Positions 1 to 64,000 of a stretch of 64,000 bases of DNA are shown here, piece by piece (within the stretch, counting starts at the first letter, position 1; every line of letters starts with the position of its first letter). The stretch is from IMG/VR virus record IMGVR_UViG_3300035703_000008, positions 124,001 through 188,000 of that record; one strand, 5' to 3'. Below the pieces are notes generated by a model. It saw nothing but the letters and a program-made list of their open reading frames with translations. It made no database searches and had not been told where the DNA came from. Made by a program: the position numbers and the translations under genes.

Positions 1-3000
1 GAGCCAGCCTGATACCAGCACGCGACCTTGGCGACTGCCCGTGGCAGGATCATAGATGAGATCAGCAAAGATGCTGACATCATCCAGCACTATCATGTGT
101 TCGTAGTTGGTGAATCTCAGTTCGATGTAGTTGATAGTGTCTGATGTCAACGATGTCACGCGGAAAGTGTTGTCGAGACGATCGATCACGAGATTGCTCT
201 GTGACAGAGTGAGACGATTTTGATTGAGTATGAGATTTTCTGGCGTGGGTGTGGCAATGCTTTCGGCCACAGCAAAGGGTCTCGTCACTGTGAGACGAGT
301 GGCACTGGGGTTGAGATTGATCAAGGATCCCTCGCTCCAGCCTTGCTGGCTCCAGTACAGGAATTCCTGTGCCATCTGATTCCAGTTCAGCACATAGCCG
401 TTTTCTTGATTTTCAAACTCCAGACCTTGCAGAGTCAACAGCTGACCGTAGCTGAGCAGGAAATCACAGACCGCGGTTTCATTGGTAAACACATAGCCGT
501 AAGGCACACGCACCACCGTATCGGTGTAGGTGGTGGGCACACGCACCTGTTGATTGCCCACTGTGATCTGCCGTGTGGGTCCGGCCACTTGGCTGACAAG
601 GATTTCAAAATAGGGTCGCGTGGTGCTGTATCCCAACACTGCCCAACCTGTGTCGGTCTTTTGCACGATCACCGAACTGTAGGTCACCCGCTCAAATGCT
701 TGATTTTTGTACAACAGCAGCTGATAACTTTCGTCGGGCAGGAGCAGGCTGGTGTTGAGACTGTTGGGCGTAGATCTTTCAGTGTAGATCTTGAGATATT
801 TCTTGTCAGTGAACGCTGCGGTTCTCCAACACAATCTCACTCCGGTATTGGCCAGCACAGTTTCGAGATCGCTGGTGCTGTTGCTGCCGGTCTGGCGATT
901 GTAGTCGATGATCCAGTTCATGAAGCTGGCCTTGCTGACACCGTTGCCATACAAGGGTGCTAGATTCTTGGCGTCAAGGCGGTATCTACGATCCCACAGC
1001 CACTGGCCGAGATCAGGTTCAAACTGATAACGATCTCGGTCGGCAAACAAGGAAAAGAACTTGGCCGGTTTGGTGAGAGCCAGCAGCCGCATGATCGAGA
1101 ATGGGTAGGAGCTGCTGGATCTCCACGAGCTTTCTACTGGGCCACCGTCACCAAATGTCCAGGATCTGCGCATGGTTTCAAGGCTGTAGTTGCCTACCAC
1201 TGAATTCAGCGGGCTCAGTAAGTTTCCTTCCGAGTCCGACGGAATAACATCAGTGAGACCGGGTCTGGCGTATCTGGGCAGATAGTAGATTCCTGCAGGA
1301 TCACGCACCAGTCCTTGCTCGAGGTCATCCCAGAGCACCAAGTTGCCCGAAGTATAAGGAGCGGGTCCATATTGATTCTGCCACCAGTCGGGCTCTTCGC
1401 TGAATCCCAGCATTTCCCAGGGAGTGACATTGGGTCTTTCAGTGTCGTAGAAATAGAGATAGATACCACGCCATGCGCCTGGCATGAGCTCACCGCTGAT
1501 GCGATCTGAGCTCTGGCTGTAGTTCCAGGTAAACTCATTGGTGGCCACATAGTTCTGTGTGGTGTAGTCCAGCTTGTTCCAGCCCACCCAGCTGAGGAAA
1601 TCTGTGCTCAACATCTGATTGATTTCTTCCAGGGTATAATCCGTGTCACGAAAACGCCCGGGTATCACTTCAGATTCCACGAGCGGAACCGGAGTGGCCA
1701 CTTTGAGGTTGTCAAAGATGCGTGTTTCAAACTCCAACAATATCTGATCACGCACATCACCAAATGCGCGAGTTATTGATCCGTCGTGGCCTTGTATTAC
1801 CATCACTGATCCCGTGGATGTCTTGTCCAGGAACATTTGTGGACGGAATGCGGGATATAGGCCCATCTTGGTGGGTGTGTTGGGAACAAAACTACCGTAA
1901 GTGGTGGCATATTCACGTATGACGATGACATCGCCCACAGTCAAAGGCACAGTTACCGTGAGATTGGGTGCATCCACGGCCACTTCATACTCGTAACCTT
2001 TGGTCAATAAACGACCATTGAGGTATACCAACAAACCTAGGTAGTTGCTCGAGGTAAAGTCGTAGACCTGCTGGGTGTCAAACGTGGGAGTACTGATGGG
2101 TGTATAGGTATAGGTAGTCGATGTGAAAGTTTCGCTGGCCGGAATCATGTCTGACCAGTAGAACGGACTCATGTTGGTCTTGGCCGAAGCGATCTCGGTC
2201 ATGACCTGATCCAAGACCTGTGTGGGCGTAAGATTGACGAAGTCGCCCTTGCCAGCCAGATCCAACATTATGTTTTTGAACTTTTCATATTCCTGGCTGT
2301 TGAATCTCAGTGCAGAAAAGATATCATAGGCACGATGCCGCAAGAATGAACCAGCCAACACCAACGGTGATGAATGCTGCACGATGTTGTCGCCGTAGCG
2401 CAGGATGTTGCCAAGGTCGCGGGTGTTGTTGGCACCATTGATGGGTCCTTGGATATCAATGAGATTCTGGCCAATGCTGTTGTAGTGATTGCGTATGGTT
2501 CCTAGAGTGAACCCGGCACTGTCTTGATTGAGAGGATTGTTTTCGAGATTCAGCGGAATCTGGTAGTAGGCCGACGGCGAAGCCTGATTGGAGATCAGCT
2601 GTGCTTCGATCACGGTTCCCACTGCAGGCGGATCCTGGAAAGTGACCACGGTATTGGTAACCGTGGAAGTCATTGTATACTCGTCGGGGTCAACAAAGGC
2701 ACCATCTACGAATATCTGCAGCACCGGCACCGCGGAATCGGGAGCAGGAGGTACGTCAAATATGAGACTGATACCGTCGAACACGAATCGGAAAACCTGT
2801 CGGCTGCGATTTTCTGTTATGGCAGGTTGCCATCCGATCTGGCTGCTAAATCTGATACGATCAAAGTACTGTCTGACAAATCCTTCACTGATATTGATCT
2901 CGGTGGATACATTGTCTCTCACATAAAGGAAAGTGTCCTCGTAGAGATAGTTGGTGAAAAGTATGTCACCAATGTTGTTGATATTGAGGTAGCGCAATGC

Positions 3001-5487
3001 GAAACCAAGAACCTCGTCCTGGATCTGGGTACCACCTACAGCATAGCCAAACAGGCGTGTTCCTGCGAATGTAGAGCTGGGATACACTGCTCGGTCGCCG
3101 TAGCTGACACCGTTGGCATCTTTGACGTCAAACAACGGAGCTTGATTCACCGAAGTTTTTTCCTGTGCTGGTAGCCATGTTACCCCGTCAAAGTAGAAAC
3201 TCTTGCCCTGGAGAGTGACTCCGTTGAGGGAGACCACAGTTTGATTGACGCGAGCCTCGCCGTCAAACACCGGAGTGAGATTGATCACTGGTTGCCGGAT
3301 CAAGGGAGGCTGGGTGTCAGGAGTGATAAAGCTCACTTCAAACACACGGTTGCGAACAGCTGGATCAATGTCGGCGGCAAAAATAACTCGTGTGCCAGCT
3401 ACGAACTGATAACCATCAACTCCATAACTGATGGCACCGTTGATGTTGGAAAAAGCATCGGTTTCGCGGAAATCAATGATGTCCACTGGCTCTTTGCCCC
3501 AGGTACCAAACTGATACATGGCCATGCTGGGACGGAATTCAATGATGGGACGTTTGGCTCGCAAGTTGTTGTCCAACACTGCCACTTGATTGTTGTACTC
3601 GGCCGTGGCATTGATCACATCGATGTGGAACCAGCGATTGCTGCGAGTCCATGCGTTGAGATCTCGGCTACCACGACTGATGGTGAGATAATCAGGATGT
3701 GTTGGCACGCTCAACGTGGCACTGTATGGTGTACGGATATAGGTCTCGGGAGTGACCAACCATGACACAGGGATCAATCTTATACCGTTGCCGTTGGCAG
3801 CACCAGGTTCGGCCACGGATGGCAGCGGTGCTTCTTCGGGCACGCCGGCACCGGGATTGGCCAAGCTGAGTTCTACTGTGTCATAGATGTACTGCTGGAA
3901 CACGTCTTCGCGATGCACTGATCCCGTGACTCGGCGACCTTGGTACCAGTGCCAGGGTCCAAAATAGGCTTCACCATCGATGAATCCCACCCGCACAGAC
4001 ACTCCTGGTCCAGTGCCCACACCTTCCACGTAGTACTCTTGATTTTGATAGGTGCTGGGATTGATGGATCCACGGAATACCACTTTGAGACCATTGGTAA
4101 ACTTGACTCCATTGGGGGCTGTGTAATCCTTGGCGCCGATGATGTCATCGATGTCGATGGTCTCGACCTTGTCTTGTTCGATGAGTCGAATCTGACCAAA
4201 AAGATCAGGGTTGGTGCTGTCCTGATACCATAAAGTATCTTGTATGGCTGTGAGCAAGGGCTGCTGCTCAAAGTATCCGTTGTTGTTTTTGTACCAAACT
4301 GTGCTGCTCCATGTAGAGCCAAACTGTGCTGTGACCTTGGAATCCACAGGCACGGGGCGCACGCTGGAGAGATGCATGTACTTTCGACCATCACCGTCGT
4401 CGAGATATTGTATCAGCCACACGCTGTAGCGCAGGTCAAGATCGTCGATGTTGGTGACTTGATCAAAAGGCACAGTGTCGAAGCTGCCGGACTGGCCGTT
4501 CAGCGAGTTCTGTCTTGGCAACGGATCAAACTGAGTGGTGATCTGCCAGCCACCAATACCAGGATCCACTGTGCGGTTGACAAAGATTATGGTGCGACCT
4601 TCGAGATTGGTGATACCGTCAATGCCTTTGGGATATGCGGCTTGGAAGTCAGACACATATACATTGTTGATGTCTGAGAATCTTATGGTATCTGACACTA
4701 GATCCACGTTACCAGCATCGACTAGAGTGTAGTAGAAATCTTGTGCTGTTTTCAAGGGCACATTGAAGATCACTGTGCCCGAGTCAGAGCCGTTGTTGCT
4801 GACACCTAGAACATCGCGACTGGAGATATTGGATCGTCCAGGCATGGTGCCTGCGGGCTGACCGGGACGATTGGGAGCAGCTTGTATCCAAAAGTCATTG
4901 CCGGGTTGATCGACCACGAATTCATAGTTGCCGCCGCGAACCAAGGTGATCACAGGATTGTTACCAGCCACGCCTGAGAATTGATAGGCCTTGACTTCGG
5001 CTGTGTCCACGCGAGTGACATCATAGACATCGGTGAGGGGAATATCAGTGCCGCTGACATCTACTGCATCGGGACCTTCAGGCAACCAATAATACTGGCT
5101 GTAGTTTACGAATTTGTCAAGGTCGCAGAATGGATCCCAGCTATAGTATTCGCTTTCCCAGAGACGATCTTGATTCAAGGTCTCTGCGCCCTGGAGGTCC
5201 AAGGCATCGATCATGCCGGGATAGGTTATGGCATCTGTGACCGTGTTGGTATCGGGTCGGAAGAATGCCACGCCGGGTTCGAGCTGATAGTTGTTGCGAG
5301 CGGCTGATATTTCTGTGACATACGAATCTGCGGGATTGATACCGGGACCCACCCGTCGACCCACATAGCCCTGTGTGCGTCGTAGATTGGGCTCTTGCGT
5401 GAGCTGGTCCAGCGTGGCTGCCAGGAACTTGCGATTGGTATCTGTACGAAAAATGTCAGGTAAGAGATCTACCGTTCGTCTTGCCAT
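1..5487 (-). CDS. Very large baseplate wedge/structural protein (gp7-like position), partial, runs off the window's left edge
   Basis: ATG at 5487 overlaps the gp6-like stop (TGATG). Begins MARRTVDLLPDIFRTDTNRKFLAATLDQLTQEP and is still in frame at base 1 (..GRVLVSGWL). Absent from the ORF track, consistent with no stop in the window. Confidence 0.8.
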   Translation of the reverse strand, partial: MARRTVDLLPDIFRTDTNRKFLAATLDQLTQEPNLRRTQGYVGRRVGPGINPADSYVTEISAARNNYQLEPGVAFFRPDTNTVTDAITYPGMIDALDLQGAETLNQDRLWESEYYSWDPFCDLDKFVNYSQYYWLPEGPDAVDVSGTDIPLTDVYDVTRVDTAEVKAYQFSGVAGNNPVITLVRGGNYEFVVDQPGNDFWIQAAPNRPGQPAGTMPGRSNISSRDVLGVSNNGSDSGTVIFNVPLKTAQDFYYTLVDAGNVDLVSDTIRFSDINNVYVSDFQAAYPKGIDGITNLEGRTIIFVNRTVDPGIGGWQITTQFDPLPRQNSLNGQSGSFDTVPFDQVTNIDDLDLRYSVWLIQYLDDGDGRKYMHLSSVRPVPVDSKVTAQFGSTWSSTVWYKNNNGYFEQQPLLTAIQDTLWYQDSTNPDLFGQIRLIEQDKVETIDIDDIIGAKDYTAPNGVKFTNGLKVVFRGSINPSTYQNQEYYVEGVGTGPGVSVRVGFIDGEAYFGPWHWYQGRRVTGSVHREDVFQQYIYDTVELSLANPGAGVPEEAPLPSVAEPGAANGNGIRLIPVSWLVTPETYIRTPYSATLSVPTHPDYLTISRGSRDLNAWTRSNRWFHIDVINATAEYNNQVAVLDNNLRAKRPIIEFRPSMAMYQFGTWGKEPVDIIDFRETDAFSNINGAISYGVDGYQFVAGTRVIFAADIDPAVRNRVFEVSFITPDTQPPLIRQPVINLTPVFDGEARVNQTVVSLNGVTLQGKSFYFDGVTWLPAQEKTSVNQAPLFDVKDANGVSYGDRAVYPSSTFAGTRLFGYAVGGTQIQDEVLGFALRYLNINNIGDILFTNYLYEDTFLYVRDNVSTEINISEGFVRQYFDRIRFSSQIGWQPAITENRSRQVFRFVFDGISLIFDVPPAPDSAVPVLQIFVDGAFVDPDEYTMTSTVTNTVVTFQDPPAVGTVIEAQLISNQASPSAYYQIPLNLENNPLNQDSAGFTLGTIRNHYNSIGQNLIDIQGPINGANNTRDLGNILRYGDNIVQHSSPLVLAGSFLRHRAYDIFSALRFNSQEYEKFKNIMLDLAGKGDFVNLTPTQVLDQVMTEIASAKTNMSPFYWSDMIPASETFTSTTYTYTPISTPTFDTQQVYDFTSSNYLGLLVYLNGRLLTKGYEYEVAVDAPNLTVTVPLTVGDVIVIREYATTYGSFVPNTPTKMGLYPAFRPQMFLDKTSTGSVMVIQGHDGSITRAFGDVRDQILLEFETRIFDNLKVATPVPLVESEVIPGRFRDTDYTLEEINQMLSTDFLSWVGWNKLDYTTQNYVATNEFTWNYSQSSDRISGELMPGAWRGIYLYFYDTERPNVTPWEMLGFSEEPDWWQNQYGPAPYTSGNLVLWDDLEQGLVRDPAGIYYLPRYARPGLTDVIPSDSEGNLLSPLNSVVGNYSLETMRRSWTFGDGGPVESSWRSSSSYPFSIMRLLALTKPAKFFSLFADRDRYQFEPDLGQWLWDRRYRLDAKNLAPLYGNGVSKASFMNWIIDYNRQTGSNSTSDLETVLANTGVRLCWRTAAFTDKKYLKIYTERSTPNSLNTSLLLPDESYQLLLYKNQAFERVTYSSVIVQKTDTGWAVLGYSTTRPYFEILVSQVAGPTRQITVGNQQVRVPTTYTDTVVRVPYGYVFTNETAVCDFLLSYGQLLTLQGLEFENQENGYVLNWNQMAQEFLYWSQQGWSEGSLINLNPSATRLTVTRPFAVAESIATPTPENLILNQNRLTLSQSNLVIDRLDNTFRVTSLTSDTINYIELRFTNYEHMIVLDDVSIFADLIYDPATGSRQGRVLVSGWL

Positions 5488-8400
5488 CAATACTCACCTG
5501 TCTGGCTGATGGTGCTGCTGACCCCACCATTGGAGGCCATGGTGGCTGGATAAAGTCCCGACACCGGTGTCTGGCTGCGTATGTTGCTCTGGGTAAGGGC
5601 TTCGATCACTTCCACGTCATTGACCGTGGCCGCTGAAACAAAAATCTCGTTGGGAGCGGACCTCACTTCATAAAGGTCGCCAAAGGTCTTGAGCGGATTC
5701 AGAGGAACCAACACCACCGAGCTCACTATAGATCCCATGCGTTCGTGTAGATAGGCCGCCAGCTCTGAAAAGAAAAAGCTGTCACCAAAGTCCCATTTGT
5801 CAATGGTGAAGTAGTTGTTGACATTGGCTATGACCTGGCTCTTGATCTCGCTGATGCTGGCCGTGCTGCGTGCAGCACGCACCACTTTGATGGTGGCTCT
5901 TAATTCGGGCGCAGCCTTGGCACCAAACAAGGGCTTGAACACCACAGAATTCAACACCACATTGTCGGATATCATCTTGTAGTCATTGAGTCCTGAATAG
6001 GCCGTGGTCAGCTCGTCGATGGTAGGGATCTCGGGTTCGGGTACCGTGCCCGTGGTATCTTTGATGTAGTTCTGATAGGCCGTGTAGTATTCTTGTACCA
6101 CCACATAGAGATCGATGATGTTGGTGGTGCCTGGATCGATCACATTGGTGAGAGCCGAATTGTGACGATACTGATAGTAGAGATCCTGGCGACCAGTGCG
6201 AGCTATAAAGTCAAACCGTTCGGTAAGCACACGCTGGATGTTGCCATTGGTCTGTGTCACTGTGAGCTCGTAGAATTTCTGTGTTTGGTAAGCATAAAAA
6301 ACTTGGCCGTTCACGTATTCGCTCTTGACTAGCTCGATGGCATCCAAGGTGGCATAGATGGCATTGATCACGCCCGCGGCCAGGGGCAAGAATCTCTCGA
6401 GGTCATCAAAGTCAGTGAGCTGCTGGAAAAATACCAGCTTGGTAGTAGCTGCCACATTGGGTGCCACGATATCATCAAAGAAATCCGGATCATCGGCAAC
6501 ACCGTCGGCATCCGAGTCGAGATAGCTGACCACCACTTGATAGTCATTGACGAATCCGTCACTTTCCACGGGCTGACCAATGATGTCCATGGTCACGTCA
6601 CTGTTGAGCGGCAAATTGCTGTCGGGTCTACTGTTGCTCTTGAGTATGCGCACAAAGTCATTGATCACAAGACCGGTCTTGGGGTCATAGATCTTTTCGC
6701 CACCACCAAAGAAGAATCTGGTTTCGATCACAGATGCGAAGAGATAATCCAGCCCGCGTGACACCACAGTGTAAGATTCACCGTTGGTGGTAAACTGTAT
6801 CAGCCAGGATGCATCGAGATTGAGTCCGGGATTGGCCAGGGCCGTGCCATGACTGGAATAACTGAAAGCAGCATCGGCTGCGAGATTGGTACTGGTGATG
6901 AGATACCAAGTGGCTGTGAGATTGTCGTAGCCTAGTCCAAAGTTGCGGAACAGTTCAATCTGTTGCAGCATGCTCTGTTCAAGGCTGGAAGGCAGATCGT
7001 CCACAAACTTGGCGATCACTTGCACAGCTCGTGCTCCAGTGGGCACAAAATTATTGATAGTGACCGGTCCAGTGCCGTCAGAGAGATTGCCTTGCCCGTT
7101 GTTGGTGCCATCGCCCACCACCGACATCGTGGTGGCCCAGATCACTAGTTTTTCATCGGCACGAGTGGGTGTACCTGCCACCAAGCGATTGTTGGCATCA
7201 AAAAAGTAGCCCGTGGGCGGAACAAATTTGACCAATGCACCTTGCTGTATGTACTTGGCATTGTTGGTAGTGAACGAACCAATGGGCTGTGGAATATTAA
7301 GGCTGTTCTGGAAATAGCCGGTGGTCTCATTGACCATAGTGGTGCTCTGCCGCCAGCTGAGATTGAGCACTGTGAGATCAGGCCTGGGAAAGTTGTAGCG
7401 AGTGGGGTCAACTGAGTTCCTGCCATAATAAAACTGGATCATGCTGCGACTGGAAAGCACCGGCTCGATGTTGTTGTTGATCACGTCCACGATGTCGTTG
7501 CGATTGATCCAATCAAATTGGAAATTGGGCAACACATTCTGGCGATATAGCACTCCGTCACTGCCAAAGATATTGGTAGACGAATATTTGCCGGTGATGT
7601 CTGTGAGATCTACATAACGTGTGGTTCCCACTGAGCTACGGGCAACAGCTTTGCTCTTGATGATCGAGTTGTAACGAGTGAACGGAAAGTTGTTGTAGTC
7701 TTCACCGTTGACCATGCGATTCTGTGTGTAATAACGAGCCGGGGCACGCTGCTTGATCTCGTCAATGGTCTCGCGAGCCTGTGCGTTCGAAACCGGAGTG
7801 GTGATACCGCAAGTGAATGTGATGGTTTCGAGTCGTCCAAAGCGGCTCACATAAGTGAGAGCGATAGGCACACTCTGCATCTCTTCGGGGTTGATGATGT
7901 ACTCAAGCCCGTTGCTGGCACGCACATAGGCACGGAAAAAGCCCACGGGCACTTCGGCAAAAACACCATCACCGAATGTCAGCGTGATCTGATCGTTGGC
8001 ACGGCTGGTTATGGAATAGAGCTGACGCTGATCGGGAGCCAGTTGCTCGACTGCGCCCGCATACACGCTCTCTACATATTGCCATTCTCCGGCGATGCTG
8101 CCCACATCATCGAGCTTGTAGAGCCAATGATCTTGATCGTTACAACCTTCCACATTGATGTTCACTGTGCGGTTGGGCACAGCTTCGCTGAGGTTGAAGT
8201 CTTGATTCTGCAGCACCCCTTGCTTGAACAAGAAAAAGAATCCAGTGTTGTCGCTGCCAAACCCCAACTGATCGTTGCGATAGAGCATGTTGAATGCGCC
8301 GGATGGTCGCGGTGCTGGTTCGTACACATAATCACGACCTTGCGTGGTACTGCTCACAGCTTCAAATGGCATGTTCACACCATCCACTGCGGCTGTGTAC

Positions 8401-8999
8401 GGAGTCACGGGCAAGAATCCCGGCACGAGATTTACTGTATACTCGTCGGTGCGTATGCCAAGTATGGTGGCTGAATTGGCAGGTCTACCAAACTTCTGGC
8501 TGTCAACCAAAGCAGCATTGACCACTGTGGTAAACTGCTCGAACCAGTTGGGATTAGTAGGATCATTCCAGTCAATGGTGACATTGCTGAGGCTCACACC
8601 GTTGTAGTCCACGACATTTTCTGTGGTAGAAACTGAAAATACCTTGAGAAATCCTTGTGCAGCTTGGTTGCGCTTGGGAGTATAGCTGACAAGATTGGCC
8701 AGGCGCACCACGCTGTCTCTGCGTTCGGCTGTGTCGAGATAGTTTTCCCTGGCATTGAGATCGTTGCGGAAAGCCATGGCCTGGCCCATGAAAGCGATCA
8801 CGTCCAGGAGGGCGATAAACTCTGAACTTTCGATGTAGTCGTTGAAAGTTTCGGGATAATAAAGTCGGAGATAGTCTACGAAGCTCTTGCGCAGAGTCTC
8901 GAAATCGTAGCTCTGGAAGTCGGCTTCACGGTAGGTCTGGTACAGCCTTTTCCAGTCCTCTACCCCAAATATAGCGGTTTGTCTAGTAGTCTTGGCCAT
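5487..8999 (-). CDS. Baseplate wedge subunit, T4 gp6-like
   Basis: 1170 aa; N-terminal YDFETLRKSFVDYL..FNDYIESSE..LLDVIA..ARENYLDTAERRDSV..LA..VSY.P and ETIDEIKQRAP..Y.TQNRMV..EDY motifs typical of gp6/baseplate J. Confidence 0.85.
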   Translation of the reverse strand: MAKTTRQTAIFGVEDWKRLYQTYREADFQSYDFETLRKSFVDYLRLYYPETFNDYIESSEFIALLDVIAFMGQAMAFRNDLNARENYLDTAERRDSVVRLANLVSYTPKRNQAAQGFLKVFSVSTTENVVDYNGVSLSNVTIDWNDPTNPNWFEQFTTVVNAALVDSQKFGRPANSATILGIRTDEYTVNLVPGFLPVTPYTAAVDGVNMPFEAVSSTTQGRDYVYEPAPRPSGAFNMLYRNDQLGFGSDNTGFFFLFKQGVLQNQDFNLSEAVPNRTVNINVEGCNDQDHWLYKLDDVGSIAGEWQYVESVYAGAVEQLAPDQRQLYSITSRANDQITLTFGDGVFAEVPVGFFRAYVRASNGLEYIINPEEMQSVPIALTYVSRFGRLETITFTCGITTPVSNAQARETIDEIKQRAPARYYTQNRMVNGEDYNNFPFTRYNSIIKSKAVARSSVGTTRYVDLTDITGKYSSTNIFGSDGVLYRQNVLPNFQFDWINRNDIVDVINNNIEPVLSSRSMIQFYYGRNSVDPTRYNFPRPDLTVLNLSWRQSTTMVNETTGYFQNSLNIPQPIGSFTTNNAKYIQQGALVKFVPPTGYFFDANNRLVAGTPTRADEKLVIWATTMSVVGDGTNNGQGNLSDGTGPVTINNFVPTGARAVQVIAKFVDDLPSSLEQSMLQQIELFRNFGLGYDNLTATWYLITSTNLAADAAFSYSSHGTALANPGLNLDASWLIQFTTNGESYTVVSRGLDYLFASVIETRFFFGGGEKIYDPKTGLVINDFVRILKSNSRPDSNLPLNSDVTMDIIGQPVESDGFVNDYQVVVSYLDSDADGVADDPDFFDDIVAPNVAATTKLVFFQQLTDFDDLERFLPLAAGVINAIYATLDAIELVKSEYVNGQVFYAYQTQKFYELTVTQTNGNIQRVLTERFDFIARTGRQDLYYQYRHNSALTNVIDPGTTNIIDLYVVVQEYYTAYQNYIKDTTGTVPEPEIPTIDELTTAYSGLNDYKMISDNVVLNSVVFKPLFGAKAAPELRATIKVVRAARSTASISEIKSQVIANVNNYFTIDKWDFGDSFFFSELAAYLHERMGSIVSSVVLVPLNPLKTFGDLYEVRSAPNEIFVSAATVNDVEVIEALTQSNIRSQTPVSGLYPATMASNGGVSSTISQTGEY

Positions 9000-9018
9000 G
9001 GCATTCTAAGTGTTTTTT

Positions 9019-9024
9019 TATTTA
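9019..9024 (-). promoter_or_regulatory. Late promoter TAAATA for gp6-like gene
   Basis: TAAATA 19 nt upstream of ATG; same motif recurs before most structural genes; T4 gp55 recognises TATAAATA. Confidence 0.65.
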
Positions 9025-9047
9025 TCGATGCTAAAAACGGCGCAGTT

Positions 9048-9422
9048 TTAGACGAAGCTGGCTCTGCGTGTTTCTTGATCGAAAAAGATAGCCAAGCGTT
9101 CAGCAGTGCTGCTGGACACTACCTGCACCTGCAGTTCAATGAGTATGCCATTGTCCTGGGGATACACTGTGGCATCTGTGACAAACAAGCGTGGGTCTTG
9201 ACCTACCACACGCTGCAGTTCTTGCAGTATGGCTCGTTCGGTGTCAGGAGTCTGATTCTCAAACACATAGCTCCAGATCACGGTGCCATATTCGGGACGC
9301 CCGGGCAGACTGCCTTGCTGTATGCTCAAGGCGTTGGCCAAGTCGCGTTTGATCAAGGCAAAATCCGTGAGCGTGAATTTCTTGAACTGATCTATGGTGT
9401 TGAAGCCGATGAATGTGGTCAT
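9048..9422 (-). CDS. Baseplate wedge subunit, gp25-like
   Basis: 124 aa; LIKRDL.NAL..QQGS..GRPEYGT.IW..VFE and DPR motifs of the GPW/gp25 family. Confidence 0.85.
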   Translation of the reverse strand: MTTFIGFNTIDQFKKFTLTDFALIKRDLANALSIQQGSLPGRPEYGTVIWSYVFENQTPDTERAILQELQRVVGQDPRLFVTDATVYPQDNGILIELQVQVVSSSTAERLAIFFDQETRRASFV

Positions 9423-9426
9423 GCTT

Positions 9427-9434
9427 TATTTATA
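9427..9434 (-). promoter_or_regulatory. Late promoter TATAAATA, 4 nt before ATG
   Basis: Full T4 late consensus on the minus strand. Confidence 0.75.
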
Positions 9435-9436
9435 GG

Positions 9437-10825
9437 TCAGCTCTGCACACGGCTGCGCCACAGAGCTATGAGCTCTTTGTTGATGGCGCTGCGCTTTTGC
9501 AGAATGTTGATCAATCTTATTAGAGAGTCTGCATAAGGTTTGACATAAGCCGCAAGGTCGCTCACTCCCGGATTGGCCTGAGTGAATGCTATGATGGGAT
9601 CAATATACTTCTTTCGATTGTCATTGTAGAGCGACCTCACAGCTTGGTATTTGGCGTCATAGGCGTCGATCTCGGCCGTGGTAATGGCCGAGCCTAGATC
9701 GTCGAGACGTTTGGCTTCGGGCATGAGCGCATCGAATTGAGCATTGACTCCATCCAAGAAAACGATGGCTTCTTCGACCAATCGATCAAACTCGTCGCGC
9801 TTGTCAGCGTTGGGATCAGGCGCCGGAGCTTCGCGTTCCACGGGTCCATACTCAATGGGCGGCACTTTGGGATCATCCACGGCGGAATTCACTGCACTGT
9901 CTACACCGGCACGCTTCACGGTTTCCACAGCACCAGCGGGTGCTGTATCGATCTTGGGCAATTTGTTGGCAACTAGGTCAGCGGCCTGTTGTCCACCTTT
10001 GCAGATCCCGCCGATCTGATCAGCGATGTTGGGCGGTGCTTTGCCGGCTGCCCAGTCGGCCACGGCCTGTGGTCCCAGCTTGGCTGAACCTTGTACTAGG
10101 CCTGCCAGCTTGTCGGCGCTTTCCTTGCCCGAGGCCACGCCCAGGCTCTTGAGTTTGTCCAACCCTTGGCTCATGAGGTTGGTCTGCGTGGCTGCTTGTA
10201 TGTTGGTGTTTTTGAGGAATCCGTCAAGGTTGGTCACGCTGCTTTTGCCGGCCCACACAAACGGTGATGACAGCACTTTGTTGAGCTGTCGGTTTGAAGC
10301 CACTTGCTCGGGGGTGATGTCGCCGCCTTCGGCATTGATCTTTTCGGCTTCGGCTCTATCCTGGTCAGTGACCGTGGGGGTGCTGCCAAAACTGCTCACA
10401 GTGCCAGGCTTGACGAATCCCTGTTCTTCCAGTTGCTTGGGAGTGAGTCCAAACTGACCGATGCCTTTGGTGGCGCTTATGGCCGAAGCAGGCTGTGCCA
10501 CAGCGGCTGCGGCCTGTCCCAGCATGCCGGTGACCTGTTGTGGATTGAGAGAACCAATGCTTTTGGTGGCAGGAATCTGCTTGAGGACTTGTGCAGCATT
10601 CACGGGATTCTTTATGGGCAGATTGTCAAGTCCGGCCAAGGCCGCGGTGGCCTGCTTGGCAGCGCCGGTGGTACCGGCCAAAGCCTGTCCGATGCCAAGG
10701 TTTTTTAAAGCACCCGAGTTGAACTGTTGATCAAAGATCTTGCGTGCATCTGCTTCGGTGACTCCGTTGGCAGCCTTGACTTCGAACTTTTCGCCGTTGG
10801 GTCCAGTAAAACTATAGCTGGGCAT
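9437..10825 (-). CDS. Baseplate-associated virion protein, possible degenerate lysozyme-like domain
   Basis: 462 aa between gp5- and gp25-like genes, start overlaps upstream stop; central GIGQFG...L..QG.VK...W.GK..V..L..FL.N...Q segment. Confidence 0.55.
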   Translation of the reverse strand: MPSYSFTGPNGEKFEVKAANGVTEADARKIFDQQFNSGALKNLGIGQALAGTTGAAKQATAALAGLDNLPIKNPVNAAQVLKQIPATKSIGSLNPQQVTGMLGQAAAAVAQPASAISATKGIGQFGLTPKQLEEQGFVKPGTVSSFGSTPTVTDQDRAEAEKINAEGGDITPEQVASNRQLNKVLSSPFVWAGKSSVTNLDGFLKNTNIQAATQTNLMSQGLDKLKSLGVASGKESADKLAGLVQGSAKLGPQAVADWAAGKAPPNIADQIGGICKGGQQAADLVANKLPKIDTAPAGAVETVKRAGVDSAVNSAVDDPKVPPIEYGPVEREAPAPDPNADKRDEFDRLVEEAIVFLDGVNAQFDALMPEAKRLDDLGSAITTAEIDAYDAKYQAVRSLYNDNRKKYIDPIIAFTQANPGVSDLAAYVKPYADSLIRLINILQKRSAINKELIALWRSRVQS

Positions 10826-12321
10826 CAGGCTGTCCTCACGATGCTAGTGTCTGCGGGTACATCATCGCTGTCCTTGACATCACCGCCTTCGGTGAGTTCC
10901 ACTTGCACATCCACGCCGCGATTGTGATAGGGATAGGGTTCGTGTGTGGGCGCACGACTCACGATGGTCTTGATCTTGGTGGGGCTTTCTCCCCACCCTT
11001 GATTGGGAGTAAAGATAGTGTCCGGCAACTCTTTGTCCTCGAGCTTGACTGCTTTGTCGGCCGTGGGAGGTGCAGGTCCATTGAGATCGATCTTGCCGGC
11101 CTTGAAGGCCAGGGTATCACCACCGTTCCAACCGCCCGCAGTGGCATTCTTGAGTGCTAGGGTACCATCACTGAGCACACTGATGGCATTGGTGGCATAT
11201 TGATTCATCTTGTTGCTGCTGATCAGTTCCAAGAGATCCACAGCTTCGACCTTGATCTCGTTGCTTTTGAGATTGATAGACTCGCCGGCATACATGTTGA
11301 TCTTTTTGTCGGCATGCAGGTTGATCTCGCCCTGGGTGCGAACGTTCACCGAGTTGGTGGCAAACACGTCTACGGTGCCTTCGCTGCCCAACTCAATCCA
11401 GGTCTGGCCGTTGGCATGCAGGATATAAAAGAAATCACCGTCGTCGCTCATGGTGATCTGATGGCCTTTGGAGGTGCGCAACCTCATGACATTGTCGTAG
11501 CCGCGGAGATCTCCGTCGTCCATGACCAGGCTGTGTCCTCCGCGTCGTCCAGTGACTTCAACGTCGGTGGGTTTCACTGTGCCGGCATTGAGTTTTTCCT
11601 GTATTTCTTCGTCGTTGATGCCGCCCTGATATACTGGACGTCCCGGTGTAGAGATACCAAATGTAGAGCTGGGGCTTTCGCGCTGGCTGCTGGAAGTGAT
11701 GGGCCCGCGGCGCGGATCGCGTATCACACCTTGCTGGATCATCACTCCGGTGACCCAGGAATGCACGGGCTTGATTTGATCCCAGAATCTCGGACTTTCG
11801 ATGATGCCCGAGTTTTCATTGTTGATTTCTGTGACTGGCACTTGCGCAGCATCAGTGAGATAGGGTTCTTGTTTCTCGCTGTCCACTTGATAGCGAGCTG
11901 TGGCACCAATGGCCGGGATCATGTGATTGATGCCGGGTTCAGGCACACAACCCAGATAGTAACCTTGATTGGGGTCTCCAGCCACAAAGAAACAGATCAC
12001 TTGTGTGCCGAGGTCGGGTGGTGTGAACCACATGCCGTAGCTCTGCTGATTGCCGGTGTAGGTGCCCACACCAGTGGTAGTGCCTTGATGTGGTGTAGCT
12101 CCGTAGAATGGAGGGATGTAGCTCACTGTGCGCCAGAGACTGGCATCATCGGGCGTGTCACCACCAAACTGCTCGATGTAAACTTGCAAGCGTCCGGCAC
12201 GAGTGGGGTCCACGTTGTTTTTGACTACTCCGATAAAAGGGCCAAATTCAGCGGGCATACCGCCGCGATCAAACTTGTAGCCCGAAGCTAGACCTTTGGT
12301 TTTGACTATGTTATCTGCCAT
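10825..12321 (-). CDS. Baseplate hub/tail spike, gp5/VgrG-like (OB fold plus beta-helix, no lysozyme domain seen)
   Basis: GVVKNNVDPTRAGRLQV, PPDLGTQV.C.F, GHSLVMDD, RLRTSKGHQITMSD motifs. Confidence 0.85.
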   Translation of the reverse strand: MADNIVKTKGLASGYKFDRGGMPAEFGPFIGVVKNNVDPTRAGRLQVYIEQFGGDTPDDASLWRTVSYIPPFYGATPHQGTTTGVGTYTGNQQSYGMWFTPPDLGTQVICFFVAGDPNQGYYLGCVPEPGINHMIPAIGATARYQVDSEKQEPYLTDAAQVPVTEINNENSGIIESPRFWDQIKPVHSWVTGVMIQQGVIRDPRRGPITSSSQRESPSSTFGISTPGRPVYQGGINDEEIQEKLNAGTVKPTDVEVTGRRGGHSLVMDDGDLRGYDNVMRLRTSKGHQITMSDDGDFFYILHANGQTWIELGSEGTVDVFATNSVNVRTQGEINLHADKKINMYAGESINLKSNEIKVEAVDLLELISSNKMNQYATNAISVLSDGTLALKNATAGGWNGGDTLAFKAGKIDLNGPAPPTADKAVKLEDKELPDTIFTPNQGWGESPTKIKTIVSRAPTHEPYPYHNRGVDVQVELTEGGDVKDSDDVPADTSIVRTA

Positions 12322-15300
12322 TAATCATCTCTCGCGATAAGCTGGCTATTGCCAGTGGTGGTAGGTGTTGCGGCGTTGGGATCAGCGGCAGCGCCGATGA
12401 TCTGATAACTCTGTGTTTGCGGATCATATTTTTTGTTCACCCAACCTGAATTTCGGTCGTAGTCCACATAAGTCACAGTTTCCCCGGTATTTAATGCGCG
12501 TACCTGAGCAGCCAGGGCATCGTTGGTACCGGCCACTAGCTGATTTCCGGTGCCCACGGAGTCGGTATAGAGATAGGCTCCCGAGTTGGGGTCTCTGGTA
12601 ACACCCGGCGGCAATGAAGTGACGCCTGGCTGTGTGGGTACCACTGTTCCCACAGTGGTAGTGTCCGTGGTAGCTGGGTTGTTTTCGGTGGCAGGAGCTG
12701 GCTGCGACTCGGGTTCGGAATTGGTGGCTGGTGTCACCGACGAATCTCCGGCCTGTGCCGTGGATTCGTTGGGCGTGCCTGTGGGTGCTGCCGGAGTACC
12801 GCCCGAGGTCTGAAGGGTGCTGGCCACGTTGCCGGCCACGTTGGTGGGATTCCTTGTAGTATTGGCTGGAGGATTGTCGGCATTCTGTCGATCCTCTTCG
12901 CTCAAGGACTGGCTGGTAGGCGGTACTGGGAATATGATCAGCACACCTTCCAGTTCCTGCGTGAATTTGCCCTGGCTAAACACGCTTTCTACCGTGACTG
13001 CTTTGTAGACAAAACTCTGCCGCGGAGATCCAGCTTCGCCAGCAGCTCGATTGATACCGTAGTTTTTGCGACCTGGATCCATGACCCCGGTCTGGTTGTC
13101 ATAGTCCACGGGCTTGTTGAAGGCCACTTCGAACAGCACTTCCTGATTTTCAAAGTTGATGGTACCGTCGGGCAAGAATGGACCTGAATATACCTTGAGT
13201 CCTTGCACACCCGACCAGATCTCGCCCTGCTGCAGCCAAGCCGGATCGCCCACGATAGTCATCTTGATGCGACTCTGATCTGCCGGGCTGTAGAGATAGT
13301 CTGCGGCATTGGCACCGGGCTCGTTGATCACGCTGCGCCGCTGACCTTGATCGCTTTGATTGCTGCGTGTGCTGTAGGTGCGTTTTTCGTATTCGCGATA
13401 GTCGCTGGTGGCACCGGGGTAGCCCTGCGGTCCATTGACCACGATGTAGTAGAGATAGTTGTAGTCCTGCTCGAGATTGAGTATGGATGTGTTTTGCCCA
13501 GTGAACCAGTAGTTGTAGATCTTGTGCGTGCCTTGGAAACGGCTGGTAGGAAAATACTCGCTCTTGACCCCATTGACCTTGTACATGGTGATCTGGTATC
13601 GCATGCGATAGGCATAGTCGTTGCGCTTGACATCGTATTTGAGTGGCTCGGCTTCAACACCGATACGATACCAGGCCAACACATCTGCAGGCTGTCCTTG
13701 TGGTATATCCACTCGTTTACCGGTCTTGTCCACTGTAGGCATCTTGGTCTGCTGATCATAGATGAAGCTGCTGTTGCGCAGGGTCTGATCAATGAAACGC
13801 ACGATGTTGGTGCCGGCCACGATGGGAACGCTCTTGCTGGAGTTGTTGGCATTTTGCTTGCGCCCGTCTTTGCGATCGGCCGCGTCCTGGCTCTGCACCA
13901 TGCTGGTGGAACCCCAGTTAGTGGGCGATCCCGGCAACGTTGGCGGCTGTAACATGGCATCCTGCAGGACCTGATCCACGATGTCAATCACGTACTCGTC
14001 GGCCACAGACTGATACCCGCGCTTGACTCGATCCTGCTGATAGCGATTGAGAGCGTCGCAGAGTCCGCCAGTGAGCGTGGGCTTGGGTGCTGCCGATGCC
14101 TTGGGCGGAGCTTGATTTTGTGTGGGACTGGTGCCGGCCGTGACCGTGACTCCGGGCACTTCGCCGGTGTCGGAAGCATTGCCCGAGTTGGCATTGGGCG
14201 AGGCCGTGGTAGTGGCAGTGTCTTGATCGCGGAAGGTGAGATTACCGGTCAAGAGTTCTTTGAGTGTGGTGGCTGTAACTTCCACGTTGTAGGGTATGGT
14301 GCCACGACCTTGGCCGAGATTGATCAGGCTCTGCGGTACCGCGGCCTGGCATTCGTATTCAGTGAGTCGATTGGCCACACGGAACTTGATGGCAGAAAAC
14401 TGGAAAGGTATGAATTTTTCGATCACGGCTTCGGGACCTACACTGCCGTCGGCATTGCGCACTGCACCCTTGGCCGTGATGGCACGACCATACTCGTCGT
14501 AGCCGTAGAATCTGATCACCATGAGAAAGTTCTGCGCTGCATAGTTCTGGCGCTGTGTGCCGCCACGCTTGGCCACATAGTCCTGGGTGGCCGCATAGAG
14601 ATTGTCCAAGAACGTGATGCCGTTGGGTTCAATCACTTTGAAGGTCATCTCAAAAACATTGTGTGGCCCTTGTGTGGCTTTGCCGGATATCACGCTCTTG
14701 AGGCGCACGTCATCGATATAGAAGTCCAAAGGGAAGAACTGATTGCGACCTGGAACCTGTCCGCCCGTGGTAGTGATAGTGCCCGAATCAGGATCGATGG
14801 TGGAATTCACTGTGCCGGCTACCTGGGTAGGTGCTCCCGCTGAACTCATCAAGAGATGGAAGCCAGCGATGTCTTTTTTCTTGGAAGTGATGAGCCGACG
14901 ATAGTCATCGGGACTCATGATGTAGATGCTGATGTTGTAGCTGTAGCTGGCATAACGATCCAACACATTGTCTTGTGGTACTATGGCACGAGTGGGACCG
15001 CCAAAATAAGTGTTGATCTGTGTTTTGGTAGCATTGAGTTGATCGTCACCGGTGCTGCCCACACCAGGTGCACTGGTGGGCTGCACATTCCTGGCCGTGG
15101 CACCACTGGCCACTTGCGCGGCATTGTCACCGGTGTTGGTATTTTTGTTGGCCGTGGCCGGAGTTGATGCTGTGCTGCCTCCAGCTGGGGTACCTGTGGC
15201 AGCGGCATCGTCGGTGGGCACGTTTTGACCGCTGTTGTTGGCTGCAGGGCTGTTGGGACCCAGGGCCGATCCTGGCTGTGCTGTGGCCGGTGGAGTCTGC

Positions 15301-15890
15301 TGTGTTTCTTCCAGGGTGCGCAAGCGATCATTGGTGCCGTCACCACCGCTGGTAACAGGACCACCGCCATCACCGCCACCCGGTGCTACTCCTTGATTAG
15401 TGGAAGCATTGCTGGGTATTGTGGTAGTACGTTGAGGTTCTACTTCAGCGGTGTCGCCAGTTCCACCCGACGCTACCACAGCAGGGGGAGGCTCAGGGTT
15501 CTGTGTGTTGGCGCCATCGTCTCGGGCTGTTTGGGCTTGTTGTACAGTATCACCGGTGCTCTGTACTGGTGCCTTGTTGGCAGCTATCACGGCCTGGGTG
15601 GCATCATAGAGCGCACGCTGGGCCGTGCTGATTTCTGAATCCAGCTGCTGAATCCTGGAATCCAGAGCGTCTCGCTGCTGTCGCAGCTGATTGCGCTGGG
15701 CTTTGAGTGCGTCGGCCTTGGCAGTGTCGCCACGATCAAGGGCTGCGTTGATGGCTTGGAGGCTGAAGTCGCGCAGTTGGATGTCTATGCGTCGTCGGTC
15801 TCTCTCTGCTGCCAAAAGTTCAGCATTGAGTCGATCCAAGATATCGCGTGCTTGATCTTCACGCCGTTCCAGTTCTTCAACAGTGGCCAT
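12321..15890 (-). CDS. Baseplate hub protein (gp27-like position) with coiled-coil and low-complexity extensions
   Basis: 1189 aa; core NVLDRYASYSYNISI...FYIDDV...VIEPNG.TFL and IVGDP.WL...F..GKFTQ.L motifs; operon context. Confidence 0.6.
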   Translation of the reverse strand: MATVEELERREDQARDILDRLNAELLAAERDRRRIDIQLRDFSLQAINAALDRGDTAKADALKAQRNQLRQQRDALDSRIQQLDSEISTAQRALYDATQAVIAANKAPVQSTGDTVQQAQTARDDGANTQNPEPPPAVVASGGTGDTAEVEPQRTTTIPSNASTNQGVAPGGGDGGGPVTSGGDGTNDRLRTLEETQQTPPATAQPGSALGPNSPAANNSGQNVPTDDAAATGTPAGGSTASTPATANKNTNTGDNAAQVASGATARNVQPTSAPGVGSTGDDQLNATKTQINTYFGGPTRAIVPQDNVLDRYASYSYNISIYIMSPDDYRRLITSKKKDIAGFHLLMSSAGAPTQVAGTVNSTIDPDSGTITTTGGQVPGRNQFFPLDFYIDDVRLKSVISGKATQGPHNVFEMTFKVIEPNGITFLDNLYAATQDYVAKRGGTQRQNYAAQNFLMVIRFYGYDEYGRAITAKGAVRNADGSVGPEAVIEKFIPFQFSAIKFRVANRLTEYECQAAVPQSLINLGQGRGTIPYNVEVTATTLKELLTGNLTFRDQDTATTTASPNANSGNASDTGEVPGVTVTAGTSPTQNQAPPKASAAPKPTLTGGLCDALNRYQQDRVKRGYQSVADEYVIDIVDQVLQDAMLQPPTLPGSPTNWGSTSMVQSQDAADRKDGRKQNANNSSKSVPIVAGTNIVRFIDQTLRNSSFIYDQQTKMPTVDKTGKRVDIPQGQPADVLAWYRIGVEAEPLKYDVKRNDYAYRMRYQITMYKVNGVKSEYFPTSRFQGTHKIYNYWFTGQNTSILNLEQDYNYLYYIVVNGPQGYPGATSDYREYEKRTYSTRSNQSDQGQRRSVINEPGANAADYLYSPADQSRIKMTIVGDPAWLQQGEIWSGVQGLKVYSGPFLPDGTINFENQEVLFEVAFNKPVDYDNQTGVMDPGRKNYGINRAAGEAGSPRQSFVYKAVTVESVFSQGKFTQELEGVLIIFPVPPTSQSLSEEDRQNADNPPANTTRNPTNVAGNVASTLQTSGGTPAAPTGTPNESTAQAGDSSVTPATNSEPESQPAPATENNPATTDTTTVGTVVPTQPGVTSLPPGVTRDPNSGAYLYTDSVGTGNQLVAGTNDALAAQVRALNTGETVTYVDYDRNSGWVNKKYDPQTQSYQIIGAAADPNAATPTTTGNSQLIARDD

Positions 15891-15893
15891 GGA

Positions 15894-16193
15894 TTAGAAC
15901 CCCAGGGTGGATCGTAGAGTGGTGATCTTGGGCAGGTAGATTCGTTTGCCCTGTTCAAAGTCCCAGGGCGGTGCTGTGAGAGTGTTGGGATTGCGCTGAT
16001 AGAACACCCACCACAGCCCGGCATCGTTGTAAAGGTCATAGGCCAAGAGGTCGGGCCGATACTGATAGGTCTGGCTGATGGCCACGAACTTGTCGTCGCT
16101 TTCGCGAGGTATGGGCCGGTTCACCATGTTGTCAAGATAGAACTGGCTGTAAGGCGTGAGATAATAAGGGCTGGTCGCCGAATAGTTGGCCAT
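15894..16193 (-). CDS. Baseplate wedge subunit, gp53-like (LysM-related)
   Basis: 99 aa; YRPDLLAYDLY....LWWVF..RN....P..DF..G..IYLP. Confidence 0.85.
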   Translation of the reverse strand: MANYSATSPYYLTPYSQFYLDNMVNRPIPRESDDKFVAISQTYQYRPDLLAYDLYNDAGLWWVFYQRNPNTLTAPPWDFEQGKRIYLPKITTLRSTLGF

Positions 16194-17953
16194 TACCAGA
16201 ATCCTCCTTTGATGAGATCACCGTTGGCAAATTGCTTGAGGCTGAATTGTTTGCTGACTTGTTCGCGAGTCTGTATGGGCAGCAGGCGGATGCTGACTTC
16301 TAGTCGAGTAGGCACATAAGTGGGCGAGTTGGTGCCCAGGGTAGGCGGTGCTGGAGGTGTGGCCACTGCGCCTGGCTGTGCGTTAATGGAACTGAGGCGC
16401 TGTGTGACGGCATCAAACGGACCAGTGGTAGTGGTTTGGCGTATGCGTTTTTGCAGCAGTCCCGTGGAAGAGATATTGGGACTGCGAGCACGGATGTAGT
16501 CCACGTCCGCGGGTAGATTGTAGTTGAAGCTGGTGATCACGCAGGGATGCAGGTTGAACTGATACTCGCCCAGACCTTGTAGATATACCAAGGGCGGAGG
16601 TGTTCCGCGCTCGGCGTCCTGACCATAGAACATCTTGGTAGCTGATCGGAAAAAGTGTATCACTGCTAGGAGATATTCGGCTTCCTTGGTGTCCTGGGCT
16701 GTGAACGGACACTCGATGGAGATCTCTTCCACGGCGCTGCCTTGATAGAAATAGCCGCGATAGTTGCTGTGCGTGAGATCATAGGGCGTGTATTTTGCTG
16801 TGTAGGCTGTGCTGATTTGCGGAGTGTAAGGGAATACCACACCGTCGGTGTCTTTGAGCGGTTGCAGGATGCCAGGACTGGCAGCATTGTAGAGATAGGT
16901 ACTCAACGGTGCCAGTCTCAGCTTGACACGCCAGTCTCCGTCGTTGGCCTGTTTGCGTTGTTGTTGCAGCACGGCCTGGGCACGAGCACGATCCACAGCG
17001 GCCTGCTGTGCTGCGGCCTGCTCTTCTTGGAGTGCTTGCACATCAGCCAGGCTTTCAGTATTGGTGGGAGTTTCTCCGGGATCGGTCTGTGGATAGGCCG
17101 GGTCATCGTCCACGGGATTGTCTTCGGCCTGTCGCCCTTCTTCGGAGAGTCCAGCAGCGCTGGTCTCGGCTCCGTCTACTTCATAGGGATCAGGCTGCGC
17201 TGTGGGGTTGTCCTGGGCTTGGATATCTTCTTCAGAGATATCACCAGCACCGGCACCGTCTACTTCATACGGATCGGGCTGCGGCGTATCGTTGGCATCG
17301 GCCACAGAGAAATCCACGGGATCGTCTTCTTCGCCATAGGGAGATACACCGTCGGGCGTTCCTCCCAGGAATTCTGAATCAGGAACTTCGCCAGGATCGG
17401 TCTGTGTATAAGGACTGGGCTGATCTATGGGATTGTCTTGGGCCTGGATGTCCTCTTCGGCGATGTCGCCAGCACCGGCACCGTCTACTTCATACGGATC
17501 GGGCTGTGTGGCCGGAGGCGGTGTTGCTACCGAACTGCCCGGAACCGTGTTCTGGGCTTGCTCCTGTGCTGCCTGGCTGGCCGGTTCATTGGGTGTGTTT
17601 AGGGGAACTTCGTTGCCGCTGCCGGGCGGACGAGCCACTTCTTTGAGGATCTGATCATCGACGTAGCGTATGTTGTTCTGTGTTTCGGTGATCTGATTGT
17701 TGGTCTGGGTAAGAGCTTGGCGAGAACTGGAAATCTGGCGATCCAGGGCATCGGCTTCTTGTTCCAGGAGAATGCGCTGTGGATCAGCTGGCGGCAATCG
17801 CTCAATGTTGCGTTCAACCACATCCAGCTGATCTTCGTAGCGAAACACTTCGCTGCTCTGCGTGCGTGCCGTGGCCAGCAGACCATCTAGTCGAACTTGC
17901 AGCTCGGCTTTGGTGGCGTTGTAGCTGTTGATGGTTTCTGCTTGGGTGGCCAT
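16193..17953 (-). CDS. Tail tube initiator/baseplate protein (gp48/gp54-like) with long N-terminal extension
   Basis: C-terminal GVVFPYTPQI...THSNY...FTAQ...EA.YLLA..HF.RS.TKM.YG...GTPPP..L.G.G..F...P.VI.SF domain. Confidence 0.65.
   Translation of the reverse strand: MATQAETINSYNATKAELQVRLDGLLATARTQSSEVFRYEDQLDVVERNIERLPPADPQRILLEQEADALDRQISSSRQALTQTNNQITETQNNIRYVDDQILKEVARPPGSGNEVPLNTPNEPASQAAQEQAQNTVPGSSVATPPPATQPDPYEVDGAGAGDIAEEDIQAQDNPIDQPSPYTQTDPGEVPDSEFLGGTPDGVSPYGEEDDPVDFSVADANDTPQPDPYEVDGAGAGDISEEDIQAQDNPTAQPDPYEVDGAETSAAGLSEEGRQAEDNPVDDDPAYPQTDPGETPTNTESLADVQALQEEQAAAQQAAVDRARAQAVLQQQRKQANDGDWRVKLRLAPLSTYLYNAASPGILQPLKDTDGVVFPYTPQISTAYTAKYTPYDLTHSNYRGYFYQGSAVEEISIECPFTAQDTKEAEYLLAVIHFFRSATKMFYGQDAERGTPPPLVYLQGLGEYQFNLHPCVITSFNYNLPADVDYIRARSPNISSTGLLQKRIRQTTTTGPFDAVTQRLSSINAQPGAVATPPAPPTLGTNSPTYVPTRLEVSIRLLPIQTREQVSKQFSLKQFANGDLIKGGFW
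17244..17506 (-). repeat. Internal direct repeats encoding QPDPYEVDGAGAGDI(A/S)EEDIQAQDNP
   Basis: Identical 38-nt copies at 17244-17281 and 17469-17506; a third partial copy near 17170-17195. Confidence 0.85.
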
Positions 17954-17970
17954 GATCTATCCTTGTGCTT

Positions 17971-17976
17971 TATTTA
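17971..17976 (-). promoter_or_regulatory. Late promoter TAAATA heading the baseplate operon
   Basis: TAAATA, then AAGGA SD, then ATG at 17953. Confidence 0.7.
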
Positions 17977-18014
17977 CCGTGGTCATAAACGGCTAACTTT
18001 ATAGTCAGTGGCCA

Positions 18015-18042
18015 TTGACATCGTGGCCCAATCTGTTATACT
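18015..18042 (+). promoter_or_regulatory. Sigma70-type promoter for the gp55 operon
   Basis: TTGACA-16nt-TATACT with TG extended -10; AGGAG SD before TTG start. Confidence 0.7.
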
Positions 18043-18066
18043 AAGTATGTTTACAGGAGAAGTCAT

Positions 18067-18954
18067 TTGAGCACAACACCACCGCGAGTAAACTATCTCA
18101 ACAACCGTGATCTCCTCAAAGAGATCCATCTCAGCAAAAATACCTATTGCACATTCCGAGATCCCGTAACTGATCATCAATACGACATAATCTTGCCCTC
18201 GGTCACCAAGATCAACCAAAGAACCATAGCCGAGGCACGGAGGAATCGCGCAGCGCGACTTGCCCGAGAAAGTGGTGAAGAGGTCAACGAAAAACGCATC
18301 CCGCACACCGATCTTGTTTTCCGTGTCATGACCTGGGAACACATACCCCAGGCACCCAAGAAACAGCCCAAAACACAGGCCAAAAAGAAAAAGCTCGAAG
18401 ATATCCTAGGCTTTGAAGAGCTGCCCGACGAGGATCCCTTGGCAGATCTCGTCGAAGATATCGTCATCGATACCACTCATGTGCGTGTAAATTTCCCACC
18501 GTTTTGGCATTACCGACTCGACGAAGAAAAAACACCATTTGTGGTAGGCAAAAGCCATTGGCGCGGCGATCTCAGCACTGGGGAGTATTCCAGAGAGCAC
18601 GGTGAAATGACACGCAAACTGGCCATGATGTTCATGAAGCTGTGCGAACGCTATGCCACTCGATCAAACTGGCGCGGCTATACCTACAACGAAGAGATGC
18701 GTGGGCAAGCTCTGCTACAACTCAGCCAGATCGGTCTGCAGTTTGACGAATCAAAGAGCCAAAATCCCTTTGCCTACTACACCGCAGCCATTACCAACTC
18801 GTTTACACGGGTGCTCAACATCGAAAAGAAAAACCAAAATATCAGGGACGACATCTTGGAAATGAACGGACTCAATCCTTCGTGGACTCGTCAGTATGCC
18901 AATGCTGACCGTGGCATGATGAGTGGCCCTGTGACCATCGGTTCTGACGAGTGA
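18067..18954 (+). CDS. Late-transcription sigma factor, T4 gp55-like
   Basis: NYLNNRDLL, RSNWRGYTYNEEM, FDESKSQNPFAYYT....NSF.R.L..EKK motifs; upstream of gp47/gp46 as in T4. Confidence 0.9.
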   Translation: MSTTPPRVNYLNNRDLLKEIHLSKNTYCTFRDPVTDHQYDIILPSVTKINQRTIAEARRNRAARLARESGEEVNEKRIPHTDLVFRVMTWEHIPQAPKKQPKTQAKKKKLEDILGFEELPDEDPLADLVEDIVIDTTHVRVNFPPFWHYRLDEEKTPFVVGKSHWRGDLSTGEYSREHGEMTRKLAMMFMKLCERYATRSNWRGYTYNEEMRGQALLQLSQIGLQFDESKSQNPFAYYTAAITNSFTRVLNIEKKNQNIRDDILEMNGLNPSWTRQYANADRGMMSGPVTIGSDE

Positions 18955-18958
18955 TTAC

Positions 18959-19858
18959 ATGACAACTCTGTTGCATATCACACATCCTGCATTAGATTTA
19001 CAGACAATAGATCCAAGATCGACTTTGATTTCTGGTAGATTGCCTGAAAAACTACCTGATGTCGCACACACATCCCTAGGAGATTTACATGCCGGTGATA
19101 TCATTGATCTAGCCGCTAAATATCACGAATTACAATTTCACGATCAGTTTTTTGATATTGATAGCGATATCTTTCAAGAAACGCAGTTATTATTAAACTT
19201 TTTACAACATCGCAATATAATAAAAAACTTTAAAAAACCTAGTCCTGTTGAATTTTATCAAAATACCGGATACCATCACAAAGATCCTTGTTTATGGGTA
19301 TTTGGGTGTAGTCATTCATACGGGGTTGGGTTAGAACCATTGCAACGATACGGCCAATTACTGGCCGATCGTCTAGGTCTACCATTAATATTAGTTGCTG
19401 AGCCCGGTTCGTCTCTGACTTGGAGTCTAGATCAAATACATCGGTCCGATATCAAAGAATCCGACCTTGTAATTTGGCAGATTACTACCCCTTATAGAAA
19501 ATTAAAGTTTGATGTATCTCCTAAACATGTGATGCTGTCTAGTCGTGCCAGTCATTGTTATCTAGAAGTATTCACGAATCAACAAGTATTTTTTGATCAT
19601 GTGAGTATGATAAGGCAAGGTATTAACTACCTAAGATCAAAACATATTAGATTTGCAATGACATCGTTGGATAGTAAAGATTACTATTATCAGTACTTAA
19701 AAGAGTATACTCGATACCCAGAGTATTGTTATACACCAGAAATATGGAAAGATCGAGCCAGCGATGGTCTTCACCCAGGTCCTTTGAGTAATTCCGCACT
19801 TGCAGATCGTTTGTTTATTCATCTACAATTAGATATTCATACCAAAACAACAACATGA
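18959..19858 (+). CDS. Hypothetical protein with SGNH/GDSL-like domain
   Basis: VFGCSHSYGVG, A.PGSS, terminal DGLHPG; visibly AT-richer than flanks. Confidence 0.6.
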   Translation: MTTLLHITHPALDLQTIDPRSTLISGRLPEKLPDVAHTSLGDLHAGDIIDLAAKYHELQFHDQFFDIDSDIFQETQLLLNFLQHRNIIKNFKKPSPVEFYQNTGYHHKDPCLWVFGCSHSYGVGLEPLQRYGQLLADRLGLPLILVAEPGSSLTWSLDQIHRSDIKESDLVIWQITTPYRKLKFDVSPKHVMLSSRASHCYLEVFTNQQVFFDHVSMIRQGINYLRSKHIRFAMTSLDSKDYYYQYLKEYTRYPEYCYTPEIWKDRASDGLHPGPLSNSALADRLFIHLQLDIHTKTTT

Positions 19859-20871
19859 GCAACCTTTTCCGCAAAGCCATAGTATTCACCGACATCCATT
19901 TTGGGCTCAAATCCAACAGCTTGATACACAATCAAGACTGTGAACGTTTTGTGGACTGGATCATCGCCACAGGCCGGGAGCATGGTTGCGAGACCGGCAT
20001 GTTCCTGGGCGACTGGCACCATCATCGTGCATCGATCAATCTACAGACCCTGAACTTCAGTTTGCAGGCCTTGGAAAAGCTGAGTGCGGCGTTCTCGCAG
20101 TTCTTCTTTATCCCAGGCAATCACGATCTCTACTATCGTGACAAACGTGACATCCATGGTGCAGCCTGGGCCCGTCACTTGCCCAATATCCACGTATGCA
20201 ACGACTGGTTCCAGGAAGGCGATGTCATAATCGCCCCGTGGCTAGTGGGCGATGACCATAAAAAGATTTCGAAGATGTCGGCCAAGTACATGTTTGGACA
20301 CTTTGAGCTACCGCACTTCAAGATGAATGCCATGGTAGAGATGCCGGACCACGGTGAGATACAAGCCGAGCACTTTGGACACTATGACCAAGTGTTTAGT
20401 GGACACTTCCACTTGCGCCAGCACAAAAACAACATCAACTACATCGGCAATGCTTTTCCGCACAACTTCGCCGATGCCGGGGACAGCCAGCGCGGTGCTA
20501 TGATCCTCGAGTGGGGGGCGGAACCGGAGTATCACGCCTGGCCGGACCAACCTCTCTACAATGTCTGGGATCTTAGCCATGTCATTGACAATGCTGAGAA
20601 AATTTTACGCCCGAACATGCATGTCCGAGTACAGCTAGACATCGATATCAGCTACGAAGAAGCCAACTTTATTCGAGAAACATTTGTGCAAAAATATACT
20701 CTGCGAGAGATGGCTTTGATCCCAAACAAGAGATCGGCCCTGGAAGAAGACATGGCACCCGGCGATGTAAAATTTGAATCAGTAGATCAAATCGTTATAG
20801 ATCAGATCACCAAGATTGAAAGCGAATTCTACGATCCTAAATTATTACTACAAATTTACAATACGCTATGA
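19855..20871 (+). CDS. Recombination endonuclease subunit, gp47/Mre11/SbcD-like
   Basis: Metallophosphoesterase motifs DIHFG, GDWHH, GNHD, GHFE, SGHFH. Confidence 0.92.
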   Translation: MSNLFRKAIVFTDIHFGLKSNSLIHNQDCERFVDWIIATGREHGCETGMFLGDWHHHRASINLQTLNFSLQALEKLSAAFSQFFFIPGNHDLYYRDKRDIHGAAWARHLPNIHVCNDWFQEGDVIIAPWLVGDDHKKISKMSAKYMFGHFELPHFKMNAMVEMPDHGEIQAEHFGHYDQVFSGHFHLRQHKNNINYIGNAFPHNFADAGDSQRGAMILEWGAEPEYHAWPDQPLYNVWDLSHVIDNAEKILRPNMHVRVQLDIDISYEEANFIRETFVQKYTLREMALIPNKRSALEEDMAPGDVKFESVDQIVIDQITKIESEFYDPKLLLQIYNTL

Positions 20872-22259
20872 TAGAAATCAAAGATCAAAATGTAGTCATA
20901 GCAGCCATGCCATTGATCGACAGCATGCACGCACCAATGGCGGCACCAGCTGTGCTGAAAGCATCTCTATCTCGTGCCGGCATCAAGTCTACAGCGTTAG
21001 ATCTAAATATTGAAGTATTAGTCAAAGTCCGATCCCACCATGAAGAAAAAGCCATTAGAAAATTCTTCAACAAACAGGAAGCAGAGGACTGGATAGTACA
21101 CGAAATATCCAAGATATTGTTATATTGTGCCAATCGAATTACTGCATTGAAACCCACAGTGATTGCATTGAGTTTGTTGACATTCCAGGCTCAAAATTTT
21201 ACTTTATGGTTATGCCTTTTGTTGCGCCAACTTTGCCCGGATGCAAGAATAGTAATCGGCGGCCCTGGAATAAAAAACCTAGTGGCTAACTTTGATGATA
21301 AGTTCCGAGATCTAGCATTGGAAAAAGGATTGATCGATCATTATATCACCGGAGATGGCGATCAAGCATTGATAGAATATGTAAAAGGCAATTATGACTT
21401 TCCCGGTATCAACACAGACCATTGGGAACCAGTCAAAGATTTAGATTCGTTACCGTATCCAGATTGGTCCGATTATAATTTTTATCTTTATTCGCAAACC
21501 TACATGCCTTTGGTTGATGCCAAAGGCTGCGTGAGAAACTGTGAATTTTGTGATATCATTGAGTTTTGGGAAAAATTCCAGGCTAGAAAAGCTGAAAATA
21601 TTTTCAAAGAAATGTTACATCAGATATCTCAATACGGCTATCGAGATTTTGATTTCAGAAGTAGTTTATCAAACGGCAATCTCAAAGAGTTCAAAAAATT
21701 GCTATCTCTGATGTATGAGTATAATCTATCTAAACCTTACAGACCAGAACAGATTAGCTGGAATGCATCATTTATAGTCAGACAAAAGAGTCAACACCCA
21801 GAATCGATGTGGCAACAAATGGGAGCTACTCATGCTACATTGAGTCTAGGCGTAGAAAGTGTGGTGCCTCACATCAGGCAGGATCTGGGTAAACACTTTG
21901 AAAACGAAGACATCGACTGGCACCTTGAAATGGCTAAAAAATACAATGTCAAGATTATCATGATGATCATCACCGGCTATCCAACTGAAACAAGAGAAGA
22001 TTGGGAATTTACCAAGCAATGGTTCAGAGATCGAGCTCAATATAAAGATATCATGACACGTCTTTTTTTGACCCCGGCTGGCATTTTACCCGGAACTGGC
22101 TTGCATAGGAATTCTGAATCGCATGGTATTATATGGATCGGGAAACCCAATATTGGAAATTGGCAAACTAAAAATATAGGCCGCGAAGAAAGACTAGAGT
22201 ATCATTCAGAATTGGTTTTATTGTGCAAAGATCTAGGATTCAATCTCGATGCTTACTAA
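20868..22259 (+). CDS. Cobalamin-binding radical SAM protein
   Basis: N-terminal B12-binding-like domain (IVIGGP, GDGD), KGCVRNCEFC CxxxCxxC, GVES, ITGYPTETREDW. Confidence 0.85.
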   Translation: MIEIKDQNVVIAAMPLIDSMHAPMAAPAVLKASLSRAGIKSTALDLNIEVLVKVRSHHEEKAIRKFFNKQEAEDWIVHEISKILLYCANRITALKPTVIALSLLTFQAQNFTLWLCLLLRQLCPDARIVIGGPGIKNLVANFDDKFRDLALEKGLIDHYITGDGDQALIEYVKGNYDFPGINTDHWEPVKDLDSLPYPDWSDYNFYLYSQTYMPLVDAKGCVRNCEFCDIIEFWEKFQARKAENIFKEMLHQISQYGYRDFDFRSSLSNGNLKEFKKLLSLMYEYNLSKPYRPEQISWNASFIVRQKSQHPESMWQQMGATHATLSLGVESVVPHIRQDLGKHFENEDIDWHLEMAKKYNVKIIMMIITGYPTETREDWEFTKQWFRDRAQYKDIMTRLFLTPAGILPGTGLHRNSESHGIIWIGKPNIGNWQTKNIGREERLEYHSELVLLCKDLGFNLDAY

Positions 22260-22653
22260 TAATCTGACATTGACGTTCTGTTCCGAGAAGCGGTCTCATG
22301 ATCTAGCTATAACGCTGAAAGATCGGAATAATACAATAATCAATACGATTACATTTGAAGACGATACAAAGAAATCAACAACATTCGATTTATCGTTTCC
22401 TAATACATTGAAAATCAAACTAACAAATGCCGCAGATGGTAATTTTTCAGTGCATCTCGAAAGTGTGAAATTATCTGGATTATACCTGACAGATCAAATC
22501 CTTGATCAGATATGTCATGTACACTTTCTGGATTCAGATACCACATTGGTATCGCGGACATGGAATCAGTCTGGCGTAATATCGATTGACTTCTTTGCGG
22601 CTGATTGGATACAATATCATTTACTATACGGAAACAAGATTACTAAGTCATGA
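22249..22653 (+). CDS. Hypothetical protein
   Basis: 134 aa, overlaps both neighbours, AT-rich like the radical SAM gene. Confidence 0.6.
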   Translation: MLTNNLTLTFCSEKRSHDLAITLKDRNNTIINTITFEDDTKKSTTFDLSFPNTLKIKLTNAADGNFSVHLESVKLSGLYLTDQILDQICHVHFLDSDTTLVSRTWNQSGVISIDFFAADWIQYHLLYGNKITKS

Positions 22654-24413
22654 TCCAGATCAAAGACCTTACAGTCAAAAACTTTATGAGCGTAGGCAAT
22701 GCCACACAGGCCGTCAACTTTGATCGAAAAGATCTCACCTTGGTACTGGGCGAAAACTTGGATCTCGGTGGCGATGGTAGCAGGAACGGCACGGGCAAAA
22801 CCACAATCATCAATGCTCTTTCGTATGCCCTATACGGACAAGCCTTGACTAACATCCGACGAGATAATCTCATCAACAAGACCAATGGCAAAAACATGTT
22901 GGTGAGTTTGGACTTCTCTGTGAACAGTCAGGACTATCGTGTGGAACGAGGCCGTAAGCCAAACATCCTCAAATTTTATGTCAATTCAGAAGAAAAACAA
23001 GCGTCCGACGACAGCCAAGGTGACAGTCGTGAAACACAGGATGCCATAGAATCTGTGCTGGGTATGACGCACGATATGTTCCGGCATATCTTGGCCCTCA
23101 ATACCTACACTGAACCATTCCTAAGCCTCAAGGCCAATGACCAGCGTGCCATCATCGAGCAACTGCTAGGTATCACGCTACTAAGTGAGCGTGCCGAAAA
23201 GATCAAAGAACTCAATCGTGCCACCCGAGATGCCATCGCACAAGAAGAATTCCGTATCCGTGCTGTGCAGGAAGCCAATGTCAGGATCGAAGAGCAGATC
23301 GTTAGTCTAGAAAAGCGCCGTGACCTTTGGCTACGGAAACAACGAGAAGATTGTGCCAATCTAGAATCAGCTATATCCGCGCTGGAGCACATCGATATCG
23401 AAGCCGAAGTACAGGCACACCGAGATTTAGAACTGTTCCACAGTCGCAAGAAACAGATCGACGAGCATCAGAAGTGGGTGCGACAAATCGATCTCGACGA
23501 CGCCAAGCTAGAAAAAGATCAAGCCAAGCTACAGCGAGACATTGATGCGCTGCGAGAACATCGTTGCCATGCCTGTGGACAAGAATTGCACGATAGCAAG
23601 CAAGACGAAATCCTGGCCGAGAAACAAAAGAACTTGCAAGAGATCGTGCTGCAACTCTTGGCCAACAGCACCCAGAGGATCGAACATCTCAACGAGATCA
23701 GCGACCTTGGCGAACTTGGTGCAGCACCGCAGGTATTCTACGACGATCTTGAACAAGCACTGGGGCATAAAAACAGCATCGATGGCCTGCGTCGAGATCT
23801 TGCTAATCGACAGGCCGAAACTGATCCATACACCGAACAAATCGCCGACATGCGCGGTCAAGCCTTGCAAGAGGTCACTTATGACACACTCAATGAACTC
23901 ACAAGGGTACAGGAACACCAAGACTTCTTGCTCAAGCTCTTGACCAACAAGGATTCGTTTGTACGCAAGAAGATCATTGATCAGAATCTTTCTTATCTCA
24001 ATGCCCGACTCACTCACTATCTAGATCGGATCGGTCTTCCGCACCAAGTGGCTTTCCAAAACGATCTCTCCGTGGAAATCACTGAACTGGGCAGGGATCT
24101 AGACTTTGACAACCTCAGTCGTGGCGAGCGTAACCGTCTCATACTCTCCATGTCATGGGCATTCCGAGATGTTTGGGAAAGCCTGTATTCGCCCATCAAT
24201 GTACTGTTCATCGACGAACTCATCGATTCGGGCATGGACACAGCCGGCATGGAATCCAGCCTAGCTCTTTTGAAGAAGATGAGCCGAGAAAGAAACAAAA
24301 GCATTTGGCTGGTGAGCCATCGCGACGAGTTGGCTGGGCGTGTAGGTAACATCCTGCGCGTGGTCAAAGAAAACGGTTTTACTTCCTATAACATAGACGT
24401 GGACATCGCATGA
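22650..24413 (+). CDS. Recombination ATPase subunit, gp46/Rad50/SbcC-like
   Basis: Walker A NGTGKTT, zinc hook CHAC, signature LSRGE, Walker B LFIDE, SH motif. Confidence 0.93.
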   Translation: MIQIKDLTVKNFMSVGNATQAVNFDRKDLTLVLGENLDLGGDGSRNGTGKTTIINALSYALYGQALTNIRRDNLINKTNGKNMLVSLDFSVNSQDYRVERGRKPNILKFYVNSEEKQASDDSQGDSRETQDAIESVLGMTHDMFRHILALNTYTEPFLSLKANDQRAIIEQLLGITLLSERAEKIKELNRATRDAIAQEEFRIRAVQEANVRIEEQIVSLEKRRDLWLRKQREDCANLESAISALEHIDIEAEVQAHRDLELFHSRKKQIDEHQKWVRQIDLDDAKLEKDQAKLQRDIDALREHRCHACGQELHDSKQDEILAEKQKNLQEIVLQLLANSTQRIEHLNEISDLGELGAAPQVFYDDLEQALGHKNSIDGLRRDLANRQAETDPYTEQIADMRGQALQEVTYDTLNELTRVQEHQDFLLKLLTNKDSFVRKKIIDQNLSYLNARLTHYLDRIGLPHQVAFQNDLSVEITELGRDLDFDNLSRGERNRLILSMSWAFRDVWESLYSPINVLFIDELIDSGMDTAGMESSLALLKKMSRERNKSIWLVSHRDELAGRVGNILRVVKENGFTSYNIDVDIA

Positions 24414-24973
24414 AATACATGATCACCGGTGGTAACTCAGGGCTAGGAGCCATACTATGTCAACGATTCGATGGCGACAGTTACAGTCGAGTCAATGGTT
24501 ACGACATCGGCAAAGACTATCACAAACTCGCTGGCATCAGCATGGACTACGATGTGTTCATCAACAATGCCTATGACGGAGTACTAGGCGAGAGCTGGCA
24601 TGGTGTTGGTCAGACACGCTTGCTACACGAAGTGGCCATGACATGGCAATGCCACAACAAAACCGGATTCATCATCAACATTGGTGGAGTAGGCAGTGAG
24701 GATTTGTCAGCACCGTTTCCTGGGTGGGAAAGCTATAATTCCAATAAACGAGCTCTCAAACACATGAGCTTACAGTGGACCCAGGCATTTAAAAACTCCC
24801 AAGTCAAGTTCCGCACGAGCTTGCTAACTATAGATCGACTGGATAAAAACAGCATCAACGACGGACACGATCTCAACAACATCGCTGATATGATTGAATT
24901 GTGTCTGAACGTTCGTGCCAACACCTGCATCGGAGAAATCAAGGCGTGGGTTAATTTGGATCATAAACAGTAA
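24410..24973 (+). CDS. Short-chain dehydrogenase/reductase-like protein
   Basis: ITGGNSGLG, DVFINNA, IINIG, YxxxK (YNSNK). Confidence 0.8.
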   Translation: MKYMITGGNSGLGAILCQRFDGDSYSRVNGYDIGKDYHKLAGISMDYDVFINNAYDGVLGESWHGVGQTRLLHEVAMTWQCHNKTGFIINIGGVGSEDLSAPFPGWESYNSNKRALKHMSLQWTQAFKNSQVKFRTSLLTIDRLDKNSINDGHDLNNIADMIELCLNVRANTCIGEIKAWVNLDHKQ

Positions 24974-24988
24974 TATCAACGCAACAAT

Positions 24989-25507
24989 ATGCCATCACCA
25001 AGCAAAGCCAAAGGCAACTCGTTTGAACGACAAACTGCAGATTTTCTCACCAATCTCTACGGCGAAAAGTTCATGCGGGTGCCGGGCAGCGGTGCGTACA
25101 TTGGTGGCAAAAACACACACCGCAAGCAGTTCCTACACGAAGGCCAGATACGCAGTTTCAAAGGGGATATCATCCCCGGCGAAAGTTTTCCGCGTTTCAA
25201 TGCCGAGTGCAAATCCTACAAAGACTTTCCTTTCCATCAACTTTTTTCTGGCTCAGTTAAGATCCTGGACTCATGGATTGATCAATGCGTGGATGTCGCC
25301 GACGACGGTGACTTCAACATCATATTCATGAAGTTCAACAGAAAAGGCACCTTCGTAGCCGTTCAGGCCCAGCCCAACACTTCCCAACTAATTTTTACTC
25401 GGCATTTCAACTACACTTCCGGGCTTCGCGGACATTGGATGATCATGGATCATGACATGTTCTGGGAGCTCAACTCTGACACAGTCAAGGCAATCTGCAA
25501 GGCATAA
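24989..25507 (+). CDS. Holliday junction resolvase-like PD-(D/E)xK nuclease
   Basis: SKAKGNSFER...RVPGSGA...GDII...ECK pattern of Hjc-like resolvases. Confidence 0.75.
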   Translation: MPSPSKAKGNSFERQTADFLTNLYGEKFMRVPGSGAYIGGKNTHRKQFLHEGQIRSFKGDIIPGESFPRFNAECKSYKDFPFHQLFSGSVKILDSWIDQCVDVADDGDFNIIFMKFNRKGTFVAVQAQPNTSQLIFTRHFNYTSGLRGHWMIMDHDMFWELNSDTVKAICKA

Positions 25508-25509
25508 CA

Positions 25510-25964
25510 GGCAGTAAGGGCTCGCACAGGCCGATTTCTTGTGCCCTAGACCTGGACTTCGAGTCGCAGGGATGGAAGACCCACCGCGCCAGTGGGCACT
25601 CAACCACTACCCGCAAGGATGAAGATGGCAAAGACCTGCCGTTTGGTTGTTTGAACAGGATATAAAAGGCCCAATGAGGGGAGCAAAACCCCAGGCACAT
25701 GCGTGGTGACGGCGTACTACACATGTGTTGCCGTTGTGATAAGACGGAGTGAGCAGGTACCGGACAACCGCCTGCTTGGAACAAGTGCGTTCCGTAGCTC
25801 TAACGCTGTGTGACTGTGCAACTCGGATGATACCAGTTTTTTCTTAGCCCTTTGCTGGGCTAAGTGTGACCGCTTAATCTGGATGATACTGATATCTCGC
25901 TTGCGCTCGAAATAAATCAGTGATGAGCGCAAGCGAAATCACTAGAACTGCGCAGCAGTTCTCT
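25510..25964 (+). ncRNA. Candidate large structured non-coding RNA (~455 nt), family not recognised
   Basis: Largest intergenic gap in a tightly packed genome; about 14 consecutive stems with G-U pairs on the + strand, a GCAA tetraloop and a duplicated hairpin module. Confidence 0.7.
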
Positions 25965-25970
25965 TAAATA
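25965..25970 (+). promoter_or_regulatory. Late promoter TAAATA, 6 nt before ATG
   Basis: TAAATA-GATCCT-ATG, no SD. Confidence 0.65.
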
Positions 25971-25976
25971 GATCCT

Positions 25977-27230
25977 ATGAACGTTGACAAAAGCACTTTC
26001 TGTGCTGCTCCTTGGTTCCAAATCAAAAATACCACGCTTGGAAGTTACTGTAGCTGTTGCGAGATAGACCACGACAAAAGCACTTTCTCGGGCAACAAAG
26101 ATTTCGCTTGGCCCACGCATCTACCATCGCACTGGAACAACAGCGATTATGCTCGATACCTTAGGTCTGAGCTCACCAATGGTGTGCGTCTCCCCGAATG
26201 TCACAAGTGTTGGAGCAAAGAAGATGCTGGACAACAAAGTCTTCGACAAACTATCAATGACACCGTGGCTGGCAATCGACCTTTTGAATCTAGTTGGATG
26301 CAATCCTACTTTAGAAAAAAGCAAGATTACGAACATGATTTACTTTTGGCTGCCGATGTACAGGTCACCAATCTTTGCAACTTTGGCTGTGTGATGTGTG
26401 AGCCGGGTAGCAGCAGCCATCTCTATCGAAGATGGCGGAGAGATCAGGACCATCCGTTGATAAAAAAACAGTTGATGATCTTCCCCAACGGCTATCTTGA
26501 TCAGGTGAAAGAAACATACATCAACAGAAACAACTACGAGCTACTGCAACACGTGATAGATCAATCTCCGCGGTACTTGAAGATCATAGGCGGTGAGCCT
26601 TTGTTGGATCAGCAGTTGATGTCTGTGTTGTGCAATCAGCTTCCCGAAGTCAAATCAAAAATCAAACTTTACATCACTACCAATGGGAGCCAAGATCTCT
26701 GCCACGCACAACAACGGTTGTCGGGTTACCAGGAAATTTTTTGGGTAGTCAGTCTAGAGTCCACGGGCAAACTGCAGGACTATGTGAGAAAAGGCAGCGT
26801 ATGGTCCGAGATCGAGCACAACATTGACAGGTTTGTAAGCGAACACAGCAGTCAACACCTTTACATAGCCTATGTGATACAGAGTCTCACATTGGCTGGG
26901 CTGCCAACATTGTTGGAATGGGCCCAGCAACGCAACATTCCAGTGGCTACCAGTTTGCTGGCCAAACCTGAATTCATGGATGTTAGATCGTTGCCCACGG
27001 AGATGAAATCAAAGTTGATTGATCAATTGTCGCAGGCAACAAAGTATTCGATACCGCTGGAGATACAAAATCCAGCATCTGTCAATATTGCAGGGTTGTG
27101 CGAGCTCATCGGGCGCACCCAGTACGATAGATCTGCCATGTTGGATCTACGAGAGTGGTTGGATTGGTACGATCCCGACCAGCAATGGCGAGACATCATT
27201 CCCGAGTGGGCACCATATTTCTCGGAGTAA
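25977..27230 (+). CDS. Radical SAM protein with N-terminal SPASM/twitch-like Cys cluster
   Basis: FCAAPW..CSCC..ECHKCW..E, NLCNFGCVMC, GGEP, TTNG. Confidence 0.85.
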   Translation: MNVDKSTFCAAPWFQIKNTTLGSYCSCCEIDHDKSTFSGNKDFAWPTHLPSHWNNSDYARYLRSELTNGVRLPECHKCWSKEDAGQQSLRQTINDTVAGNRPFESSWMQSYFRKKQDYEHDLLLAADVQVTNLCNFGCVMCEPGSSSHLYRRWRRDQDHPLIKKQLMIFPNGYLDQVKETYINRNNYELLQHVIDQSPRYLKIIGGEPLLDQQLMSVLCNQLPEVKSKIKLYITTNGSQDLCHAQQRLSGYQEIFWVVSLESTGKLQDYVRKGSVWSEIEHNIDRFVSEHSSQHLYIAYVIQSLTLAGLPTLLEWAQQRNIPVATSLLAKPEFMDVRSLPTEMKSKLIDQLSQATKYSIPLEIQNPASVNIAGLCELIGRTQYDRSAMLDLREWLDWYDPDQQWRDIIPEWAPYFSE

Positions 27231-27755
27231 TCAGTCATAGTCAACGAGACTGACCAGCGCGATACCTTGCTCGGTGACACGGCGTCGACCAGGCAAGAAA
27301 TCTAGATTGGCGATCACGCCGGCTGCGAGATGATCCACGGCAAAGTGTTGTCTCAAGATTGATGCCACAGCCAGCACGGTACCGCCAGTGGCGATCACGT
27401 CATCGACGATGAAAGGACGATCGCCGATCTGCGCTGATTGTTGAATTTCAATGGTGTCTGAGCTGTATTCAGTGTCGTAATCGGCTGAATATACAGCTCC
27501 GGGTAACTTGCCTTTTTTGCGAGCCAGCACCAAGGGAAATCCGTGTGTGCGTGCCAGGATAGCACCCATGACGAACCCACGGCTTTCAACAGCCACGATG
27601 CTGGTAGCACGATGTGCTTTCACATATTTTGACATCTCGGTGCAGCAATGATCCAGCACATGTGGCGTGTTGAACACTTGATTGAGATCGAGGAAATCAA
27701 CACCTTTTTTTGGCCAGTCTTTTACTGTGAGTATGTTGTCTCTGATGTTGATCAT
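27231..27755 (-). CDS. apt: Adenine phosphoribosyltransferase
   Basis: DWPKKGVDFLD, ESRGF, ARKKGKLPG, EYS, PRPP-binding IVDDVIATGGT; start placed at the ATG overlapping the upstream stop. Confidence 0.9.
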   Translation of the reverse strand: MINIRDNILTVKDWPKKGVDFLDLNQVFNTPHVLDHCCTEMSKYVKAHRATSIVAVESRGFVMGAILARTHGFPLVLARKKGKLPGAVYSADYDTEYSSDTIEIQQSAQIGDRPFIVDDVIATGGTVLAVASILRQHFAVDHLAAGVIANLDFLPGRRRVTEQGIALVSLVDYD

Positions 27756-28084
27756 AGTTGGTCGGGCCAATCTCTGAAAAGTGCATGCTGGATGTCACCG
27801 GCAACAAACTGGTTGAAACTTTTGTGTTTGGTCTCGAGCTCGCCTTCTTGTGGCACCACTCTGCGGAAAGCATCATCCATTTGGGCCATGTTTTTGAACT
27901 CCATGAGGATCATCCATTCGGGCATGTCTGCGATTGAGCGGAAGCCCATCTTGCAGCGTGTGATACGATAACTTTCCATCCGTCCTTCAGAGACCAAATG
28001 ATCAAAGAAACTACGCATGCCGTTGACCCAGTCCAGGTCAGATATGTCGCCTTCTTTGTTGGCCCATATAGTGTAAAGATCCAT
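27752..28084 (-). CDS. DUF6614-like small ferredoxin-fold protein
   Basis: MDLYTIW..., YRITRCKMGF, EW.I.MEF..MAQMDDAF, ALFRDWPD pattern recalled from DUF6614 proteins. Confidence 0.55.
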   Translation of the reverse strand: MDLYTIWANKEGDISDLDWVNGMRSFFDHLVSEGRMESYRITRCKMGFRSIADMPEWMILMEFKNMAQMDDAFRRVVPQEGELETKHKSFNQFVAGDIQHALFRDWPDQL

Positions 28085-28518
28085 TATTTCAGTGGTCCTA
28101 ATATTTCAAATCCCTGTATGTCAAGCATATAGGGTTCTACCGATTCAAAGTACATGAATCGATAACCGCGATCACGATAGATCGCGCACTCGTTTTCCAA
28201 ACTTCGTATGCCCAGCCTTAACCGGGGATTTCGATAGTCCCAGGCAAAGTGATCGCTGAGTATGCTTTCTGCGTCCCAGATGCGATACATGCTCCAGGCC
28301 ACCAAGTGATCCCGATCATAATAACCAATCAATTCAGTGTTGGGTGCAGTGAGTCGCCCAGGTACCATGGGCATCACGCTCTGGAAATGCTTGTGGACGC
28401 AGTAGTCTCGGTACACTCGTTGCACATCGTTCACGGGCACTGGGTCTAGGATCTGTGCCGGGATGTCGTTGACATAGTGCGTGTCCTGGAGATTGATGCG
28501 ACCAAACTGCCAGCTCAT
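28084..28518 (-). CDS. GNAT-fold protein resembling the C-terminal domain of Arg/Leu-tRNA-protein transferases (ATE1/Bpt)
   Basis: GYYD.D.LVAWS, FAWDY...RLRLGI.SL..EC...R..GY.FMY resembles ATE_C YDP....SLG....L.EI......G..Y.YLG. Confidence 0.55.
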   Translation of the reverse strand: MSWQFGRINLQDTHYVNDIPAQILDPVPVNDVQRVYRDYCVHKHFQSVMPMVPGRLTAPNTELIGYYDRDHLVAWSMYRIWDAESILSDHFAWDYRNPRLRLGIRSLENECAIYRDRGYRFMYFESVEPYMLDIQGFEILGPLK

Positions 28519-29012
28519 GATCTGGGATCCTCTCGACCTTCAAACAGCACCGCAAGATAGTCTTCGGACCACCCATCGTAGTAACCTTTGGCAGCGATGA
28601 GTCGTGCAAAGTCGTTGAGTTTTGACAAAGGTTGTACAAAAGTGATGGCCCAGGTGCCTTGATTCATGCACACCCCGTTGATCTCTTCGTGATCGTCGGG
28701 GTGATCTGCCAGCGCGATGATGTCGCGACCGAGTAAAAAACCTGTGTTGAGCTCGCGCACCTGGCGATTGAATTCATCGGCGGTGAAATCTTTGGGATCA
28801 TAGATGTAACCAATCACCATGAATTCACCAAGATCGATCTTTTGTAGATCGGTATAGGGATCAATGATGCCTGGCCGTAGATCCAGTTGGCGATCTAGTC
28901 TAGCTTTCCGAGCATACGGACACGGCGGCCAGCCTTGGAGTCCGGGATTGGGCTGCTCAACGAACCCGGTGATCCAGTTTAAAACATCTTGTTTGGCTTG
29001 TACGAAATCCAT
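28515..29012 (-). CDS. DUF1415-like protein
   Basis: W...FVE.P......PCPYARKA, ADHPD motifs. Confidence 0.5.
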   Translation of the reverse strand: MDFVQAKQDVLNWITGFVEQPNPGLQGWPPCPYARKARLDRQLDLRPGIIDPYTDLQKIDLGEFMVIGYIYDPKDFTADEFNRQVRELNTGFLLGRDIIALADHPDDHEEINGVCMNQGTWAITFVQPLSKLNDFARLIAAKGYYDGWSEDYLAVLFEGREDPRS

Positions 29013-29014
29013 GA

Positions 29015-29254
29015 TTAGAAAAACGGCAGTCCTGATTTTTTAGTGGTATCGAGATTTTCCTTGATGATACCATTGACTATGTCGCGATCGCTCCAGCTCA
29101 TCTGCATGGCTTCGCTGATAGTGACGCCTCCGCGCATGAACCAACACAATTTCAGCGTCTCGGTCTTGATCGCTTTGGCCTCCTTTTCCAGTCGTTCTAT
29201 GTACTTGACCACGCCCGCGGGGTCTAGGATCAGGAGGCGGCTTCGAAAAAATTT
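29015..29254 (-). CDS. gp51-like baseplate/tail assembly chaperone ORF, probably reached by -1 frameshift from the gp26-like gene
   Basis: -1 frame open through the slippery site; LCWFMRGG.T..EAM.MS..DR..IIKENL.TTKKSGLPFF; no convincing SD/start of its own. Confidence 0.65.
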   Translation of the reverse strand, partial: KFFRSRLLILDPAGVVKYIERLEKEAKAIKTETLKLCWFMRGGVTISEAMQMSWSDRDIVNGIIKENLDTTKKSGLPFF

Positions 29255-30066
29255 GCCATGTCCAGGGTAAACTGTTGCTGGTACTCGTTGCTGCAAGCGG
29301 TACACTTCATCTTGAGCGGTTTCAGCTCGCCGGTTTCTTTCACGGCCACGATGTGATCTCGGATCTTGGCAAACATCTTGCGATCACAGTTGGCCAACCA
29401 TTCGGCGATGTGCTCGGGATCCTCGACCTGTGCTGCAGGAGTCTGCACCAATCTGATGTTTTGTGCCAGAGCTTGGGTAGTGATCTCAGTGATCTTTTTC
29501 AGCATGGCTCCCATCTGTGCCAGTCGCTGCTGATCTTCCATGTCAGCAGCACCAAGGGCCTGCAGGGTCTTTTGTTCTTCAAACTGGCGCATGCTGTTTT
29601 CATTGATCTGGCGATAGGTCATGGGCCGGAAATACAGCTTGAGATCGCCCAGTTCCAGGAATTCGTCGTAGTCGGGCCGGCCAATGTTTTCCAGGATCTG
29701 ACGCAGGTCCAGGGCGTAATCTTCTTCGTTTTCGCATTTGGGACAGCGTGTGGTGATCTCCATCTCATGACCGTAAGTGGCGATGCGTATGGCCGTGATC
29801 ACGGTGTCGATGTCCATGCTGGGCATTTTCCAAGCATCTCGGATGTTGGGCACACAGCTTTGGATCACCGACGGCACCGCTGATCCGTTGAACAGGGCAT
29901 CAGGTGTGCGATAAGTGATCTCGTCCAGGGTGGTCATGGGCATCACGGGATATTCGCCGTTGGCAGTGGGTTCCAACGCGCCTTCGGGATAGTAACGGCC
30001 ATCGCTGGGCAGGCGGATATAGATCGCCGGTTGGCGGAAATACTGCTTGAGTGGGTTGTTTGGCAT
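29230..30066 (-). CDS. Baseplate hub assembly protein, T4 gp26-like
   Basis: NPLKQYFRQP..YI.LPS.G, MT..DEI, D.D...AIRIATYG, CPKC and CTAC zinc motifs, ends NFFEAAS; start placed at ATG 30066. Confidence 0.8.
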   Translation of the reverse strand: MPNNPLKQYFRQPAIYIRLPSDGRYYPEGALEPTANGEYPVMPMTTLDEITYRTPDALFNGSAVPSVIQSCVPNIRDAWKMPSMDIDTVITAIRIATYGHEMEITTRCPKCENEEDYALDLRQILENIGRPDYDEFLELGDLKLYFRPMTYRQINENSMRQFEEQKTLQALGAADMEDQQRLAQMGAMLKKITEITTQALAQNIRLVQTPAAQVEDPEHIAEWLANCDRKMFAKIRDHIVAVKETGELKPLKMKCTACSNEYQQQFTLDMANFFEAAS

Positions 30067-30081
30067 GGTTTTAGGTTTGGG

Positions 30082-30108
30082 TAAATAAGATGCAGCGAAA
30101 TATTTATA
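30082..30108. promoter_or_regulatory. Face-to-face late promoters: TAAATA (+, 30082-30087) and TATAAATA (-, 30101-30108)
   Basis: Motifs read directly in the 55-nt gap between divergent genes. Confidence 0.65.
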
Positions 30109-30121
30109 GGCCAAAAACTCT

Positions 30122-33100
30122 GTGGATCAAGAACTAGCACTTTTAATTGAACAACTGCGCGAGCTGACCCCGGCTCTGCGCAGCATGGGCGAGACCCAGG
30201 CCACGGCTTATACACGAGCCTCGGACCGCTTTGTGGCCAGCATGGCCAAAGTCGTGGCCAGCATGGAGAAAAGCAATCAAACACGGGCCCAGCAACAGCG
30301 AGCCACAGAAAAGTTCATTCGCGAAGTAGAAAAAGCCGCTGATGCCACCGAAGAATATCGCCAAGAACAAGAACGCCTGGCCCGTGAGCAAGAAGATGCT
30401 GCACGCGCCGCCGAAGAGCTGGCAGGTTCTCTAGATAGAGCCAGCCGCGCCAGCGATGCCGATCGAAATCGTGCAGCACTGCGCATGATGCGAGATCAGC
30501 GTCGTGCTCAATTTGATGATCAGAGAGAAGTTACCGCGGGTCGGCTGTTTGACGAATTTGGCCGTGGTACCACTCTCATGGGTGCCGCACGCGAGGGCCT
30601 TGAGAATCTTGGAGGCACCAGCATTGGTGCCACAGCAGGCCTACGCTTGTTCACTGCTGGTATAGAAGGTGCAGGCAAGGCCCTGCTCAGCTATGCCAAG
30701 GCCATGTACGACGGGGAACAAGGCGCGGCTGTTGCGGCCAAATCTGTGAAAGAATTCGCGGATACGGTCAGTAACGCGGCCATGGCCATTGGCACAGCCA
30801 TGATGTTGATCCCGAAGTTGGGCATAGCCGCTCGCGTCGCTGGCGCGGCCGTGACGGCACTTGGCGGTGCAGCCAAACTTGGCGCCGAAGCCACAAAACT
30901 CGCGGCCGAACAAAGCGATCGTCTCTACAAAAACTATCAGGTTCTCGGAAAATCCGGTGTGACCGCAGCCGATGGCATGATGGGCTTGGCCGAAGATGCG
31001 CAGCGTTTGGGTTATGGACTCAACGATGTTGATCTTGCTGCATTCCAGCAGACCCTGGGTGGTGCCAGCAAAGATCTAGCCATGCTGTCAGGTTCGGCCG
31101 TGGACGGACGCCGGAGCTTTGCTCGGTTTTCGGGCGATATAACACGCAGCGAGCTTGGCGAATACTTCATGAATCTTGGCATGAGCGTGGACGAGATCAA
31201 CGCAGGCACAGCAGGATTCGTCAAGCAACAGGTCAATCTTGGTCGTGCGCAAGGCATGACACAGGCACAGCTGACGCAAGGTGCTGTCAAGTATCTCAAA
31301 GAACTGGATGTGCTGACCAAGCTCACGGGCATGCAAAAGCAAGAGCTTGAAGCGCAGATGGATTCCAACCGCAGGAACGAGAGATTCCGCGCAGCCATCG
31401 AAAAAGTGCGGGCCGAGCAAGGTGACGAAGCTGCTAGAAATCTCGAAATGAACATGGCCGTGGCCTCAGAGCGATTCCCTGGTCTGGCCAAAGGTCTCAT
31501 GGATATCTCGGCGGGATTCGTCAACACCGAAGAAGCACAAAAAGTATTCCGCGCTGGCATGCAAGACGTGCCCATGCTGATGACCAAAGGACTGGGATCG
31601 GGCTTCCAGGAAATGGGGCAAGCCGCACAGAGAACCACAGATGCATTCGGGCATTTGGCAGCCGTGGGTGCCTACGGTGATGTGTTTGGCGACTATTATG
31701 AAAGCATGAAGGCCGCGGGCATGAGCAACGAGGATGCTGCCAAGCGTGCCCTAGAGTTGGCCGAGATACAGAAAAAACAAGGTGAAGGCGCTGACGCTGC
31801 TACCAAAGCACAGACTGAACTGCGACGCAGCCAGATGAACGCCAGGGACGACCTGCAAAACATGGTCAAAACTGGTGTGGTGTCTGCCACCAACGGCCTG
31901 AATTCGTTTGGAAAAGCCGCAGAAACCGTGGCCGATTCCATACGCAAGATGTTTGGCATCAAGACACCGGCATCAGAATTCAAAGGGCAAGTTGATCCAG
32001 AGCAGGTGAAAAAATCCCAGGAACAACTGGAGCTGGCCAAGAAGCGCAGTGAACTGGCTGACAAAAACCTAGCAGCAGCACGAGCTGAACTCGAAGAATT
32101 ACAAAAGCAAAATGCCAGTTTTAGAAAAACGCGAGAAGCAAGGATCCGTGTATTCAAAGCACAGGAAGAACAGAGTCGCGCCCAGACTGCTCTAGCTGGT
32201 GCTACAAAAAGAGCCAGAGCAGCGGCACCGGCTGCTCAAGGAGCTCCAGGAGCTCCATCAGCTGGAGGAACTCCCTCACTCGGCACAACACCAGCACTTG
32301 GTACACCGTCTACTACACCGGCCACCGCCCCAAGCACTACCTCCCCAACCACTGGTGCAACACCTGCCGGAGGCCAGGACACAGCTGGAGCTACCGCTCC
32401 AACCAGCGACCTAGTACCCAAGCTGCTGGACTTTATTGGAAAAATAGAATCTCGCAACAACTACAACGTGTTAGTGGGAGGAAAAACCAAATCTGATCCA
32501 GCTCTCACAGACATGACCGTGGCACAGGTGCAAGAATTCCAGAGCAAGATGCTGGGCATGGGCCGAGAAAGCACAGCAGTGGGCAAATATCAGATCATCA
32601 GAAAAACCCTGGCTGGACTGATAGAAGAGGGAGTGGTCAAACCTTCGGACAAGTTTGATGCCGCTACCCAAGACAAGCTGGCCATAGCCTTGCTGGAACG
32701 TCGTGGGCTCAGAGACTATCAGTCGGGCAAGATCAAACCCAACACGTTTGCCGACAACCTTGCCATGGAGTGGGCCAGTTTGCCTATGTCCAACAATCGC
32801 AGCTACTATGCTGACATTGGCAGCAACAAGAGCGGTGTTGATCGTGACGCTGTCATGCAAGTGATCGCTGCAGCCAAAGGTGGAGTAGCACAAGGGCCCA
32901 AGCTAGGGTATCCAGCTGTGCTACACGGTACCGAAGCTGTGGTACCTTTGCCTGATGGCAAACACATTCCAGTTGACATCAAAAACTTTGATATTCGAAA
33001 GATCATAGATTCTATGATGACTAAAAAATCCCGCGCATTGGGATTTGACAACAAGAATATCTCAGTTGATATCAAAAACTTTGATGTACAAAAAATCATG

Positions 33101-33592
33101 GATACCATGATGACCAAGTGGATGGATCCATCAGCTGTGCGACAACTACAGGGCAAGGACCGTGGGGATAAGTCAATAGAATCCAGCTTTGCCTATCTCA
33201 TGGACAACTACGGAAAAGAGTCAAAGAATCTTGATCGTATCACAGAGTCGTTGTCCACGATGTTTGCTAGCATGCAAGATCGAGTGCTGCCAGAGATATC
33301 AAACTTAAAAGACAGCGTGTTTACTTCTATCGCAGACATGCGATCTCGTGAAATCGCAACCACGGGCACAGCCATCGATGATCAATTCTTGCAAGAACTG
33401 CGGGCAGTGAACAGAGAACTGCCCACAGCAGTAGAACGTGCGGTACGAACAGCCATGACTGACACACAACGGGCACAAGCTGATGTATCTGCGGCTGTGA
33501 AATCCCTGATCCCCGAACTGCAAACACAGACACAGGTCTTGCAACGTCAGACATCAGTGAGCGAGCGTATATTACAGGCAGCACAAAACTAG
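30122..33592 (+). CDS. Tape measure-like protein with C-terminal lysozyme-like domain
   Basis: 1156 aa, Ala/Gly-rich helical; IESRNNYN...TAVGKYQII...FD...QD.LA..L...EWASLP muramidase motifs; LHGTEAVVPL. Confidence 0.75.
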   Translation: MDQELALLIEQLRELTPALRSMGETQATAYTRASDRFVASMAKVVASMEKSNQTRAQQQRATEKFIREVEKAADATEEYRQEQERLAREQEDAARAAEELAGSLDRASRASDADRNRAALRMMRDQRRAQFDDQREVTAGRLFDEFGRGTTLMGAAREGLENLGGTSIGATAGLRLFTAGIEGAGKALLSYAKAMYDGEQGAAVAAKSVKEFADTVSNAAMAIGTAMMLIPKLGIAARVAGAAVTALGGAAKLGAEATKLAAEQSDRLYKNYQVLGKSGVTAADGMMGLAEDAQRLGYGLNDVDLAAFQQTLGGASKDLAMLSGSAVDGRRSFARFSGDITRSELGEYFMNLGMSVDEINAGTAGFVKQQVNLGRAQGMTQAQLTQGAVKYLKELDVLTKLTGMQKQELEAQMDSNRRNERFRAAIEKVRAEQGDEAARNLEMNMAVASERFPGLAKGLMDISAGFVNTEEAQKVFRAGMQDVPMLMTKGLGSGFQEMGQAAQRTTDAFGHLAAVGAYGDVFGDYYESMKAAGMSNEDAAKRALELAEIQKKQGEGADAATKAQTELRRSQMNARDDLQNMVKTGVVSATNGLNSFGKAAETVADSIRKMFGIKTPASEFKGQVDPEQVKKSQEQLELAKKRSELADKNLAAARAELEELQKQNASFRKTREARIRVFKAQEEQSRAQTALAGATKRARAAAPAAQGAPGAPSAGGTPSLGTTPALGTPSTTPATAPSTTSPTTGATPAGGQDTAGATAPTSDLVPKLLDFIGKIESRNNYNVLVGGKTKSDPALTDMTVAQVQEFQSKMLGMGRESTAVGKYQIIRKTLAGLIEEGVVKPSDKFDAATQDKLAIALLERRGLRDYQSGKIKPNTFADNLAMEWASLPMSNNRSYYADIGSNKSGVDRDAVMQVIAAAKGGVAQGPKLGYPAVLHGTEAVVPLPDGKHIPVDIKNFDIRKIIDSMMTKKSRALGFDNKNISVDIKNFDVQKIMDTMMTKWMDPSAVRQLQGKDRGDKSIESSFAYLMDNYGKESKNLDRITESLSTMFASMQDRVLPEISNLKDSVFTSIADMRSREIATTGTAIDDQFLQELRAVNRELPTAVERAVRTAMTDTQRAQADVSAAVKSLIPELQTQTQVLQRQTSVSERILQAAQN

Positions 33593-33605
33593 GGTTAAAT
33601 ATCGT

Positions 33606-35396
33606 ATGGGTTGGAAAAAATACTTCAAGGTAGCAAATGCCAATGGTGAGCTGAGTCCGCTTTCGGGATCAACTGCACAGGGTCTGCCCGGCTATGGGCG
33701 CAACAACGGTGCAGATCCCATGACCGGGCATGCTAATGTGGTGTACCGCAACTATGCCAGCCAACTGCCTGAAGTCTATTCAGGACACCCCAATCGTATT
33801 GAAAGATACAATCAATACGAAAACATGGACACCGATTCAGAGATCAATGCCTGTCTGGATATCATATCAGAATTTTCCACCCAGGTCGATGAGCAAACTG
33901 GTGTGCCTTTCCGTGTCAGCTACAACGAGCAGCCCACTGACAGCGAAGTAGAAATCATCAAAAAACAGCTCAAGCAATGGGTCAAGCTCAACAAGCTAGA
34001 TCAGCGCATATTCAAGCTGTTCCGTAACACACTCAAGTACGGAGACCAGGTCTTTGTGCGCGACCCAGAAACATTTGAGATGTACTGGGTAGACATGACC
34101 AAGGTCAGTCGAGTGATCGTCAACGAAAGCGAGGGCAAAAGACCCGAGCAGTATGTGATCCGAGACATCAACCCCAACTTCCAGAATCTCACGATCGCAG
34201 CCAAGACCACATCAGATTATCAGAGCAATCCTCCCAGCTCGGGTTATGTGGGTCAGTTCAACTACACAGCGCCGCAGTCCAATGTGCCAGGTGGTAGTGC
34301 TGGCCAGAGCCGATTCTCAGCGGCTATGAACGAAGCCGTGTTGGATGCCAAGCATGTGGTGCACATCAGCCTCAGCGAAGGACTGGACTTTTTCTGGCCG
34401 TTTGGGCAGAGCATACTTGATGTGATCTATCGTGTTTTCAAGCAGAAAGAACTGCTAGAAGATGCGGTGCTGATCTATCGCGTGAGTCGTGCTCCTGAGC
34501 GCCGGGTATTCAAGATTGACGTGGGCAACATGCCTAGCCACATGGCCATGAGCTTTGTGGAGCGTGTTAAAAACGAGATCCATCAGCGCAGGATACCCAG
34601 CCATACCGGGGGTGGAGATGGTCGACACATCATGGATTCGGGCTACAACCCACTTAGTATCAACGAAGACTACTTTTTCCCACAGACCGCAGACGGTCGT
34701 GGTTCCAGCGTAGAAACACTGCCCGGCGGGTCAAATCTCGGCGAGATCGACGACCTCAAGTACTTCAACAACAAGATGTGCCGCGGTCTGCGTGTGCCTT
34801 CCAGCTATCTGCCCACCGGACCCGACGACAGCGACCGCCCCATGAACGATGGACGTGTGGGCACAGCGCTCATCCAGGAGTATCGTTTCAATCAATACTG
34901 CGAGCGTCTACAGCGTCTAGTGGTACAAAAGCTCGACGACGAGTTCAAGATGTTCATGCGTTGGCGTGGCCTCAACATTGATTCGGGTCTGTTCAATCTT
35001 GAATTTTGCCCCCCGCAAAACTTTGCCAGCTATCGCGAAGCCGAGTTGGATACCACTCGTGTGAGCACTTTCCAAAGCCTTGATGGTGTACCTTATTTCA
35101 GCAAGAGATTCTTGCTCAAACGCTATCTTGGACTCACTGAAGAAGAGATCACAGAAAACGAGACCATGTGGTTGGAAGAGCGCAGCAAACCAGACATGCC
35201 GGGTGCTACTGGACAGGATCTGCGATCTGTGGGCATCAATCCTGCCGATCTCGAGTCTGATATCACAACCGGTGAAGAGTTGTCAGATCTTTCCATAGGT
35301 GCACCAGGAGAGATTGGTGCTGGAGAACCAGGCACCACCGGAGCCAGCCCAGGACAACAGCCAGGTGCGGCCGTGACTCCCCCGCCAGCCGCATAA
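33606..35396 (+). CDS. Portal protein, T4 gp20-like
   Basis: LEDAVLIYRVSRAPERRVFKIDVGNMP, EDYFFP, TLPGG.NLGEIDDLKYF. Confidence 0.95.
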   Translation: MGWKKYFKVANANGELSPLSGSTAQGLPGYGRNNGADPMTGHANVVYRNYASQLPEVYSGHPNRIERYNQYENMDTDSEINACLDIISEFSTQVDEQTGVPFRVSYNEQPTDSEVEIIKKQLKQWVKLNKLDQRIFKLFRNTLKYGDQVFVRDPETFEMYWVDMTKVSRVIVNESEGKRPEQYVIRDINPNFQNLTIAAKTTSDYQSNPPSSGYVGQFNYTAPQSNVPGGSAGQSRFSAAMNEAVLDAKHVVHISLSEGLDFFWPFGQSILDVIYRVFKQKELLEDAVLIYRVSRAPERRVFKIDVGNMPSHMAMSFVERVKNEIHQRRIPSHTGGGDGRHIMDSGYNPLSINEDYFFPQTADGRGSSVETLPGGSNLGEIDDLKYFNNKMCRGLRVPSSYLPTGPDDSDRPMNDGRVGTALIQEYRFNQYCERLQRLVVQKLDDEFKMFMRWRGLNIDSGLFNLEFCPPQNFASYREAELDTTRVSTFQSLDGVPYFSKRFLLKRYLGLTEEEITENETMWLEERSKPDMPGATGQDLRSVGINPADLESDITTGEELSDLSIGAPGEIGAGEPGTTGASPGQQPGAAVTPPPAA

Positions 35397-35404
35397 ATAC
35401 TGAT

Positions 35405-35623
35405 ATGATACTAAACGAGATCTATGAACGCCCACCCGAGGAATTCCAAGACACTGCGCAGGACAACAGCCAACCACGCCTGGGCGATCTCCGCAAGACC
35501 AAACTCACTCTGCGTCAACTCAATAAGCTGCGCAGGATGAACGATGTTCGTTCTTACGAGTACAAGGAAAAGCTCAAAAACATCCAGCTGATCTATGCAC
35601 CACCGGCTCAACCTCTGGGTTGA
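35405..35623 (+). CDS. Small prohead-associated protein
   Basis: 72 aa after portal with own TAAATA (35394-35399); RKTKLTLRQLNKLR. Confidence 0.7.
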   Translation: MILNEIYERPPEEFQDTAQDNSQPRLGDLRKTKLTLRQLNKLRRMNDVRSYEYKEKLKNIQLIYAPPAQPLG

Positions 35624-35725
35624 TCGTCATTTTCCAGTAATATTTCCTGATTTTATAGCTTAAACTGCTTATAAAACCCTCCATGGCTTAAATATCTAAC
35701 AGAGCCATTACTTTTGGAGGGTCTC

Positions 35726-36583
35726 ATGAATAAATTTGAACAACTGATCGAATACGTGATCAATGACGAGGAAGCAAAAGCTCGCGAGCTTTTCCACGAG
35801 ATCGTCGTTGACAAGAGCCGTCAGATCTACGAAGAACTCATGCAAGAGGAGTCCACCGAAGACGAAGACGAGAAAGCCGAAAAGGCCGGTGAAAAAGTCA
35901 CCAAAGATCTTGAGTACGATGATGCCAAAGATCGCAAGGAAAAGAAGATGGACGAAGGCATGCACGACATGGATGAAACCATGGGCGGCGACGCTGCTGA
36001 CGACCTCATCGACGATGTAGAAACCGAAGAACAAGGCCTTTCCATGGAAGCCGAAGGTGATGACGAAGAAGATCATCACGATGACATGGGCGGCAACGAA
36101 GAGCTGGAAGATCGTGTGGTTGATCTCGAAGACAAGCTCGACGAACTCATGGCTGAATTTGAAGCTCTCATGGGCGGCGATGAAGACATGGGCGACGAAG
36201 AAGGCGAAGAGATGGACATGGACATGGAAGTTGACACTGACGGTGGCGACGACATGACTGACATTGAAGTAGCTGACGACGAGTTTGAAACCGAAGGCAT
36301 GATGGAAGCTGTGACACTGAAAGCAGTGCCCAAGCCCACACACGGCGATAACGGTGCTAACAACAAGAGCCCTGTGGCTGCCAATGCTGGCGCTAAAGGT
36401 GCAATGGCTCAGCCCGTCAAGATGACTGGCGATACAGCGCAAGGACGTCCTGCTCCCACAGCAAAAGATGCCATCGGCAAGGTTGGTAACACACCTGCTC
36501 AAAGCACACAAGAACCCAAGCCTGCAACCAAGCCCCATCTGGCACAGGCCTCCGGTGTCAACACCAAGTCTGTTATCCAATAA
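35726..36583 (+). CDS. Acidic prohead core/scaffold-like protein
   Basis: Very D/E-rich; between portal and protease; TAAATA 35689-35694 and GGAGG SD before ATG 35726. Confidence 0.7.
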   Translation: MNKFEQLIEYVINDEEAKARELFHEIVVDKSRQIYEELMQEESTEDEDEKAEKAGEKVTKDLEYDDAKDRKEKKMDEGMHDMDETMGGDAADDLIDDVETEEQGLSMEAEGDDEEDHHDDMGGNEELEDRVVDLEDKLDELMAEFEALMGGDEDMGDEEGEEMDMDMEVDTDGGDDMTDIEVADDEFETEGMMEAVTLKAVPKPTHGDNGANNKSPVAANAGAKGAMAQPVKMTGDTAQGRPAPTAKDAIGKVGNTPAQSTQEPKPATKPHLAQASGVNTKSVIQ

Positions 36584-36595
36584 GGATCCGGGTAA

Positions 36596-37222
36596 ATGGC
36601 TCTTTACCTAAGAGAAAATCTTACCTTCAACCAAGCCAACATTGTTGTGGAAGGCGCGGGAGAAGGTAAGGATCTCTATATGAAAGGTATCTGTATCCAA
36701 GGCGGGGTTAAAAATGCCAATGAGCGTGTTTACCCTGTGCAAGAGATCGAGCGTGCAGTGCAAACACTGAACGAGCAGATCACCGAAGGCTACAGTGTCA
36801 TGGGCGAAGTTGATCACCCCGATGATCTCAAAGTAAACCTAGATCGAGTCAGTCACATCATCACTTCGATGTGGATGGACGGTCCCAACGGTTTTGGAAA
36901 ACTAAAAATATTGCCCACGCCCATGGGTCAGCTGGTTTCTACCATGCTGAATTCTGGTGTGAAGCTAGGAGTTTCGAGTCGTGGCAGCGGTAATGTCGAC
37001 GACCGTACAGGATACGTCAGTGACTTTGAGATAGTCACTGTCGATATTGTTGCCCAGCCCAGCGCTCCCAACGCATATCCCAAGGCTATCTACGAAGGAC
37101 TCATGAACATGAAATATGGTCATCGTACCCTCGAGATAGCACGCGATGCTGGTCAGGACAACAAAGTACAGAGATACTTGAAGAGCGAAGTAATCAAGCT
37201 CATCAATGATCTCAAAATCTAG
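36596..37222 (+). CDS. Prohead protease, T4 gp21-like
   Basis: N.NERVYP, GEVDHP, VSH, TPMG, GVSSRGSG, D.VA.PSAP.A. Confidence 0.95.
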   Translation: MALYLRENLTFNQANIVVEGAGEGKDLYMKGICIQGGVKNANERVYPVQEIERAVQTLNEQITEGYSVMGEVDHPDDLKVNLDRVSHIITSMWMDGPNGFGKLKILPTPMGQLVSTMLNSGVKLGVSSRGSGNVDDRTGYVSDFEIVTVDIVAQPSAPNAYPKAIYEGLMNMKYGHRTLEIARDAGQDNKVQRYLKSEVIKLINDLKI

Positions 37223-37231
37223 GAGAATCGC

Positions 37232-38323
37232 ATGTTTGATGCACTGAAACCACTACTAGATAGCGATCTTATCAATGAAGACACTCGCACAGCGATTTCT
37301 GAAGCCTGGGAAACCAAGCTCAATGAAGCTCGTGAGCAAGTGCGTGCAGAACTCCGCGAAGAGTTTGCACAACGCTATGAGCATGACAAAACAGTGATGG
37401 TGGAAGCCCTAGATCGCATGGTAACAGAAGGTCTCTCTGCAGAGATCCAGGCTGTGACTGCTGAAAAGCAAGCACTGGCCGAAGATCGCGTTCGTTTCCA
37501 AAGCAAGATGAAAGAAAGTGCCTCGAAGTTTGACAGCTTCATGGTTTCTAAACTTGCCGAAGAAATCGGCGAACTGCGCAAGGATCGCAAACAGCACAAC
37601 GAAGGATTCAAGAAACTCGAGAAATTCGTGGTGCGTGCCCTTGCTGAAGAGATCCGGGAATTTGCCGAAGACAAGCGTGACTTGGTGGAAACCAAAGTGC
37701 GTCTGGTCAGCGAAGCAAGATCCAAGCTGGAATCACTGAAAGCACGATTCATCAAAGAATCTGCTAACAAGATGAGCCGGGCTGTTAGCCAGCATCTCCG
37801 GGCCGAACTGACCCAGTTGCAAGAAGACATCAAGATTGCTCGAGAGAACAATTTTGGTCGTCGCTTGTTTGAAGCGTTTGCTGCCGAATTTGGTGCTACT
37901 CATCTCAATGAGAACGCCGAAGTCCGCAAGCTCTCGCAGCTTGTTCAAGACAAGAACCGTCAACTGGCAGAAGCCACCCAGACCCTCGAGAAAGCCAAAG
38001 TTCTCGTTGAGTCCAAGGACCGTGAGATTCGCATGATCAAAGAATCCAATGTGCGTCAAAGCACAATGGAAGAGCTGCTGAGTCCTCTCAACGAGGAAAA
38101 GCGTGAGGTCATGAAGAATCTCTTGGAAAGCGTTCAAACCAACCGTTTGAAGAACGCTTTTGAGAAATATCTACCAGCAGTACTCGCTGAAGGCAAATCA
38201 TCGAAAGCTCGTCAAGTGATCGCTGAAAGCCATGTCGAAGTCACTGGTGATAAAAGTGTCAAGGCAGTTGAAGACGAATCTCGTTCCAACGTGATCGACA
38301 TCAAACGCCTGGCAGGACTGTAA
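37232..38323 (+). CDS. Prohead core scaffold protein, gp22-like
   Basis: Coiled-coil, E/K-rich, between protease and capsid genes. Confidence 0.85.
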   Translation: MFDALKPLLDSDLINEDTRTAISEAWETKLNEAREQVRAELREEFAQRYEHDKTVMVEALDRMVTEGLSAEIQAVTAEKQALAEDRVRFQSKMKESASKFDSFMVSKLAEEIGELRKDRKQHNEGFKKLEKFVVRALAEEIREFAEDKRDLVETKVRLVSEARSKLESLKARFIKESANKMSRAVSQHLRAELTQLQEDIKIARENNFGRRLFEAFAAEFGATHLNENAEVRKLSQLVQDKNRQLAEATQTLEKAKVLVESKDREIRMIKESNVRQSTMEELLSPLNEEKREVMKNLLESVQTNRLKNAFEKYLPAVLAEGKSSKARQVIAESHVEVTGDKSVKAVEDESRSNVIDIKRLAGL

Positions 38324-38340
38324 TATAAAGGAGACATAGA

Positions 38341-39558
38341 ATGTCACAAGAACTGCTTGAAAGCCGTTGGGACGAGACCAAAGATGCCCTCATGGAAGGC
38401 CTCAAAGGTAGCCGTCGCAATACAATGGGTGTAATCCTTGAGAACACTCGCAAGTACCTGAAAGAGAATGCCAGCCCCGGTTCTACAGTTTCGGGTAACA
38501 TCGCCACTCTGAACCGTGTGATCCTGCCAGTGATTCGACGGGTCATGCCCACTGTCATCGCTAACGAACTCGTTGGTGTGCAGCCCATGACTGGTCCTGT
38601 TGGCCAGATCCACACTCTGCGTGTGCGTTATGCTTCGACCATGACTGACCAAACAGCAGCCGCTACTTCCGTAGTTGCTGGTGAAGAAGCTCTGTCACCA
38701 TTTAAGATCGCTGTTGCTTACTCCGCTGGCGCTCGTGGTGCTGACAACGCTGCTACAACACAAACTGCTGCCCAGGGTTATGCTGGTGGCACAACTGCTC
38801 TGCTCGAGGGCAACGGTGGTCGTCAGATCTCCGTGCAGATCCTGAAGCAGGCTGTTGAAGCCAAAACTCGTAAACTGCAAGCTCGCTGGACATTTGAAGC
38901 TGCTCAAGACGCACAAGCCATGCACGGTATTGACGTTGAGGCAGAAATCATGGCCGCACTTGCCCAGGAAATCACTGCTGAAATCGATCAGGAGATCCTC
39001 CTGAGCCTCCGCAGCCTGGCCACTACAGAGTTCACATACAACCAAGCTACCGTTTCTGGTACAGCTACATTCGTTGGTGACGAGCACGCTGCTCTTGCTG
39101 TTCTCATCAATCGTGTTGCTAACCTGATCGCTCAGCGTACACGCCGTGGCGCAGGTAACTGGGCAGTTGTTTCGCCCGCTTCGTTGACTGTGCTCCAGTC
39201 CGCAACAACTTCTGCTTTTGCTCGTACTACAGAAGGTACTTTCGAAGCACCTACCAACACCAAGTTCGTTGGAACACTGAACGGCGCAATGCGTGTGTTC
39301 GTTGACTCCTATGCCAGCGACTCCACACCTGTGCTGGTTGGTTACAAGGGTTCGTCTGAGGCTGACGCAGCAGCATTCTACTGCCCCTACATCCCCCTCA
39401 TGAGCTCTGGTGTTGTTCTGGATCCCACAACGTTTGAACCCGTTGTGAGCTTCATGACACGTTATGGCTACATCGAGCTTACAAACACAGCCTCGTCCTT
39501 TGGCAACGCAGGCGACTATGTTGGTGAGATCGCTGTTTCTAACCTGTCGTTCTCCTAA
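38341..39558 (+). CDS. Major capsid protein, T4 gp23-like
   Basis: RRVMP..IA.ELVGVQPMTGP, RKLQARWT.EAAQD...HG.D.EAE, FYCPYIPL, MTRYG. Confidence 0.97.
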   Translation: MSQELLESRWDETKDALMEGLKGSRRNTMGVILENTRKYLKENASPGSTVSGNIATLNRVILPVIRRVMPTVIANELVGVQPMTGPVGQIHTLRVRYASTMTDQTAAATSVVAGEEALSPFKIAVAYSAGARGADNAATTQTAAQGYAGGTTALLEGNGGRQISVQILKQAVEAKTRKLQARWTFEAAQDAQAMHGIDVEAEIMAALAQEITAEIDQEILLSLRSLATTEFTYNQATVSGTATFVGDEHAALAVLINRVANLIAQRTRRGAGNWAVVSPASLTVLQSATTSAFARTTEGTFEAPTNTKFVGTLNGAMRVFVDSYASDSTPVLVGYKGSSEADAAAFYCPYIPLMSSGVVLDPTTFEPVVSFMTRYGYIELTNTASSFGNAGDYVGEIAVSNLSFS

Positions 39559-39575
39559 TCAGAGAATCGTAACAA

Positions 39576-39607
39576 AACAAAAAAGCCCCGAAAGGGGCTT
39601 TTTTGTT
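39576..39607. terminator. Rho-independent terminator after capsid gene (bidirectional)
   Basis: AAAAAAGCCCC-GAAA-GGGGCTTTTTT. Confidence 0.9.
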
Positions 39608-39639
39608 GATGTTTGTACAGTCTTATTCATAGATACAAA

Positions 39640-39667
39640 AACAAAACCCGCTAACGCGGGTTTTGTT
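39640..39667. terminator. Second terminator hairpin (likely for the converging minus-strand gene)
   Basis: AACAAAACCCGC-TAAC-GCGGGTTTTGTT. Confidence 0.8.
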
Positions 39668-39682
39668 GATTAAATGTAGAAT

Positions 39683-40075
39683 TTAATTGGAATCGATTAA
39701 CGATCTCAAAGTTTGGTTATCTAATGATTCTAAATTTAAATCTGAATTGTGAAGATGCTGATATGTTGCACGAAGTTGACGAAACAGTAATTCTTTTGGA
39801 TGAGAAGAAATTGGAGTCACAAATCCTAAATCAAGATCTTCTCTACTTTGATAGATTTTAGTTACCACATTGCCGTTGACAGTGACTTGTAGTTTTTCTT
39901 GAGAAATAAGAAGTTCATTTTGGGCAACTAAACTTTGCTCCATTGCTAGAAAGTCAGTGAGATCTTCGGGATTTGTGACGTTAGCTTCTAGCCAAGCGAC
40001 AAAATTGTAAGGCTCACCGGTGTCAATAACACAAGTGATTGTTCCGTCTTGATTCTGAGTTGAAGTAAAAGCCAT
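39683..40075 (-). CDS. Hypothetical protein
   Basis: 130 aa; own TAAATA (40098-40103) and AAGGA SD; AT-rich. Confidence 0.7.
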   Translation of the reverse strand: MAFTSTQNQDGTITCVIDTGEPYNFVAWLEANVTNPEDLTDFLAMEQSLVAQNELLISQEKLQVTVNGNVVTKIYQSREDLDLGFVTPISSHPKELLFRQLRATYQHLHNSDLNLESLDNQTLRSLIDSN

Positions 40076-40128
40076 GGTGGTTTCCTTTTGTTGTGTTTAT
40101 TTATGTTTGATACTGAGTAAATAGATGT

Positions 40129-40734
40129 ATGACATCATTTTTCACTCCTCCGGGATATTCTGGCACAGCTGAACTCACAGCTTCTAGTGGGCTTGAAATA
40201 GTAAATCAAGGTCTTTGGAAATTTAGTCAATCTGGTTACAACGACGGAGCTACATTTGGTCTCAGTCTCACCCATCCTAAGCCGTTGTCGGGCGGAACAC
40301 TTTCTTTATCGGCACAGGCATGGACTATATCCACAGTGGGCAACGATCTCACATCTTACACTGATATCAGTACTGGTATTACATATCCTGCGGATCAATG
40401 CCAGATCTCAATCACAGGTAAATGGGTGGTGAAGCGGACTCCTAATTCTAATTCTTTCAACGGTGTAGGAGTGATCTATACCGGGTCAACGGTGACAGAT
40501 CTTGGATCTAGAGATATGACCACGTATCTACTAGATTTTGAAAGTAGATCAGCCACATATGTGATACAAGGGTCAGGGGTAACCGGCGGTGCCCAAGATA
40601 CTTTTTCTAATCGAGTGTTTTCGTGCGTAGTCGAAGAGTCAGCCAGCACAGACAATAGTAATCGCGAGTTTCAGTCAAACAGCACGGTAAGACCGGTATG
40701 GGTATACAGTTTCCGTAAAAGTTGGCAAATTTAA
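40129..40734 (+). CDS. Hypothetical Ser/Thr/Gly-rich protein (possibly virion)
   Basis: 201 aa; TAAATA (40118-40123) 5 nt before ATG. Confidence 0.7.
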   Translation: MTSFFTPPGYSGTAELTASSGLEIVNQGLWKFSQSGYNDGATFGLSLTHPKPLSGGTLSLSAQAWTISTVGNDLTSYTDISTGITYPADQCQISITGKWVVKRTPNSNSFNGVGVIYTGSTVTDLGSRDMTTYLLDFESRSATYVIQGSGVTGGAQDTFSNRVFSCVVEESASTDNSNREFQSNSTVRPVWVYSFRKSWQI

Positions 40735-41072
40735 TCGCTGAATGCTGAACGAAACTTTTGCCAAAATTCTAGATAGATTGTGTTGCGACTCTCAGGGATG
40801 GTATCACACCACTGATCGTGAATTTCCGTTGACTTCCAATTGATAATCGGACCGTCCTCGGTAAATTCTTTCCAGGCATCCCCGGCTGCCATAGCATCAG
40901 CTACCATTTTTTCATGTTCGAGATGAACCTCTTGCCAGAGATCTTGCTCCTCCTGCGGCAAAGTCTTCATCCAGACATTTATTTCAATGGGACGACCTGA
41001 CTCGTCTTTGGGCCATTTAACGGTTATTTTTCGATGGTTGTCGTTGTGTTGCAAATTTACTATGTCTGACAT
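40731..41072 (-). CDS. Hypothetical protein
   Basis: 113 aa; TAAATA (41078-41083) 5 nt before ATG. Confidence 0.7.
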   Translation of the reverse strand: MSDIVNLQHNDNHRKITVKWPKDESGRPIEINVWMKTLPQEEQDLWQEVHLEHEKMVADAMAAGDAWKEFTEDGPIINWKSTEIHDQWCDTIPESRNTIYLEFWQKFRSAFSD

Positions 41073-41208
41073 AAAAATATTTATTCCTGGATTATTTTTC
41101 GTAAATCTATGTTAAATACTATCAACGTATTCTGCGTTTTATGCGGCGATTAATACCCACCGCGTACCGGATAGAACCCGGATCGGACTTCTTTTAAGGA
41201 GAAAACAA

Positions 41209-41724
41209 ATGGGACGTCCTCTCAAGATCAAGAAAACTACAACCAAAGATGTTGGTTTTAACAGCTTTGACCAGCTAGAAAACCCAGTTTACCCGGCCAC
41301 TCTCAACACTACCCAGTTCTTGGGTGTAGTAGGTGGCGCCAACGCTTCTGTGGCCACTACCAGCTATCCAGTGGTCAAGTGCCAGGTTTTTGGCGCCGGC
41401 GAAAGCGCCGAAGAAGCAGGCTACATCATCCGCCAAAAAGGTTCTACCACATATCTGGTGTATGGTCAGACTTCGGGCAACACCTTCCAGTGCATCTTGG
41501 CCAATCAAGCCACTGGAAACCTCACAGCCGGCAACATGAACATCGCTATTTTTGCCGGCGACAGTTCTGATATCCTTGTCAAGAAGCTCACAAACAAATG
41601 GGCCTTAGACTACAGCGACAATCGTTATGTGATCAACTTCTTCAGCGACGAAGGAACTGAGATCAAATCGGGAACACGCGGCAACACCAACCCCCTCGCG
41701 ATCACAGAAAACTATACTTCTTAA
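41209..41724 (+). CDS. Virion structural protein (head decoration-like candidate)
   Basis: MGRPLKIKK start, GYIIRQKG...YLV; strong TAAGGAG SD; TAAATA 41113-41118. Confidence 0.6.
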   Translation: MGRPLKIKKTTTKDVGFNSFDQLENPVYPATLNTTQFLGVVGGANASVATTSYPVVKCQVFGAGESAEEAGYIIRQKGSTTYLVYGQTSGNTFQCILANQATGNLTAGNMNIAIFAGDSSDILVKKLTNKWALDYSDNRYVINFFSDEGTEIKSGTRGNTNPLAITENYTS

Positions 41725-41738
41725 ATATCGCAGGCTCT

Positions 41739-41774
41739 GGATCCTCCTTGCGCTACATACAAGGAGGATTTTTT
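41739..41774 (+). terminator. Terminator-like hairpin that also sequesters the next gene's SD
   Basis: ATCCTCCTTG(41741-50)/CAAGGAGGAT(41760-69) perfect 10-bp stem, T tract, then ATG 41775. Confidence 0.7.
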
Positions 41775-42383
41775 ATGACCGCATTTGTTCTTGGCAATGG
41801 TGTTAGTCGTAGGGGCATTGATGTCCACGATCTCTTACGGCATGGTGCTGTGTACGGCTGCAATGCCCTTTATCGTACAAGCACCCCCACGGTATTGGTA
41901 GCTACAGATCGACCCATCAGCGAAGAAATACAAGCATCGGGCTATGCAAAAAACAATCGGTTTTACACTCGCAGGCCCTTGCCAGGCACAGGGGCGCAGA
42001 AGGTTCCTGACTGCTATCGAGGATTCAGTTCAGGTCCCATTGCTGCTGGACTGGCAGCCATGGATCGACACAATCCTGTGATCTTGTTGGGTTTTGATCT
42101 TGGGCCCGATGCTGACGGTAGATTCAACAATGTCTATGCTGACACGGATTTTTACAAAAAAACCGGCGATCTCCCCACCTTCACAGGTAACTGGGTGCGT
42201 CAGCTGATCACGGTGGCACGGGACCATCCCGGTCAGAGATTCGTACGAGTTCATGGTGATACCACTGCGCGTGTCGCAGACTTTGATGCAGTACCAAACT
42301 GGTTGACAATGCCTATCTCTGACTTGATTTTGCTAATAAATAAGGGCAAAGGATCTCTGGATGAATACCTACAAAAACGTTAG
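41775..42383 (+). CDS. DUF115/Maf-like (GT-A-related) nucleotide-binding protein
   Basis: AFVLGNG.SR, YGCNALYR, LVATD, SSGP.A..LA, LLGFD. Confidence 0.6.
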   Translation: MTAFVLGNGVSRRGIDVHDLLRHGAVYGCNALYRTSTPTVLVATDRPISEEIQASGYAKNNRFYTRRPLPGTGAQKVPDCYRGFSSGPIAAGLAAMDRHNPVILLGFDLGPDADGRFNNVYADTDFYKKTGDLPTFTGNWVRQLITVARDHPGQRFVRVHGDTTARVADFDAVPNWLTMPISDLILLINKGKGSLDEYLQKR

Positions 42384-42990
42384 CGGCGACTACATCATCA
42401 CTGTAGACAGTGGCGATGGAAATGTGATCATCAACGGCAACCTCAATGTAGAAGGAAACGTGACCTACATTGAGACCACTGAACTCAAAGTTGATGATCC
42501 TTTTATTCTGGTAGCTGCACACAATATAGGTCCTAATGAAGCTAACGCTCTTTTCTTTAGTCAAGGACTGGTTACTAAAACATCTAGTTCAACCTATGCT
42601 GGACTGAGATTTGACAACGACTCATTGACCTGGCAGATCAGCCCCAATGTCAACGAAGATGGCAGCGAGATCACTGCCTATCAGACCATCGGTGTAGCTA
42701 CGGCTGGCAGCGTAGGCGGTCCTCTCTATAGTATCCAGATCCACGATGCAGGGAATGTATTTGGCGGTTATTCTGATTTTTCTTATGATTACGCCAACGA
42801 TCGAGTTACCCTACAAGGGCATCTCTCGTTTGGAAATGTAGGTACAGCGCCACCTGCCACGGCCAACACTGTGGCTCTTTATCACAATCAACAAGGTAGT
42901 GGAGGTACTGGACTTTATGTCAAGAGCTCTATTACCGAAGACGAGTTGGTCAGCAAGAGTGCGGCCATCGTGTTTTCAATCATTTTTTAA
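42361..42990 (+). CDS. Tail fibre-associated structural protein
   Basis: GNLNVEGNVT.....L.VDDP.I.V motif shared with the N-terminus of the 2119-aa fibre; TAAATA 42337-42342. Confidence 0.7.
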   Translation: MNTYKNVSGDYIITVDSGDGNVIINGNLNVEGNVTYIETTELKVDDPFILVAAHNIGPNEANALFFSQGLVTKTSSSTYAGLRFDNDSLTWQISPNVNEDGSEITAYQTIGVATAGSVGGPLYSIQIHDAGNVFGGYSDFSYDYANDRVTLQGHLSFGNVGTAPPATANTVALYHNQQGSGGTGLYVKSSITEDELVSKSAAIVFSIIF

Positions 42991-42999
42991 GGAAGTATC

Positions 43000-43329
43000 A
43001 TGCCAATCGCAACAGCCAGTGTGACTACCAGTGCCGGAAACGTGTATGTGAGTTCGGGCAACACGGCCATCACATTTATGAGCATATGTAACTATGCTGC
43101 CTCTAACGTGTCGGTAGACATACATGCAGTGCCAGCTGGAGATACAGCTGGCAATGACAACGTGATCATCACAGGCCTTGAGCTTAATGCTGCCGGCAAC
43201 GGCAGCGGAGACACCTATCAGCTCTATTCCGGCGGTGAAAAACTGCTGCTAGGCAACAATGACACCATACAGATCGCAGCCAGCGCAGGTAATTCCGTGA
43301 CCGTGGTCACCAGTTACACCACTATCTAA
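43000..43329 (+). CDS. Small virion structural protein
   Basis: 109 aa, beta-rich, EKLLL..NDTI; in fibre operon. Confidence 0.65.
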   Translation: MPIATASVTTSAGNVYVSSGNTAITFMSICNYAASNVSVDIHAVPAGDTAGNDNVIITGLELNAAGNGSGDTYQLYSGGEKLLLGNNDTIQIAASAGNSVTVVTSYTTI

Positions 43330-43727
43330 TGGGCTATTTTGTTAAAAATCGTAGGCTGCAATCGGGATCGTCGGGCGTTCTTTTGCCTTACGGACCCAGC
43401 TCGAGTCGTCCTGACAGCCCTGTATTTGGTCTCACGCGATTCAACACCGAGCTTGGTGCCATTGAATTCTTTGACGGGATACAGTTTGTGCAACTGGGCG
43501 AGAGCGGTGCTATCAACTACACAGTGGATGCCTTTACCGGTGATGGAAGCACTGTTAGTTTTAACATGAGCGTGGCTGAATCCCAGGCAACGCAGATCAT
43601 TGTGTTTGTGGGATCAATCTATCAAACTCCCGGTGTTGCCTACACTGTAAACGGAACTATCACTATCACATTCACATCTGCACCGCCTTCGGGTGAGCCT
43701 ATATCCGTTATCCATAGCGATAGTTGA
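43329..43727 (+). CDS. Small fibre-associated protein
   Basis: P.G....RP.....G..RFN......EF.DG and FTGDG....F...V.V...YQ.P...Y...ITF..AP..G..I modules also present in both large fibres. Confidence 0.7.
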   Translation: MGYFVKNRRLQSGSSGVLLPYGPSSSRPDSPVFGLTRFNTELGAIEFFDGIQFVQLGESGAINYTVDAFTGDGSTVSFNMSVAESQATQIIVFVGSIYQTPGVAYTVNGTITITFTSAPPSGEPISVIHSDS

Positions 43728-43756
43728 TCCCATAAATAAGGGATAAAGGGCCGCTG

Positions 43757-45835
43757 ATGTCAATCAACAAAATTTCAGGAAATATACTGCAGGACAATCT
43801 GCAGCGTGGATCTAATCTCACTTTCCAGACTGATCTTTTGGTCGTTGATGTGGTCAATCAACGGATTGGTGTAAACACTGCTGCTACTACCCATGTTCTC
43901 ACCGTGGGTGGAAATATTTCAGCCGGCAACATCGATGCAGCCAATGTTGTTGTCATTGACGGAGTGTTTGCTAACACCGTCAACATTGTTGGTAATTCGG
44001 TGTTTGACGGTGTTACGATATCGGGCAACTCTATATCGGCTGCATCAGGACGCCTTGAACTTGGCAGTGCAGCCAACATCGAAATACTGGGCGGAAGCCT
44101 AGGATTTGTTCTTACCACAGACGGAGCTGGAAATCTTGATTGGACCAGCACATCTAACATCACTGGCGTGCTGGGTAATCTAGTAGATCTTGGCACACCA
44201 TCGGCGGGAAATCTCGTCAGTAATGCAGTAACTTTGACAGCGAATACATCAGTGACCGACGGCATAGCACAACTCAACGTGATACTCGGCAAGCTGGTAC
44301 CTCCAGCTCCACCAGCCTTTCCTGGATCAAGTTCCCTTTCGATTACTACATCTACCACATCGGCTCGCATGTGTTTGGGGTTTACTCAACCTGACAACAC
44401 GCCTGGCGCCAACAAAGCAGTAGCAGCTGGTACTTTGGTGTCGGTGATACGTGGCAGTTCTTATTCAACCAATACTATTTCCAATACCGGACCAGGAGAT
44501 TCAGGCACATTGACCCTGTACCTCAATGGCACAGGTGCTGGCAATGTTACCTTCAACTCGGGAGCTAATCCCACTGCCAATGGTACCTACAGCAACCTTG
44601 TAGTCACCAACAACTATGACTACAACGTGGCCAATGCCAACATCGCTTCAGGTTTCTGGTATGTGTTTTCAGCTCGCGGCGCAGGCACAGTGACTTCGGG
44701 CTGGAACGAAGTTGGAATGACTCACAGCGGTGCTGGGTCAACAAATACGCCATCCTGGTATTATGACAACTCTACTGTGGCAGCCCCACAGTTTACAAAC
44801 ACCTCGATAGCTCCAACTTCCAACAGTTTCAGCTATACCAGCACCATACCGCACTACACTTCGAGTACTCAGTTTACCATTGGGTTTGACGTGAATCGCC
44901 TGTCAGCGAACATGTATCCCAATTCCAACAATCTCACATCAACCACCGCAGCAGGAGGTAGTTTTGCTGCCCCGGCCGCGATAACCTATGCTGCAGCCGG
45001 CATATCCACGCCCTTGGCACAGAATCTCTATGCCAACACCGGAGCAGTTACAGCTTCGACAACCGTGTCCGTCACTACCGGGTTTGGATCTAGCAGCACA
45101 GGGCCTTCGATATCGGTGACCAATAGCTACAACACCGGATCAAATACCTTCAGTCCCGGTGCAACAGTGCTGAGAAAAACAGGTACAGCCACAGCCGTTG
45201 ACGAAGGCAACGTGGTGGTCACTAATGTGGGAACTGGATCAGGCAACGCCGTGCGTATAGCGAACCCAGGCAGTGGAAACACGCCGGCTTACACAGCCAG
45301 CGCTACCGCATTTGACAGTCAAAACGGCCCTTTGCAGACCTATGATGCTGTGGTGGTTGGATCAGGCAGCCAAGGTGTGCTGAGACATGACCAGACCAAT
45401 TACAGTACAGGATATCTTCCTGTGGGCCCTGATCTGTCTGTGGGACGCAGTGGCACACAGTATTTCACCATCAAGTTTGTTCGCACCGATGTCAGCAAGT
45501 TTGACATACGCTATTCGGGCAACGTGGCCGGAATGTGGGTGGCCCTTCCTGGATCAGCCATAGATTCGAGCTCGGGCGCCAATGGCTGGATAGACATGAC
45601 TGTGGCCTATGCTGGCAGTGGATACCCTGGCGTGAACGCACCCGGCAACGGCAGCGATGGTTGCAGCCTAGGTGGTGTTGTACAAGTGAATACCACGGTG
45701 GCCAATGCCAGCAAGACCTGTACGTTTGGTACAGTGTCTAGTTCCGGCACAGCTACCAATGAAATCTATGTGAGAATCGCACTCACATCCGGTCAGAGTG
45801 TCACGGCTCTGTCATTACAACAGGCGACTAACTGA
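43757..45835 (+). CDS. Virion structural/tail fibre protein
   Basis: 692 aa, S/T/G/N-rich; TAAATA 43733-43738. Confidence 0.7.
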   Translation: MSINKISGNILQDNLQRGSNLTFQTDLLVVDVVNQRIGVNTAATTHVLTVGGNISAGNIDAANVVVIDGVFANTVNIVGNSVFDGVTISGNSISAASGRLELGSAANIEILGGSLGFVLTTDGAGNLDWTSTSNITGVLGNLVDLGTPSAGNLVSNAVTLTANTSVTDGIAQLNVILGKLVPPAPPAFPGSSSLSITTSTTSARMCLGFTQPDNTPGANKAVAAGTLVSVIRGSSYSTNTISNTGPGDSGTLTLYLNGTGAGNVTFNSGANPTANGTYSNLVVTNNYDYNVANANIASGFWYVFSARGAGTVTSGWNEVGMTHSGAGSTNTPSWYYDNSTVAAPQFTNTSIAPTSNSFSYTSTIPHYTSSTQFTIGFDVNRLSANMYPNSNNLTSTTAAGGSFAAPAAITYAAAGISTPLAQNLYANTGAVTASTTVSVTTGFGSSSTGPSISVTNSYNTGSNTFSPGATVLRKTGTATAVDEGNVVVTNVGTGSGNAVRIANPGSGNTPAYTASATAFDSQNGPLQTYDAVVVGSGSQGVLRHDQTNYSTGYLPVGPDLSVGRSGTQYFTIKFVRTDVSKFDIRYSGNVAGMWVALPGSAIDSSSGANGWIDMTVAYAGSGYPGVNAPGNGSDGCSLGGVVQVNTTVANASKTCTFGTVSSSGTATNEIYVRIALTSGQSVTALSLQQATN

Positions 45836-48162
45836 TGGCCGTATCTCTAGCTCAATACGTTGATCTGCTGTTCAAGAAGCTGCAAGGTGTAGCCAAAACA
45901 GCCAATGCCACGGTCAAAGGAGCCAGCAACGAAAGCATCGCCAGTCCCCCGCTGCTGCGTGGCGACATCATTTGGATGGACAGCGATCAGATACCTGGAA
46001 CAGCACAGGCATTGGCCAATATCGCACAAGCCTACACCGGAGCCAATGCTGTCGAATGCGTGGCCGACACTACGGTACCGCCCATTGGTGGAGTGAGACC
46101 AACTTGGTTGACAAATCTTGACTATTGGATACCTCAAGAGTTTGGATCCACATGGCTGCCCAAGATCTATGTTGATAGTCCGGGTGTGGCCAACGTTGAA
46201 GCCACGGGCACTCAGATTTTTGCAGCAGGTATTGGTGGTGCCGGCGAGTACTACTTTGACACACAAGCTGGTGTGCTCAATTTCATTGGTGAGACCATAC
46301 CTTCTACCTTGACCTCGGGCAAGGTGATCTATGTGTCGGGTTACCGATATGTGGGCGCAGTGGGCATCAACAGTGGATCCGGTAATGTCAATCTAGCTAA
46401 CCTGCGTGTGGCCAACACCACGATCACCACCGATGGCACGATTGGTAACATCGTGCTTGAGCCCACAGGCAACGGTATAGCAATCATTGACACCACCACA
46501 GGACTCCTGGTACCTGTGGGTAACACAGCTCAACAACCTGTGCCGGCCAGTACAGGAACCATACGATTCAATTCAGAAACAGTGGTCTTGGAAGTCTATG
46601 ACGGCAACAGCTGGGTGCCTGCTGGCGGATCGACATTTAATATCAGCAATCAGACCATCAATCCCGACGGCATCACGGATACTTTTGTTTTGAATTATGA
46701 TGCCACTGACGACACGGTATTGGTCACCATCAACGGCATCATGCAGACACCGGCAGTGTCATACAGCATCACTGGTAATTCGATCACATTTGCTGAGATA
46801 CCCGAACCCACAGACACGGTACAAATAAGATATATCTCGGCCACTGAAACTGTGACGTTTATTGACAATGTGTCGGGCAATGCTTTGGTTCGTACAGAAA
46901 CATCCGGGGATGTCACGATACTTTCTACAGGAACCATTGACCTCACGGGCAACCTACTGCCATCGGCCAACATCACGTATTCCTTGGGCAACACTGATCT
47001 GCGTTGGAGCGATCTCTGGCTGTCGGGCAACACCCTGGTGCTTGGCAATATCGTGGTCAAAAATACCACGGGCAATGTCATTGGGTTTTTTGGTCCCGAT
47101 GGCGTTACCCCAGCCACACTTGATGCCAATGCCGAAATCGTCAGCGATGCCATAGCCAGCGGTACCAGCGAGATTGACTTTGCTGCACCCAACGGTAACA
47201 TACAAGCTACTGTGGGCGGATCCACAGTGGCAGTGATATCAACGTCGGGCATCACGATCACCGGTGATATCACTGCTGGAAACTATGTTGGGAACGGTAG
47301 CCAACTCACTGATATAGTAGTCAGCTCTGTACCAGCAGCCAATGTCATTGGCCTGGCCAATGTGGCAACCTCTGGCGACTACACCGATCTTATCAATACG
47401 CCCACGATACCCACTCACACGTCAAATCTCGTCAATGATTCGGGATTTATAACCACAGCCACTGCCAATGTGATATCTGTGAATGGTCAGTCAGGTGTGG
47501 TCACTATTGCCACTTATGGCAACACTGATGTAGCCAACTATCTGCCCACGTATTCAGGAAACATTGGCGGAACGTTGACCACAGCCGGTCAGCCCAATAT
47601 CACTGCTGTGGGTACGTTGGGGTCGTTGACAGTGACTGGCAATATCACCGGCGGTAACATGTCAGTGTCAACGGGTTCGATCACTGTGGGCAATGTCATC
47701 AATGCCAACGGTAACGGTGTGGGAAATATTGGATCGAGCTCTAATTATTTTGACACCATATTTGCACGAGCCACATCTGCACAATATGCCGACGTGGCAG
47801 AAAAATTCATCAGCGATCAGGTGTATTCACCAGGCACTGTGTTAGTGTTTGGTGGATCCCAGCAAGTCACACTATGTGATCGTTACGCCGATCCCAGGGC
47901 CGCTGGCATAGTTTCCACTGATCCAGCCTATCTCATGAATAGCGGAGCATCCGGAATCACAGTGGATCTAGCACTTACCGGTCAGGTCCCTTGTTTGGTA
48001 GTGGGCCCTGTGAGCAAAGGCGATATCCTGACCACTTCAGACTTGCCAGGGTATGCATGCCGATTGGAGTCTGAGCACTGGCGCCCGGGCGTGATCATAG
48101 GCAAAGCTCTGGAAAGCTGCAGAAGCGGACATCATCGTATATTGGTATTTGTTTGTCGATGA
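45835..48162 (+). CDS. Tail fibre protein with C-terminal intramolecular chaperone (peptidase G2-like) domain
   Basis: ATSAQYADVAEKF...PGTV..GIVST.PAYLMN...ALTGQVPC.V.G...KGD...IGKALE. Confidence 0.75.
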   Translation: MAVSLAQYVDLLFKKLQGVAKTANATVKGASNESIASPPLLRGDIIWMDSDQIPGTAQALANIAQAYTGANAVECVADTTVPPIGGVRPTWLTNLDYWIPQEFGSTWLPKIYVDSPGVANVEATGTQIFAAGIGGAGEYYFDTQAGVLNFIGETIPSTLTSGKVIYVSGYRYVGAVGINSGSGNVNLANLRVANTTITTDGTIGNIVLEPTGNGIAIIDTTTGLLVPVGNTAQQPVPASTGTIRFNSETVVLEVYDGNSWVPAGGSTFNISNQTINPDGITDTFVLNYDATDDTVLVTINGIMQTPAVSYSITGNSITFAEIPEPTDTVQIRYISATETVTFIDNVSGNALVRTETSGDVTILSTGTIDLTGNLLPSANITYSLGNTDLRWSDLWLSGNTLVLGNIVVKNTTGNVIGFFGPDGVTPATLDANAEIVSDAIASGTSEIDFAAPNGNIQATVGGSTVAVISTSGITITGDITAGNYVGNGSQLTDIVVSSVPAANVIGLANVATSGDYTDLINTPTIPTHTSNLVNDSGFITTATANVISVNGQSGVVTIATYGNTDVANYLPTYSGNIGGTLTTAGQPNITAVGTLGSLTVTGNITGGNMSVSTGSITVGNVINANGNGVGNIGSSSNYFDTIFARATSAQYADVAEKFISDQVYSPGTVLVFGGSQQVTLCDRYADPRAAGIVSTDPAYLMNSGASGITVDLALTGQVPCLVVGPVSKGDILTTSDLPGYACRLESEHWRPGVIIGKALESCRSGHHRILVFVCR

Positions 48163-48318
48163 TTTTGCTGACCTGACTAAATAAAAACACAACATCAACG
48201 GTCGCAACGACCAAGCGTTCTCCCAAAAAATCCACTCTGTCTTTTTGCCAGGCACGAAGACTGATTTCCTATGATTTCGGTAAATATGCTGGATGCCCAT
48301 GGGGCGGGAGACTAAAAA

Positions 48319-51300
48319 ATGGCCGTGACACGAATTAATAATAATCAGATATCCGACGCATCGGCAGGTAATGCGTATGTGGGTATCAATGCTGCAGTTA
48401 AGCTGCAGGATTACTCGATCACCTCGGGTAAGATCTCTAACAACCTGACTTATGGTAGCGATCTTACTGTCGCAGGTAACCTTACTGTACAAGGTAACAC
48501 AACAACAATCGACACCGTTAACGTGGTCGTCGAAGATCCACTGCTGCTGCTTGCTGCTGCACAGACCGGATCGCCCACGCTGGACATTGGCTTTATTGGC
48601 AAGCGTGGTACCAGCGATAACATCGCGTTTGTCTGGGACGAAAGCGAAGGATTGTTTGCAGCCGCATTCACTTCTAGCGAAGTCACAAACACAACTATCA
48701 CTATCAACAGCTATGCCAGCGTGAAATCTCTGGATTCTGCTGTGACTGGAAATCTTTCGGTAACAGGAATCAGCACATTTACTGGCAATGTCACACTGGG
48801 CAACCTCTTTGTTGACGGTCAAAAAACCATTGATGTTGGCAACAGCATCATCGGCAATGTGCAGTATCCTGTGGCCAACACTGATGCTGCAACCAAGAAG
48901 TTTGTTCTCGACGAAACCAGCGGCGGCTTCTTTGTCACTGATGCAGCAAATGCCAGCCCCCAAGAAGTCAAAAAGGGCGAGTACCTTAGATTCCTTGGCA
49001 CCACTAATGAAGTCGACGTCGCAGTAGGCGCCACAGACAATGTTACAATCGGCTTGCCTGCTAATGTAACTATCAGCAACGACCTCACAGTCAACAACAA
49101 CGCCACTATCGAAGGCGAGATTTTTGCCAACGGCAACATCCTGGTATCTGTGGCTAATACTTACAGCCTGGGCAATGCTTCTCATCGTTTCAAGGATCTT
49201 TACCTCAGTGGCAACACACTGTATCTGGGCAATGTTGAGCTTTCCCAGACTACAACTGATCGTACCATCCCTGTTGTCACCATTTCTGCCAATGGCTCAG
49301 ACGCAGTAGCCAACGCTGAATCGTTTAACGCTTCCAATGCTGTCACAGCTGGCGGCAACGTTACTGGTGCCAATGTTATTGCTACAGCCAATGTCACTGC
49401 CACAGGCAACGTATCAGGTGGCAACGTATTGGCCACAGCAGGGCTGTATGGCGCTTCTTTGAGCGTGACTGGCAACATCGCAGGTGGAAACCTCAGTTCA
49501 GCTGGTATCATCACAGCAGTTGGTAACATCGCAGGTGGAAATCTTGCTGCTAGCGGTGCTATTGATGCCACAGGTAATGTCACAGCTGGCAACGTGATCA
49601 CAGTTGGTGTTGTAACTGCCACAGGCAACGTAACAGGTGGAAACCTGATCACAGCTGGTGCAGTGACTGCCACAGGCAACATCACAGCCACAGGCAATGT
49701 TGTAGGCGGAAACCTCGTAACAGCTGGAAACCTCGAAGCCAACAATGCTTCTATTGCTGGTTCGTTCAGTGCCAACAACCTTTCGGCAGTGAACAATGTC
49801 ACTGGCAACGTGATCACATCCAACACCAGCATCAACGGTCAGACCGTGGTAGCTTCTGGAAACGTCACAGCTGGTAACGTGATCTCCAGCGGTATCGTAA
49901 GTGCCACAGGCAACGTGAGCGGTGGAAACCTGACCACAGCTGGCCTCGTAAGTGCCACAGGCAACGTGAGCGGTGGAAACCTGACCACAGCTGGCCTCGT
50001 AAGTGCCACAGGCAACGTGAGCGGTGGAAACCTGACCACAACTGGTAAAGTGTCTGCTGCAACTGGTACATTCACTGGCGACGTTGACGTAGCTAATCTT
50101 TCTGCTTCTGGTACAGCCACAGTCACAGGCAATGTGCTGGCTGGTAACCTCAACACTGGTGGAAAAGTAGTGGCCACTGGCAACATTGACAGTTCCGCTC
50201 ATATTTCGGCAACAAACAGCATCACAGCTGGCGGTAACATCTCTGGTGGTAATATCAGTGCTTCGGGCACAATCGCTGCCACAGGCAATGTGTCAGGAGG
50301 TAACCTTACTACACTGGGCGCAGTAATAGCATCCGGTAACGTCACTGGTGACAATCTCTTTGGCGATGCACTGTTTGGCGTCACTGGCGACTTCAATATC
50401 TATGCACCTGCTGGTAACCACAGCATCATCCTTAATGCTACTGGTACAGGTACCATCGACGTTGGCAACGTCAGAATCACCACACTGGCTGAACCCAGCA
50501 ACGACAACGATGCCGCAACCAAAGGCTATGTTGACTCGGTAGCACAGGGTCTCGATGTCAAAGCTTCGGTGGTAGTTGCTACTACAGCACCTCTGCCTGC
50601 ATTTACCTATAACAACGGTAATGCTGGTGTTGGCGCTACAATCACAGCTTCTGCAGCTGGTAACCTCGAGATTGACGGTGTAACAGTATCCACTGGCGAT
50701 CGCGTGCTGATCAAGAACGAAACCGGTGCTGATGAGCCTTACAACGGTATCTACGTAGTGACCACAGCGGGTACACCCAGCGTACCGTTTGAACTGACAC
50801 GTTCCACAGACATGGACAACGGAAGCCCCAGCGGTGAGTTCCCTGGTGCGTTTACGTTTGTCGAAGAAGGTACAGTGAACTTTGATTCGGGCTGGGTATG
50901 TACTACCAACGCTCCAGTCACAGTGGGCACAACACCTATCACGTTCCAGCAGTTCTCGGGTGCAGGTTCGATCGTTGCTGGTAACGGTCTGGGCAAAACA
51001 GGTAGTACACTGTTCGTCAACGTTGACAACGATACCACAGCTATCGTAGCTGACAACGTGGTAGTTAAAGCAGGTGCTAACCTGGTAACTCCCAACATTG
51101 GCAACGCCACAGGTACCACACTCACACTCACAGGCAACGTAGTAGCTGGTAACGTCAACTCCAACGGCGCAGTCACAGCTGGAACAAGCGTCACAGCCAC
51201 AGGCAACATCAGCGGTGCTAACTTGTTGGCCAGTGGTTATGTAGCTGCTTCGGGCAACGTAAGCGGTGCTAACTTGTTGGCCAGTGGTTTTGTATCTGCC

Positions 51301-54300
51301 ACAGGCAACGTAATTGGTGCCAATGTTGTCGCTGTCAATGGACTGTACGGTACCACATTGTCAGTTGTGGGCAATGTCGATGCTGGCAACCTCAACACCA
51401 CAGGCAAAGTAGTTGCAGTTGGCAACGTTGATGCAGGTAACGTCAACACTGCTGGTAATGTAGCTGCAAACTTTGTGTTTGCTACAGGCAACGTTGATGC
51501 AGGTAACCTGATCACTTCGGGCGTGATGACTGCCACAGGCAACGTAACAGGTGGTAATGTACTCACAGCTGGTATCGTAAGTGCTACAGGTAATGTAAGC
51601 GGCGGCAATGTAACCACAGCTGGTCGTGTTGATGCCACAGGTAACGTGGCTGGTGGAAACTTGACCACAGCTGGTCGTGTTGATGCAGTTGGCAACGTGG
51701 CTGGTGGAAACCTGACCACAGCTGGTGCAGTTGATGCAATTGGTAACGTATCTGGCGGTAATGTACTGTCCAGCGGTATCGTAAGTGCCACAGGCAACGT
51801 GAGCGGTGGAAACCTGACCACAGTGGGACAAGTTCTTGCCACAGGCAACGTAGCTGGCGGCAACATCACCACAGTGGGCGGTGTCACTGCTACTGGCAAT
51901 GTCAACGCATTTGACGTAGTAGCCAGCAACGCACTGATTGGTAACAGCCTGGTAATTAGCGGCAACATCAACGGTGGAAACCTCAACGCTGTTAATGCTG
52001 TCAATGCCGGTACTACAGTGACCGCAGTTGGAAATGTCACGGGTGGTAATGTACTCACAGCTGGTATCGTAAGTGCCACAGGCAACGTCACAGGTGGTAA
52101 TGTACTCACAGCTGGTATTGTAAGTGCTACAGGCAATGTAAGCGGTGGCAACGTAACCACAGCTGGTATCGTGAGCGCCACAGGCAATGTAACAGGTGGA
52201 AATCTGGTTGCGATTGGCGATGTCAGCGGTGCTACACTCACTATCAGCGGTAATGTAGCAGGTGGAAACCTGATCACTTCTGGTCAAGTTCTTGCCACAG
52301 GCAACGTAACAGGTGGTAATGTACTCACAGCTGGTATCGTAAGTGCCACAGGCAACGTCACAGGCGGTAACCTGATCACAGCAGGTGAAATGACTGCTAC
52401 AGGCAACGTCACAGGCGGTAATGTAATCACAGCTGGTATCGTAAGTGCCACAGGCAACGTAACAGGTGGAAACCTTATTACTAGCGGTTCCGCTGAAATC
52501 ACAGGAAATGCTTCGGCTAACAACCTGTCAGTGACAACTACTGCTGCGCTGGGCAACATCGTGATCTCTGGTGATGACGTAACTGGTACCAACGGCAAAG
52601 TAACATTCAATGCTGCTGGTGACGACATTGACTTTGTGTTCTCGGGCAACAATGCTGCCAATTTGCTGGTAGTTGATTCTGGGGCCGACACAGTGTTGAT
52701 CAACACTGGAACACCGGTTACAGACTCCTTGCTCACCATTGGTGGTGCAAGCTCAATGATCATCCCCGTGGGTAATACAAGCCAGCGTCCGCTAGCACCT
52801 GTGAGTGGTATGATCCGATTCAACAGCCAGCTCGACCAGTTTGAGTTCTATGACAACAACAGCTGGACCACAGCCGGTGTTGAGTTCACAGTGATCGCTT
52901 CCGAAACCTTCAACGGTGACGGTGCTACCACAGTGTTTACATTGAGCTCTAACCAGACCACAGCTTCCTGTATCGTCAGCATCAACGGTGTGGTACAGTT
53001 GCCCGTGACAGCTTACGCTGTAACAGGCGGAACTACACTGACATTTACTGAAGCTCCTGAAGTAGGTGACGTGATTGAAGTACGCGAGATCACAACAACT
53101 ACCACTATCATGGGTATCAGCAATGGTGATGCTTCTGCTCAGATCGAAGCTTCAGCCAACACCGCTGATATCGATATCACTGGTAACCTGCTGCCTACAG
53201 CCAATGTCACATATAACTTGGGTAGCAATACTGCAGCTTGGAACGACCTGTATCTGGCAGGTAACACCATTTACCTCGGACCCCTGCGTCTTGAAGCTGC
53301 TGACGCCAACACATTCGTGGTGTTGAACAGCAGCGGACAACAGGCCAACATCGACGTTGGTGCAGTTGACGTCTCGGCTATCTCCAGTGGAACCACAACA
53401 ATTGGTATCGCAACACCCAATGGAAATGCTTATGTGAGCGTGGGCGGACAAGCCAATCGTTTGGTGGTAAGCACTGCAGGCGCTAATGTTGATGGAACAT
53501 TTGGTGTCACAGGCAACATCACTGGTGGCAACGTAAGTGCTACAGGAATTGCTGGTACATTGAGCACAGCAGCACAGCCCAACATCACCAGTGTTGGTAC
53601 ACTGACAAGTCTGGCAGTAACTGGCAATATCAGTAGTGGCAACGTAATTGCTACAGGAATCGCTGGTACACTGAGCACAGCAGCGCAGCCCAATATCACC
53701 AGTGTTGGTACACTGGGATCGTTGACTGTAACTGGCAATATCAGTGGTGGAAATCTTGCAGGCACATTGACCACAGCAACACAGACCAACATCACAACAA
53801 TTGGTACACTGGGATCGTTGACTGTAACAGGCAACGTCAACACTGGTAACGTAAGTGGTACTACAGGTACATTTACTAATGTGTCTGGTACATTGACCAC
53901 AGCAGCACAGACCAACATTACTAGTGTTGGTACACTGGGCAGCCTGGCAGTTACAGGAAACGTTTCAACTGGTAACGTAAGTGGTACTACAGGTACATTT
54001 ACTAATGTGTCTGGTACATTGACCACAGCAGCACAGACCAACATCACATCGTTGGGTACACTGGGAAGTCTGGCAGTTACTGGCAATATCGGTGGTGGCA
54101 ACCTCAACATTACAGGAAACATCGTTGACAGCGGAGCACTCAGCATCATCACAGGATCCAATGGTAATCTTACATTGAATGCTGGAACTGGCTCTATCAT
54201 AGTCAACAGTGACATCCTAAATGGTCGTGCCAATGGCGTCGGCAATATTGGTTCTAGTACTGGTTACTTCAACACAATTTTTGCCAAGGCCACAAGTGCT

Positions 54301-54678
54301 CAGTACGCTGACTTGGCAGAGATGTATGAAGCCGATGCTGCTATCGAACCTGGTACAGTGGTGTGCTTTGGTGGAGACAAAGAAGTACAAGTTTGTGCCC
54401 ACGACGAAGACACAGCAGTGGCTGGCGTGATATCTACCAACCCCAGCTACATCATGAACTCGGCCCAGACTGGCGAGCACGTGGTTGCTGTGGCATTCAC
54501 AGGTCGCGTACCTTGTAAAGTAGTTGGTCCTGTCAAGAAGGGTGATCTCATGGTATCGGCTGGCAATGGTGCAGCCAAGGCCAAGAAGGATCCCAAAGTT
54601 GGTACAGTGATTGGTAAAGCACTGGCCGACTTTGATGGTGCCGAAGGCGTGATCGAAGTGGTAGTTGGACGCTTCTAA
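48319..54678 (+). CDS. Long tail fibre protein with 17-aa ATGNVTGGN repeats and C-terminal intramolecular chaperone domain
   Basis: 2119 aa; many (S)ATGNV(T/S)GGN(L/V).T.G repeats; DAATK.YVD; GDRVL.KN...NGIY; ATSAQYADLAE C-terminal domain. Confidence 0.85.
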   Translation: MAVTRINNNQISDASAGNAYVGINAAVKLQDYSITSGKISNNLTYGSDLTVAGNLTVQGNTTTIDTVNVVVEDPLLLLAAAQTGSPTLDIGFIGKRGTSDNIAFVWDESEGLFAAAFTSSEVTNTTITINSYASVKSLDSAVTGNLSVTGISTFTGNVTLGNLFVDGQKTIDVGNSIIGNVQYPVANTDAATKKFVLDETSGGFFVTDAANASPQEVKKGEYLRFLGTTNEVDVAVGATDNVTIGLPANVTISNDLTVNNNATIEGEIFANGNILVSVANTYSLGNASHRFKDLYLSGNTLYLGNVELSQTTTDRTIPVVTISANGSDAVANAESFNASNAVTAGGNVTGANVIATANVTATGNVSGGNVLATAGLYGASLSVTGNIAGGNLSSAGIITAVGNIAGGNLAASGAIDATGNVTAGNVITVGVVTATGNVTGGNLITAGAVTATGNITATGNVVGGNLVTAGNLEANNASIAGSFSANNLSAVNNVTGNVITSNTSINGQTVVASGNVTAGNVISSGIVSATGNVSGGNLTTAGLVSATGNVSGGNLTTAGLVSATGNVSGGNLTTTGKVSAATGTFTGDVDVANLSASGTATVTGNVLAGNLNTGGKVVATGNIDSSAHISATNSITAGGNISGGNISASGTIAATGNVSGGNLTTLGAVIASGNVTGDNLFGDALFGVTGDFNIYAPAGNHSIILNATGTGTIDVGNVRITTLAEPSNDNDAATKGYVDSVAQGLDVKASVVVATTAPLPAFTYNNGNAGVGATITASAAGNLEIDGVTVSTGDRVLIKNETGADEPYNGIYVVTTAGTPSVPFELTRSTDMDNGSPSGEFPGAFTFVEEGTVNFDSGWVCTTNAPVTVGTTPITFQQFSGAGSIVAGNGLGKTGSTLFVNVDNDTTAIVADNVVVKAGANLVTPNIGNATGTTLTLTGNVVAGNVNSNGAVTAGTSVTATGNISGANLLASGYVAASGNVSGANLLASGFVSATGNVIGANVVAVNGLYGTTLSVVGNVDAGNLNTTGKVVAVGNVDAGNVNTAGNVAANFVFATGNVDAGNLITSGVMTATGNVTGGNVLTAGIVSATGNVSGGNVTTAGRVDATGNVAGGNLTTAGRVDAVGNVAGGNLTTAGAVDAIGNVSGGNVLSSGIVSATGNVSGGNLTTVGQVLATGNVAGGNITTVGGVTATGNVNAFDVVASNALIGNSLVISGNINGGNLNAVNAVNAGTTVTAVGNVTGGNVLTAGIVSATGNVTGGNVLTAGIVSATGNVSGGNVTTAGIVSATGNVTGGNLVAIGDVSGATLTISGNVAGGNLITSGQVLATGNVTGGNVLTAGIVSATGNVTGGNLITAGEMTATGNVTGGNVITAGIVSATGNVTGGNLITSGSAEITGNASANNLSVTTTAALGNIVISGDDVTGTNGKVTFNAAGDDIDFVFSGNNAANLLVVDSGADTVLINTGTPVTDSLLTIGGASSMIIPVGNTSQRPLAPVSGMIRFNSQLDQFEFYDNNSWTTAGVEFTVIASETFNGDGATTVFTLSSNQTTASCIVSINGVVQLPVTAYAVTGGTTLTFTEAPEVGDVIEVREITTTTTIMGISNGDASAQIEASANTADIDITGNLLPTANVTYNLGSNTAAWNDLYLAGNTIYLGPLRLEAADANTFVVLNSSGQQANIDVGAVDVSAISSGTTTIGIATPNGNAYVSVGGQANRLVVSTAGANVDGTFGVTGNITGGNVSATGIAGTLSTAAQPNITSVGTLTSLAVTGNISSGNVIATGIAGTLSTAAQPNITSVGTLGSLTVTGNISGGNLAGTLTTATQTNITTIGTLGSLTVTGNVNTGNVSGTTGTFTNVSGTLTTAAQTNITSVGTLGSLAVTGNVSTGNVSGTTGTFTNVSGTLTTAAQTNITSLGTLGSLAVTGNIGGGNLNITGNIVDSGALSIITGSNGNLTLNAGTGSIIVNSDILNGRANGVGNIGSSTGYFNTIFAKATSAQYADLAEMYEADAAIEPGTVVCFGGDKEVQVCAHDEDTAVAGVISTNPSYIMNSAQTGEHVVAVAFTGRVPCKVVGPVKKGDLMVSAGNGAAKAKKDPKVGTVIGKALADFDGAEGVIEVVVGRF
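49895..50040 (+). repeat. Near-perfect 51-nt tandem repeat (x3) within fibre gene
   Basis: CGTAAGTGCCACAGGCAACGTGAGCGGTGGAAACCTGACCACA at 49896, 49947, 49998. Confidence 0.9.
53842..54044 (+). repeat. 126-nt-period duplication within fibre gene
   Basis: Identical ~77-nt block starting ACTGGTAACGTAAGTGGTACTACAGG at 53842 and 53968. Confidence 0.85.
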
Positions 54679-54696
54679 GCATCACAGGCAGTAACT

Positions 54697-54729
54697 AAAA
54701 TAGGGCAGCTGACGCTGCCCTATTTTTTT
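54697..54729 (+). terminator. Rho-independent terminator after fibre gene
   Basis: AAAATAGGGCAGC-TGAC-GCTGCCCTATTTTTTT. Confidence 0.9.
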
Positions 54730-54760
54730 GGCTAAGTAATCAAGACTAGGAGAGGGTCAG

Positions 54761-55423
54761 ATGATACAGCAAAAATTCCGCAAAGATTATTCAGGCGAAT
54801 TTATCGTCCTACAAGTGAGATATGTAGATGGAAAAAAACAAGAGATACGCGAATGGGTCGAGAATCCCATACAAAATGATCACATGAAACGAGCTGCTGT
54901 GATCGGTACCAACCTCGATCGACACTTTTTCGACTATTCAAAACTGGAGCGTCATCGTGGAGGACTCTTGGCCAGTAAAAAACTACAGACCTATGTCACA
55001 GGGCAGATGTGGAAGGAAATCAAGGCTGATTTTCTAGTAGAAACTGACCGATCTCTCTTGGAAGAATTTATAAAAGAAAAGTACACCTCAACTCGTGTGT
55101 GTTATACCACAGCCACGAATTGTATCCGATATCCGGGCGAATTCTATCTCGTGCCTTTCAACCCCAAAATTGATGTCATGGCTTTGCCATTGTATCTTGC
55201 AGCATTTGACGGTCACGAAGAGATTTTCGTGATGGGCTATACTAAAATCACGGAATCGGGAACCAAAGCCTGGCGAACCAACGTGGATCAAGTGATACGA
55301 GCCTATCCGGGCGTGAAGTTTTATTTTGTCGGACCGGAGACAAATACTCCAGAAATGTGGAGACACAACAAAAATGTCAGTTGCATGACCTATCGAGATT
55401 TCATCACTTACTGTGATGTGTGA
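54761..55423 (+). CDS. DUF115/Maf-like protein, distant paralogue of 41775-42383
   Basis: AAVIG...DR, LQTY......ADFLV.TD, LYLAAFDGH.EIF.MGY, W...V..V...YP...F..V. Confidence 0.55.
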   Translation: MIQQKFRKDYSGEFIVLQVRYVDGKKQEIREWVENPIQNDHMKRAAVIGTNLDRHFFDYSKLERHRGGLLASKKLQTYVTGQMWKEIKADFLVETDRSLLEEFIKEKYTSTRVCYTTATNCIRYPGEFYLVPFNPKIDVMALPLYLAAFDGHEEIFVMGYTKITESGTKAWRTNVDQVIRAYPGVKFYFVGPETNTPEMWRHNKNVSCMTYRDFITYCDV

Positions 55424-55833
55424 ACTGTGGTCCTGATGGTGTCTATTTTTTGACGAACAGCATCGAAGTTTATCATGTTCCATAGTCCGGGATGCATGGG
55501 CTTGGGCCATGAACCCGAGTCAATCCAGGCATATCCCAGATGTTCGTCGTTGAGCCTGGGACCAAACTCGTTGAGTACACAACAGAAGAACGTGTGATAA
55601 ACGAACCCACCGTCGGCACTGGTAAACTGTTCTAAAGGAACCAACTTGACATGATCGGGAAACTCGCCAATCTCTTCTTGGCATTCGCGAGTCATGGCAG
55701 CCAACAAACTTTCCCCAGCTTCGGCTTTGCCGCCGGGTAGTCCCCAGGTCATGGGATGTTTGGCATCGTTCCTTAGCAGATAAAGATATCGCTGTGTGTC
55801 GAGGCTGTAAAACCATACACCAACTGCGTTCAC
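55408..55833 (-). CDS. Nudix hydrolase
   Basis: Nudix box PGGKAEAGES...AMTRECQEEIG; GTG start overlapping gp15-like stop. Confidence 0.9.
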   Translation of the reverse strand: MNAVGVWFYSLDTQRYLYLLRNDAKHPMTWGLPGGKAEAGESLLAAMTRECQEEIGEFPDHVKLVPLEQFTSADGGFVYHTFFCCVLNEFGPRLNDEHLGYAWIDSGSWPKPMHPGLWNMINFDAVRQKIDTIRTTVHTSQ

Positions 55834-57212
55834 AGAACCAGACTCCATTCGCCTGACGGGTAAAGTCCTTCGTAGCTTTTGACCCATTCTCTGCCGGTCC
55901 ATCTGTATTGCAATCCCGTAGTGATGTTGGTCATGTATTGTACATTGGTTCCAGTCTCGCTGTCAAATGCCACTTGCCATTGACCATCTGCGTACTGTAT
56001 CACATCGTTGGCCGTGGCCACTACTGGGCCCCATGCAGCAGCAAATGCGGTGTCAGTGTCGCTGCCAATGTCGTTGAGTATGAGATATCGTTGTCCTTCG
56101 GCTGCGGCAGGCAAACCAGCACCCGGACCACTGAGCAAGGGATCAATCACGGCATCTACGGGATCCAAGGTGTTTACAGGCACAGTGTCTTGGTCGATGT
56201 CAACCAGCAAGAATCTTTCATCGGTGGGGTCGTAGCTCACGGTTCCGATGATTTCGTTATCGCCGCCCCACTGATCAGAAAATCTTATCTGCGAAATTCC
56301 CGGCCTCAGCACACCATACATGCCCACTACAGCAGGCCAAAACTCGTTGCTGAACGGCGAGTCGGGTGGATTGACATTGCTGTTGGGCTGATCAACCACG
56401 GCTGAATATTTGAGTACCTGTACCTTGTTGCCCAACAGCAAGGTCTGGAAGTTGTAAGGCGTGAATTTTTGGCGTGTGCCCAGCAAGAGATCATTGTTGG
56501 TGATGGCTTCGTTGGCATCACCTTGTGCATCAAACACCGAGTAAATGATCTTCTCTACCACTCCCAGTTTCTTGATCTTGGCCGGAGCAGAGATCCAGAT
56601 AGGAACAGTGAATCTCATGGTCATGATATCGATGGGATTTTCTGTGCCTTGGGGGATGGTACGACTGCTCCAAGTCACATTGTCCAAGTCCACGGTGGTG
56701 AGGCTGGTCCAATCGATGTAGCTGTCGGTGCTTTGTATTTCCAATGCAGGATTGAACAAGGTAGAGATCTGTTCGAAGATCTGGAACTTTTGGTTGGTAT
56801 TTGAAGTCCAGATATCGCAGTTGATGGTCATCTTATAGGGCACTGGCATGAGTCGTTCGATGGTGAAGGCATTGCCCTGCGTGGTCTCGTAGCTTTCAGT
56901 GTCGGGATCATAGGTGCGTTGACGTACCTGCATCTTGTTGACGAAGTAGGGCTCTTGCATCCTAGGACGATCGTAGTCCATGCCCACGATGTAAAAAGTG
57001 ATCAATGGAGTAGATGGCATGGAGTTGGCCGAGTTCTCCTGTATGATGGTCTGTGCCTGGCGGCTGGCATCACCGTAGCGTACCGGGACACGCACCAAAG
57101 TGGCTTCGAGGCTTTCATCACGACCATACTCGACTTGGAAGTTGGAAAAGATCCTAGCAAACTGCAAAAGGAATCTGCGTATCTGTTCGTCGTAAAAATG
57201 TTGCTGAGCCAT
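55830..57212 (-). CDS. Tail sheath stabiliser/terminator, gp15-like, with C-terminal extension
   Basis: FYDEQIRR...QF..IFSNF, VPV.YG, MPVPY......IW..N..Q..QI.EQI...FNP. Confidence 0.8.
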   Translation of the reverse strand: MAQQHFYDEQIRRFLLQFARIFSNFQVEYGRDESLEATLVRVPVRYGDASRQAQTIIQENSANSMPSTPLITFYIVGMDYDRPRMQEPYFVNKMQVRQRTYDPDTESYETTQGNAFTIERLMPVPYKMTINCDIWTSNTNQKFQIFEQISTLFNPALEIQSTDSYIDWTSLTTVDLDNVTWSSRTIPQGTENPIDIMTMRFTVPIWISAPAKIKKLGVVEKIIYSVFDAQGDANEAITNNDLLLGTRQKFTPYNFQTLLLGNKVQVLKYSAVVDQPNSNVNPPDSPFSNEFWPAVVGMYGVLRPGISQIRFSDQWGGDNEIIGTVSYDPTDERFLLVDIDQDTVPVNTLDPVDAVIDPLLSGPGAGLPAAAEGQRYLILNDIGSDTDTAFAAAWGPVVATANDVIQYADGQWQVAFDSETGTNVQYMTNITTGLQYRWTGREWVKSYEGLYPSGEWSLVL

Positions 57213-58573
57213 TATCTTCCTGGTGGTCTTGGGTTAGGCGGTAAGTTGCCACCTTGATCGCCGTTGTCGGCCAAGGGACGTAGTGCTTGACTGAGACTCT
57301 GCCGGCTGGGTATGTTGCCCATATCGGTGGTAGACACGGTGTATTCGTTGTTGACAAAACTGCTTCGCAGCGTCTGATTGCTGGGACCATTGGTGAGATT
57401 GGTACGCACCTTGTCCTCGATCTTGAGCCAACCACGTCCGTTGAAGCGAAACAAACGATTTGGGAAATAATCCAAGCGCAGGCAGTAGTCGCCTTCTTGT
57501 GGGTTGGTAGGAAAGCTCACGCCTGGCGTCACAGGCAGGCCATTTGGGGCTATGCCGTCGCCGGTGAGATAGCCCATGGTCCAACCATCGGCTCTTGGGG
57601 TTTGACTGGCATCAGCCACTCCTACTCCGGTGTAGTCTACAGTGGGTACAGTACCGTCCACTGTGGGACCTGCTGGATTGGCCGGTGTGCCATCGGGGTT
57701 GGTGGGGAATATGTAAAACTTCACAGTGTCGTAGCCACTGAGAGGAACTTCTACTTCGGCCTGTGCCAGTATGGCATCATTGATCTCAAGGTCTTTGTTG
57801 CGGGTGCTGGCCTTGTCAGCTATGGTAGTGGGGTTGGTGATCTCGCGCCAGTAGTTGGTGTCTGTGATGGGTGTGCCCACTGGCACATCTACACGGGCTT
57901 CGTAGTAGACATCTCCTTGATTCACTATGGTACCTGCAGGATAGAAGTTGCCTGGATCCCAGATGTTTTCAGGCATGAACGGCCGGTCGATGATTTCCTG
58001 GTACTCTTGTGCATTGACCATGGGTGTGGCTTTCACACGCCACAAATGGGGCAACCAAGTCTGCGAAAAACCTTCGCTGGCGAAAGCAGCATCTTGTACC
58101 ACATAATATTTGGGAAGAGCCCGGGTAATGGCAGCATTCAAGGGATTGGGATCTTTGAGATTTGGGACTTCGATCACATCGCCACTCATGATTTTCCTAC
58201 CAATGGTGTCGATCATGTTGTTGTAGTGGAATGTCATGAACAAGGTATCGTTGTTTAGGAACAGTCCAAATTGCGTGAGATCAAAGTCGATGTCCTGGAT
58301 CTGGTACACGGCTCGCATCTGGTACACATCGGGATCATAGGAACGATCTCGGTTTTCCAGCAGCAAGAGATCCTGTATGAACAACGGATTGCTTTCGTCA
58401 TAGACTGGCTGCGTGGCATCAGCGTTTCCGGGGTCATCGGGCAAGACTTTTGGGCCCAGATACTTGTGCAGATAGATGTCAACCCCGCCGACTTGATACA
58501 TTTCGGCGATAGTGCGATCAAAAAAACGGTAATCGTTGGTTTGTTGGGGTCGCCAAAGGCTCAATCTGGGCAT
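57212..58573 (-). CDS. Neck/head-closure protein, gp14-like
   Basis: DLLLLENRDR.Y, FDLTQFGLFL.ND, GRK.MSGDV.E.P; next to gp15-like gene; TAAATA 58581-58586. Confidence 0.7.
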   Translation of the reverse strand: MPRLSLWRPQQTNDYRFFDRTIAEMYQVGGVDIYLHKYLGPKVLPDDPGNADATQPVYDESNPLFIQDLLLLENRDRSYDPDVYQMRAVYQIQDIDFDLTQFGLFLNNDTLFMTFHYNNMIDTIGRKIMSGDVIEVPNLKDPNPLNAAITRALPKYYVVQDAAFASEGFSQTWLPHLWRVKATPMVNAQEYQEIIDRPFMPENIWDPGNFYPAGTIVNQGDVYYEARVDVPVGTPITDTNYWREITNPTTIADKASTRNKDLEINDAILAQAEVEVPLSGYDTVKFYIFPTNPDGTPANPAGPTVDGTVPTVDYTGVGVADASQTPRADGWTMGYLTGDGIAPNGLPVTPGVSFPTNPQEGDYCLRLDYFPNRLFRFNGRGWLKIEDKVRTNLTNGPSNQTLRSSFVNNEYTVSTTDMGNIPSRQSLSQALRPLADNGDQGGNLPPNPRPPGR

Positions 58574-58595
58574 AGTCTTGTATTTAGCGGCAAGG

Positions 58596-58624
58596 TTGAC
58601 TCAAAATTCCAGTTTTGCTAAAAT
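58596..58624 (+). promoter_or_regulatory. Sigma70-type promoter
   Basis: TTGACT-17nt-TAAAAT with TG extension; ATG 5 nt downstream. Confidence 0.7.
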
Positions 58625-58629
58625 ACACT

Positions 58630-58902
58630 ATGACTTTGGAAAACTGGCATGAACTAGATCGCCGTTTGACCCAGGCAAAAAATGCCTATCTCAGTGTGAA
58701 CACAGGTACCATGGATCTTTTCCGCATGCACCGCGCTGCCAGTAGGCTACTACAACAGGCCAACTCTGAGTGGGTCAACTGTAGACATCGTGGACAGGGC
58801 AGTGCTAGATTTGATCATTTGCTGACAGAAGCTGAACAAGTCATAAAGAATTTTGAAGGTCATTGCATGTTGGCTAAACTAATGCACAAGGAGCAGAGAT
58901 GA
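58630..58902 (+). CDS. Hypothetical protein
   Basis: ATG 58630 directly after the promoter; ATGA overlap with next gene. Confidence 0.65.
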   Translation: MTLENWHELDRRLTQAKNAYLSVNTGTMDLFRMHRAASRLLQQANSEWVNCRHRGQGSARFDHLLTEAEQVIKNFEGHCMLAKLMHKEQR

Positions 58903-60047
58903 ACGCTGTGGCACACAAACCCATCAAGACATTGATGCCAAAAACCGCGGATGTAAAATACACCGGGCCTGAACCCGAATGGCGCACCCAACCCGATAGC
59001 GACAATCGCAACAGCCGCCTGGGAGCAGGGTTTTACTGGTATGGATACCATTACGGCAAAAAGGAAGTGAAAGAATTCATCATTGATTGGCTTGTCCGCA
59101 ACGATCGACCAGCAGAAGCCAAAGAATTCGCCAGGGTGCCCGAATCTGCTGTGCCCAACGTGTATGGTTGGTTGGCTCGCATGAATCTCCGAGGTCTGCA
59201 ACTCAACGATCACGAGCTGCTCAAGCTCAACGATGAGATCAAGTCACATCTCAGTTCTGTACGAGCAGTCAAGGAAGTGGTCAGTAAACCCGAGGAAGCG
59301 GTGGCAGCTCGACCCACGATCCAGGATCGACTACGAGAGAAGATGTTGGAAGCGGCTGGTGAACTCGAAGGCATGTATGACGCCATGATCCAGGCCGGTG
59401 CCAAGATGAGCGCCGATTACAAACCTATCACGGTTCTGCGTGGCGTGAACGTGGCTCCACAACTCACGTCAGAAATCGTCCAGCAGTGGCGAGCTCGACT
59501 CGATGAGCTCGAGCTGGTCATTGAGGGCAAAGACGCACAGCTAGTGGAAGGGTATGGCAATTTTGGCAAGCTGCAACTGCGGAATCTAGTCAAGTTCTGC
59601 GAGCAGGTCATCTCTGACTGCGGCAGTTATGTACAGATCAAGAAGACCGAGCGTGCTCCACGCAAGAAAAAGCCAGTGAGCCCTGAAAAGCTCACAGCCA
59701 AATTCAAGTATCTACGAGAATTTGACGAACTCAAACTGGTCAGTGAACCTGTGACCAAACTGGTTGGCGCCCAAGAGGCCTGGTTGTACGACACCAAGAA
59801 ACGCAAGCTGATCTATGTGGTAGCCGACACGCATGCTGGGTCGTTTACCGTGAAAGGGTCTGCGATCATTGGCTTTGACACCACCAACTCTGTTCAGAAG
59901 ACCTTGCGTAAGCCACCCGAGCAGATTCCGGCATTGTTGAAGGGCGGAGTAGCTCAGCATCGCCGGTATTTCAAAGATATCCGGGCCACCGAAGTCAAAT
60001 TCAACGGTCGTGGAAACGAGAACTTGGTACTGTTAAAGATCCGCTAA
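58899..60047 (+). CDS. Hypothetical protein (early/middle)
   Basis: 382-aa ORF with typical codon use; no family recognised. Confidence 0.75.
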   Translation: MNAVAHKPIKTLMPKTADVKYTGPEPEWRTQPDSDNRNSRLGAGFYWYGYHYGKKEVKEFIIDWLVRNDRPAEAKEFARVPESAVPNVYGWLARMNLRGLQLNDHELLKLNDEIKSHLSSVRAVKEVVSKPEEAVAARPTIQDRLREKMLEAAGELEGMYDAMIQAGAKMSADYKPITVLRGVNVAPQLTSEIVQQWRARLDELELVIEGKDAQLVEGYGNFGKLQLRNLVKFCEQVISDCGSYVQIKKTERAPRKKKPVSPEKLTAKFKYLREFDELKLVSEPVTKLVGAQEAWLYDTKKRKLIYVVADTHAGSFTVKGSAIIGFDTTNSVQKTLRKPPEQIPALLKGGVAQHRRYFKDIRATEVKFNGRGNENLVLLKIR

Positions 60048-60069
60048 ATACTGGGGCAAGGAGCCCCAA

Positions 60070-60831
60070 ATGGCAGATCAAACGCTGGACCCACTCAAGA
60101 AACGACTCATTGAATATGTGCAGCTACAGCTCGGTGATCAGATCGTCGACATCGAGCTGGACCCGGCTCATTACGAAGCTGCATATCAACGCACGTTAGG
60201 TGTGTATCGTCAACGAGCGCAAAATGCCTACGAAGAAAGCTACAGTTTTCTCAAGCTCTTGGACAATGTCAACGAGTATGTTCTACCACAAGAGGTAAGC
60301 CAGGTCCGTAATATCTATCGCAGAAACATCGGACTAGGCACTGGCGGTACCGGCAGTAGTTTTGATCCCTTCGCGCAGGCAGCCATGAACATCTATCTCC
60401 TGGCCTATGATCAGGCTGGTGGATTGGCCACTTACGACTTTTACAATCAGTATGTGGAACTAGCGGCTCGCATGTTTGGTGGGTACATCAACTACACATG
60501 GAATCCAGTGACCAAGAAGCTGCAACTCATACGTGATCCACGCGGATCTGGAGAAGTAGTTCTGCTATGGACCTACAACCTCAGACCCGAGATCGTGCTC
60601 CTGAGCGATCATCAGATCAGCCAATGGATACGAGATCACATGGTGGGTGCTGCCAAATACATCATCGGCGAAGCTCGAGAAAAGTTCGCATCGATCGCAG
60701 GACCACAAGGCGGGTCGACACTGAATGGTGCTGCTATGAAAGCCGAAGGTCAGGCCATGATGGACCGTTGTGTGGAAGATCTCAAACTTTATGTGGATGG
60801 AAGTCAGCCCCTGACTTTCGTGATAGGCTGA
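60070..60831 (+). CDS. Neck protein, T4 gp13-like
   Basis: LIEYV.L.LG..IVDIELD, IGEAREKF..I.GP.GG.TLNG..MK.E; TAAATA 60045-60050. Confidence 0.85.
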   Translation: MADQTLDPLKKRLIEYVQLQLGDQIVDIELDPAHYEAAYQRTLGVYRQRAQNAYEESYSFLKLLDNVNEYVLPQEVSQVRNIYRRNIGLGTGGTGSSFDPFAQAAMNIYLLAYDQAGGLATYDFYNQYVELAARMFGGYINYTWNPVTKKLQLIRDPRGSGEVVLLWTYNLRPEIVLLSDHQISQWIRDHMVGAAKYIIGEAREKFASIAGPQGGSTLNGAAMKAEGQAMMDRCVEDLKLYVDGSQPLTFVIG

Positions 60832-61109
60832 TGCGAGCCAGCGAATTCATCGACGAGCACCGCATGGTTTGGCGCCGCAATCCTCGGACTGGTAAAGTCA
60901 CTCTACGGTGGCGTTGCGAATCGGGTTGGAGGAAAAATCGCACAGTGCCAGCAGTCAGCGATTGTGGTAAAGCCCCAGACATCGCGCAGGCACAGCAAAT
61001 GAAACGCACTCGTGCCAAGACCAAAATCCGGCAAGCCCGAAGGACCAAGCGTACCAAACGAGTGAATCCATCTAGTAAATTGGCACAAAGACTCAACAAG
61101 AGTCGCTAG
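60831..61109 (+). CDS. Small highly basic protein (possible internal head/DNA-binding protein)
   Basis: TGATG overlap with gp13-like stop; MRASEFIDE then R/K-rich. Confidence 0.65.
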   Translation: MRASEFIDEHRMVWRRNPRTGKVTLRWRCESGWRKNRTVPAVSDCGKAPDIAQAQQMKRTRAKTKIRQARRTKRTKRVNPSSKLAQRLNKSR

Positions 61110-61135
61110 ACTTTTTCAAAAAAATCAGCTATACT
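61107..61135 (+). promoter_or_regulatory. Sigma70-type promoter
   Basis: TAGACT-17nt-TATACT; ATG 6 nt downstream. Confidence 0.6.
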
Positions 61136-61141
61136 ACCAGC

Positions 61142-61672
61142 ATGGCTGATATCATGATTGACATCGAAACCTGCGGCACCGGACCCGACGCCTGCATCCT
61201 TACTATCGCGGCACAGTGCTTTGATCCCTTGAATCGACACGAGTTTGGCGAATATCGCAGCTACTATGCCAGGATCGATCCTGGTAGCCAACCCAATCGC
61301 AGTGTGCAGGATGAAACCATCGCTTGGTGGGCGACCCAGCCTCCCGAAGCCCAAGAGGAAGCATTTGGCGAAGACAATCGTATACCATTGAAACAAAGCC
61401 TGGAAGAGTTGGGCAAGTTGATCTGGCAAAGCAAACGATTCTGGGCCAACGGTCCCACATTTGATGCCAACATACTCGAGCATGCCTACAAAGAAGCTGG
61501 TATGGCCCTGCCCTGGAAATTTTTCGTGGTCAGAGATGCTCGCACAGTGTATGGGCTATGTCCCACCCTTGACAAGTATCCAGCCAGCCATCATGCCCTA
61601 GAGGATTGCCGCAGGCAGATCTATCTACTCTGGGACAGCCTAGAAACACTCAAAGTAAAGGAATTGGTGTGA
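61142..61672 (+). CDS. 3'-5' exonuclease (DEDDh, DexA/ExoVIII-like)
   Basis: MIDIET, WANGPTFD, RDART, HHALED. Confidence 0.88.
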   Translation: MADIMIDIETCGTGPDACILTIAAQCFDPLNRHEFGEYRSYYARIDPGSQPNRSVQDETIAWWATQPPEAQEEAFGEDNRIPLKQSLEELGKLIWQSKRFWANGPTFDANILEHAYKEAGMALPWKFFVVRDARTVYGLCPTLDKYPASHHALEDCRRQIYLLWDSLETLKVKELV

Positions 61673-62160
61673 ACTTTTTCATTGACATGGATGATGTGGT
61701 AGCTGACTGGCGTGCGCAGGCCCAGACCTTTCTGGGCATCGAATGGGACCGAGAATCCAACGAACGCATTCCGCAAACAGACTGGGATCGACTCACCCAG
61801 AATGAGAGATTCTACCTGGATCTCCCAGTTCGTGAAGGCGCCACTGAACTCATGTCTTGGATGACAAAGAGACAGCGCAGCACCGGCGATGGAGTATTCT
61901 TCCTCACAGCAATACCACACGATTACAGCATGCCCTATGCGGCCCAAGACAAGGTCTGGTGGGCATATCGATATTTTCCCGATGTTCCTGTGTTTTTTGG
62001 ACCATTTAGCCACGACAAATGGCGACATTGCTGCCCCGGCGATGTTCTCATCGACGATCGGTCCAGCAACTGCGGAGAATGGACTTCGGCAGGAGGGCGT
62101 GCCCATGTGTATCGAGATTGGGCATCATGCAAACTCTGGCTCGAGGAGACACTGGCATGA
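61669..62160 (+). CDS. 5'(3')-deoxyribonucleotidase-like HAD hydrolase
   Basis: IDMDDVVADW, FLTA, K..W, LIDDR..N..EW...GG; GTGA overlap start. Confidence 0.82.
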   Translation: MNFFIDMDDVVADWRAQAQTFLGIEWDRESNERIPQTDWDRLTQNERFYLDLPVREGATELMSWMTKRQRSTGDGVFFLTAIPHDYSMPYAAQDKVWWAYRYFPDVPVFFGPFSHDKWRHCCPGDVLIDDRSSNCGEWTSAGGRAHVYRDWASCKLWLEETLA

Positions 62161-62792
62161 TTATTGGAGTTTGCGGCCTCATCGGTGCCGGCAAAGACAC
62201 AGTGGCCGACTATCTAGTCAACGTACACGAGTTTCGCAGGGATAGTTTTGCAGCCACACTCAAAGATGCCGTGAGTGCTGTGTTTGGCTGGGATCGTGAC
62301 ATGCTGGAAGGACGCACTAAAAGCAGCCGGGAATGGCGGGAACAGGTAGATCCATGGTGGAGCCAACGCCTGGGAATACCGCAACTGTCGCCTCGCTGGG
62401 TACTACAGCAGTGGGGAACCAATGTGCTTAGACAAGGTTTCCACGATGACATCTGGATCGCTAGCGTGGAGAACAAGATAAGGAATTCCTCTGATGATGT
62501 GGTGATATCTGACTGTAGATTCCCCAATGAGATTGATGCCATACGCAGTGCCGGCGGCATAGTAGTACGTGTGGTAAGGGGCAAAGATCCCAGCTGGTTT
62601 GACCAGGCCCGCAGCCATCTGATGTCAGGCAATGATTTACCCGATGATGCTCCGCACTCCAGCGAGTGGGCCTGGGCTGCCACTGAATTTGACTATATCG
62701 TTGACAACAACGGCAGCATGGATGAGCTTTATATCCAGCTCAACGATCTGGTTCGATGTCTCCGGGTCGCCAAGGTAGATCCAGCTTTGTGA
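62157..62792 (+). CDS. Deoxynucleoside monophosphate kinase, T4 gp1-like
   Basis: IIGVCGLIGAGKDT, SFA..LKD, PR..LQ..GT, ISDCRFPNE, HSSE. Confidence 0.9.
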   Translation: MIIGVCGLIGAGKDTVADYLVNVHEFRRDSFAATLKDAVSAVFGWDRDMLEGRTKSSREWREQVDPWWSQRLGIPQLSPRWVLQQWGTNVLRQGFHDDIWIASVENKIRNSSDDVVISDCRFPNEIDAIRSAGGIVVRVVRGKDPSWFDQARSHLMSGNDLPDDAPHSSEWAWAATEFDYIVDNNGSMDELYIQLNDLVRCLRVAKVDPAL

Positions 62793-63084
62793 TCTCTTCG
62801 ATGCAGTTGAGGCACACAGTTTTAAGATTTCTCAGTTCACAGTCGTTGAGATCACCGTTGACATGATATACCACGAGTTGAGTTCGGTATCTTGCTATGA
62901 AGCCACATCGATCGCATGTGGCTTTCTTTTTATATCCTGCTAGTTCCCAACGTGGTTTGGGCTTCTTGAGATTCTTCCCGCGCCTAATACAGGACGAACA
63001 CCGGCTACGATAGTAGATTTTGCCACGATGATATCCATTGATGGCAGCGAGATTTTTACCACAGACTTGACATAAAGGACGCAT
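62740..63084 (-). CDS. Zinc-finger HNH-like protein
   Basis: CQVC, CSSC, CDRC, YHVNGDLND....NLKTVCLNC; TAAATA 63090-63095. Confidence 0.75.
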   Translation of the reverse strand: MRPLCQVCGKNLAAINGYHRGKIYYRSRCSSCIRRGKNLKKPKPRWELAGYKKKATCDRCGFIARYRTQLVVYHVNGDLNDCELRNLKTVCLNCIEEITKLDLPWRPGDIEPDR

Positions 63085-63182
63085 AGCGGTATTTAGCGAC
63101 GCGGACCTTAATTAAGGCACCTGTTCACGGCATTTTTTTGGCTCACCAATAAATATGCTTAACCATTAAAAAGGATGAAAAT

Positions 63183-64000
63183 ATGGCACTTGTATCTCCT
63201 GGCGTAGAAGTTACCATCATTGATGAAAGTAACTATCTTCCTGCCTCAACAAATTCGGTACCCTATATCCTGCTCGCCACAGCCCAGAACAAGGCTTCAG
63301 GCACAGGACTAGGCGTCGCAGCTGGCACACTCAAAGTCAATGCTGGTAAAGTATACCTCATCACCAGCCAGCGAGATCTAGCAGCGACTTTTGGAAACCC
63401 TTTCTTCTACAAAACATCGGCTGGTACTCCCATCAACGGTTACGAGCTCAACGAATATGGATTGTTGGCAGCACATTCGGTGCTGGGAATCAGCAATCGT
63501 GCCTACATCCAGCGAGCTGACATTGACCTCAGCGAGCTCACAGCTACCCTGGTCCGACCCACAGGTGCTCCAGCCAATGGCACATATTGGCTAGATACCA
63601 CACAAACTCAGTGGGGCATTTTTGAATGGAACCAAGCCACTGGTGCATTCTCTTCTAAAACTCCCATCGTGATCACAGATTCCTCGCAGATCACCGGTAA
63701 TGCTCCCAAACAAGAGATTGGTGCCATTGGTGACTATGCTGTTAATGCAGTAAGCGTATTCAACCCCATTTACAAGAAGCAGTCCAACAACGCCTGGGTG
63801 CTGGTAGGATCTAATCTTTGGAAATCGGGTCTGATCACTGTGCAGGGAACTAACACAGTTTCGGGCGCGACATTGACCCCCGGTGATTATCTCATCATCA
63901 ACGGCGTTACAGTGTCGGTGCCTTCCGCAGGCACAGTGGCATCATTTGTATCTGCAGTAAATTCGGCTGCCATCACCGGAGTCACAAGCACAGTGGGCAC
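63183..64000 (+). CDS. Tail sheath protein, T4 gp18-like, partial
   Basis: MALVSPGVEVTIIDESNY...ITSQRDL..TFG.P...ELNEYGL; TAAATA 63150-63155; runs off the right edge. Confidence 0.9.
   Translation, partial: MALVSPGVEVTIIDESNYLPASTNSVPYILLATAQNKASGTGLGVAAGTLKVNAGKVYLITSQRDLAATFGNPFFYKTSAGTPINGYELNEYGLLAAHSVLGISNRAYIQRADIDLSELTATLVRPTGAPANGTYWLDTTQTQWGIFEWNQATGAFSSKTPIVITDSSQITGNAPKQEIGAIGDYAVNAVSVFNPIYKKQSNNAWVLVGSNLWKSGLITVQGTNTVSGATLTPGDYLIINGVTVSVPSAGTVASFVSAVNSAAITGVTSTVG

What the first reader, a model, noticed from the sequence alone, without database searches (positions are those of the whole stretch)
9419..63095. Pervasive leaderless transcripts: promoter -10 elements sit 4-7 nt from the ATG
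Seen: TAAATA-to-ATG spacing with no SD is 4 nt (9422 gp25-like; 33606 portal), 5 nt (35405, 40129, 41072, 63084), 6 nt (25977) and 7 nt (58573). Sigma70-type -10 boxes are 5-6 nt from ATG at 58630 and 61142. High-copy proteins (capsid, 41209, sheath) keep leaders with SD. Known: T4 late transcripts start about 6 nt after TATAAATA. Inference: these mRNAs begin at or next to the AUG, giving a two-tier leaderless/SD expression scheme and a hint about host type.
Basis: partly seen in the sequence, partly recalled or inferred. Interest (0 to 1): 0.6.

Follow-up and report, generated by a model that had tools for sequence, protein, structure and literature searches.

The report
Late promoters abutting start codons
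In this uncultured freshwater jumbo phage and its close relatives, about a tenth of the genes have a T4-type late promoter box (TAAATA) only 4-8 bases before the ATG, so their mRNAs almost certainly start at the start codon with no ribosome-binding leader; T4 and four cultured relatives lack this layout.

Summary
The window is part of a 209-kb IMG/VR contig, about 60% of a jumbo myovirus related to PA5oct and RaK2, and it encodes a gp55-like late sigma factor. TAAATA is the commonest hexamer upstream of gene starts. Its distance to the ATG falls into two classes. Twenty-two sites lie at 4-8 nt (mode 5), against 1.9 +/- 1.4 expected; most have no Shine-Dalgarno (SD) sequence. No sites lie at 9-16 nt. 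Seventeen sites lie at 17-23 nt, and 14 of them carry an SD. In T4 numbering the box ends at -6, so a 5-nt spacer puts the A of ATG at +1. Sigma70-like -35/-10 pairs also abut ATGs, with a mode of 6 nt, as expected for a box ending at -7. Two near-complete relatives show the same pattern, and orthologues keep their class. The portal gene in 60 relatives is either short without SD or long with SD, never in between. T4, PA5oct, Vibrio phage 2.275.O, Serratia phage BF and Sinorhizobium phage Phosso lack the short class. No transcription start site (TSS) data exist, so leaderless mRNA remains a strong inference, not a demonstration. The link to protein copy number is only a tendency, and the host is unknown.

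The parts
18067..18954 (+). gp55-like late sigma factor gene (295 aa, TTG start), preceded by a sigma70-like TTGACA-17-TATACT promoter and an AGGAG leader
   Evidence: phrog_12791 'sigma factor for late transcription', E 2.4e-76, and phrog_234, E 1.6e-24; upstream sequence
9422..9434 (-). TATAAATA (9434-9427), 4 nt, then ATG 9422 of the gp25-like baseplate wedge gene (9048-9422). The whole gap after the upstream gene's TGA is 14 nt, with no SD
   Evidence: phrog_43; orthologues in G002 and G004 have spacings of 7 and 5 nt
25965..25979 (+). TAAATA, 6 nt, then ATG 25977 of a radical SAM protein (417 aa); no SD and no alternative in-frame start
33596..33608 (+). TAAATA, 4 nt, then ATG 33606 of the portal gene (596 aa); no SD
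   Evidence: In 60 distinct relatives' upstream contexts the portal box is short without SD (22) or long (17, of which 13 have SD), and never at 9-15 nt
35394..35407 (+). TAAATA, 5 nt, then ATG 35405 of a 72-aa protein (phrog_13986). The TAA of the box is the portal gene's stop codon
   Evidence: orthologues in G002 and G004 both have a 5-nt spacing
40118..40131 (+). TAAATA, 5 nt, then ATG 40129 (201 aa, unknown), the first gene of a rightward unit in a 53-nt divergent gap
40073..40103 (-). Long-class partner in the same divergent gap: TAAATA (40103-40098), 22 nt with AAGGA, then ATG 40075
41070..41083 (-). TAAATA (41083-41078), 5 nt, then ATG 41072 (113 aa, unknown), the first gene of a leftward unit
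   Evidence: orthologues in G002 and G004 both have a 5-nt spacing
58571..58586 (-). TAAATA (58586-58581), 7 nt, then ATG 58573 of a virion structural protein (453 aa)
   Evidence: The G002 orthologue has a 19-nt spacing, the one class switch seen
58596..58632 (+). Sigma70-like promoter TTGACT-17-TAAAAT with an upstream TG (10 of 12 matches), 5 nt, then ATG 58630 (90-aa ORF)
61107..61144 (+). Sigma70-like promoter TAGACT-17-TATACT (9 of 12 matches), 6 nt, then ATG 61142 (176 aa, exonuclease-like)
63082..63095 (-). TAAATA (63095-63090), 5 nt, then ATG 63084 of an HNH endonuclease (114 aa), in a divergent gap
63150..63185 (+). Long class: TAAATA, 27 nt with AAGGA, then ATG 63183 of the tail sheath gene
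8997..9024 (-). Long class: TAAATA (9024-9019), 19 nt, then ATG 8999 of a gp6-like baseplate wedge gene (1170 aa)
17951..17976 (-). Long class: TAAATA, 17 nt with AAGGA, then ATG 17953 of a virion structural protein (586 aa)
42337..42363 (+). Long class: TAAATA, 18 nt with AAGGA, then ATG 42361
43733..43759 (+). Long class: TAAATA, 18 nt with AAGG, then ATG 43757 (692 aa, phrog_8578)
60045..60072 (+). Long class: TAAATA, 19 nt with AGGAG, then ATG 60070 of the head-tail adaptor gene
35689..35728 (+). Long class: TAAATA, 31 nt with GGAGG, then ATG 35726, the head of the operon that runs to the capsid gene
48281..48321 (+). Long class: TAAATA, 32 nt with GGAG, then ATG 48319 (2119-aa protein with a head-decoration-like domain)

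Best explanation
TAAATA is the -10-type late promoter of this phage. Host RNA polymerase carrying the phage's gp55-like sigma reads it, as T4 gp55 reads TATAAATA. Polymerase geometry places the start about 6 nt after the box. The phage uses the box in two layouts. In the first, the box lies 4-8 nt (mode 5) before the ATG, so the transcript begins at or within about 2 nt of the AUG. That mRNA has no SD and must be translated as a leaderless mRNA. In the second, the box lies at least about 17 nt before the ATG, which is just enough room for a minimal leader carrying an SD. Leaders of 3-10 nt would be too long for leaderless initiation and too short to hold an SD, and they are avoided. Early-type sigma70 promoters follow the same logic. 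The layout of each gene is conserved within a large uncultured freshwater clade and is absent from T4 and from cultured relatives. Shown: the motif, its spacing statistics, the missing SD, the sigma gene, and conservation. Inferred: the TSS position, 70S-type leaderless translation, and any effect on expression level or timing.
For: 1. TAAATA is the top hexamer in the 40 nt before 203 crude gene starts: 39 hits, 21 at 4-8 nt and none at 9-16 nt. 2. There are 22 short-class sites against 1.94 +/- 1.39 expected. 3. In the short class 18 of 22 have no SD-like sequence at all, and the weak matches in the other four lie at or upstream of the box. Seventeen of 22 have no alternative in-frame start, and about half have no co-directional ORF ending within 60 nt upstream, so a promoter must lie there. 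In the long class 14 of 17 have an SD 6-10 nt from the ATG. 4. A gp55-like sigma is encoded in the window. In T4 the first T of TATAAATA is at -13 (PMC2988020), so the box ends at -6 and a 5-nt spacer puts the A of ATG at +1. Five nt is the observed mode. 5. Strong sigma70-like -35/-10 pairs peak at 6 nt in G002 (8 sites) and G004 (4 sites), and occur at 5 and 6 nt in this genome. This fits a box that ends at -7. 6. The long class is A-rich at the 5th to 7th nt after the box, while TAAATA copies not linked to genes are not. 7. ATG dominates at 4-8 nt, and GTG and TTG are at background level. 8. G002 (344 kb) and G004 (316 kb) show the same two classes: 30 and 24 short sites against about 3 expected. 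9. Orthologues at 55-76% amino-acid identity keep the short class in 15 of 16 cases although the spacer sequence differs, and long-class genes stay long. 10. Portal upstream regions in 60 distinct relatives: 22 short without SD, 17 long (13 with SD), none at 9-15 nt. 11. T4, PA5oct, Vibrio phage 2.275.O, Serratia phage BF and Phosso (GC 0.49, the same as here) have no short class.
Against: There is no transcript 5' end for this phage or any clade member. The only public run holding related DNA gave assembled contigs of an 85-90% identical relative, which cannot show starts. T4's co-activator gp33 and clamp gp45 were not detected with their PHROG profiles, but the built-in control search also found nothing, so late transcription may differ from T4 in detail. 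Only the 6-bp core is conserved; the two positions that are TA in T4 vary here. The short-class spacing overlaps the usual SD-to-ATG spacing, so a role in translation cannot be excluded from sequence alone. Several short-class boxes share their TAA with the upstream gene's stop codon. My gene calls are crude, and 3-5 of the 22 short sites may lie inside ORFs.
Confidence: 0.75

Rival explanations
1. At the short spacing TAAATA is not a promoter. It would be an SD substitute: an A/U-rich element on polycistronic mRNA that recruits ribosomes (for example through S1 or a phage-altered 30S subunit) at the usual SD position. It would act as a promoter only at the long spacing.
For: A spacing of 4-8 nt is the normal SD-to-ATG spacing. 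About half of the short-class genes follow a co-directional gene closely. More than half of the crude gene starts lack a clear SD, so SD-independent initiation is common in this genome. Relatives G002-G004 encode ribosomal protein bS21, which sits at the anti-SD site.
Against: One hexamer would need two unrelated functions. This does not explain why full -35/-10 sigma70-like pairs also abut ATGs, or why their mode is 6 nt rather than 5. It does not explain the short-class genes that head divergent units with no other promoter-like motif in gaps of 53-98 nt. It does not explain the near-exclusive use of ATG.
Confidence: 0.12
2. The real start codons lie further downstream, so the transcripts have ordinary leaders and the adjacent ATG is a coincidence.
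For: My gene calls are crude. A few short-class ATGs lie in frames that stay open far upstream, for example genome positions 16788, 79383 and 200385.
Against: The portal N-terminus (M-x-W-K) aligns from residue 1-2 across 80 relatives. The same ATG carries an SD in relatives with the long layout. Orthologue alignments place the start at offset 0 in most cases. The ATG enrichment is specific to 4-8 nt.
Confidence: 0.05
3. The pattern is a compositional by-product: TAA stop codons and A/T-rich short gaps between genes place TAAATA near ATGs by chance.
For: In 4-5 of the 22 short sites the box's TAA is the upstream gene's stop codon.
Against: The other 14 A4T2 hexamers give 0-8 sites against 22. 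Random placement gives 1.9. The 9-16 nt zone is empty. Phosso has the same GC content and lacks the peak. The class is conserved in orthologues.
Confidence: 0.03

Closest known systems
T4 late promoters (TATAAATA read by gp55, with gp33 and the gp45 clamp)
   Same: A gp55-family sigma is encoded. The box is a TAAATA core at the -10 position with no -35 element, in front of virion genes on both strands. The long-class layout (box, short leader, SD, ATG) is the T4 layout.
   Different: In T4 all 32 TATAAATA copies lie at least 13 nt from a long-ORF ATG (mode 28), with no short class. Here about half of the gene-linked boxes lie 4-8 nt from the ATG. Only the 6-bp core is conserved. gp33 and gp45 homologues were not detected.
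Late-promoter-like ATAAATA motif of RaK2-like jumbo phages (CBB, GAP32) and relatives PA5oct, Serratia BF, Vibrio 2.275.O and Phosso
   Same: This is the same wider lineage: the capsid protein is 63-66% identical and the same gp55-like sigma family is present. The CBB paper reports an ATAAATA motif before structural genes, a gp55-like sigma, and no gp33 or gp45 (PMC5259590).
   Different: The four relatives I scanned (PA5oct, BF, 2.275.O, Phosso) carry the box 16-38 nt upstream and have no 4-8 nt class. Neither the CBB nor the PA5oct paper mentions leaderless transcripts.
Thermus phages phiYS40 and Lalka27a
   Same: In these phages most transcripts are leaderless, with the initiator codon at the 5' end and -10 elements close to it. 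This includes late promoters with a phage-specific -10 box (bioRxiv 10.64898/2026.04.20.719267). Functionally this is the nearest known parallel.
   Different: The phages are unrelated and the promoter consensus differs (TAGGGT). The Thermus paper reports most transcripts as leaderless; here only a conserved subset of genes is predicted to be, beside SD-led genes, and no start sites have been mapped.
Classical leaderless phage mRNAs (lambda cI from PRM; mycobacteriophage genes)
   Same: Transcription starts at the A of the AUG, there is no SD, and AUG is required (my own knowledge; PMC4633059 for mycobacteria).
   Different: Lambda cI is a single regulatory gene. The mycobacteriophage cases come from leaderless-rich actinobacterial hosts. 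Neither is a gp55-type late promoter class covering about 10% of a jumbo phage's genes.

Membership tests
T4-type (gp55-dependent) late promoter system | Phage encodes a gp55-family late sigma factor | tested here: met
   Window 18067-18954 matches phrog_12791 (E 2.4e-76) and phrog_234 (E 1.6e-24), the PHROG families that T4 gp55 itself matches
T4-type (gp55-dependent) late promoter system | TATAAATA-like box without a -35 element in front of late (virion) genes | tested here: met
   TAAATA is the top upstream hexamer and lies before the portal, sheath, tube, wedge and adaptor genes. Only the 6-bp core is conserved and the two upstream positions vary
T4-type (gp55-dependent) late promoter system | Co-activator gp33 | tested here: inconclusive
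   phrog_254 found nothing in G000-G004, and the tool's control search also found nothing. G000 is only about 60% complete. CBB also lacks a detectable gp33 (PMC5259590)
T4-type (gp55-dependent) late promoter system | T4-type sliding clamp gp45 acting as a mobile enhancer | tested here: inconclusive
   phrog_223 found nothing in G000-G004, and the control search also found nothing
T4-type (gp55-dependent) late promoter system | Transcription starts about 6 nt after the box | not testable with these tools
   No RNA 5' ends are available. Indirect support: A-rich 5th-7th nt after the box in the long class, and a mode of 5 nt in the short class
Leaderless mRNA | Primary 5' end at, or within a few nt of, the A of the AUG | not testable with these tools
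   Inferred from the 4-8 nt spacing between box and ATG and from T4 promoter geometry (PMC2988020). Not measured
Leaderless mRNA | No Shine-Dalgarno sequence upstream of the start | tested here: met
   18 of 22 short-class sites have no SD-like sequence. The weak matches in the other four lie at or upstream of the box
Leaderless mRNA | AUG used as start codon | tested here: met
   At 4-8 nt there are 22, 30 and 24 ATG sites in own, G002 and G004, against 2, 2 and 4 GTG sites and 0, 3 and 1 TTG sites. The GTG and TTG counts match non-start control triplets

The most novel reading that the evidence does not exclude
The clade may run a dedicated translation programme. Leaderless late (and some early) mRNAs would make translation depend on initiation at one particular promoter, so that read-through transcripts carrying the same AUG internally stay silent. 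The phage may also retune host ribosomes towards such mRNAs, for example through the bS21 encoded by relatives G002-G004 or an unrecognised factor. That would amount to a phage-driven switch between SD-led and leaderless translation.
Probability: 0.12. Interest if true: 0.85.

Novelty: new variant of a known kind. Interest (0 to 1): 0.58.

Why it matters
If start-site mapping confirms it, this would be the first T4-superfamily lineage in which gp55-type late promoters routinely produce leaderless mRNAs. It would come with a clean rule for leader length: either no leader or one of about 12 nt or more carrying an SD. The rule gives an easy sequence signature for finding leaderless translation in uncultured phages and for guessing properties of unknown hosts. 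It helps correct start-codon and promoter annotation in jumbo-phage metagenomes. It also offers a compact promoter-plus-start cassette (TAAATA-N5-ATG) for testing how leaderless initiation sets protein dosage and timing during infection.

Tried and rejected
1. A megablast search of the portal-capsid block against GenBank phages found no match. The nearest cultured relatives are only 63-66% identical in the capsid protein.
2. RNA evidence was not obtainable. One lake-water run labelled 'RNA-Seq' held 5% of the sampled words. Laying it gave 13 contigs, all under 95% identical (9 of them under 90%), from a relative. They carry no start-site information and there is no proof they are RNA.
3. Profile searches for gp33 and gp45 found nothing, but the controls were also silent, so the result is inconclusive.
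4. Host inference failed. There is no psbA. The bS21 of relatives is nearest to Cyanobacteria and Melainabacteria at only 48-64% identity over about 45-60 residues, in a scan biased by its search patterns. This is too weak to name a host. The published bS21 freshwater phages have GC 31-34% and predicted Bacteroidetes hosts, so they appear to be a different group (PMC9723584).
5. I looked for an extended consensus around TAAATA and found only a weak C preference 3-4 nt upstream.
6. Low GC as a cause was rejected, because Phosso has the same GC content and lacks the short class.
7. Stop-codon overlap as a cause was rejected, because it applies to only 4-5 of the 22 sites.
8. Literature searches for 'leaderless' together with gp55, late promoter or jumbo phage found no report of this arrangement in T4-like phages. 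The library lacks most subscription journals.


Full report
WHAT THE WINDOW IS. The window is bases 124,001-188,000 of a single 208,932-bp linear IMG/VR viral contig with GC 0.50. CheckV rates the contig about 60% complete. It carries a T4-superfamily virion module: portal, capsid, gp25-like and gp6-like baseplate wedge proteins, tail sheath and head-tail adaptor. The tail tube gene lies elsewhere on the contig. The capsid protein is 63-66% identical to those of jumbo phages PA5oct, Vibrio phage 2.275.O, Sinorhizobium phage Phosso and the RaK2-like Serratia phage BF. No nucleotide-level match exists among GenBank phages. Window 18067-18954 encodes a gp55-like late sigma factor (phrog_12791, E 2.4e-76). 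A sigma70-like TTGACA-17-TATACT promoter and an AGGAG leader precede that gene.

THE OBSERVATION. TAAATA is over-represented in the window, with 25 copies against 13.2 +/- 3.4 in shuffles. In the whole contig it is the single commonest hexamer within 40 nt upstream of 203 crude gene starts, called without reference to the motif: 39 hits out of 81 genomic copies. The distance from the end of the box to an ATG opening an ORF of at least 60 codons falls into two classes. There are 22 sites at 4-8 nt (5, 10, 3, 3 and 1 sites at 4, 5, 6, 7 and 8 nt), none at 9-16 nt, and 17 at 17-23 nt. Random placement of 81 motifs gives 1.94 +/- 1.39 sites at 4-8 nt, with a maximum of 7 in 2,000 trials. The other 14 hexamers of composition A4T2 give 0-8 sites at 3-8 nt.

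THE TWO CLASSES DIFFER AS A LEADERLESS/LEADERED MODEL PREDICTS. In the short class, 18 of 22 sites have no SD-like sequence, and the four weak matches lie at or upstream of the box. Seventeen of 22 have no alternative in-frame start codon. About half have no co-directional ORF ending within 60 nt upstream, so they head transcription units. Examples are the divergent gaps at 40076-40128, 41073-41208, 58574-58629 and 63085-63182. In the long class, 14 of 17 sites carry AGGA, GGAG or AAGGA 6-10 nt before the ATG. ATG is used almost exclusively at 4-8 nt, with GTG and TTG at the level of control triplets. In the long class the 5th to 7th nt after the box are 47-53% A, against 17-25% for TAAATA copies not linked to genes. 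This is what a purine start about 6 nt after the box would produce.

GEOMETRY. In T4 the first T of TATAAATA is numbered -13 (PMC2988020). The box therefore ends at -6, and the sixth base after it is +1. A 5-nt spacer, the observed mode, puts the A of ATG exactly at +1. Spacers of 4-8 nt give 5' ends between about -1 and +4 relative to the A. There is an independent check. Stringent sigma70-like -35/-10 pairs, whose -10 hexamer ends at -7, also abut long-ORF ATGs, and their mode is 6 nt: 8 sites in relative G002 and 4 in G004. In this contig such pairs occur at 5 nt (ATG 58630) and 6 nt (genome position 47082), and a slightly weaker pair lies 6 nt before ATG 61142. The one-base offset between the two promoter types is what 'A of ATG = +1' predicts. 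It is hard to explain if the short-spaced element were a ribosome-binding signal.

CONSERVATION AND PHYLOGENETIC RANGE. A portal-based scan of IMG/VR found more than 599 related contigs; the best 80 have 71-83% portal identity. Pooled over about 1 Mb of these loci, TAAATA-to-ATG spacings are 13, 68, 5, 22 and 3 at 4-8 nt, with three sites in total at 9-15 nt and a broad second mode from 16 nt upward. Two near-complete relatives, G002 (343,632 bp) and G004 (315,778 bp), show the same two classes genome-wide: 30 and 24 short sites against about 3 expected. Orthologues of this phage's short-class genes, at 55-76% amino-acid identity, keep a 4-7 nt spacing in 15 of 16 cases, although the spacer sequence and exact length differ. 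Long-class genes stay long. Among 60 distinct upstream contexts of the portal gene, 22 are short without SD and 17 are long (13 with SD). None lies at 9-15 nt. In most of the remaining 21 the box is replaced by TAAGTA, which I saw at both short and long spacings.

By contrast, T4 has its TATAAATA boxes at 13 nt or more, with a mode of 28. PA5oct, Vibrio phage 2.275.O and Serratia phage BF, and Phosso with GC 0.49, have no short class although each encodes the same sigma family. In an unbiased count of hexamers 3-9 nt before first ATGs, TAAATA ranks first or second beside SD hexamers in this clade only.

WHICH GENES ARE IN WHICH CLASS. Short-class genes include the portal, the gp25-like wedge protein, two radical SAM proteins, a 2OG-Fe(II) oxygenase, a metallophosphoesterase, an HNH endonuclease, two virion structural proteins and several unknowns. 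Long-class SD-led genes include the tail sheath, tail tube, gp6-like wedge protein, head-tail adaptor, a 2,119-aa protein with a head-decoration-like domain, virion proteins and three endonucleases. The capsid gene and the gene at 41209 have strong AAGGAG sites.

MECHANISM PROPOSED. Host RNA polymerase carrying the gp55-like sigma initiates about 6 nt after TAAATA. Where the ATG sits there, the mRNA is leaderless and presumably enters translation through its 5'-terminal AUG. Elsewhere a minimal leader of about 12 nt or more carries an SD. Leaders of 3-10 nt serve neither route and are selected against. One plausible consequence, which is inference only, is that a short-class gene is translated only from transcripts started at its own promoter and not from read-through RNA. 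That would tighten temporal control and set low dosage.

WHAT IS NOT SHOWN. No 5' end has been mapped. The one public run holding similar sequence is a lake-water library kept as contigs. It contains a relative under 95% identical (mostly under 90%), which says nothing about starts or even about RNA. gp33 and gp45 were not detected, but the searches had silent controls. The host is unknown. There is no psbA. The bS21 gene present in G002-G004 but not in G000 or G001 resembles cyanobacterial and melainabacterial S21 only weakly.

COMPARISON WITH THE LITERATURE. An ATAAATA late-promoter-like motif and a gp55-like sigma, without gp33 or gp45, are reported for RaK2-like phage CBB, and the motif also for GAP32 (PMC5259590). 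The PA5oct paper lists only sigma70-like motifs (PMC7318152). Neither paper mentions leaderless transcripts. Pervasive leaderless transcription with phage-specific late -10 boxes is documented for Thermus phages phiYS40 and Lalka27a. Searches combining 'leaderless' with gp55, late promoter or jumbo phage found no report for T4-like phages, though the library is incomplete. I therefore rate this a new variant of a known kind: a known promoter type and a known translation mode, combined in a conserved, clade-specific, rule-like way.

VERDICT. The leaderless interpretation is very likely (about 0.75) but unmeasured. The copy-number tiering is partial, and the host hint is plausible but unresolved.

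Noticed in passing
G004:C1:73431-73643 (L087:13731-13943), G002:C1:38906-39061, G003:C1:175131-175283: Three near-complete relatives encode ribosomal protein bS21 (PF01165, E about 1e-17, above the curated cut-off). In G004 it lies directly after a ClpX-like ATPase gene. It is absent from this 209-kb fragment and from the 99%-complete relative G001. The nearest bacterial S21 sequences are cyanobacterial or melainabacterial at only 48-64% identity.
   Followed up: partly
L010, L028, L031, L041, L045-L048, L050-L058 (upstream of the portal gene): A sub-clade replaces TAAATA with TAAGTA (as ATAAGTA) before the portal gene. I saw it both 7 nt before the ATG and about 24 nt before it. This suggests a co-varying change in the specificity of the late sigma.
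   Followed up: partly
window 41113-41208: A rightward TAAATA at 41113 lies 90 nt before the SD-led ATG 41209. This is an unusually long leader for this genome and could hold a regulatory RNA structure.
   Followed up: no
window 61142-61672 and 62740-63084: The 176-aa ORF at 61142 matches only the middle of an exonuclease family (positions 180-355 of the 436 in phrog_255). An HNH endonuclease gene lies about 1 kb downstream on the opposite strand. The exonuclease gene may be split or interrupted by a mobile element.
   Followed up: no
window 25977-27230 and genome 201120-202268: Two radical SAM domain proteins (phrog_14086) are both expressed from short-class TAAATA boxes 6 nt before the ATG. 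The matches I found in G002 and G004 are only 22-33% identical and lack the box.
   Followed up: partly
whole contig (crude gene set): By a simple test for 4 or more SD bases, 116 of 203 crude gene starts lack an SD. Many of them sit 3-4 nt after a TAA stop (recurrent CTAATC(C)ATG), which suggests widespread stop-start coupling beside the leaderless class.
   Followed up: partly
window 20850-20870: A TACAAT -10-like hexamer lies 5 nt before ATG 20868 (463 aa) with no SD. This may be a further sigma70-type leaderless start that my stringent scan missed.
   Followed up: no

Follow-up and report, generated by a model that had tools for sequence, protein, structure and literature searches.

What is encoded in a 469-nt gap without genes, in a phage whose neighbouring genes mostly overlap or abut? 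The gap lies at 25508-25976 of the 64,000-nt stretch analysed here (hereafter the window; all coordinates refer to it), which comprises positions 124,001 to 188,000 of the 209-kb uncultured viral contig IMGVR_UViG_3300035703_000008. The initial annotation, made from sequence alone, had noted that the gap lacks a credible ORF and is tiled with stems, and had read it as a large, ornate non-coding RNA of a T4-like phage, transcribed at the end of a gp55-47-46-resolvase operon and not assignable to a known class. We find that the observation was sound: the gap holds a folded RNA of roughly 450 nt encoded on the + strand. The interpretation was only partly supported, since the strand, the size, the context and most of the structure were right, whilst the first third does belong to a catalogued family.

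The genomic setting was confirmed. The phage is T4-like, with genes for a gp55-like late sigma factor (18067-18954), gp47/SbcD (19855-20871), gp46/SbcC (22650-24413), a portal protein, a major head protein and a baseplate hub. A PDDEXK_15 / RusA-like nuclease gene ends at 25507 and the next gene, encoding a radical-SAM enzyme, starts at 25977. The intervening sequence holds only short, unconserved ORFs, and across 39 non-redundant relatives the longest stop-free run falls to 22 codons on the + strand and 29 on the - strand. A small protein-coding region is therefore very unlikely, as indels are not in multiples of three and there is no conserved open frame.

Is the RNA of a known class? A comparison with the Rfam covariance models, one of the checks named in advance, assigned 25519-25652 (+) to Polynucleobacter-1 RNA (RF01718), with 118.4 bits against a gathering score of 37, an E value of 4e-25 and coverage of model positions 1-141 of 141. 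The consensus helices of the family, three hairpins and a multi-stem junction holding two hairpins, are all formed with no non-canonical pair flagged, and they correspond to the 5′ stems proposed in the initial annotation (25524-30/25538-44, 25551-58/25562-70, 25580-84/25592-96 and the junction closed by 25601-06/25644-49 with its two inner hairpins). No other family passed its threshold in the gap. At E<=10 the one other match was a chance-level snoRNA hit, and there was no match to GOLLD, ROOL, HEARO, OLE, raiA, RNase P, tmRNA or introns; ARAGORN detected no tRNA or tmRNA gene in the window.

In the literature searched, the only paper to name the Polynucleobacter-1 motif is its original description (Weinberg et al. 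2010, PMC2864571). Its supplement places the motif, from freshwater samples, mostly downstream of genes of family GOS11034, possibly related to the cyanophage P-SSM2 gene PSSM2_218, and states that it was found in no sequenced phage and that its 3′ half is not always detected. In the present phage the motif lies 12 nt downstream of the PDDEXK_15 / RusA-like nuclease gene, which may or may not belong to that family.

The remaining ~310 nt have no Rfam match, yet this part is conserved in more than 150 uncultured phage contigs and is more widespread than the known part. Of 80 loci fetched through the upstream nuclease gene, 62 share sequence with the gap, but only 20 do so over its full length; the others share only the part from about 25650-25710 onward. 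An nhmmer search and a covariance model together found this body in 58 of the 80 loci, always on the + strand and once per locus. Seventeen loci with the body alone hold no Rfam family at all, and instead of Polynucleobacter-1 they carry a different conserved 5′ domain of about 170 nt, with its own covarying hairpins, starting right after the upstream stop codon. A pattern built only on the two 3′ hairpins found at least 120 viral contigs, and a covariance model of the core (R1) found the core 110-230 nt upstream, on the same strand, in 79 of 100 of these loci. About a third of 151 elements have the Polynucleobacter-1 domain. In species-representative genomes the core pattern hit only 12 contigs, all from freshwater MAGs binned to unrelated taxa and most likely phage contigs; R1 confirmed 11 of them, and Polynucleobacter-1 lies 35-40 nt upstream of the core in 7. 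BLASTN of the gap against about 50,000 cultured phage genomes gave no match, and the upstream nuclease has only relatives below 47% identity, in jumbo phages, so no cultured model phage was found.

The element can be divided as follows, where H denotes a hairpin, PK a pseudoknot and P-x a helix enclosing two hairpins.
25519-25652 (+), 5′ domain, the Polynucleobacter-1 motif: three hairpins plus the junction closed by 25601-06/25644-49.
25653-25692 (+), linker with the conserved AAGGCNAAWGA, then hairpin H-a (25678-81/25689-92).
25694-25729 (+), hairpin H-b (outer stem 25694-701/25722-29, inner stem 25703-08/25715-20), whose loop is the 5′ strand of PK1.
25709-25715 (+), 5′ strand of PK1 (ACGGCGU), pairing with 25803-25809.
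25733-25737 (+), 5′ strand of PK2 (GUUGU), pairing with 25764-25768 (ACAAC) in the loop of H-c.
25746-25750 (+), 5′ strand of P-x (GGAGU), pairing with 25797-25801 and enclosing H-c and H-d.
25753-25775 (+), hairpin H-c (25753-58/25770-75) with the conserved loop UACCGGACAACCG.
25778-25793 (+), variable hairpin H-d (25778-82/25789-93), absent or much enlarged in some relatives.
25797-25809 (+), 3′ strand of P-x (25797-801), UA, then the 3′ strand of PK1 (25803-09).
25813-25837 (+), hairpin A, a short stem (25813-16/25834-37, 25818/25833) closing the conserved loop AACUC plus box A (the 7-mer GGAUGAU, 25825-31).
25843-25864 (+), hairpin H-e (25843-50/25857-64), 8-12 bp and G+C rich.
25876-25889 (+), single-stranded box B: AAUCU, the 7-mer GGAUGAU (25881-87, identical to box A) and AC.
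25890-25918 (+), A-rich variable spacer, 11-334 nt long among the elements.
25919-25943 (+), hairpin H-f: a 6-bp stem, an invariant tandem G-A/G-A internal loop, a 2-bp GC stem and a GNNA loop.
25944-25962 (+), hairpin H-g: an AGA...UCU base, 8 bp and a GNA triloop, marking the 3′ end of the conserved element; in many relatives a convergent - strand ORF ends right after it.

The evidence for this fold rests on covariation rather than energy. The folding energy of the whole gap exceeds that of shuffled sequences (z -3.6 on the + strand and -2.9 on the -), but the pseudoknotted core alone shows no such excess (z -0.2). We counted pairs on a model-based alignment of 58 hits (46 distinct), with both pseudoknots added by hand. 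For the proposed structure 80.5% of cells were paired, compared with 40-49% for slid controls; 404 cells carried a change on both sides, compared with 69-127; and the covariation score was 0.54, compared with about 0.13. An independent set chosen through the 3′ hairpins (70 distinct sequences) gave 82.1% against 39-45%, and 633 against 96-168. None of 500 shuffles reached the observed values. Plain alignment was not adequate for this purpose: RNAalifold on a MAFFT alignment recovered only 18 pairs, because stems were misaligned, and a covariance-model alignment was needed.

Across these two sets the inner stem of H-b was 95-96% paired and the outer stem 68-79%, every pair showing changes on both sides. 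PK1, which had been proposed in the initial annotation, was 84-85% paired with 7 of 7 pairs covarying. PK2, which had not, was 94-99% paired; the variants GUCAG/CUGAC and GUCG/CGAC keep the pairing, and the pair 25737:25764 is among the top mutual-information (MI) pairs, with an MI of 1.43 and 97% Watson-Crick. Neither pseudoknot was part of the search model, so their pairing is not fitted. P-x was 78-80% paired, with 5 of 5 pairs changed on both sides, and H-c 95-97%. For H-a, the nhmmer alignments show a stem whose sequence changes with pairing kept. H-d varies in length in two alignments of relatives, and its MI pairs 25779:25793 and 25780:25792 are 76-82% Watson-Crick. H-e was present in 38 of 38 per-sequence folds, with up to 5 pair types at a position. 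H-f was paired at stem positions in 39 of 39, with 3-5 pair types each; its inner G-C changes to A-U in 3, and MI links 25921-23 with 25939-41. H-g was paired in 38 of 39, with 3-5 pair types at fully paired positions, and holds the highest-MI pairs of the whole alignment, 98-100% Watson-Crick. Hairpin A is the weakest helix and only modestly supported: it was 44-49% paired in the alignments, although per-sequence folds show a stem in most relatives and its own flanks pair at -5.0 kcal/mol, compared with -3.9 +/- 0.14 kcal/mol for permuted flanks.

The initial claim that many G-U pairs occur only on the + strand also holds. U-G is read in 44 of 46 and 68 of 70 sequences; H-c holds an invariant U-G pair, and one pair of that hairpin reads A-U in 23-34 and G-U in 21-32. 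On the other strand these G-U pairs would be A-C mismatches, and the folded molecule is therefore the + strand, the sense of the operon. Of the stems first listed in the body, 25678-81/25689-92, 25694-708/25715-29, 25751-57/25771-77 (as 25753-58/25770-75), 25778-82/25789-93, 25843-50/25857-64 and 25944-51/25955-62 are each supported by compensatory changes. The stem 25731-35/25743-47 and an inner CGG/CCG stem within H-c are not supported, their bases serving PK2 and P-x.

Part of this body had been seen before. The discoverers' raw Stockholm file carries a ‘tail’ and a ‘tailpknot’ sub-family, and its covariation line marks helices after the 141-nt core, and a 7-bp pseudoknot, that correspond to H-a, H-b, P-x, H-c and PK1 (25678-25809); the tail and pseudoknot are shown there also for the Polynucleobacter chromosome. 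The flanking sequence in that file, for the Polynucleobacter chromosome (NC_009379.1: 2130672-2131206) and for lake metagenome scaffolds, visibly continues with hairpin A, H-e and box B, and for one scaffold also with H-f and H-g, but these were left unaligned and H-e was marked as a predicted terminator. Thus about 25519-25809 is the published motif with its tail. The last 160 nt (with hairpin A, H-e as part of the RNA, box B, H-f and H-g), PK2, the alternative 5′ domain, the identity of the two boxes, the finding that the tail is the more conserved part and the T4-like phage context are not in that description or in the Rfam model, which stops at 141 nt.

The location of the element would suit a cis-acting 3′-UTR and insulator, in which the hairpins end or buffer transcription between the convergent early (+) and late baseplate (-) gene blocks and protect the operon mRNA from 3′ exonucleases, with no function in trans. 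In most relatives the element fills the space from the stop codon of the last + strand gene to that of a convergent - strand ORF, the downstream - strand genes are late baseplate genes, H-e was called a terminator by the discoverers' software, and the A-rich spacer before H-f would read as a U-run after a hairpin on the - strand. However, a terminator scan found no site at H-e, H-f or H-g, H-g is followed by only 1-2 U, and the only + strand hit (25623-25644) lies inside the Polynucleobacter-1 domain, the count equalling the shuffle expectation. Two covarying pseudoknots, conserved loops and tandem G-A motifs are far more than termination or stability needs, and the G-A and GNNA features and the G-U pairs make sense only on the + strand. 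Nor does this reading explain the identity of the two boxes (below) or the presence of the same RNA in a bacterial chromosome, where its 5′ flank is conserved with two metagenome scaffolds. We consider a purely cis-acting role unlikely.

A second possibility is that two or more independent RNAs lie side by side, a Polynucleobacter-1 small RNA (25519-25652) ending at its terminal hairpin and UUUG(G/A)UUGUUUGAA, and a separate RNA covering 25665-25962. The body occurs without Polynucleobacter-1 in about two thirds of elements, the scan hit at 25623-25644 is followed by a U-rich tail, and no convincing covariation links the two parts. On the other hand, where both occur their spacing and orientation are constant, no promoter-like site was found between them, the discoverers aligned the tail as part of the motif, and the alternative 5′ domain also abuts the body directly, which fits swappable domains of one RNA, as described for GOLLD. 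A single RNA is thus probable, and the two-RNA reading unlikely.

An unexpected feature is that the two 7-nt boxes are kept identical to each other. Box A follows ACUC in the loop of hairpin A and box B follows AUCU in the single-stranded stretch after H-e, and in nearly all of ~150 elements the two are the same sequence, although that sequence differs between elements. Within the common type R-G-A-U-R-A-W nine haplotypes occur, each matched in both boxes. Position 1 reads AA in 75, GG in 55 and is mismatched in 5; position 5 reads GG in 106 and AA in 26; position 7 reads UU in 80 and AA in 37. Unrelated alleles (ACAUGAW, GUCGGAA, GCCACAG, GACGAA, and AGCGAAA in the Polynucleobacter copy) are also shared by both boxes, and these identity pairs rank among the strongest MI pairs of the alignment. 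On a tree built without the box columns, position 1 changes 28 times; in 13 independent pairs on supported branches box B followed box A in about 12 and never went the other way (p about 5e-4), and position 5 followed in 6 of 6. Positions 1, 5 and 7 inside one box occur in almost all combinations whilst the boxes, 56 nt apart, stay matched, so linkage, target-site duplication or an old duplication cannot explain the identity.

No complementary partner for the boxes was found within the RNA or in the 1.8 kb upstream, the 9-mer has no reverse complement in the 64-kb window, and the fetched loci, of up to about 15 kb each, showed no clear excess of the own reverse complement (about 2 sd). Two direct repeats with identical variable cores 56 bp apart resemble sites that must match for site-specific recombination, and both strands fold better than shuffles, so a DNA-level element, such as recombination sites or the iterons of an origin, was considered. 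Against this, there are hundreds of compensatory changes with many G-U pairs on one strand only, box A sits in the loop of a hairpin, and the box 9-mer occurs nowhere else in the 64 kb; this reading is very unlikely.

Several other roles for the boxes were considered and rejected. Complementarity to tRNA anticodon loops is rejected by inference from the alleles, since the complement puts a pyrimidine at position 37 in most of them. Translational bypass with matching take-off and landing codons, as in T4 gene 60, is rejected as no reading frame enters the boxes and several alleles lack the stop codon. A rolling-circle template between the boxes does not fit their spacing of 49-59 nt, which is not a multiple of three. 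The commonest allele (R-GAUGA-W next to UGAC) reads like C and D boxes, but the matches to C/D families are at chance level (E 3.8-9.3; 12-14 bits against thresholds of 39-60), the Watson-Crick pairs that a kink-loop reading predicts next to the G-A pairs are absent, and several alleles lack GAUGA. Bacteria and phages are not known to have C/D RNPs. Box C/D guide RNAs with two guide units, and sponge or titrating RNAs such as CsrB/RsmZ, likewise carry repeated copies of one short exposed sequence, here one in a hairpin loop and one single-stranded; in CsrB-type RNAs the motif is constant, whereas here it varies between phages but stays matched within each RNA.

Might the conserved loops and boxes instead make contacts between copies of the RNA, in a self-assembling RNA-only particle? 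ROOL, often carried by phages or prophages, and OLE are large structured RNAs of unknown function that form homo-oligomers (PMC12286853), which suggests that ornate loops may serve assembly. GOLLD (RF01998) is large, ornate, lake-derived, carried by phages and of unknown function, with a conserved 3′ half and lineage-specific 5′ halves, as here; the 2010 supplement lists GOLLD-Strep5 and GOLLD-other5 alignments. In its commonest form box B contains the self-complementary AUCUAGAU / AUCUGGAU. However, the present RNA matches none of these families in sequence or structure, has different helices from GOLLD and is about half its size, and at about 450 nt is also smaller than ROOL. Kissing contacts predict complementarity or palindromes, not the identity of two boxes across alleles such as GCCACAG or GACGAA. 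An RNA particle of this kind is doubtful.

Our preferred explanation, which we hold as more likely than not as a whole, is that the gap encodes one multi-domain + strand RNA (25519-25962), an extended Polynucleobacter-1 RNA. The analysis itself establishes the structured + strand RNA and its membership or extension of Polynucleobacter-1, both of which we regard as all but certain, together with the fixed spacing of the far more widely conserved body, its compact core tied by two pseudoknots and P-x, its two stacked terminal hairpins, the interchangeable 5′ domains, the end point of the element where a convergent - strand gene ends in most relatives, and the matched boxes. It is by inference from sequence alone that the RNA would be made as the 3′ end of the early/middle recombination operon transcript, given that it starts 12 nt after the stop codon and no sigma-70-like promoter was found in 24900-26400, and that it would persist as a stable non-coding RNA. 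It is likewise an inference, and no more than a tentative one, that the fold is a scaffold presenting the boxes as twin recognition sites for one and the same partner, most simply a nucleic acid that base-pairs with both and co-varies with them. A bolder version, which is not excluded but appears unlikely, is a programmable recognition RNA displaying two copies of a freely evolvable specificity sequence of 7 nt or longer, which would base-pair twice with one co-evolving nucleic-acid target in the phage or its host (for example two sites of one RNA or DNA, or two copies of it). This would be a new class of phage guide, decoy or bridging RNA, with Polynucleobacter-1 as just one of its interchangeable 5′ modules.

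These results recast a 141-nt motif of unknown function, in Rfam since 2010 with no known phage host, as one optional 5′ module of a much larger, doubly pseudoknotted RNA that is common in uncultured freshwater T4-like phages, where it always sits at the end of the recombination-gene operon. Identity-type covariation is a rare kind of constraint and gives a concrete handle on function: whatever reads the boxes must read both, and its specificity must change with them. As a copy lies in the chromosome of Polynucleobacter sp. QLW-P1DMWA-1 (NC_009379.1), the question may be testable in a bacterium if that strain can be grown and manipulated.

Two local motifs outside the boxes were also examined. 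A late-promoter motif (TATAAATA) in the linker is not conserved among relatives, and a hammerhead reading of H-f (CUGAUGA...GAAA) is rejected because the first UGA is not conserved. Finally, the 12-bp stem 25897-908/25925-36 of the initial annotation is perfect in this sequence, the A-rich spacer here holding a segment complementary to the core of H-f, but this segment occurs in only 33 of 146 elements and the stem competes with the universally conserved H-f.

A second Rfam family was detected within the window, in addition to the Polynucleobacter-1 match, and the genes around the RNA include radical-SAM and phosphoribosyltransferase genes. These features are as follows:

41123-41211 (+), freshwater-2 RNA (RF02980), matched over its full length at 68.8 bits against a threshold of 49.9

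20868-22259, 25977-27230 (+) and 27231-27770 (-), two radical-SAM genes, one of them wedged between gp47 and gp46 and carrying a hint of a B12-binding domain, plus a phosphoribosyltransferase gene

In relatives the RNA abuts the convergent late genes, so that the stretch 25977-27770 looks like an insertion specific to this phage. The arrangement at the 3′ end of the element was seen in two of the fetched loci, L024 (4953-5171, minus strand) and L057 (4942-5160, minus strand), where a conserved ORF of 72 aa (MTL.DDEIGLLLEEYD...), lying upstream of a T4 baseplate gene, ends within a few bases of the last hairpin of the RNA, H-g. The conserved sequence found just after H-g is made up of the C-terminal codons of this ORF.

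At the 5′ end, loci without Polynucleobacter-1 carry a different conserved domain of about 170 nt, with covarying hairpins and the conserved stretches AGACUCUGUGC, CCCCAUUGAG and CUCUGUGAAAAAGAUACAAC, for which Rfam gave no match. This domain was observed in the fetched locus L011 at approximately 5548-5655, and also in L017, L005, L028, L057 and others. In L011, chance-level matches to C/D-box snoRNA models (12-14 bits, E 3.8-9.3) span the region from box A to box B, the two short boxes of the RNA, at 5782-5906 (+); the commonest box allele reads like a C box next to UGA(C).

In the fetched locus L058 a weak hit to the covariance model of the core (34.9 bits) was observed at 8320-8461 (+), about 3.8 kb downstream of the nuclease gene rather than next to it. 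On a further contig, L081, which belongs to a MAG, a tRNA gene lies 270 nt upstream of Polynucleobacter-1 (38-108 and 378-531), and the RNA therefore does not always follow the nuclease gene. L081 is one of the 12 hits obtained among genome contigs (L081-L092), all of which are freshwater MAG contigs binned to unrelated taxa, namely Methylococcaceae, Flavobacteriales, Haliscomenobacter and a ‘Bifidobacterium’ bin. Some of them are 148-228 kb long, and it is most likely that they are T4-like phage contigs mis-binned into MAGs.

What the first reader, a model, noticed from the sequence alone, without database searches (positions are those of the whole stretch)
25808..25889. Duplicated 26-nt hairpin module with compensatory changes and T-loop-like caps
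Seen: GTGTGA-CTG-TGCAACT-CGG-ATGATAC (25808-33) and GTGTGA-CCG-CTTAATC-TGG-ATGATAC (25864-89). Flanks are identical, inner stems differ but both still pair (CTG/CGG, CCG/TGG), both loops are 7 nt, and a perfect 8-bp hairpin separates them. Known: a 5+2 loop such as UGCAA-CU is the T-loop motif; paired T-loops bind the tRNA elbow in RNase P, T-box and L1 stalk; GA-rich internal loops are often protein-binding kinks. Inference: two equivalent binding modules. Alternative reading: constant-N10-constant units acting as a bipartite guide, as in box C/D RNAs.
Basis: partly seen in the sequence, partly recalled or inferred. Interest (0 to 1): 0.7.

Follow-up and report, generated by a model that had tools for sequence, protein, structure and literature searches.

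The report
Paired repeat modules in phage RNA
The two 26-letter repeats are real, conserved parts of a large, mostly undescribed structured RNA of T4-like environmental phages. They are neither T-loops nor guides, but they change in lock-step (same letter in both copies), which suggests the two copies touch each other or are read as a symmetric pair.

Summary
GTGTGA-N13-ATGATAC occurs exactly twice in the window and in the 209-kb phage record, at 25808-33 and 25864-89, with a perfect 8-bp hairpin between the copies.

The modules lie in a 469-nt gap after a PDDEXK/RusA-like gene of a T4-like myovirus. The first 141 nt of the gap are Rfam's Polynucleobacter-1 RNA. The modules belong to an unmodelled 3' domain (module 1, hairpin P2, module 2, P4, P5) found in over 200 environmental phage contigs, always on the + strand. 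P2, P4 and P5 show abundant compensatory changes.

Module consensus is RUGAC, 4-6 variable nt, then A-YYY-R-GAUGA-W.

- **T-loop reading:** fails, because the required U is not conserved.
- **Guide reading:** fails, because only 4-6 nt vary and no targets exist.
compatible with the data but weak and never doubly compensated.

The new result is that variable positions are kept identical between the two modules. Position 24 is U/U, A/A or G/G in 190 of 191 elements. Position 18 is A/A or G/G in 186 of 191, with about 30 independent co-changes. Neighbouring positions stay module-specific.

This excludes gene conversion and argues against a shared Watson-Crick partner inside the RNA. It points to an in-register, non-Watson-Crick pairing of the two modules, or to a symmetric reader. 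Function is unknown.

The parts
25508..25972 (+). Whole conserved structured non-coding RNA region. It fills the gap between the PDDEXK/RusA-like gene and the next gene. The true 5' and 3' ends are not mapped.
   Evidence: MFE z-score -3.6 on the + strand. Relatives show blastn/nhmmer conservation over the full length. Helices carry G.U pairs, which fits the + strand only.
25519..25652 (+). Polynucleobacter-1 RNA motif (Rfam RF01718), the 5' third of the RNA.
   Evidence: cmscan 118.4 bits against a gathering score of 37, full-length model match.
25794..25812 (+). 3' strand of a predicted long-range helix with 25508-25525 that closes the 5' domain. It ends at the start of module 1.
   Evidence: MFE pairs are listed. 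By eye in the alignment the two strands co-change (AACA/UGUU, GGCA/UGCC, GCAU/AUGC, ACAG/CUGU). My automatic test was uninformative.
25808..25833 (+). Module 1. It consists of a 5' strand RUGAC (25810-14), variable nt (25815-20) and an 11-mer ACUCRGAUGAW (25821-31). R18 is 25825 and W24 is 25831.
25834..25838 (+). Tail of module 1 (CAGUU). It can pair with 25812-16 (GACUG), which would make the 11-mer a hairpin loop (helix P1).
Evidence: In a register-free duplex test, each sequence's own tail pairs better with its own 5' segment than other sequences' tails do (-5.1 against -3.85 kcal/mol, median rank 0.21).
25843..25864 (+). Hairpin P2 (8 bp, 6-nt loop) between the modules.
   Evidence: I9. 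A hairpin is present in 147 of 147 relatives, mean 9 bp, with 60 distinct arm sequences and 71 G.U pairs.
25864..25889 (+). Module 2. It consists of a 5' strand RUGAC (25866-70), variable nt (25871-76) and an 11-mer AUCURGAUGAW (25877-87). R18' is 25881 and W24' is 25887. The core AUCURGAU is self-complementary.
   Evidence: No closing helix with its tail was detected.
25894..25908 (+). Optional arm (ATCTCGCTTGCGCTC) complementary to the apex of P4 (25925-39). This is an alternative to P4.
   Evidence: I1, 15 nt, 93%. A related UCGCUUCGCUC element occurs in many relatives (by eye, about half of those listed) but does not co-vary with the P4 apex (by eye).
25919..25943 (+). Hairpin P4. It has a 6-bp lower stem, a tandem G.A/A.G internal loop (GA...GA), 2 bp and a GNRA loop (GCAA).
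   Evidence: RNAalifold finds compensatory changes at all but one P4 pair. Found in 126 relatives with 45 distinct arms; the apex G-C changes to A-U in 12-15 sequences.
25944..25962 (+). Hairpin P5 (8 bp, GNA triloop). It has no U-tract.
   Evidence: (I11), 47 and 58: 125 relatives, 45 distinct arms, loops GUA, GAA and GCA.
24989..25507 (+). Upstream gene for a PDDEXK_15 / RusA-like nuclease. This is the syntenic anchor of the RNA.
   Evidence: Pfam 2.4e-25 and PHROG 244. 552 relatives in IMG/VR.

Best explanation
The two 26-nt units are the paired cores of a roughly 170-nt 3' domain of a large (about 460 nt) structured RNA encoded by T4-like environmental phages. The 5' third of that RNA is Rfam's Polynucleobacter-1 motif. 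Each module follows the 3' end of a helix (module 2 follows P2; module 1 follows a predicted long-range closing helix). Each consists of RUGAC, 4-6 free nucleotides and an almost invariant purine-rich strand A-YYY-R-GAUGA-W that has no Watson-Crick complement in the RNA. The two strands are held together in register and form a pseudo-symmetric, non-Watson-Crick (G/A-rich) tertiary core with P2 as the connector. As a result, any change at a tolerated position (18, 24, and also 3, 6, 13, 19, 22, 26) must be matched by the same letter in the other module. Shown: the RNA, its helices, the module consensus and the like-with-like covariation. Inferred: that the coupling is a direct RNA-RNA contact, and its geometry. 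Biological role: unknown. The RNA is probably a stand-alone or 3'-UTR-derived phage RNA at the border between the recombination-gene cluster and the convergent baseplate cluster.
For: - The RNA family is real and reads on the + strand. The element was found in 60 of 80 syntenic loci and in more than 120 further IMG/VR contigs. P2, P4 and P5 carry many compensatory changes and G.U pairs.
- In 43 of 45 relatives the next long ORF (at least 80 aa) is convergent; the six of these tested by Pfam are T4_baseplate or DUF6614 genes. The element is therefore not a 5' leader.
- Like-with-like covariation: position 24 is U/U 114, A/A 65, G/G 11 and mixed 1 of 191 (92 identical expected). Position 18 is identical in 186 of 191, position 26 in 139 of 191 (75 expected) and position 3 in 163 of 191 (99 expected). 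Mutual information is 1.03 and 0.90 bits, the top two of all column pairs.
- Position 18 changed about 30 times and position 24 about 25-27 times on the tree, almost always in both modules at once. For each position, four of the five sister pairs that differ do so in both modules, against 0.4 expected.
- Whole-collection scans by class: A/A at least 120, G/G at least 120, G/A 16, A/G 0.
- No other column co-varies with position 18 or 24 (maximum MI 0.17 and 0.33). Positions 18 and 24 are independent of each other.
- UCAUC, the complement of GAUGA, is present anywhere in only 18 of 147 RNAs.
- Identical positions interleave with module-specific ones: 17 differs, 18 is the same, 24 is the same, 25 is G against A in 136 of 191, and 26 is mostly the same.
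Against: - No structure probing, no mapped transcript ends and no 3D model are available. Complex prediction refuses RNA-only jobs.
- An in-register contact of two like strands is rare in natural RNA.
- Local secondary structure is ambiguous.
- One divergent lineage keeps module 2 with a degenerate module 1 (L060).
- A further group keeps P4-P5 behind a different upstream RNA (L077-L085).
- A symmetric protein reader cannot be excluded.
Confidence: 0.45

Rival explanations
1. The modules are two equal binding sites for a symmetric (dimeric or tandem-domain) RNA-binding protein, or another trans factor, that reads RUGAC...RGAUGAW. The modules stay alike because both must fit the same reader.
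For: There are two similar sites with variable spacing of 47-65 nt. The conserved single-stranded purine-rich strand has no partner inside the RNA. Co-change at many positions is what common readers produce.
Against: Both A/A and G/G (and U/U, A/A, G/G at position 24) occur in very close relatives, with roughly 25-30 independent switches at each position. A reader that accepts both letters gives no reason to avoid mixed states. No L7Ae-type gene is in the record, which is 60% complete. No conserved RNA-binding gene was identified next to the RNA among the neighbours scanned.
Confidence: 0.2
2. The loop of module 1 pairs with the strand of module 2 as an ordinary antiparallel pseudoknot: 25823-28 (UCGGAU) with 25877-82 (AUCUGG). 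Positions 18 and 18' sit in adjacent central pairs (C17-R18' and R18-U17'). Selection for an intermediate, constant stability keeps G/G or A/A and disfavours the too-strong A/G and too-weak G/A. Alternatively, the palindromic core of module 2 makes an intermolecular kissing dimer.
For: This is the best canonical register between the modules: six consecutive positions pair in 98-100% of sequences, except 17-18' at 44%. It appears in MFE folds of the window and of relatives. A/G, which would give two Watson-Crick pairs, is never seen, and G/A is rare. Palindromic kissing loops hold OLE and GOLLD oligomers together (bioRxiv 10.1101/2024.12.08.627333).
Against: It does not explain identity at positions 24, 26, 3 and 13, which lie outside that duplex. 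In the L068/L073/L076 lineage G19 becomes C in both modules, which breaks two pairs without compensation. Selection against the most stable state is an unusual requirement.
Confidence: 0.13
3. One reading: each module is a hairpin capped by a T-loop, and the pair docks a tRNA elbow.
For: The window copies have 7-nt loops starting U/C...AA. Many relatives have GUUCGAAC in module 1, which resembles a tRNA T-arm.
Against: Loop position 1 is U in only 48% and 27% of relatives. Loop length varies from 4 to 9 nt in module 1. The conserved part is the 3' strand beyond the supposed loop, and the closing pair 9-17 is mismatched in 29% of module 1 copies.
Confidence: 0.03
4. One reading: the units are constant-N10-constant bipartite guides, as in box C/D RNAs.
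For: RUGA and RGAUGA resemble D and C boxes. U4 and U21 or U24 could form the U.U pair.
Against: Only 4-6 nt vary and AACUC/AAUCU are fixed. Complements occur at chance level in the phage record. The box order is D-like then C-like with the 'guide' between them, the reverse of box C/D RNAs. There is no L7Ae gene, and the C-stem is not supported.
Confidence: 0.02
5. The repeats are a DNA-level feature (iterons or recombination sites), or are kept alike by gene conversion between the copies.
For: They are direct repeats 56 bp apart in a recombination-proficient phage. Identity of overlap regions is typical of recombination sites.
Against: Identical and module-specific positions interleave at single-nucleotide scale (17/18, 24/25/26), which no conversion tract can produce. 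Spacing varies from 47 to 65 bp. The intervening and following hairpins show RNA-type G.U covariation on one strand. Columns between positions 18 and 18' are not linked to them.
Confidence: 0.03

Closest known systems
Polynucleobacter-1 RNA (Rfam RF01718; Weinberg et al. 2010, PMC2864571)
   Same: The same transcript region. A full-length, high-scoring match lies 155 nt upstream in the same gap. The freshwater/estuary distribution also agrees.
   Different: The Rfam model covers only 141 nt and does not include the modules, P2, P4 or P5. The 3' domain also occurs where Rfam finds no Polynucleobacter-1 (14 of 20 relatives). The family was listed as a possible cis-regulator of Burkholderiales, whereas here it is a phage RNA followed by a convergent gene.
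Large ornate bacterial and phage RNAs (OLE, GOLLD, ROOL)
   Same: They are long, highly structured RNAs of unknown function, some phage-borne, held together by symmetric contacts. These include palindromic kissing loops and, in OLE, a symmetric helix of A-A pairs between equivalent strands.
   Different: There the like-with-like contacts are between two molecules. Here the coupling is between two paralogous strands of one molecule. There is no sequence or Rfam relationship, and oligomerisation of this RNA is untested.
Box C/D / kink-turn motifs
   Same: UGA on one strand and GAUGA on the other could form tandem sheared G.A pairs plus a U.U pair. A6/G22 changes to U/A (L037, L044) and C/G (L039) in both modules.
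   Different: There is no supported canonical stem next to a 3-nt bulge, the order of the boxes is reversed, there is no variable guide and there is no L7Ae gene.
Interdigitated T-loops (RNase P, T-box, L1 stalk)
   Same: Two similar small modules could pack with pseudo-twofold symmetry.
   Different: The defining U1 and A5 pattern and a fixed 5+2 loop are not conserved.
Parallel-stranded d(GA)n / poly(rA) homoduplexes (from my own knowledge of the literature; not checked here)
   Same: G.G, A.A and U.U homo-pairs between two identical purine-rich strands would give exactly the like-with-like rule seen at positions 18-24.
   Different: These are known from synthetic or homopolymer nucleic acids, not as an internal motif of a natural folded RNA. 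There is no structural evidence here.

Membership tests
T-loop motif | Five-nucleotide loop with conserved U at position 1 and A at position 5 (reverse-Hoogsteen pair). | tested here: not met
   Position 10 is U in 70 of 147 (module 1) and 40 of 147 (module 2). A14 is invariant.
T-loop motif | Fixed 5+2 loop closed by a Watson-Crick pair. | tested here: not met
   The U4-to-A14 distance is 10 or 11 nt in 129 of 147 and 7-12 nt overall in module 1. Closing pair 9-17 pairs in 71% (module 1) and 92% (module 2), with no double changes.
Box C/D guide RNA | C box RUGAUGA and D box CUGA in the order C...D', C'...D. | tested here: not met
   The strands read RUGA(C) then YRGAUGA, that is D-like before C-like. 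D position 1 is R, not C, except in one lineage.
Box C/D guide RNA | Variable 10-21-nt guide complementary to targets. | tested here: not met
   Only 4-6 nt vary. Complements are at chance level in the 209-kb record.
Box C/D guide RNA | An L7Ae-family partner is encoded or available. | tested here: not met
   PF01248 is not found in the phage record, which is 60% complete. Bacterial hosts were not testable.
Kink-turn | Tandem sheared G.A pairs next to a 3-nt bulge and a Watson-Crick C-stem. | tested here: inconclusive
   G5/A23 and A6/G22 are possible, and 6/22 co-change in three sequences from two lineages (L037, L044, L039). However, the -1 pair would be C7 with R18 (A in 55%), or the bulge would be only 2 nt.
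Polynucleobacter-1 RNA (RF01718) | Match to the covariance model above the gathering score. | tested here: met
   118.4 bits at 25519-25652. The modules themselves lie outside the model.
Any other Rfam 15 family | A match covering 25653-25976. | tested here: not met
   cmscan at E up to 10 on 25450-26050 returns no match covering 25653-25976 on either strand. The only other match is a weak minus-strand one at 25537-25600.
Symmetric kissing-loop oligomeric RNA (OLE/GOLLD type) | Self-complementary loop kept self-complementary in relatives. | tested here: inconclusive
   The module 2 core AUCURGAU stays self-complementary (A-U or G.U), but U17' never varies, so there is no covariation test.
CRISPR mini-array / type III antitoxin repeats | Identical full-length repeats with unconstrained or absent spacers. 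| tested here: not met
   The repeats differ at fixed signature positions, and the 'spacer' is a conserved hairpin.

The most novel reading that the evidence does not exclude
The two RGAUGAW strands (25825-31 and 25881-87), and perhaps the two RUGAC strands, run side by side in the same direction. They form a short parallel-stranded zipper of homo base pairs (G.G, A.A, U.U) inside a natural RNA, with P2 as the return loop. This would explain why every tolerated change must be mirrored by the same letter, why no Watson-Crick partner exists, and why the strands are purine-rich.
Probability: 0.15. Interest if true: 0.9.

Novelty: new variant of a known kind. Interest (0 to 1): 0.62.

Why it matters
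Large structured RNAs of phages are few and almost none has a known role. This one is abundant: hundreds of IMG/VR contigs from freshwater, subsurface and marine samples. Rfam knows only its first third.

The lock-step, same-letter evolution of two strands is not the signature that standard covariation tools look for. It is statistically very strong here: 190 of 191 at one position, and roughly 25-30 independent events at each of the two best positions. It therefore offers a clean, testable case of a non-Watson-Crick or symmetric interaction. Single against double swaps of two nucleotides should break and restore it.

It also shows that identity covariation between internal repeats can be mined as a signal for pseudo-symmetric RNA cores.

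Tried and rejected
- **Exact module pattern in IMG/VR:** 5 hits, all coding or single copies, so chance.
- **Downstream radical-SAM protein as anchor:** no relatives found. The window's gene order is the exception.
- **Isolate phages:** no blastn match. The nearest PDDEXK homologues (Salicola SCTP-2 and Pseudomonas PA5oct, below 47% identity) have no room for the RNA.
- **GTDB genomes:** 119 pattern hits, of which only 10 are real elements. About 130 chance hits were expected by my arithmetic.
- **Shared Watson-Crick partner:** no third covarying column, no UCAUC in the RNA and no enriched complement in the phage record.
- **Other pairings:** module 2 tail, upstream segment and the variable segments against each other show no signal in register-free duplex tests.
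- **5' closing helix:** my automatic test used badly anchored segments and was uninformative.
- **RNAalifold on the MAFFT alignment:** called only P4 and P5, and missed P2 because of gap placement.
- **Expression:** only DNA runs hold the locus. One lake RNA-seq assembly holds a relative's contig spanning genes and RNA, with no boundaries, so it proves nothing.
- **Hammerhead, hairpin-ribozyme, CsrA-site, ToxI, nut boxA/boxB and bridge-RNA resemblances:** considered from memory and dropped. Core letters, topology or gene context did not fit.

Full report
**Observation**

With 13 fixed flank letters and a 13-nt gap they are the only zero-mismatch matches in the window. They are also the only two matches in the whole 208,932-nt IMG/VR virus record from which the window comes. 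The perfect 8-bp hairpin between them is real.

**Context**

The window belongs to a T4-like myovirus. It carries baseplate wedge, portal and SbcCD-like gp46/47 genes. The modules lie in a 469-nt gap (25508-25976) after a PDDEXK_15/RusA-like gene.

Rfam places Polynucleobacter-1 RNA (RF01718) at 25519-25652 with 118 bits. It finds nothing else that covers the rest of the gap, even at E up to 10. That motif is known only from a table entry in Weinberg et al. 2010, as 'Burkholderiales, fresh water/estuary' (PMC2864571).

**Relatives**

- The PDDEXK protein has 552 relatives in IMG/VR.
- In 60 of the 80 loci fetched, nhmmer finds the region from module 1 to the last hairpin, always on the + strand.
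- A DNA pattern for the two conserved strands brings in more than 120 further contigs.
- In 43 of 45 relatives the next long ORF is convergent; the six tested by Pfam are T4 baseplate or DUF6614 genes. The RNA is therefore not a leader of a downstream gene. The window, with a radical-SAM gene inserted downstream, is the exception.
- Rfam's Polynucleobacter-1 is detected in only 6 of 20 relatives that have the 3' domain. In that subgroup the whole 300 nt upstream is conserved and full of co-varying helices.
- The full RNA is about 460 nt, and Rfam models its first third.
- No isolated phage in GenBank has it.
- Ten real copies sit in bacterial assemblies: a Haliscomenobacter MAG, small contigs of Nereida ignava CECT 5292, Rhodobacterales MAGs and single-cell genomes, and two further contigs I did not identify. 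The other 109 pattern hits there are chance.

**Helices**

- P2, between the modules, is a hairpin in 147 of 147 non-redundant sequences. It has a mean of 9 bp, 60 different arm sequences and 71 G.U pairs.
- P4 has a lower stem, a tandem G.A/A.G internal loop, two base pairs and a GNRA-type loop. P5 has 8 bp and a GNA triloop.
- In P4 and P5 together, 14 of 15 pairs show double compensatory changes in RNAalifold. Each has 45 distinct arm sequences.
- The G.U pairs fix the + strand as the RNA strand.
- A divergent group (L077-L085) keeps P4-P5 behind a different upstream RNA. The module domain is therefore separable.

**Anatomy of the modules**

Positions are numbered 1-26 from the first G. The consensus is:

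| Positions | Content |
|---|---|
| 1-2 | N1 N2 |
| 3-7 | R3 U4 G5 A6 C7 |
| next 4-6 nt | variable |
| 13-14 | N13 A14 |
| 15-17 | C15 U16 C17 in module 1; U15 C16 U17 in module 2 |
| 18-24 | R18 G19 A20 U21 G22 A23 W24 |

The CUC/UCU difference is a fixed module signature.

| Pair | Module 1 compatible | Module 2 compatible |
|---|---|---|
| 7-19 | 93% | 95% |
| 8-18 | 84% | 54% |
| 9-17 | 71% | 92% |

The variation seen is of transition type: A or G opposite U, C or U opposite G, and C opposite A in 41% of module 2. There are no double compensations.

For module 1, a register-free test shows that its variable segment pairs better with its own 3' tail than with other sequences' tails (-5.1 against -3.85 kcal/mol). 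That helix would present ACUCRGAUGAW as a hairpin loop. Module 2 has no such helix. Local secondary structure therefore remains ambiguous.

**T-loops and guides**

- A T-loop needs U at loop position 1, and that position is U in only 48% and 27% of sequences. Loop length also varies in module 1.
- A guide needs a hypervariable stretch with targets. Only 4-6 nt vary, and complements in the phage record are at chance level.
- The box-like elements are in the wrong order, and no L7Ae-family gene is present.

Both readings fail.

**The main new result**

The strongest correlations in the whole domain are between the same position of the two modules, and they are identities, not complements. In 191 non-redundant elements:

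| Position | Identical in both modules | Expected if independent |
|---|---|---|
| 24 | 190 (U/U 114, A/A 65, G/G 11; one mixed) | 92 |
| 18 | 186 (A/A 92, G/G 94; G/A 5) | 95 |
| 26 | 139 | 75 |
| 3 | 163 | 99 |
| 13 | 96 | 58 |

- Rare changes at positions 6, 19 and 22 also occur in both modules at once.
- On a tree built from the rest of the RNA, position 18 changed about 30 times and position 24 about 25-27 times, nearly always in both modules together.
- For each position, four of the five sister pairs that differ do so in both modules, against 0.4 expected.
- Scans of all IMG/VR by class give A/A at least 120, G/G at least 120, G/A 16 and A/G 0.

**What this excludes**

- No other column of the RNA follows position 18 or 24.
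- The columns lying between the two sites are not linked to them, so plain linkage is out.
- Positions 18 and 24 vary independently of each other.
- Identical positions interleave with module-specific ones: 17 differs, 18 is the same, 24 is the same, 25 is G against A in 136 of 191, and 26 is mostly the same. No gene-conversion tract can do this.
- GAUGA has no Watson-Crick complement inside the RNA: UCAUC occurs in only 18 of 147. None is enriched in the phage record.
- A reader that tolerates either letter gives no reason to avoid mixed states.

**Interpretation (inferred)**

Only an in-register juxtaposition of the two strands puts position i next to position i' at several places at once. 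I therefore favour a direct, pseudo-symmetric, non-Watson-Crick contact between the two modules, with P2 as the connector.

The boldest form is a short parallel zipper of homo-pairs. Milder forms are two hairpin-like modules packed along a common dyad.

An ordinary antiparallel pseudoknot (16-21 with 14'-19') is the best canonical pairing. It could explain position 18 through selection for constant stability, but it cannot explain position 24. It is also broken without compensation in one lineage. A symmetric protein reader remains possible.

**Comparison and novelty**

The locus is a member of the Polynucleobacter-1 family, but the module domain is not described in Rfam. The nearest analogies are the large ornate RNAs OLE, GOLLD and ROOL, whose assemblies rest on symmetric contacts, including an A-A helix between equivalent strands.

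The modules are not members of the T-loop, box C/D or kink-turn families by the tests above. I rate this as a new variant of a known kind: a large structured phage RNA with an unusual and very clean evolutionary signature.

**Limits**

- Transcript ends and expression are not shown. Only a relative's contig turns up in one lake RNA-seq assembly.
- The tree may be blurred by recombination.
- The second data set was collected with a pattern that fixes G19, G22 and the CUC/UCU signatures. Those invariances rest on the smaller protein-anchored set.
- No 3D prediction could be run.

Noticed in passing
window 41123-41211 (+): Rfam freshwater-2 RNA (RF02980, 68.8 bits) lies directly upstream of, and overlaps by 3 nt, the start of ORF 41209-41724. 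This is a second environmental RNA motif in the same phage.
   Followed up: no
window 25986-26001 and 26073-26088 (+): An exact 16-nt direct repeat GACAAAAGCACTTTCT lies inside the radical-SAM gene 25977-27230. It encodes the same short peptide twice (D2).
   Followed up: no
window 20868-22259 and 25977-27230 (+): Two radical-SAM genes flank the recombination genes. One, with a weak sub-threshold B12-binding-domain hit, is inserted between the sbcD-like and sbcC-like genes. The other follows the RNA and has no detectable relatives in IMG/VR by the pattern search.
   Followed up: partly
window 25894-25908 / 25925-25939: A 15-nt arm is complementary to the apex of P4. A long helix can therefore replace P4, and it is the MFE form in the window. 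A related UCGCUUCGCUC element is present in many relatives (by eye, about half of those listed) but does not co-vary with the P4 apex. It could be a switch or a decoy.
   Followed up: partly
L077 3507-4000 (and L079-L085): More distant relatives have a different structured sequence after the same gene but end with the same P4-P5 pair. P4-P5 may therefore be a shared 3' cassette, such as an end, processing or stability signal.
   Followed up: partly
L218, L227 (Nereida ignava CECT 5292); L219, L224, L231, L261; L270, L285: True copies of the element sit on small contigs of an isolate assembly and in Rhodobacterales and Haliscomenobacter MAGs. These are probably co-assembled phage and give hints to hosts.
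   Followed up: partly
upstream of module 1 in L023, L061, L040, L041 and others; window 25797-25807: The segment before module 1 reads CUCUUUA or GCUCUAAC, which resembles the boxA element of antitermination sites (from memory). In the window it is also the 3' strand of the predicted closing helix.
   Followed up: no
window 25400-26100 against run X20: A lake-water RNA-seq assembly holds a 2.6-kb contig of a relative (below 90% identity) with the same gene order, including the downstream radical-SAM-like gene. This is no proof of transcription.
   Followed up: partly
L054, L055, L060: In one lineage module 1 is replaced by a plain hairpin (UCCG-GACUCGU-CGGA). Module 2 is intact in L060 and degenerate in L054 and L055.
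   Followed up: no
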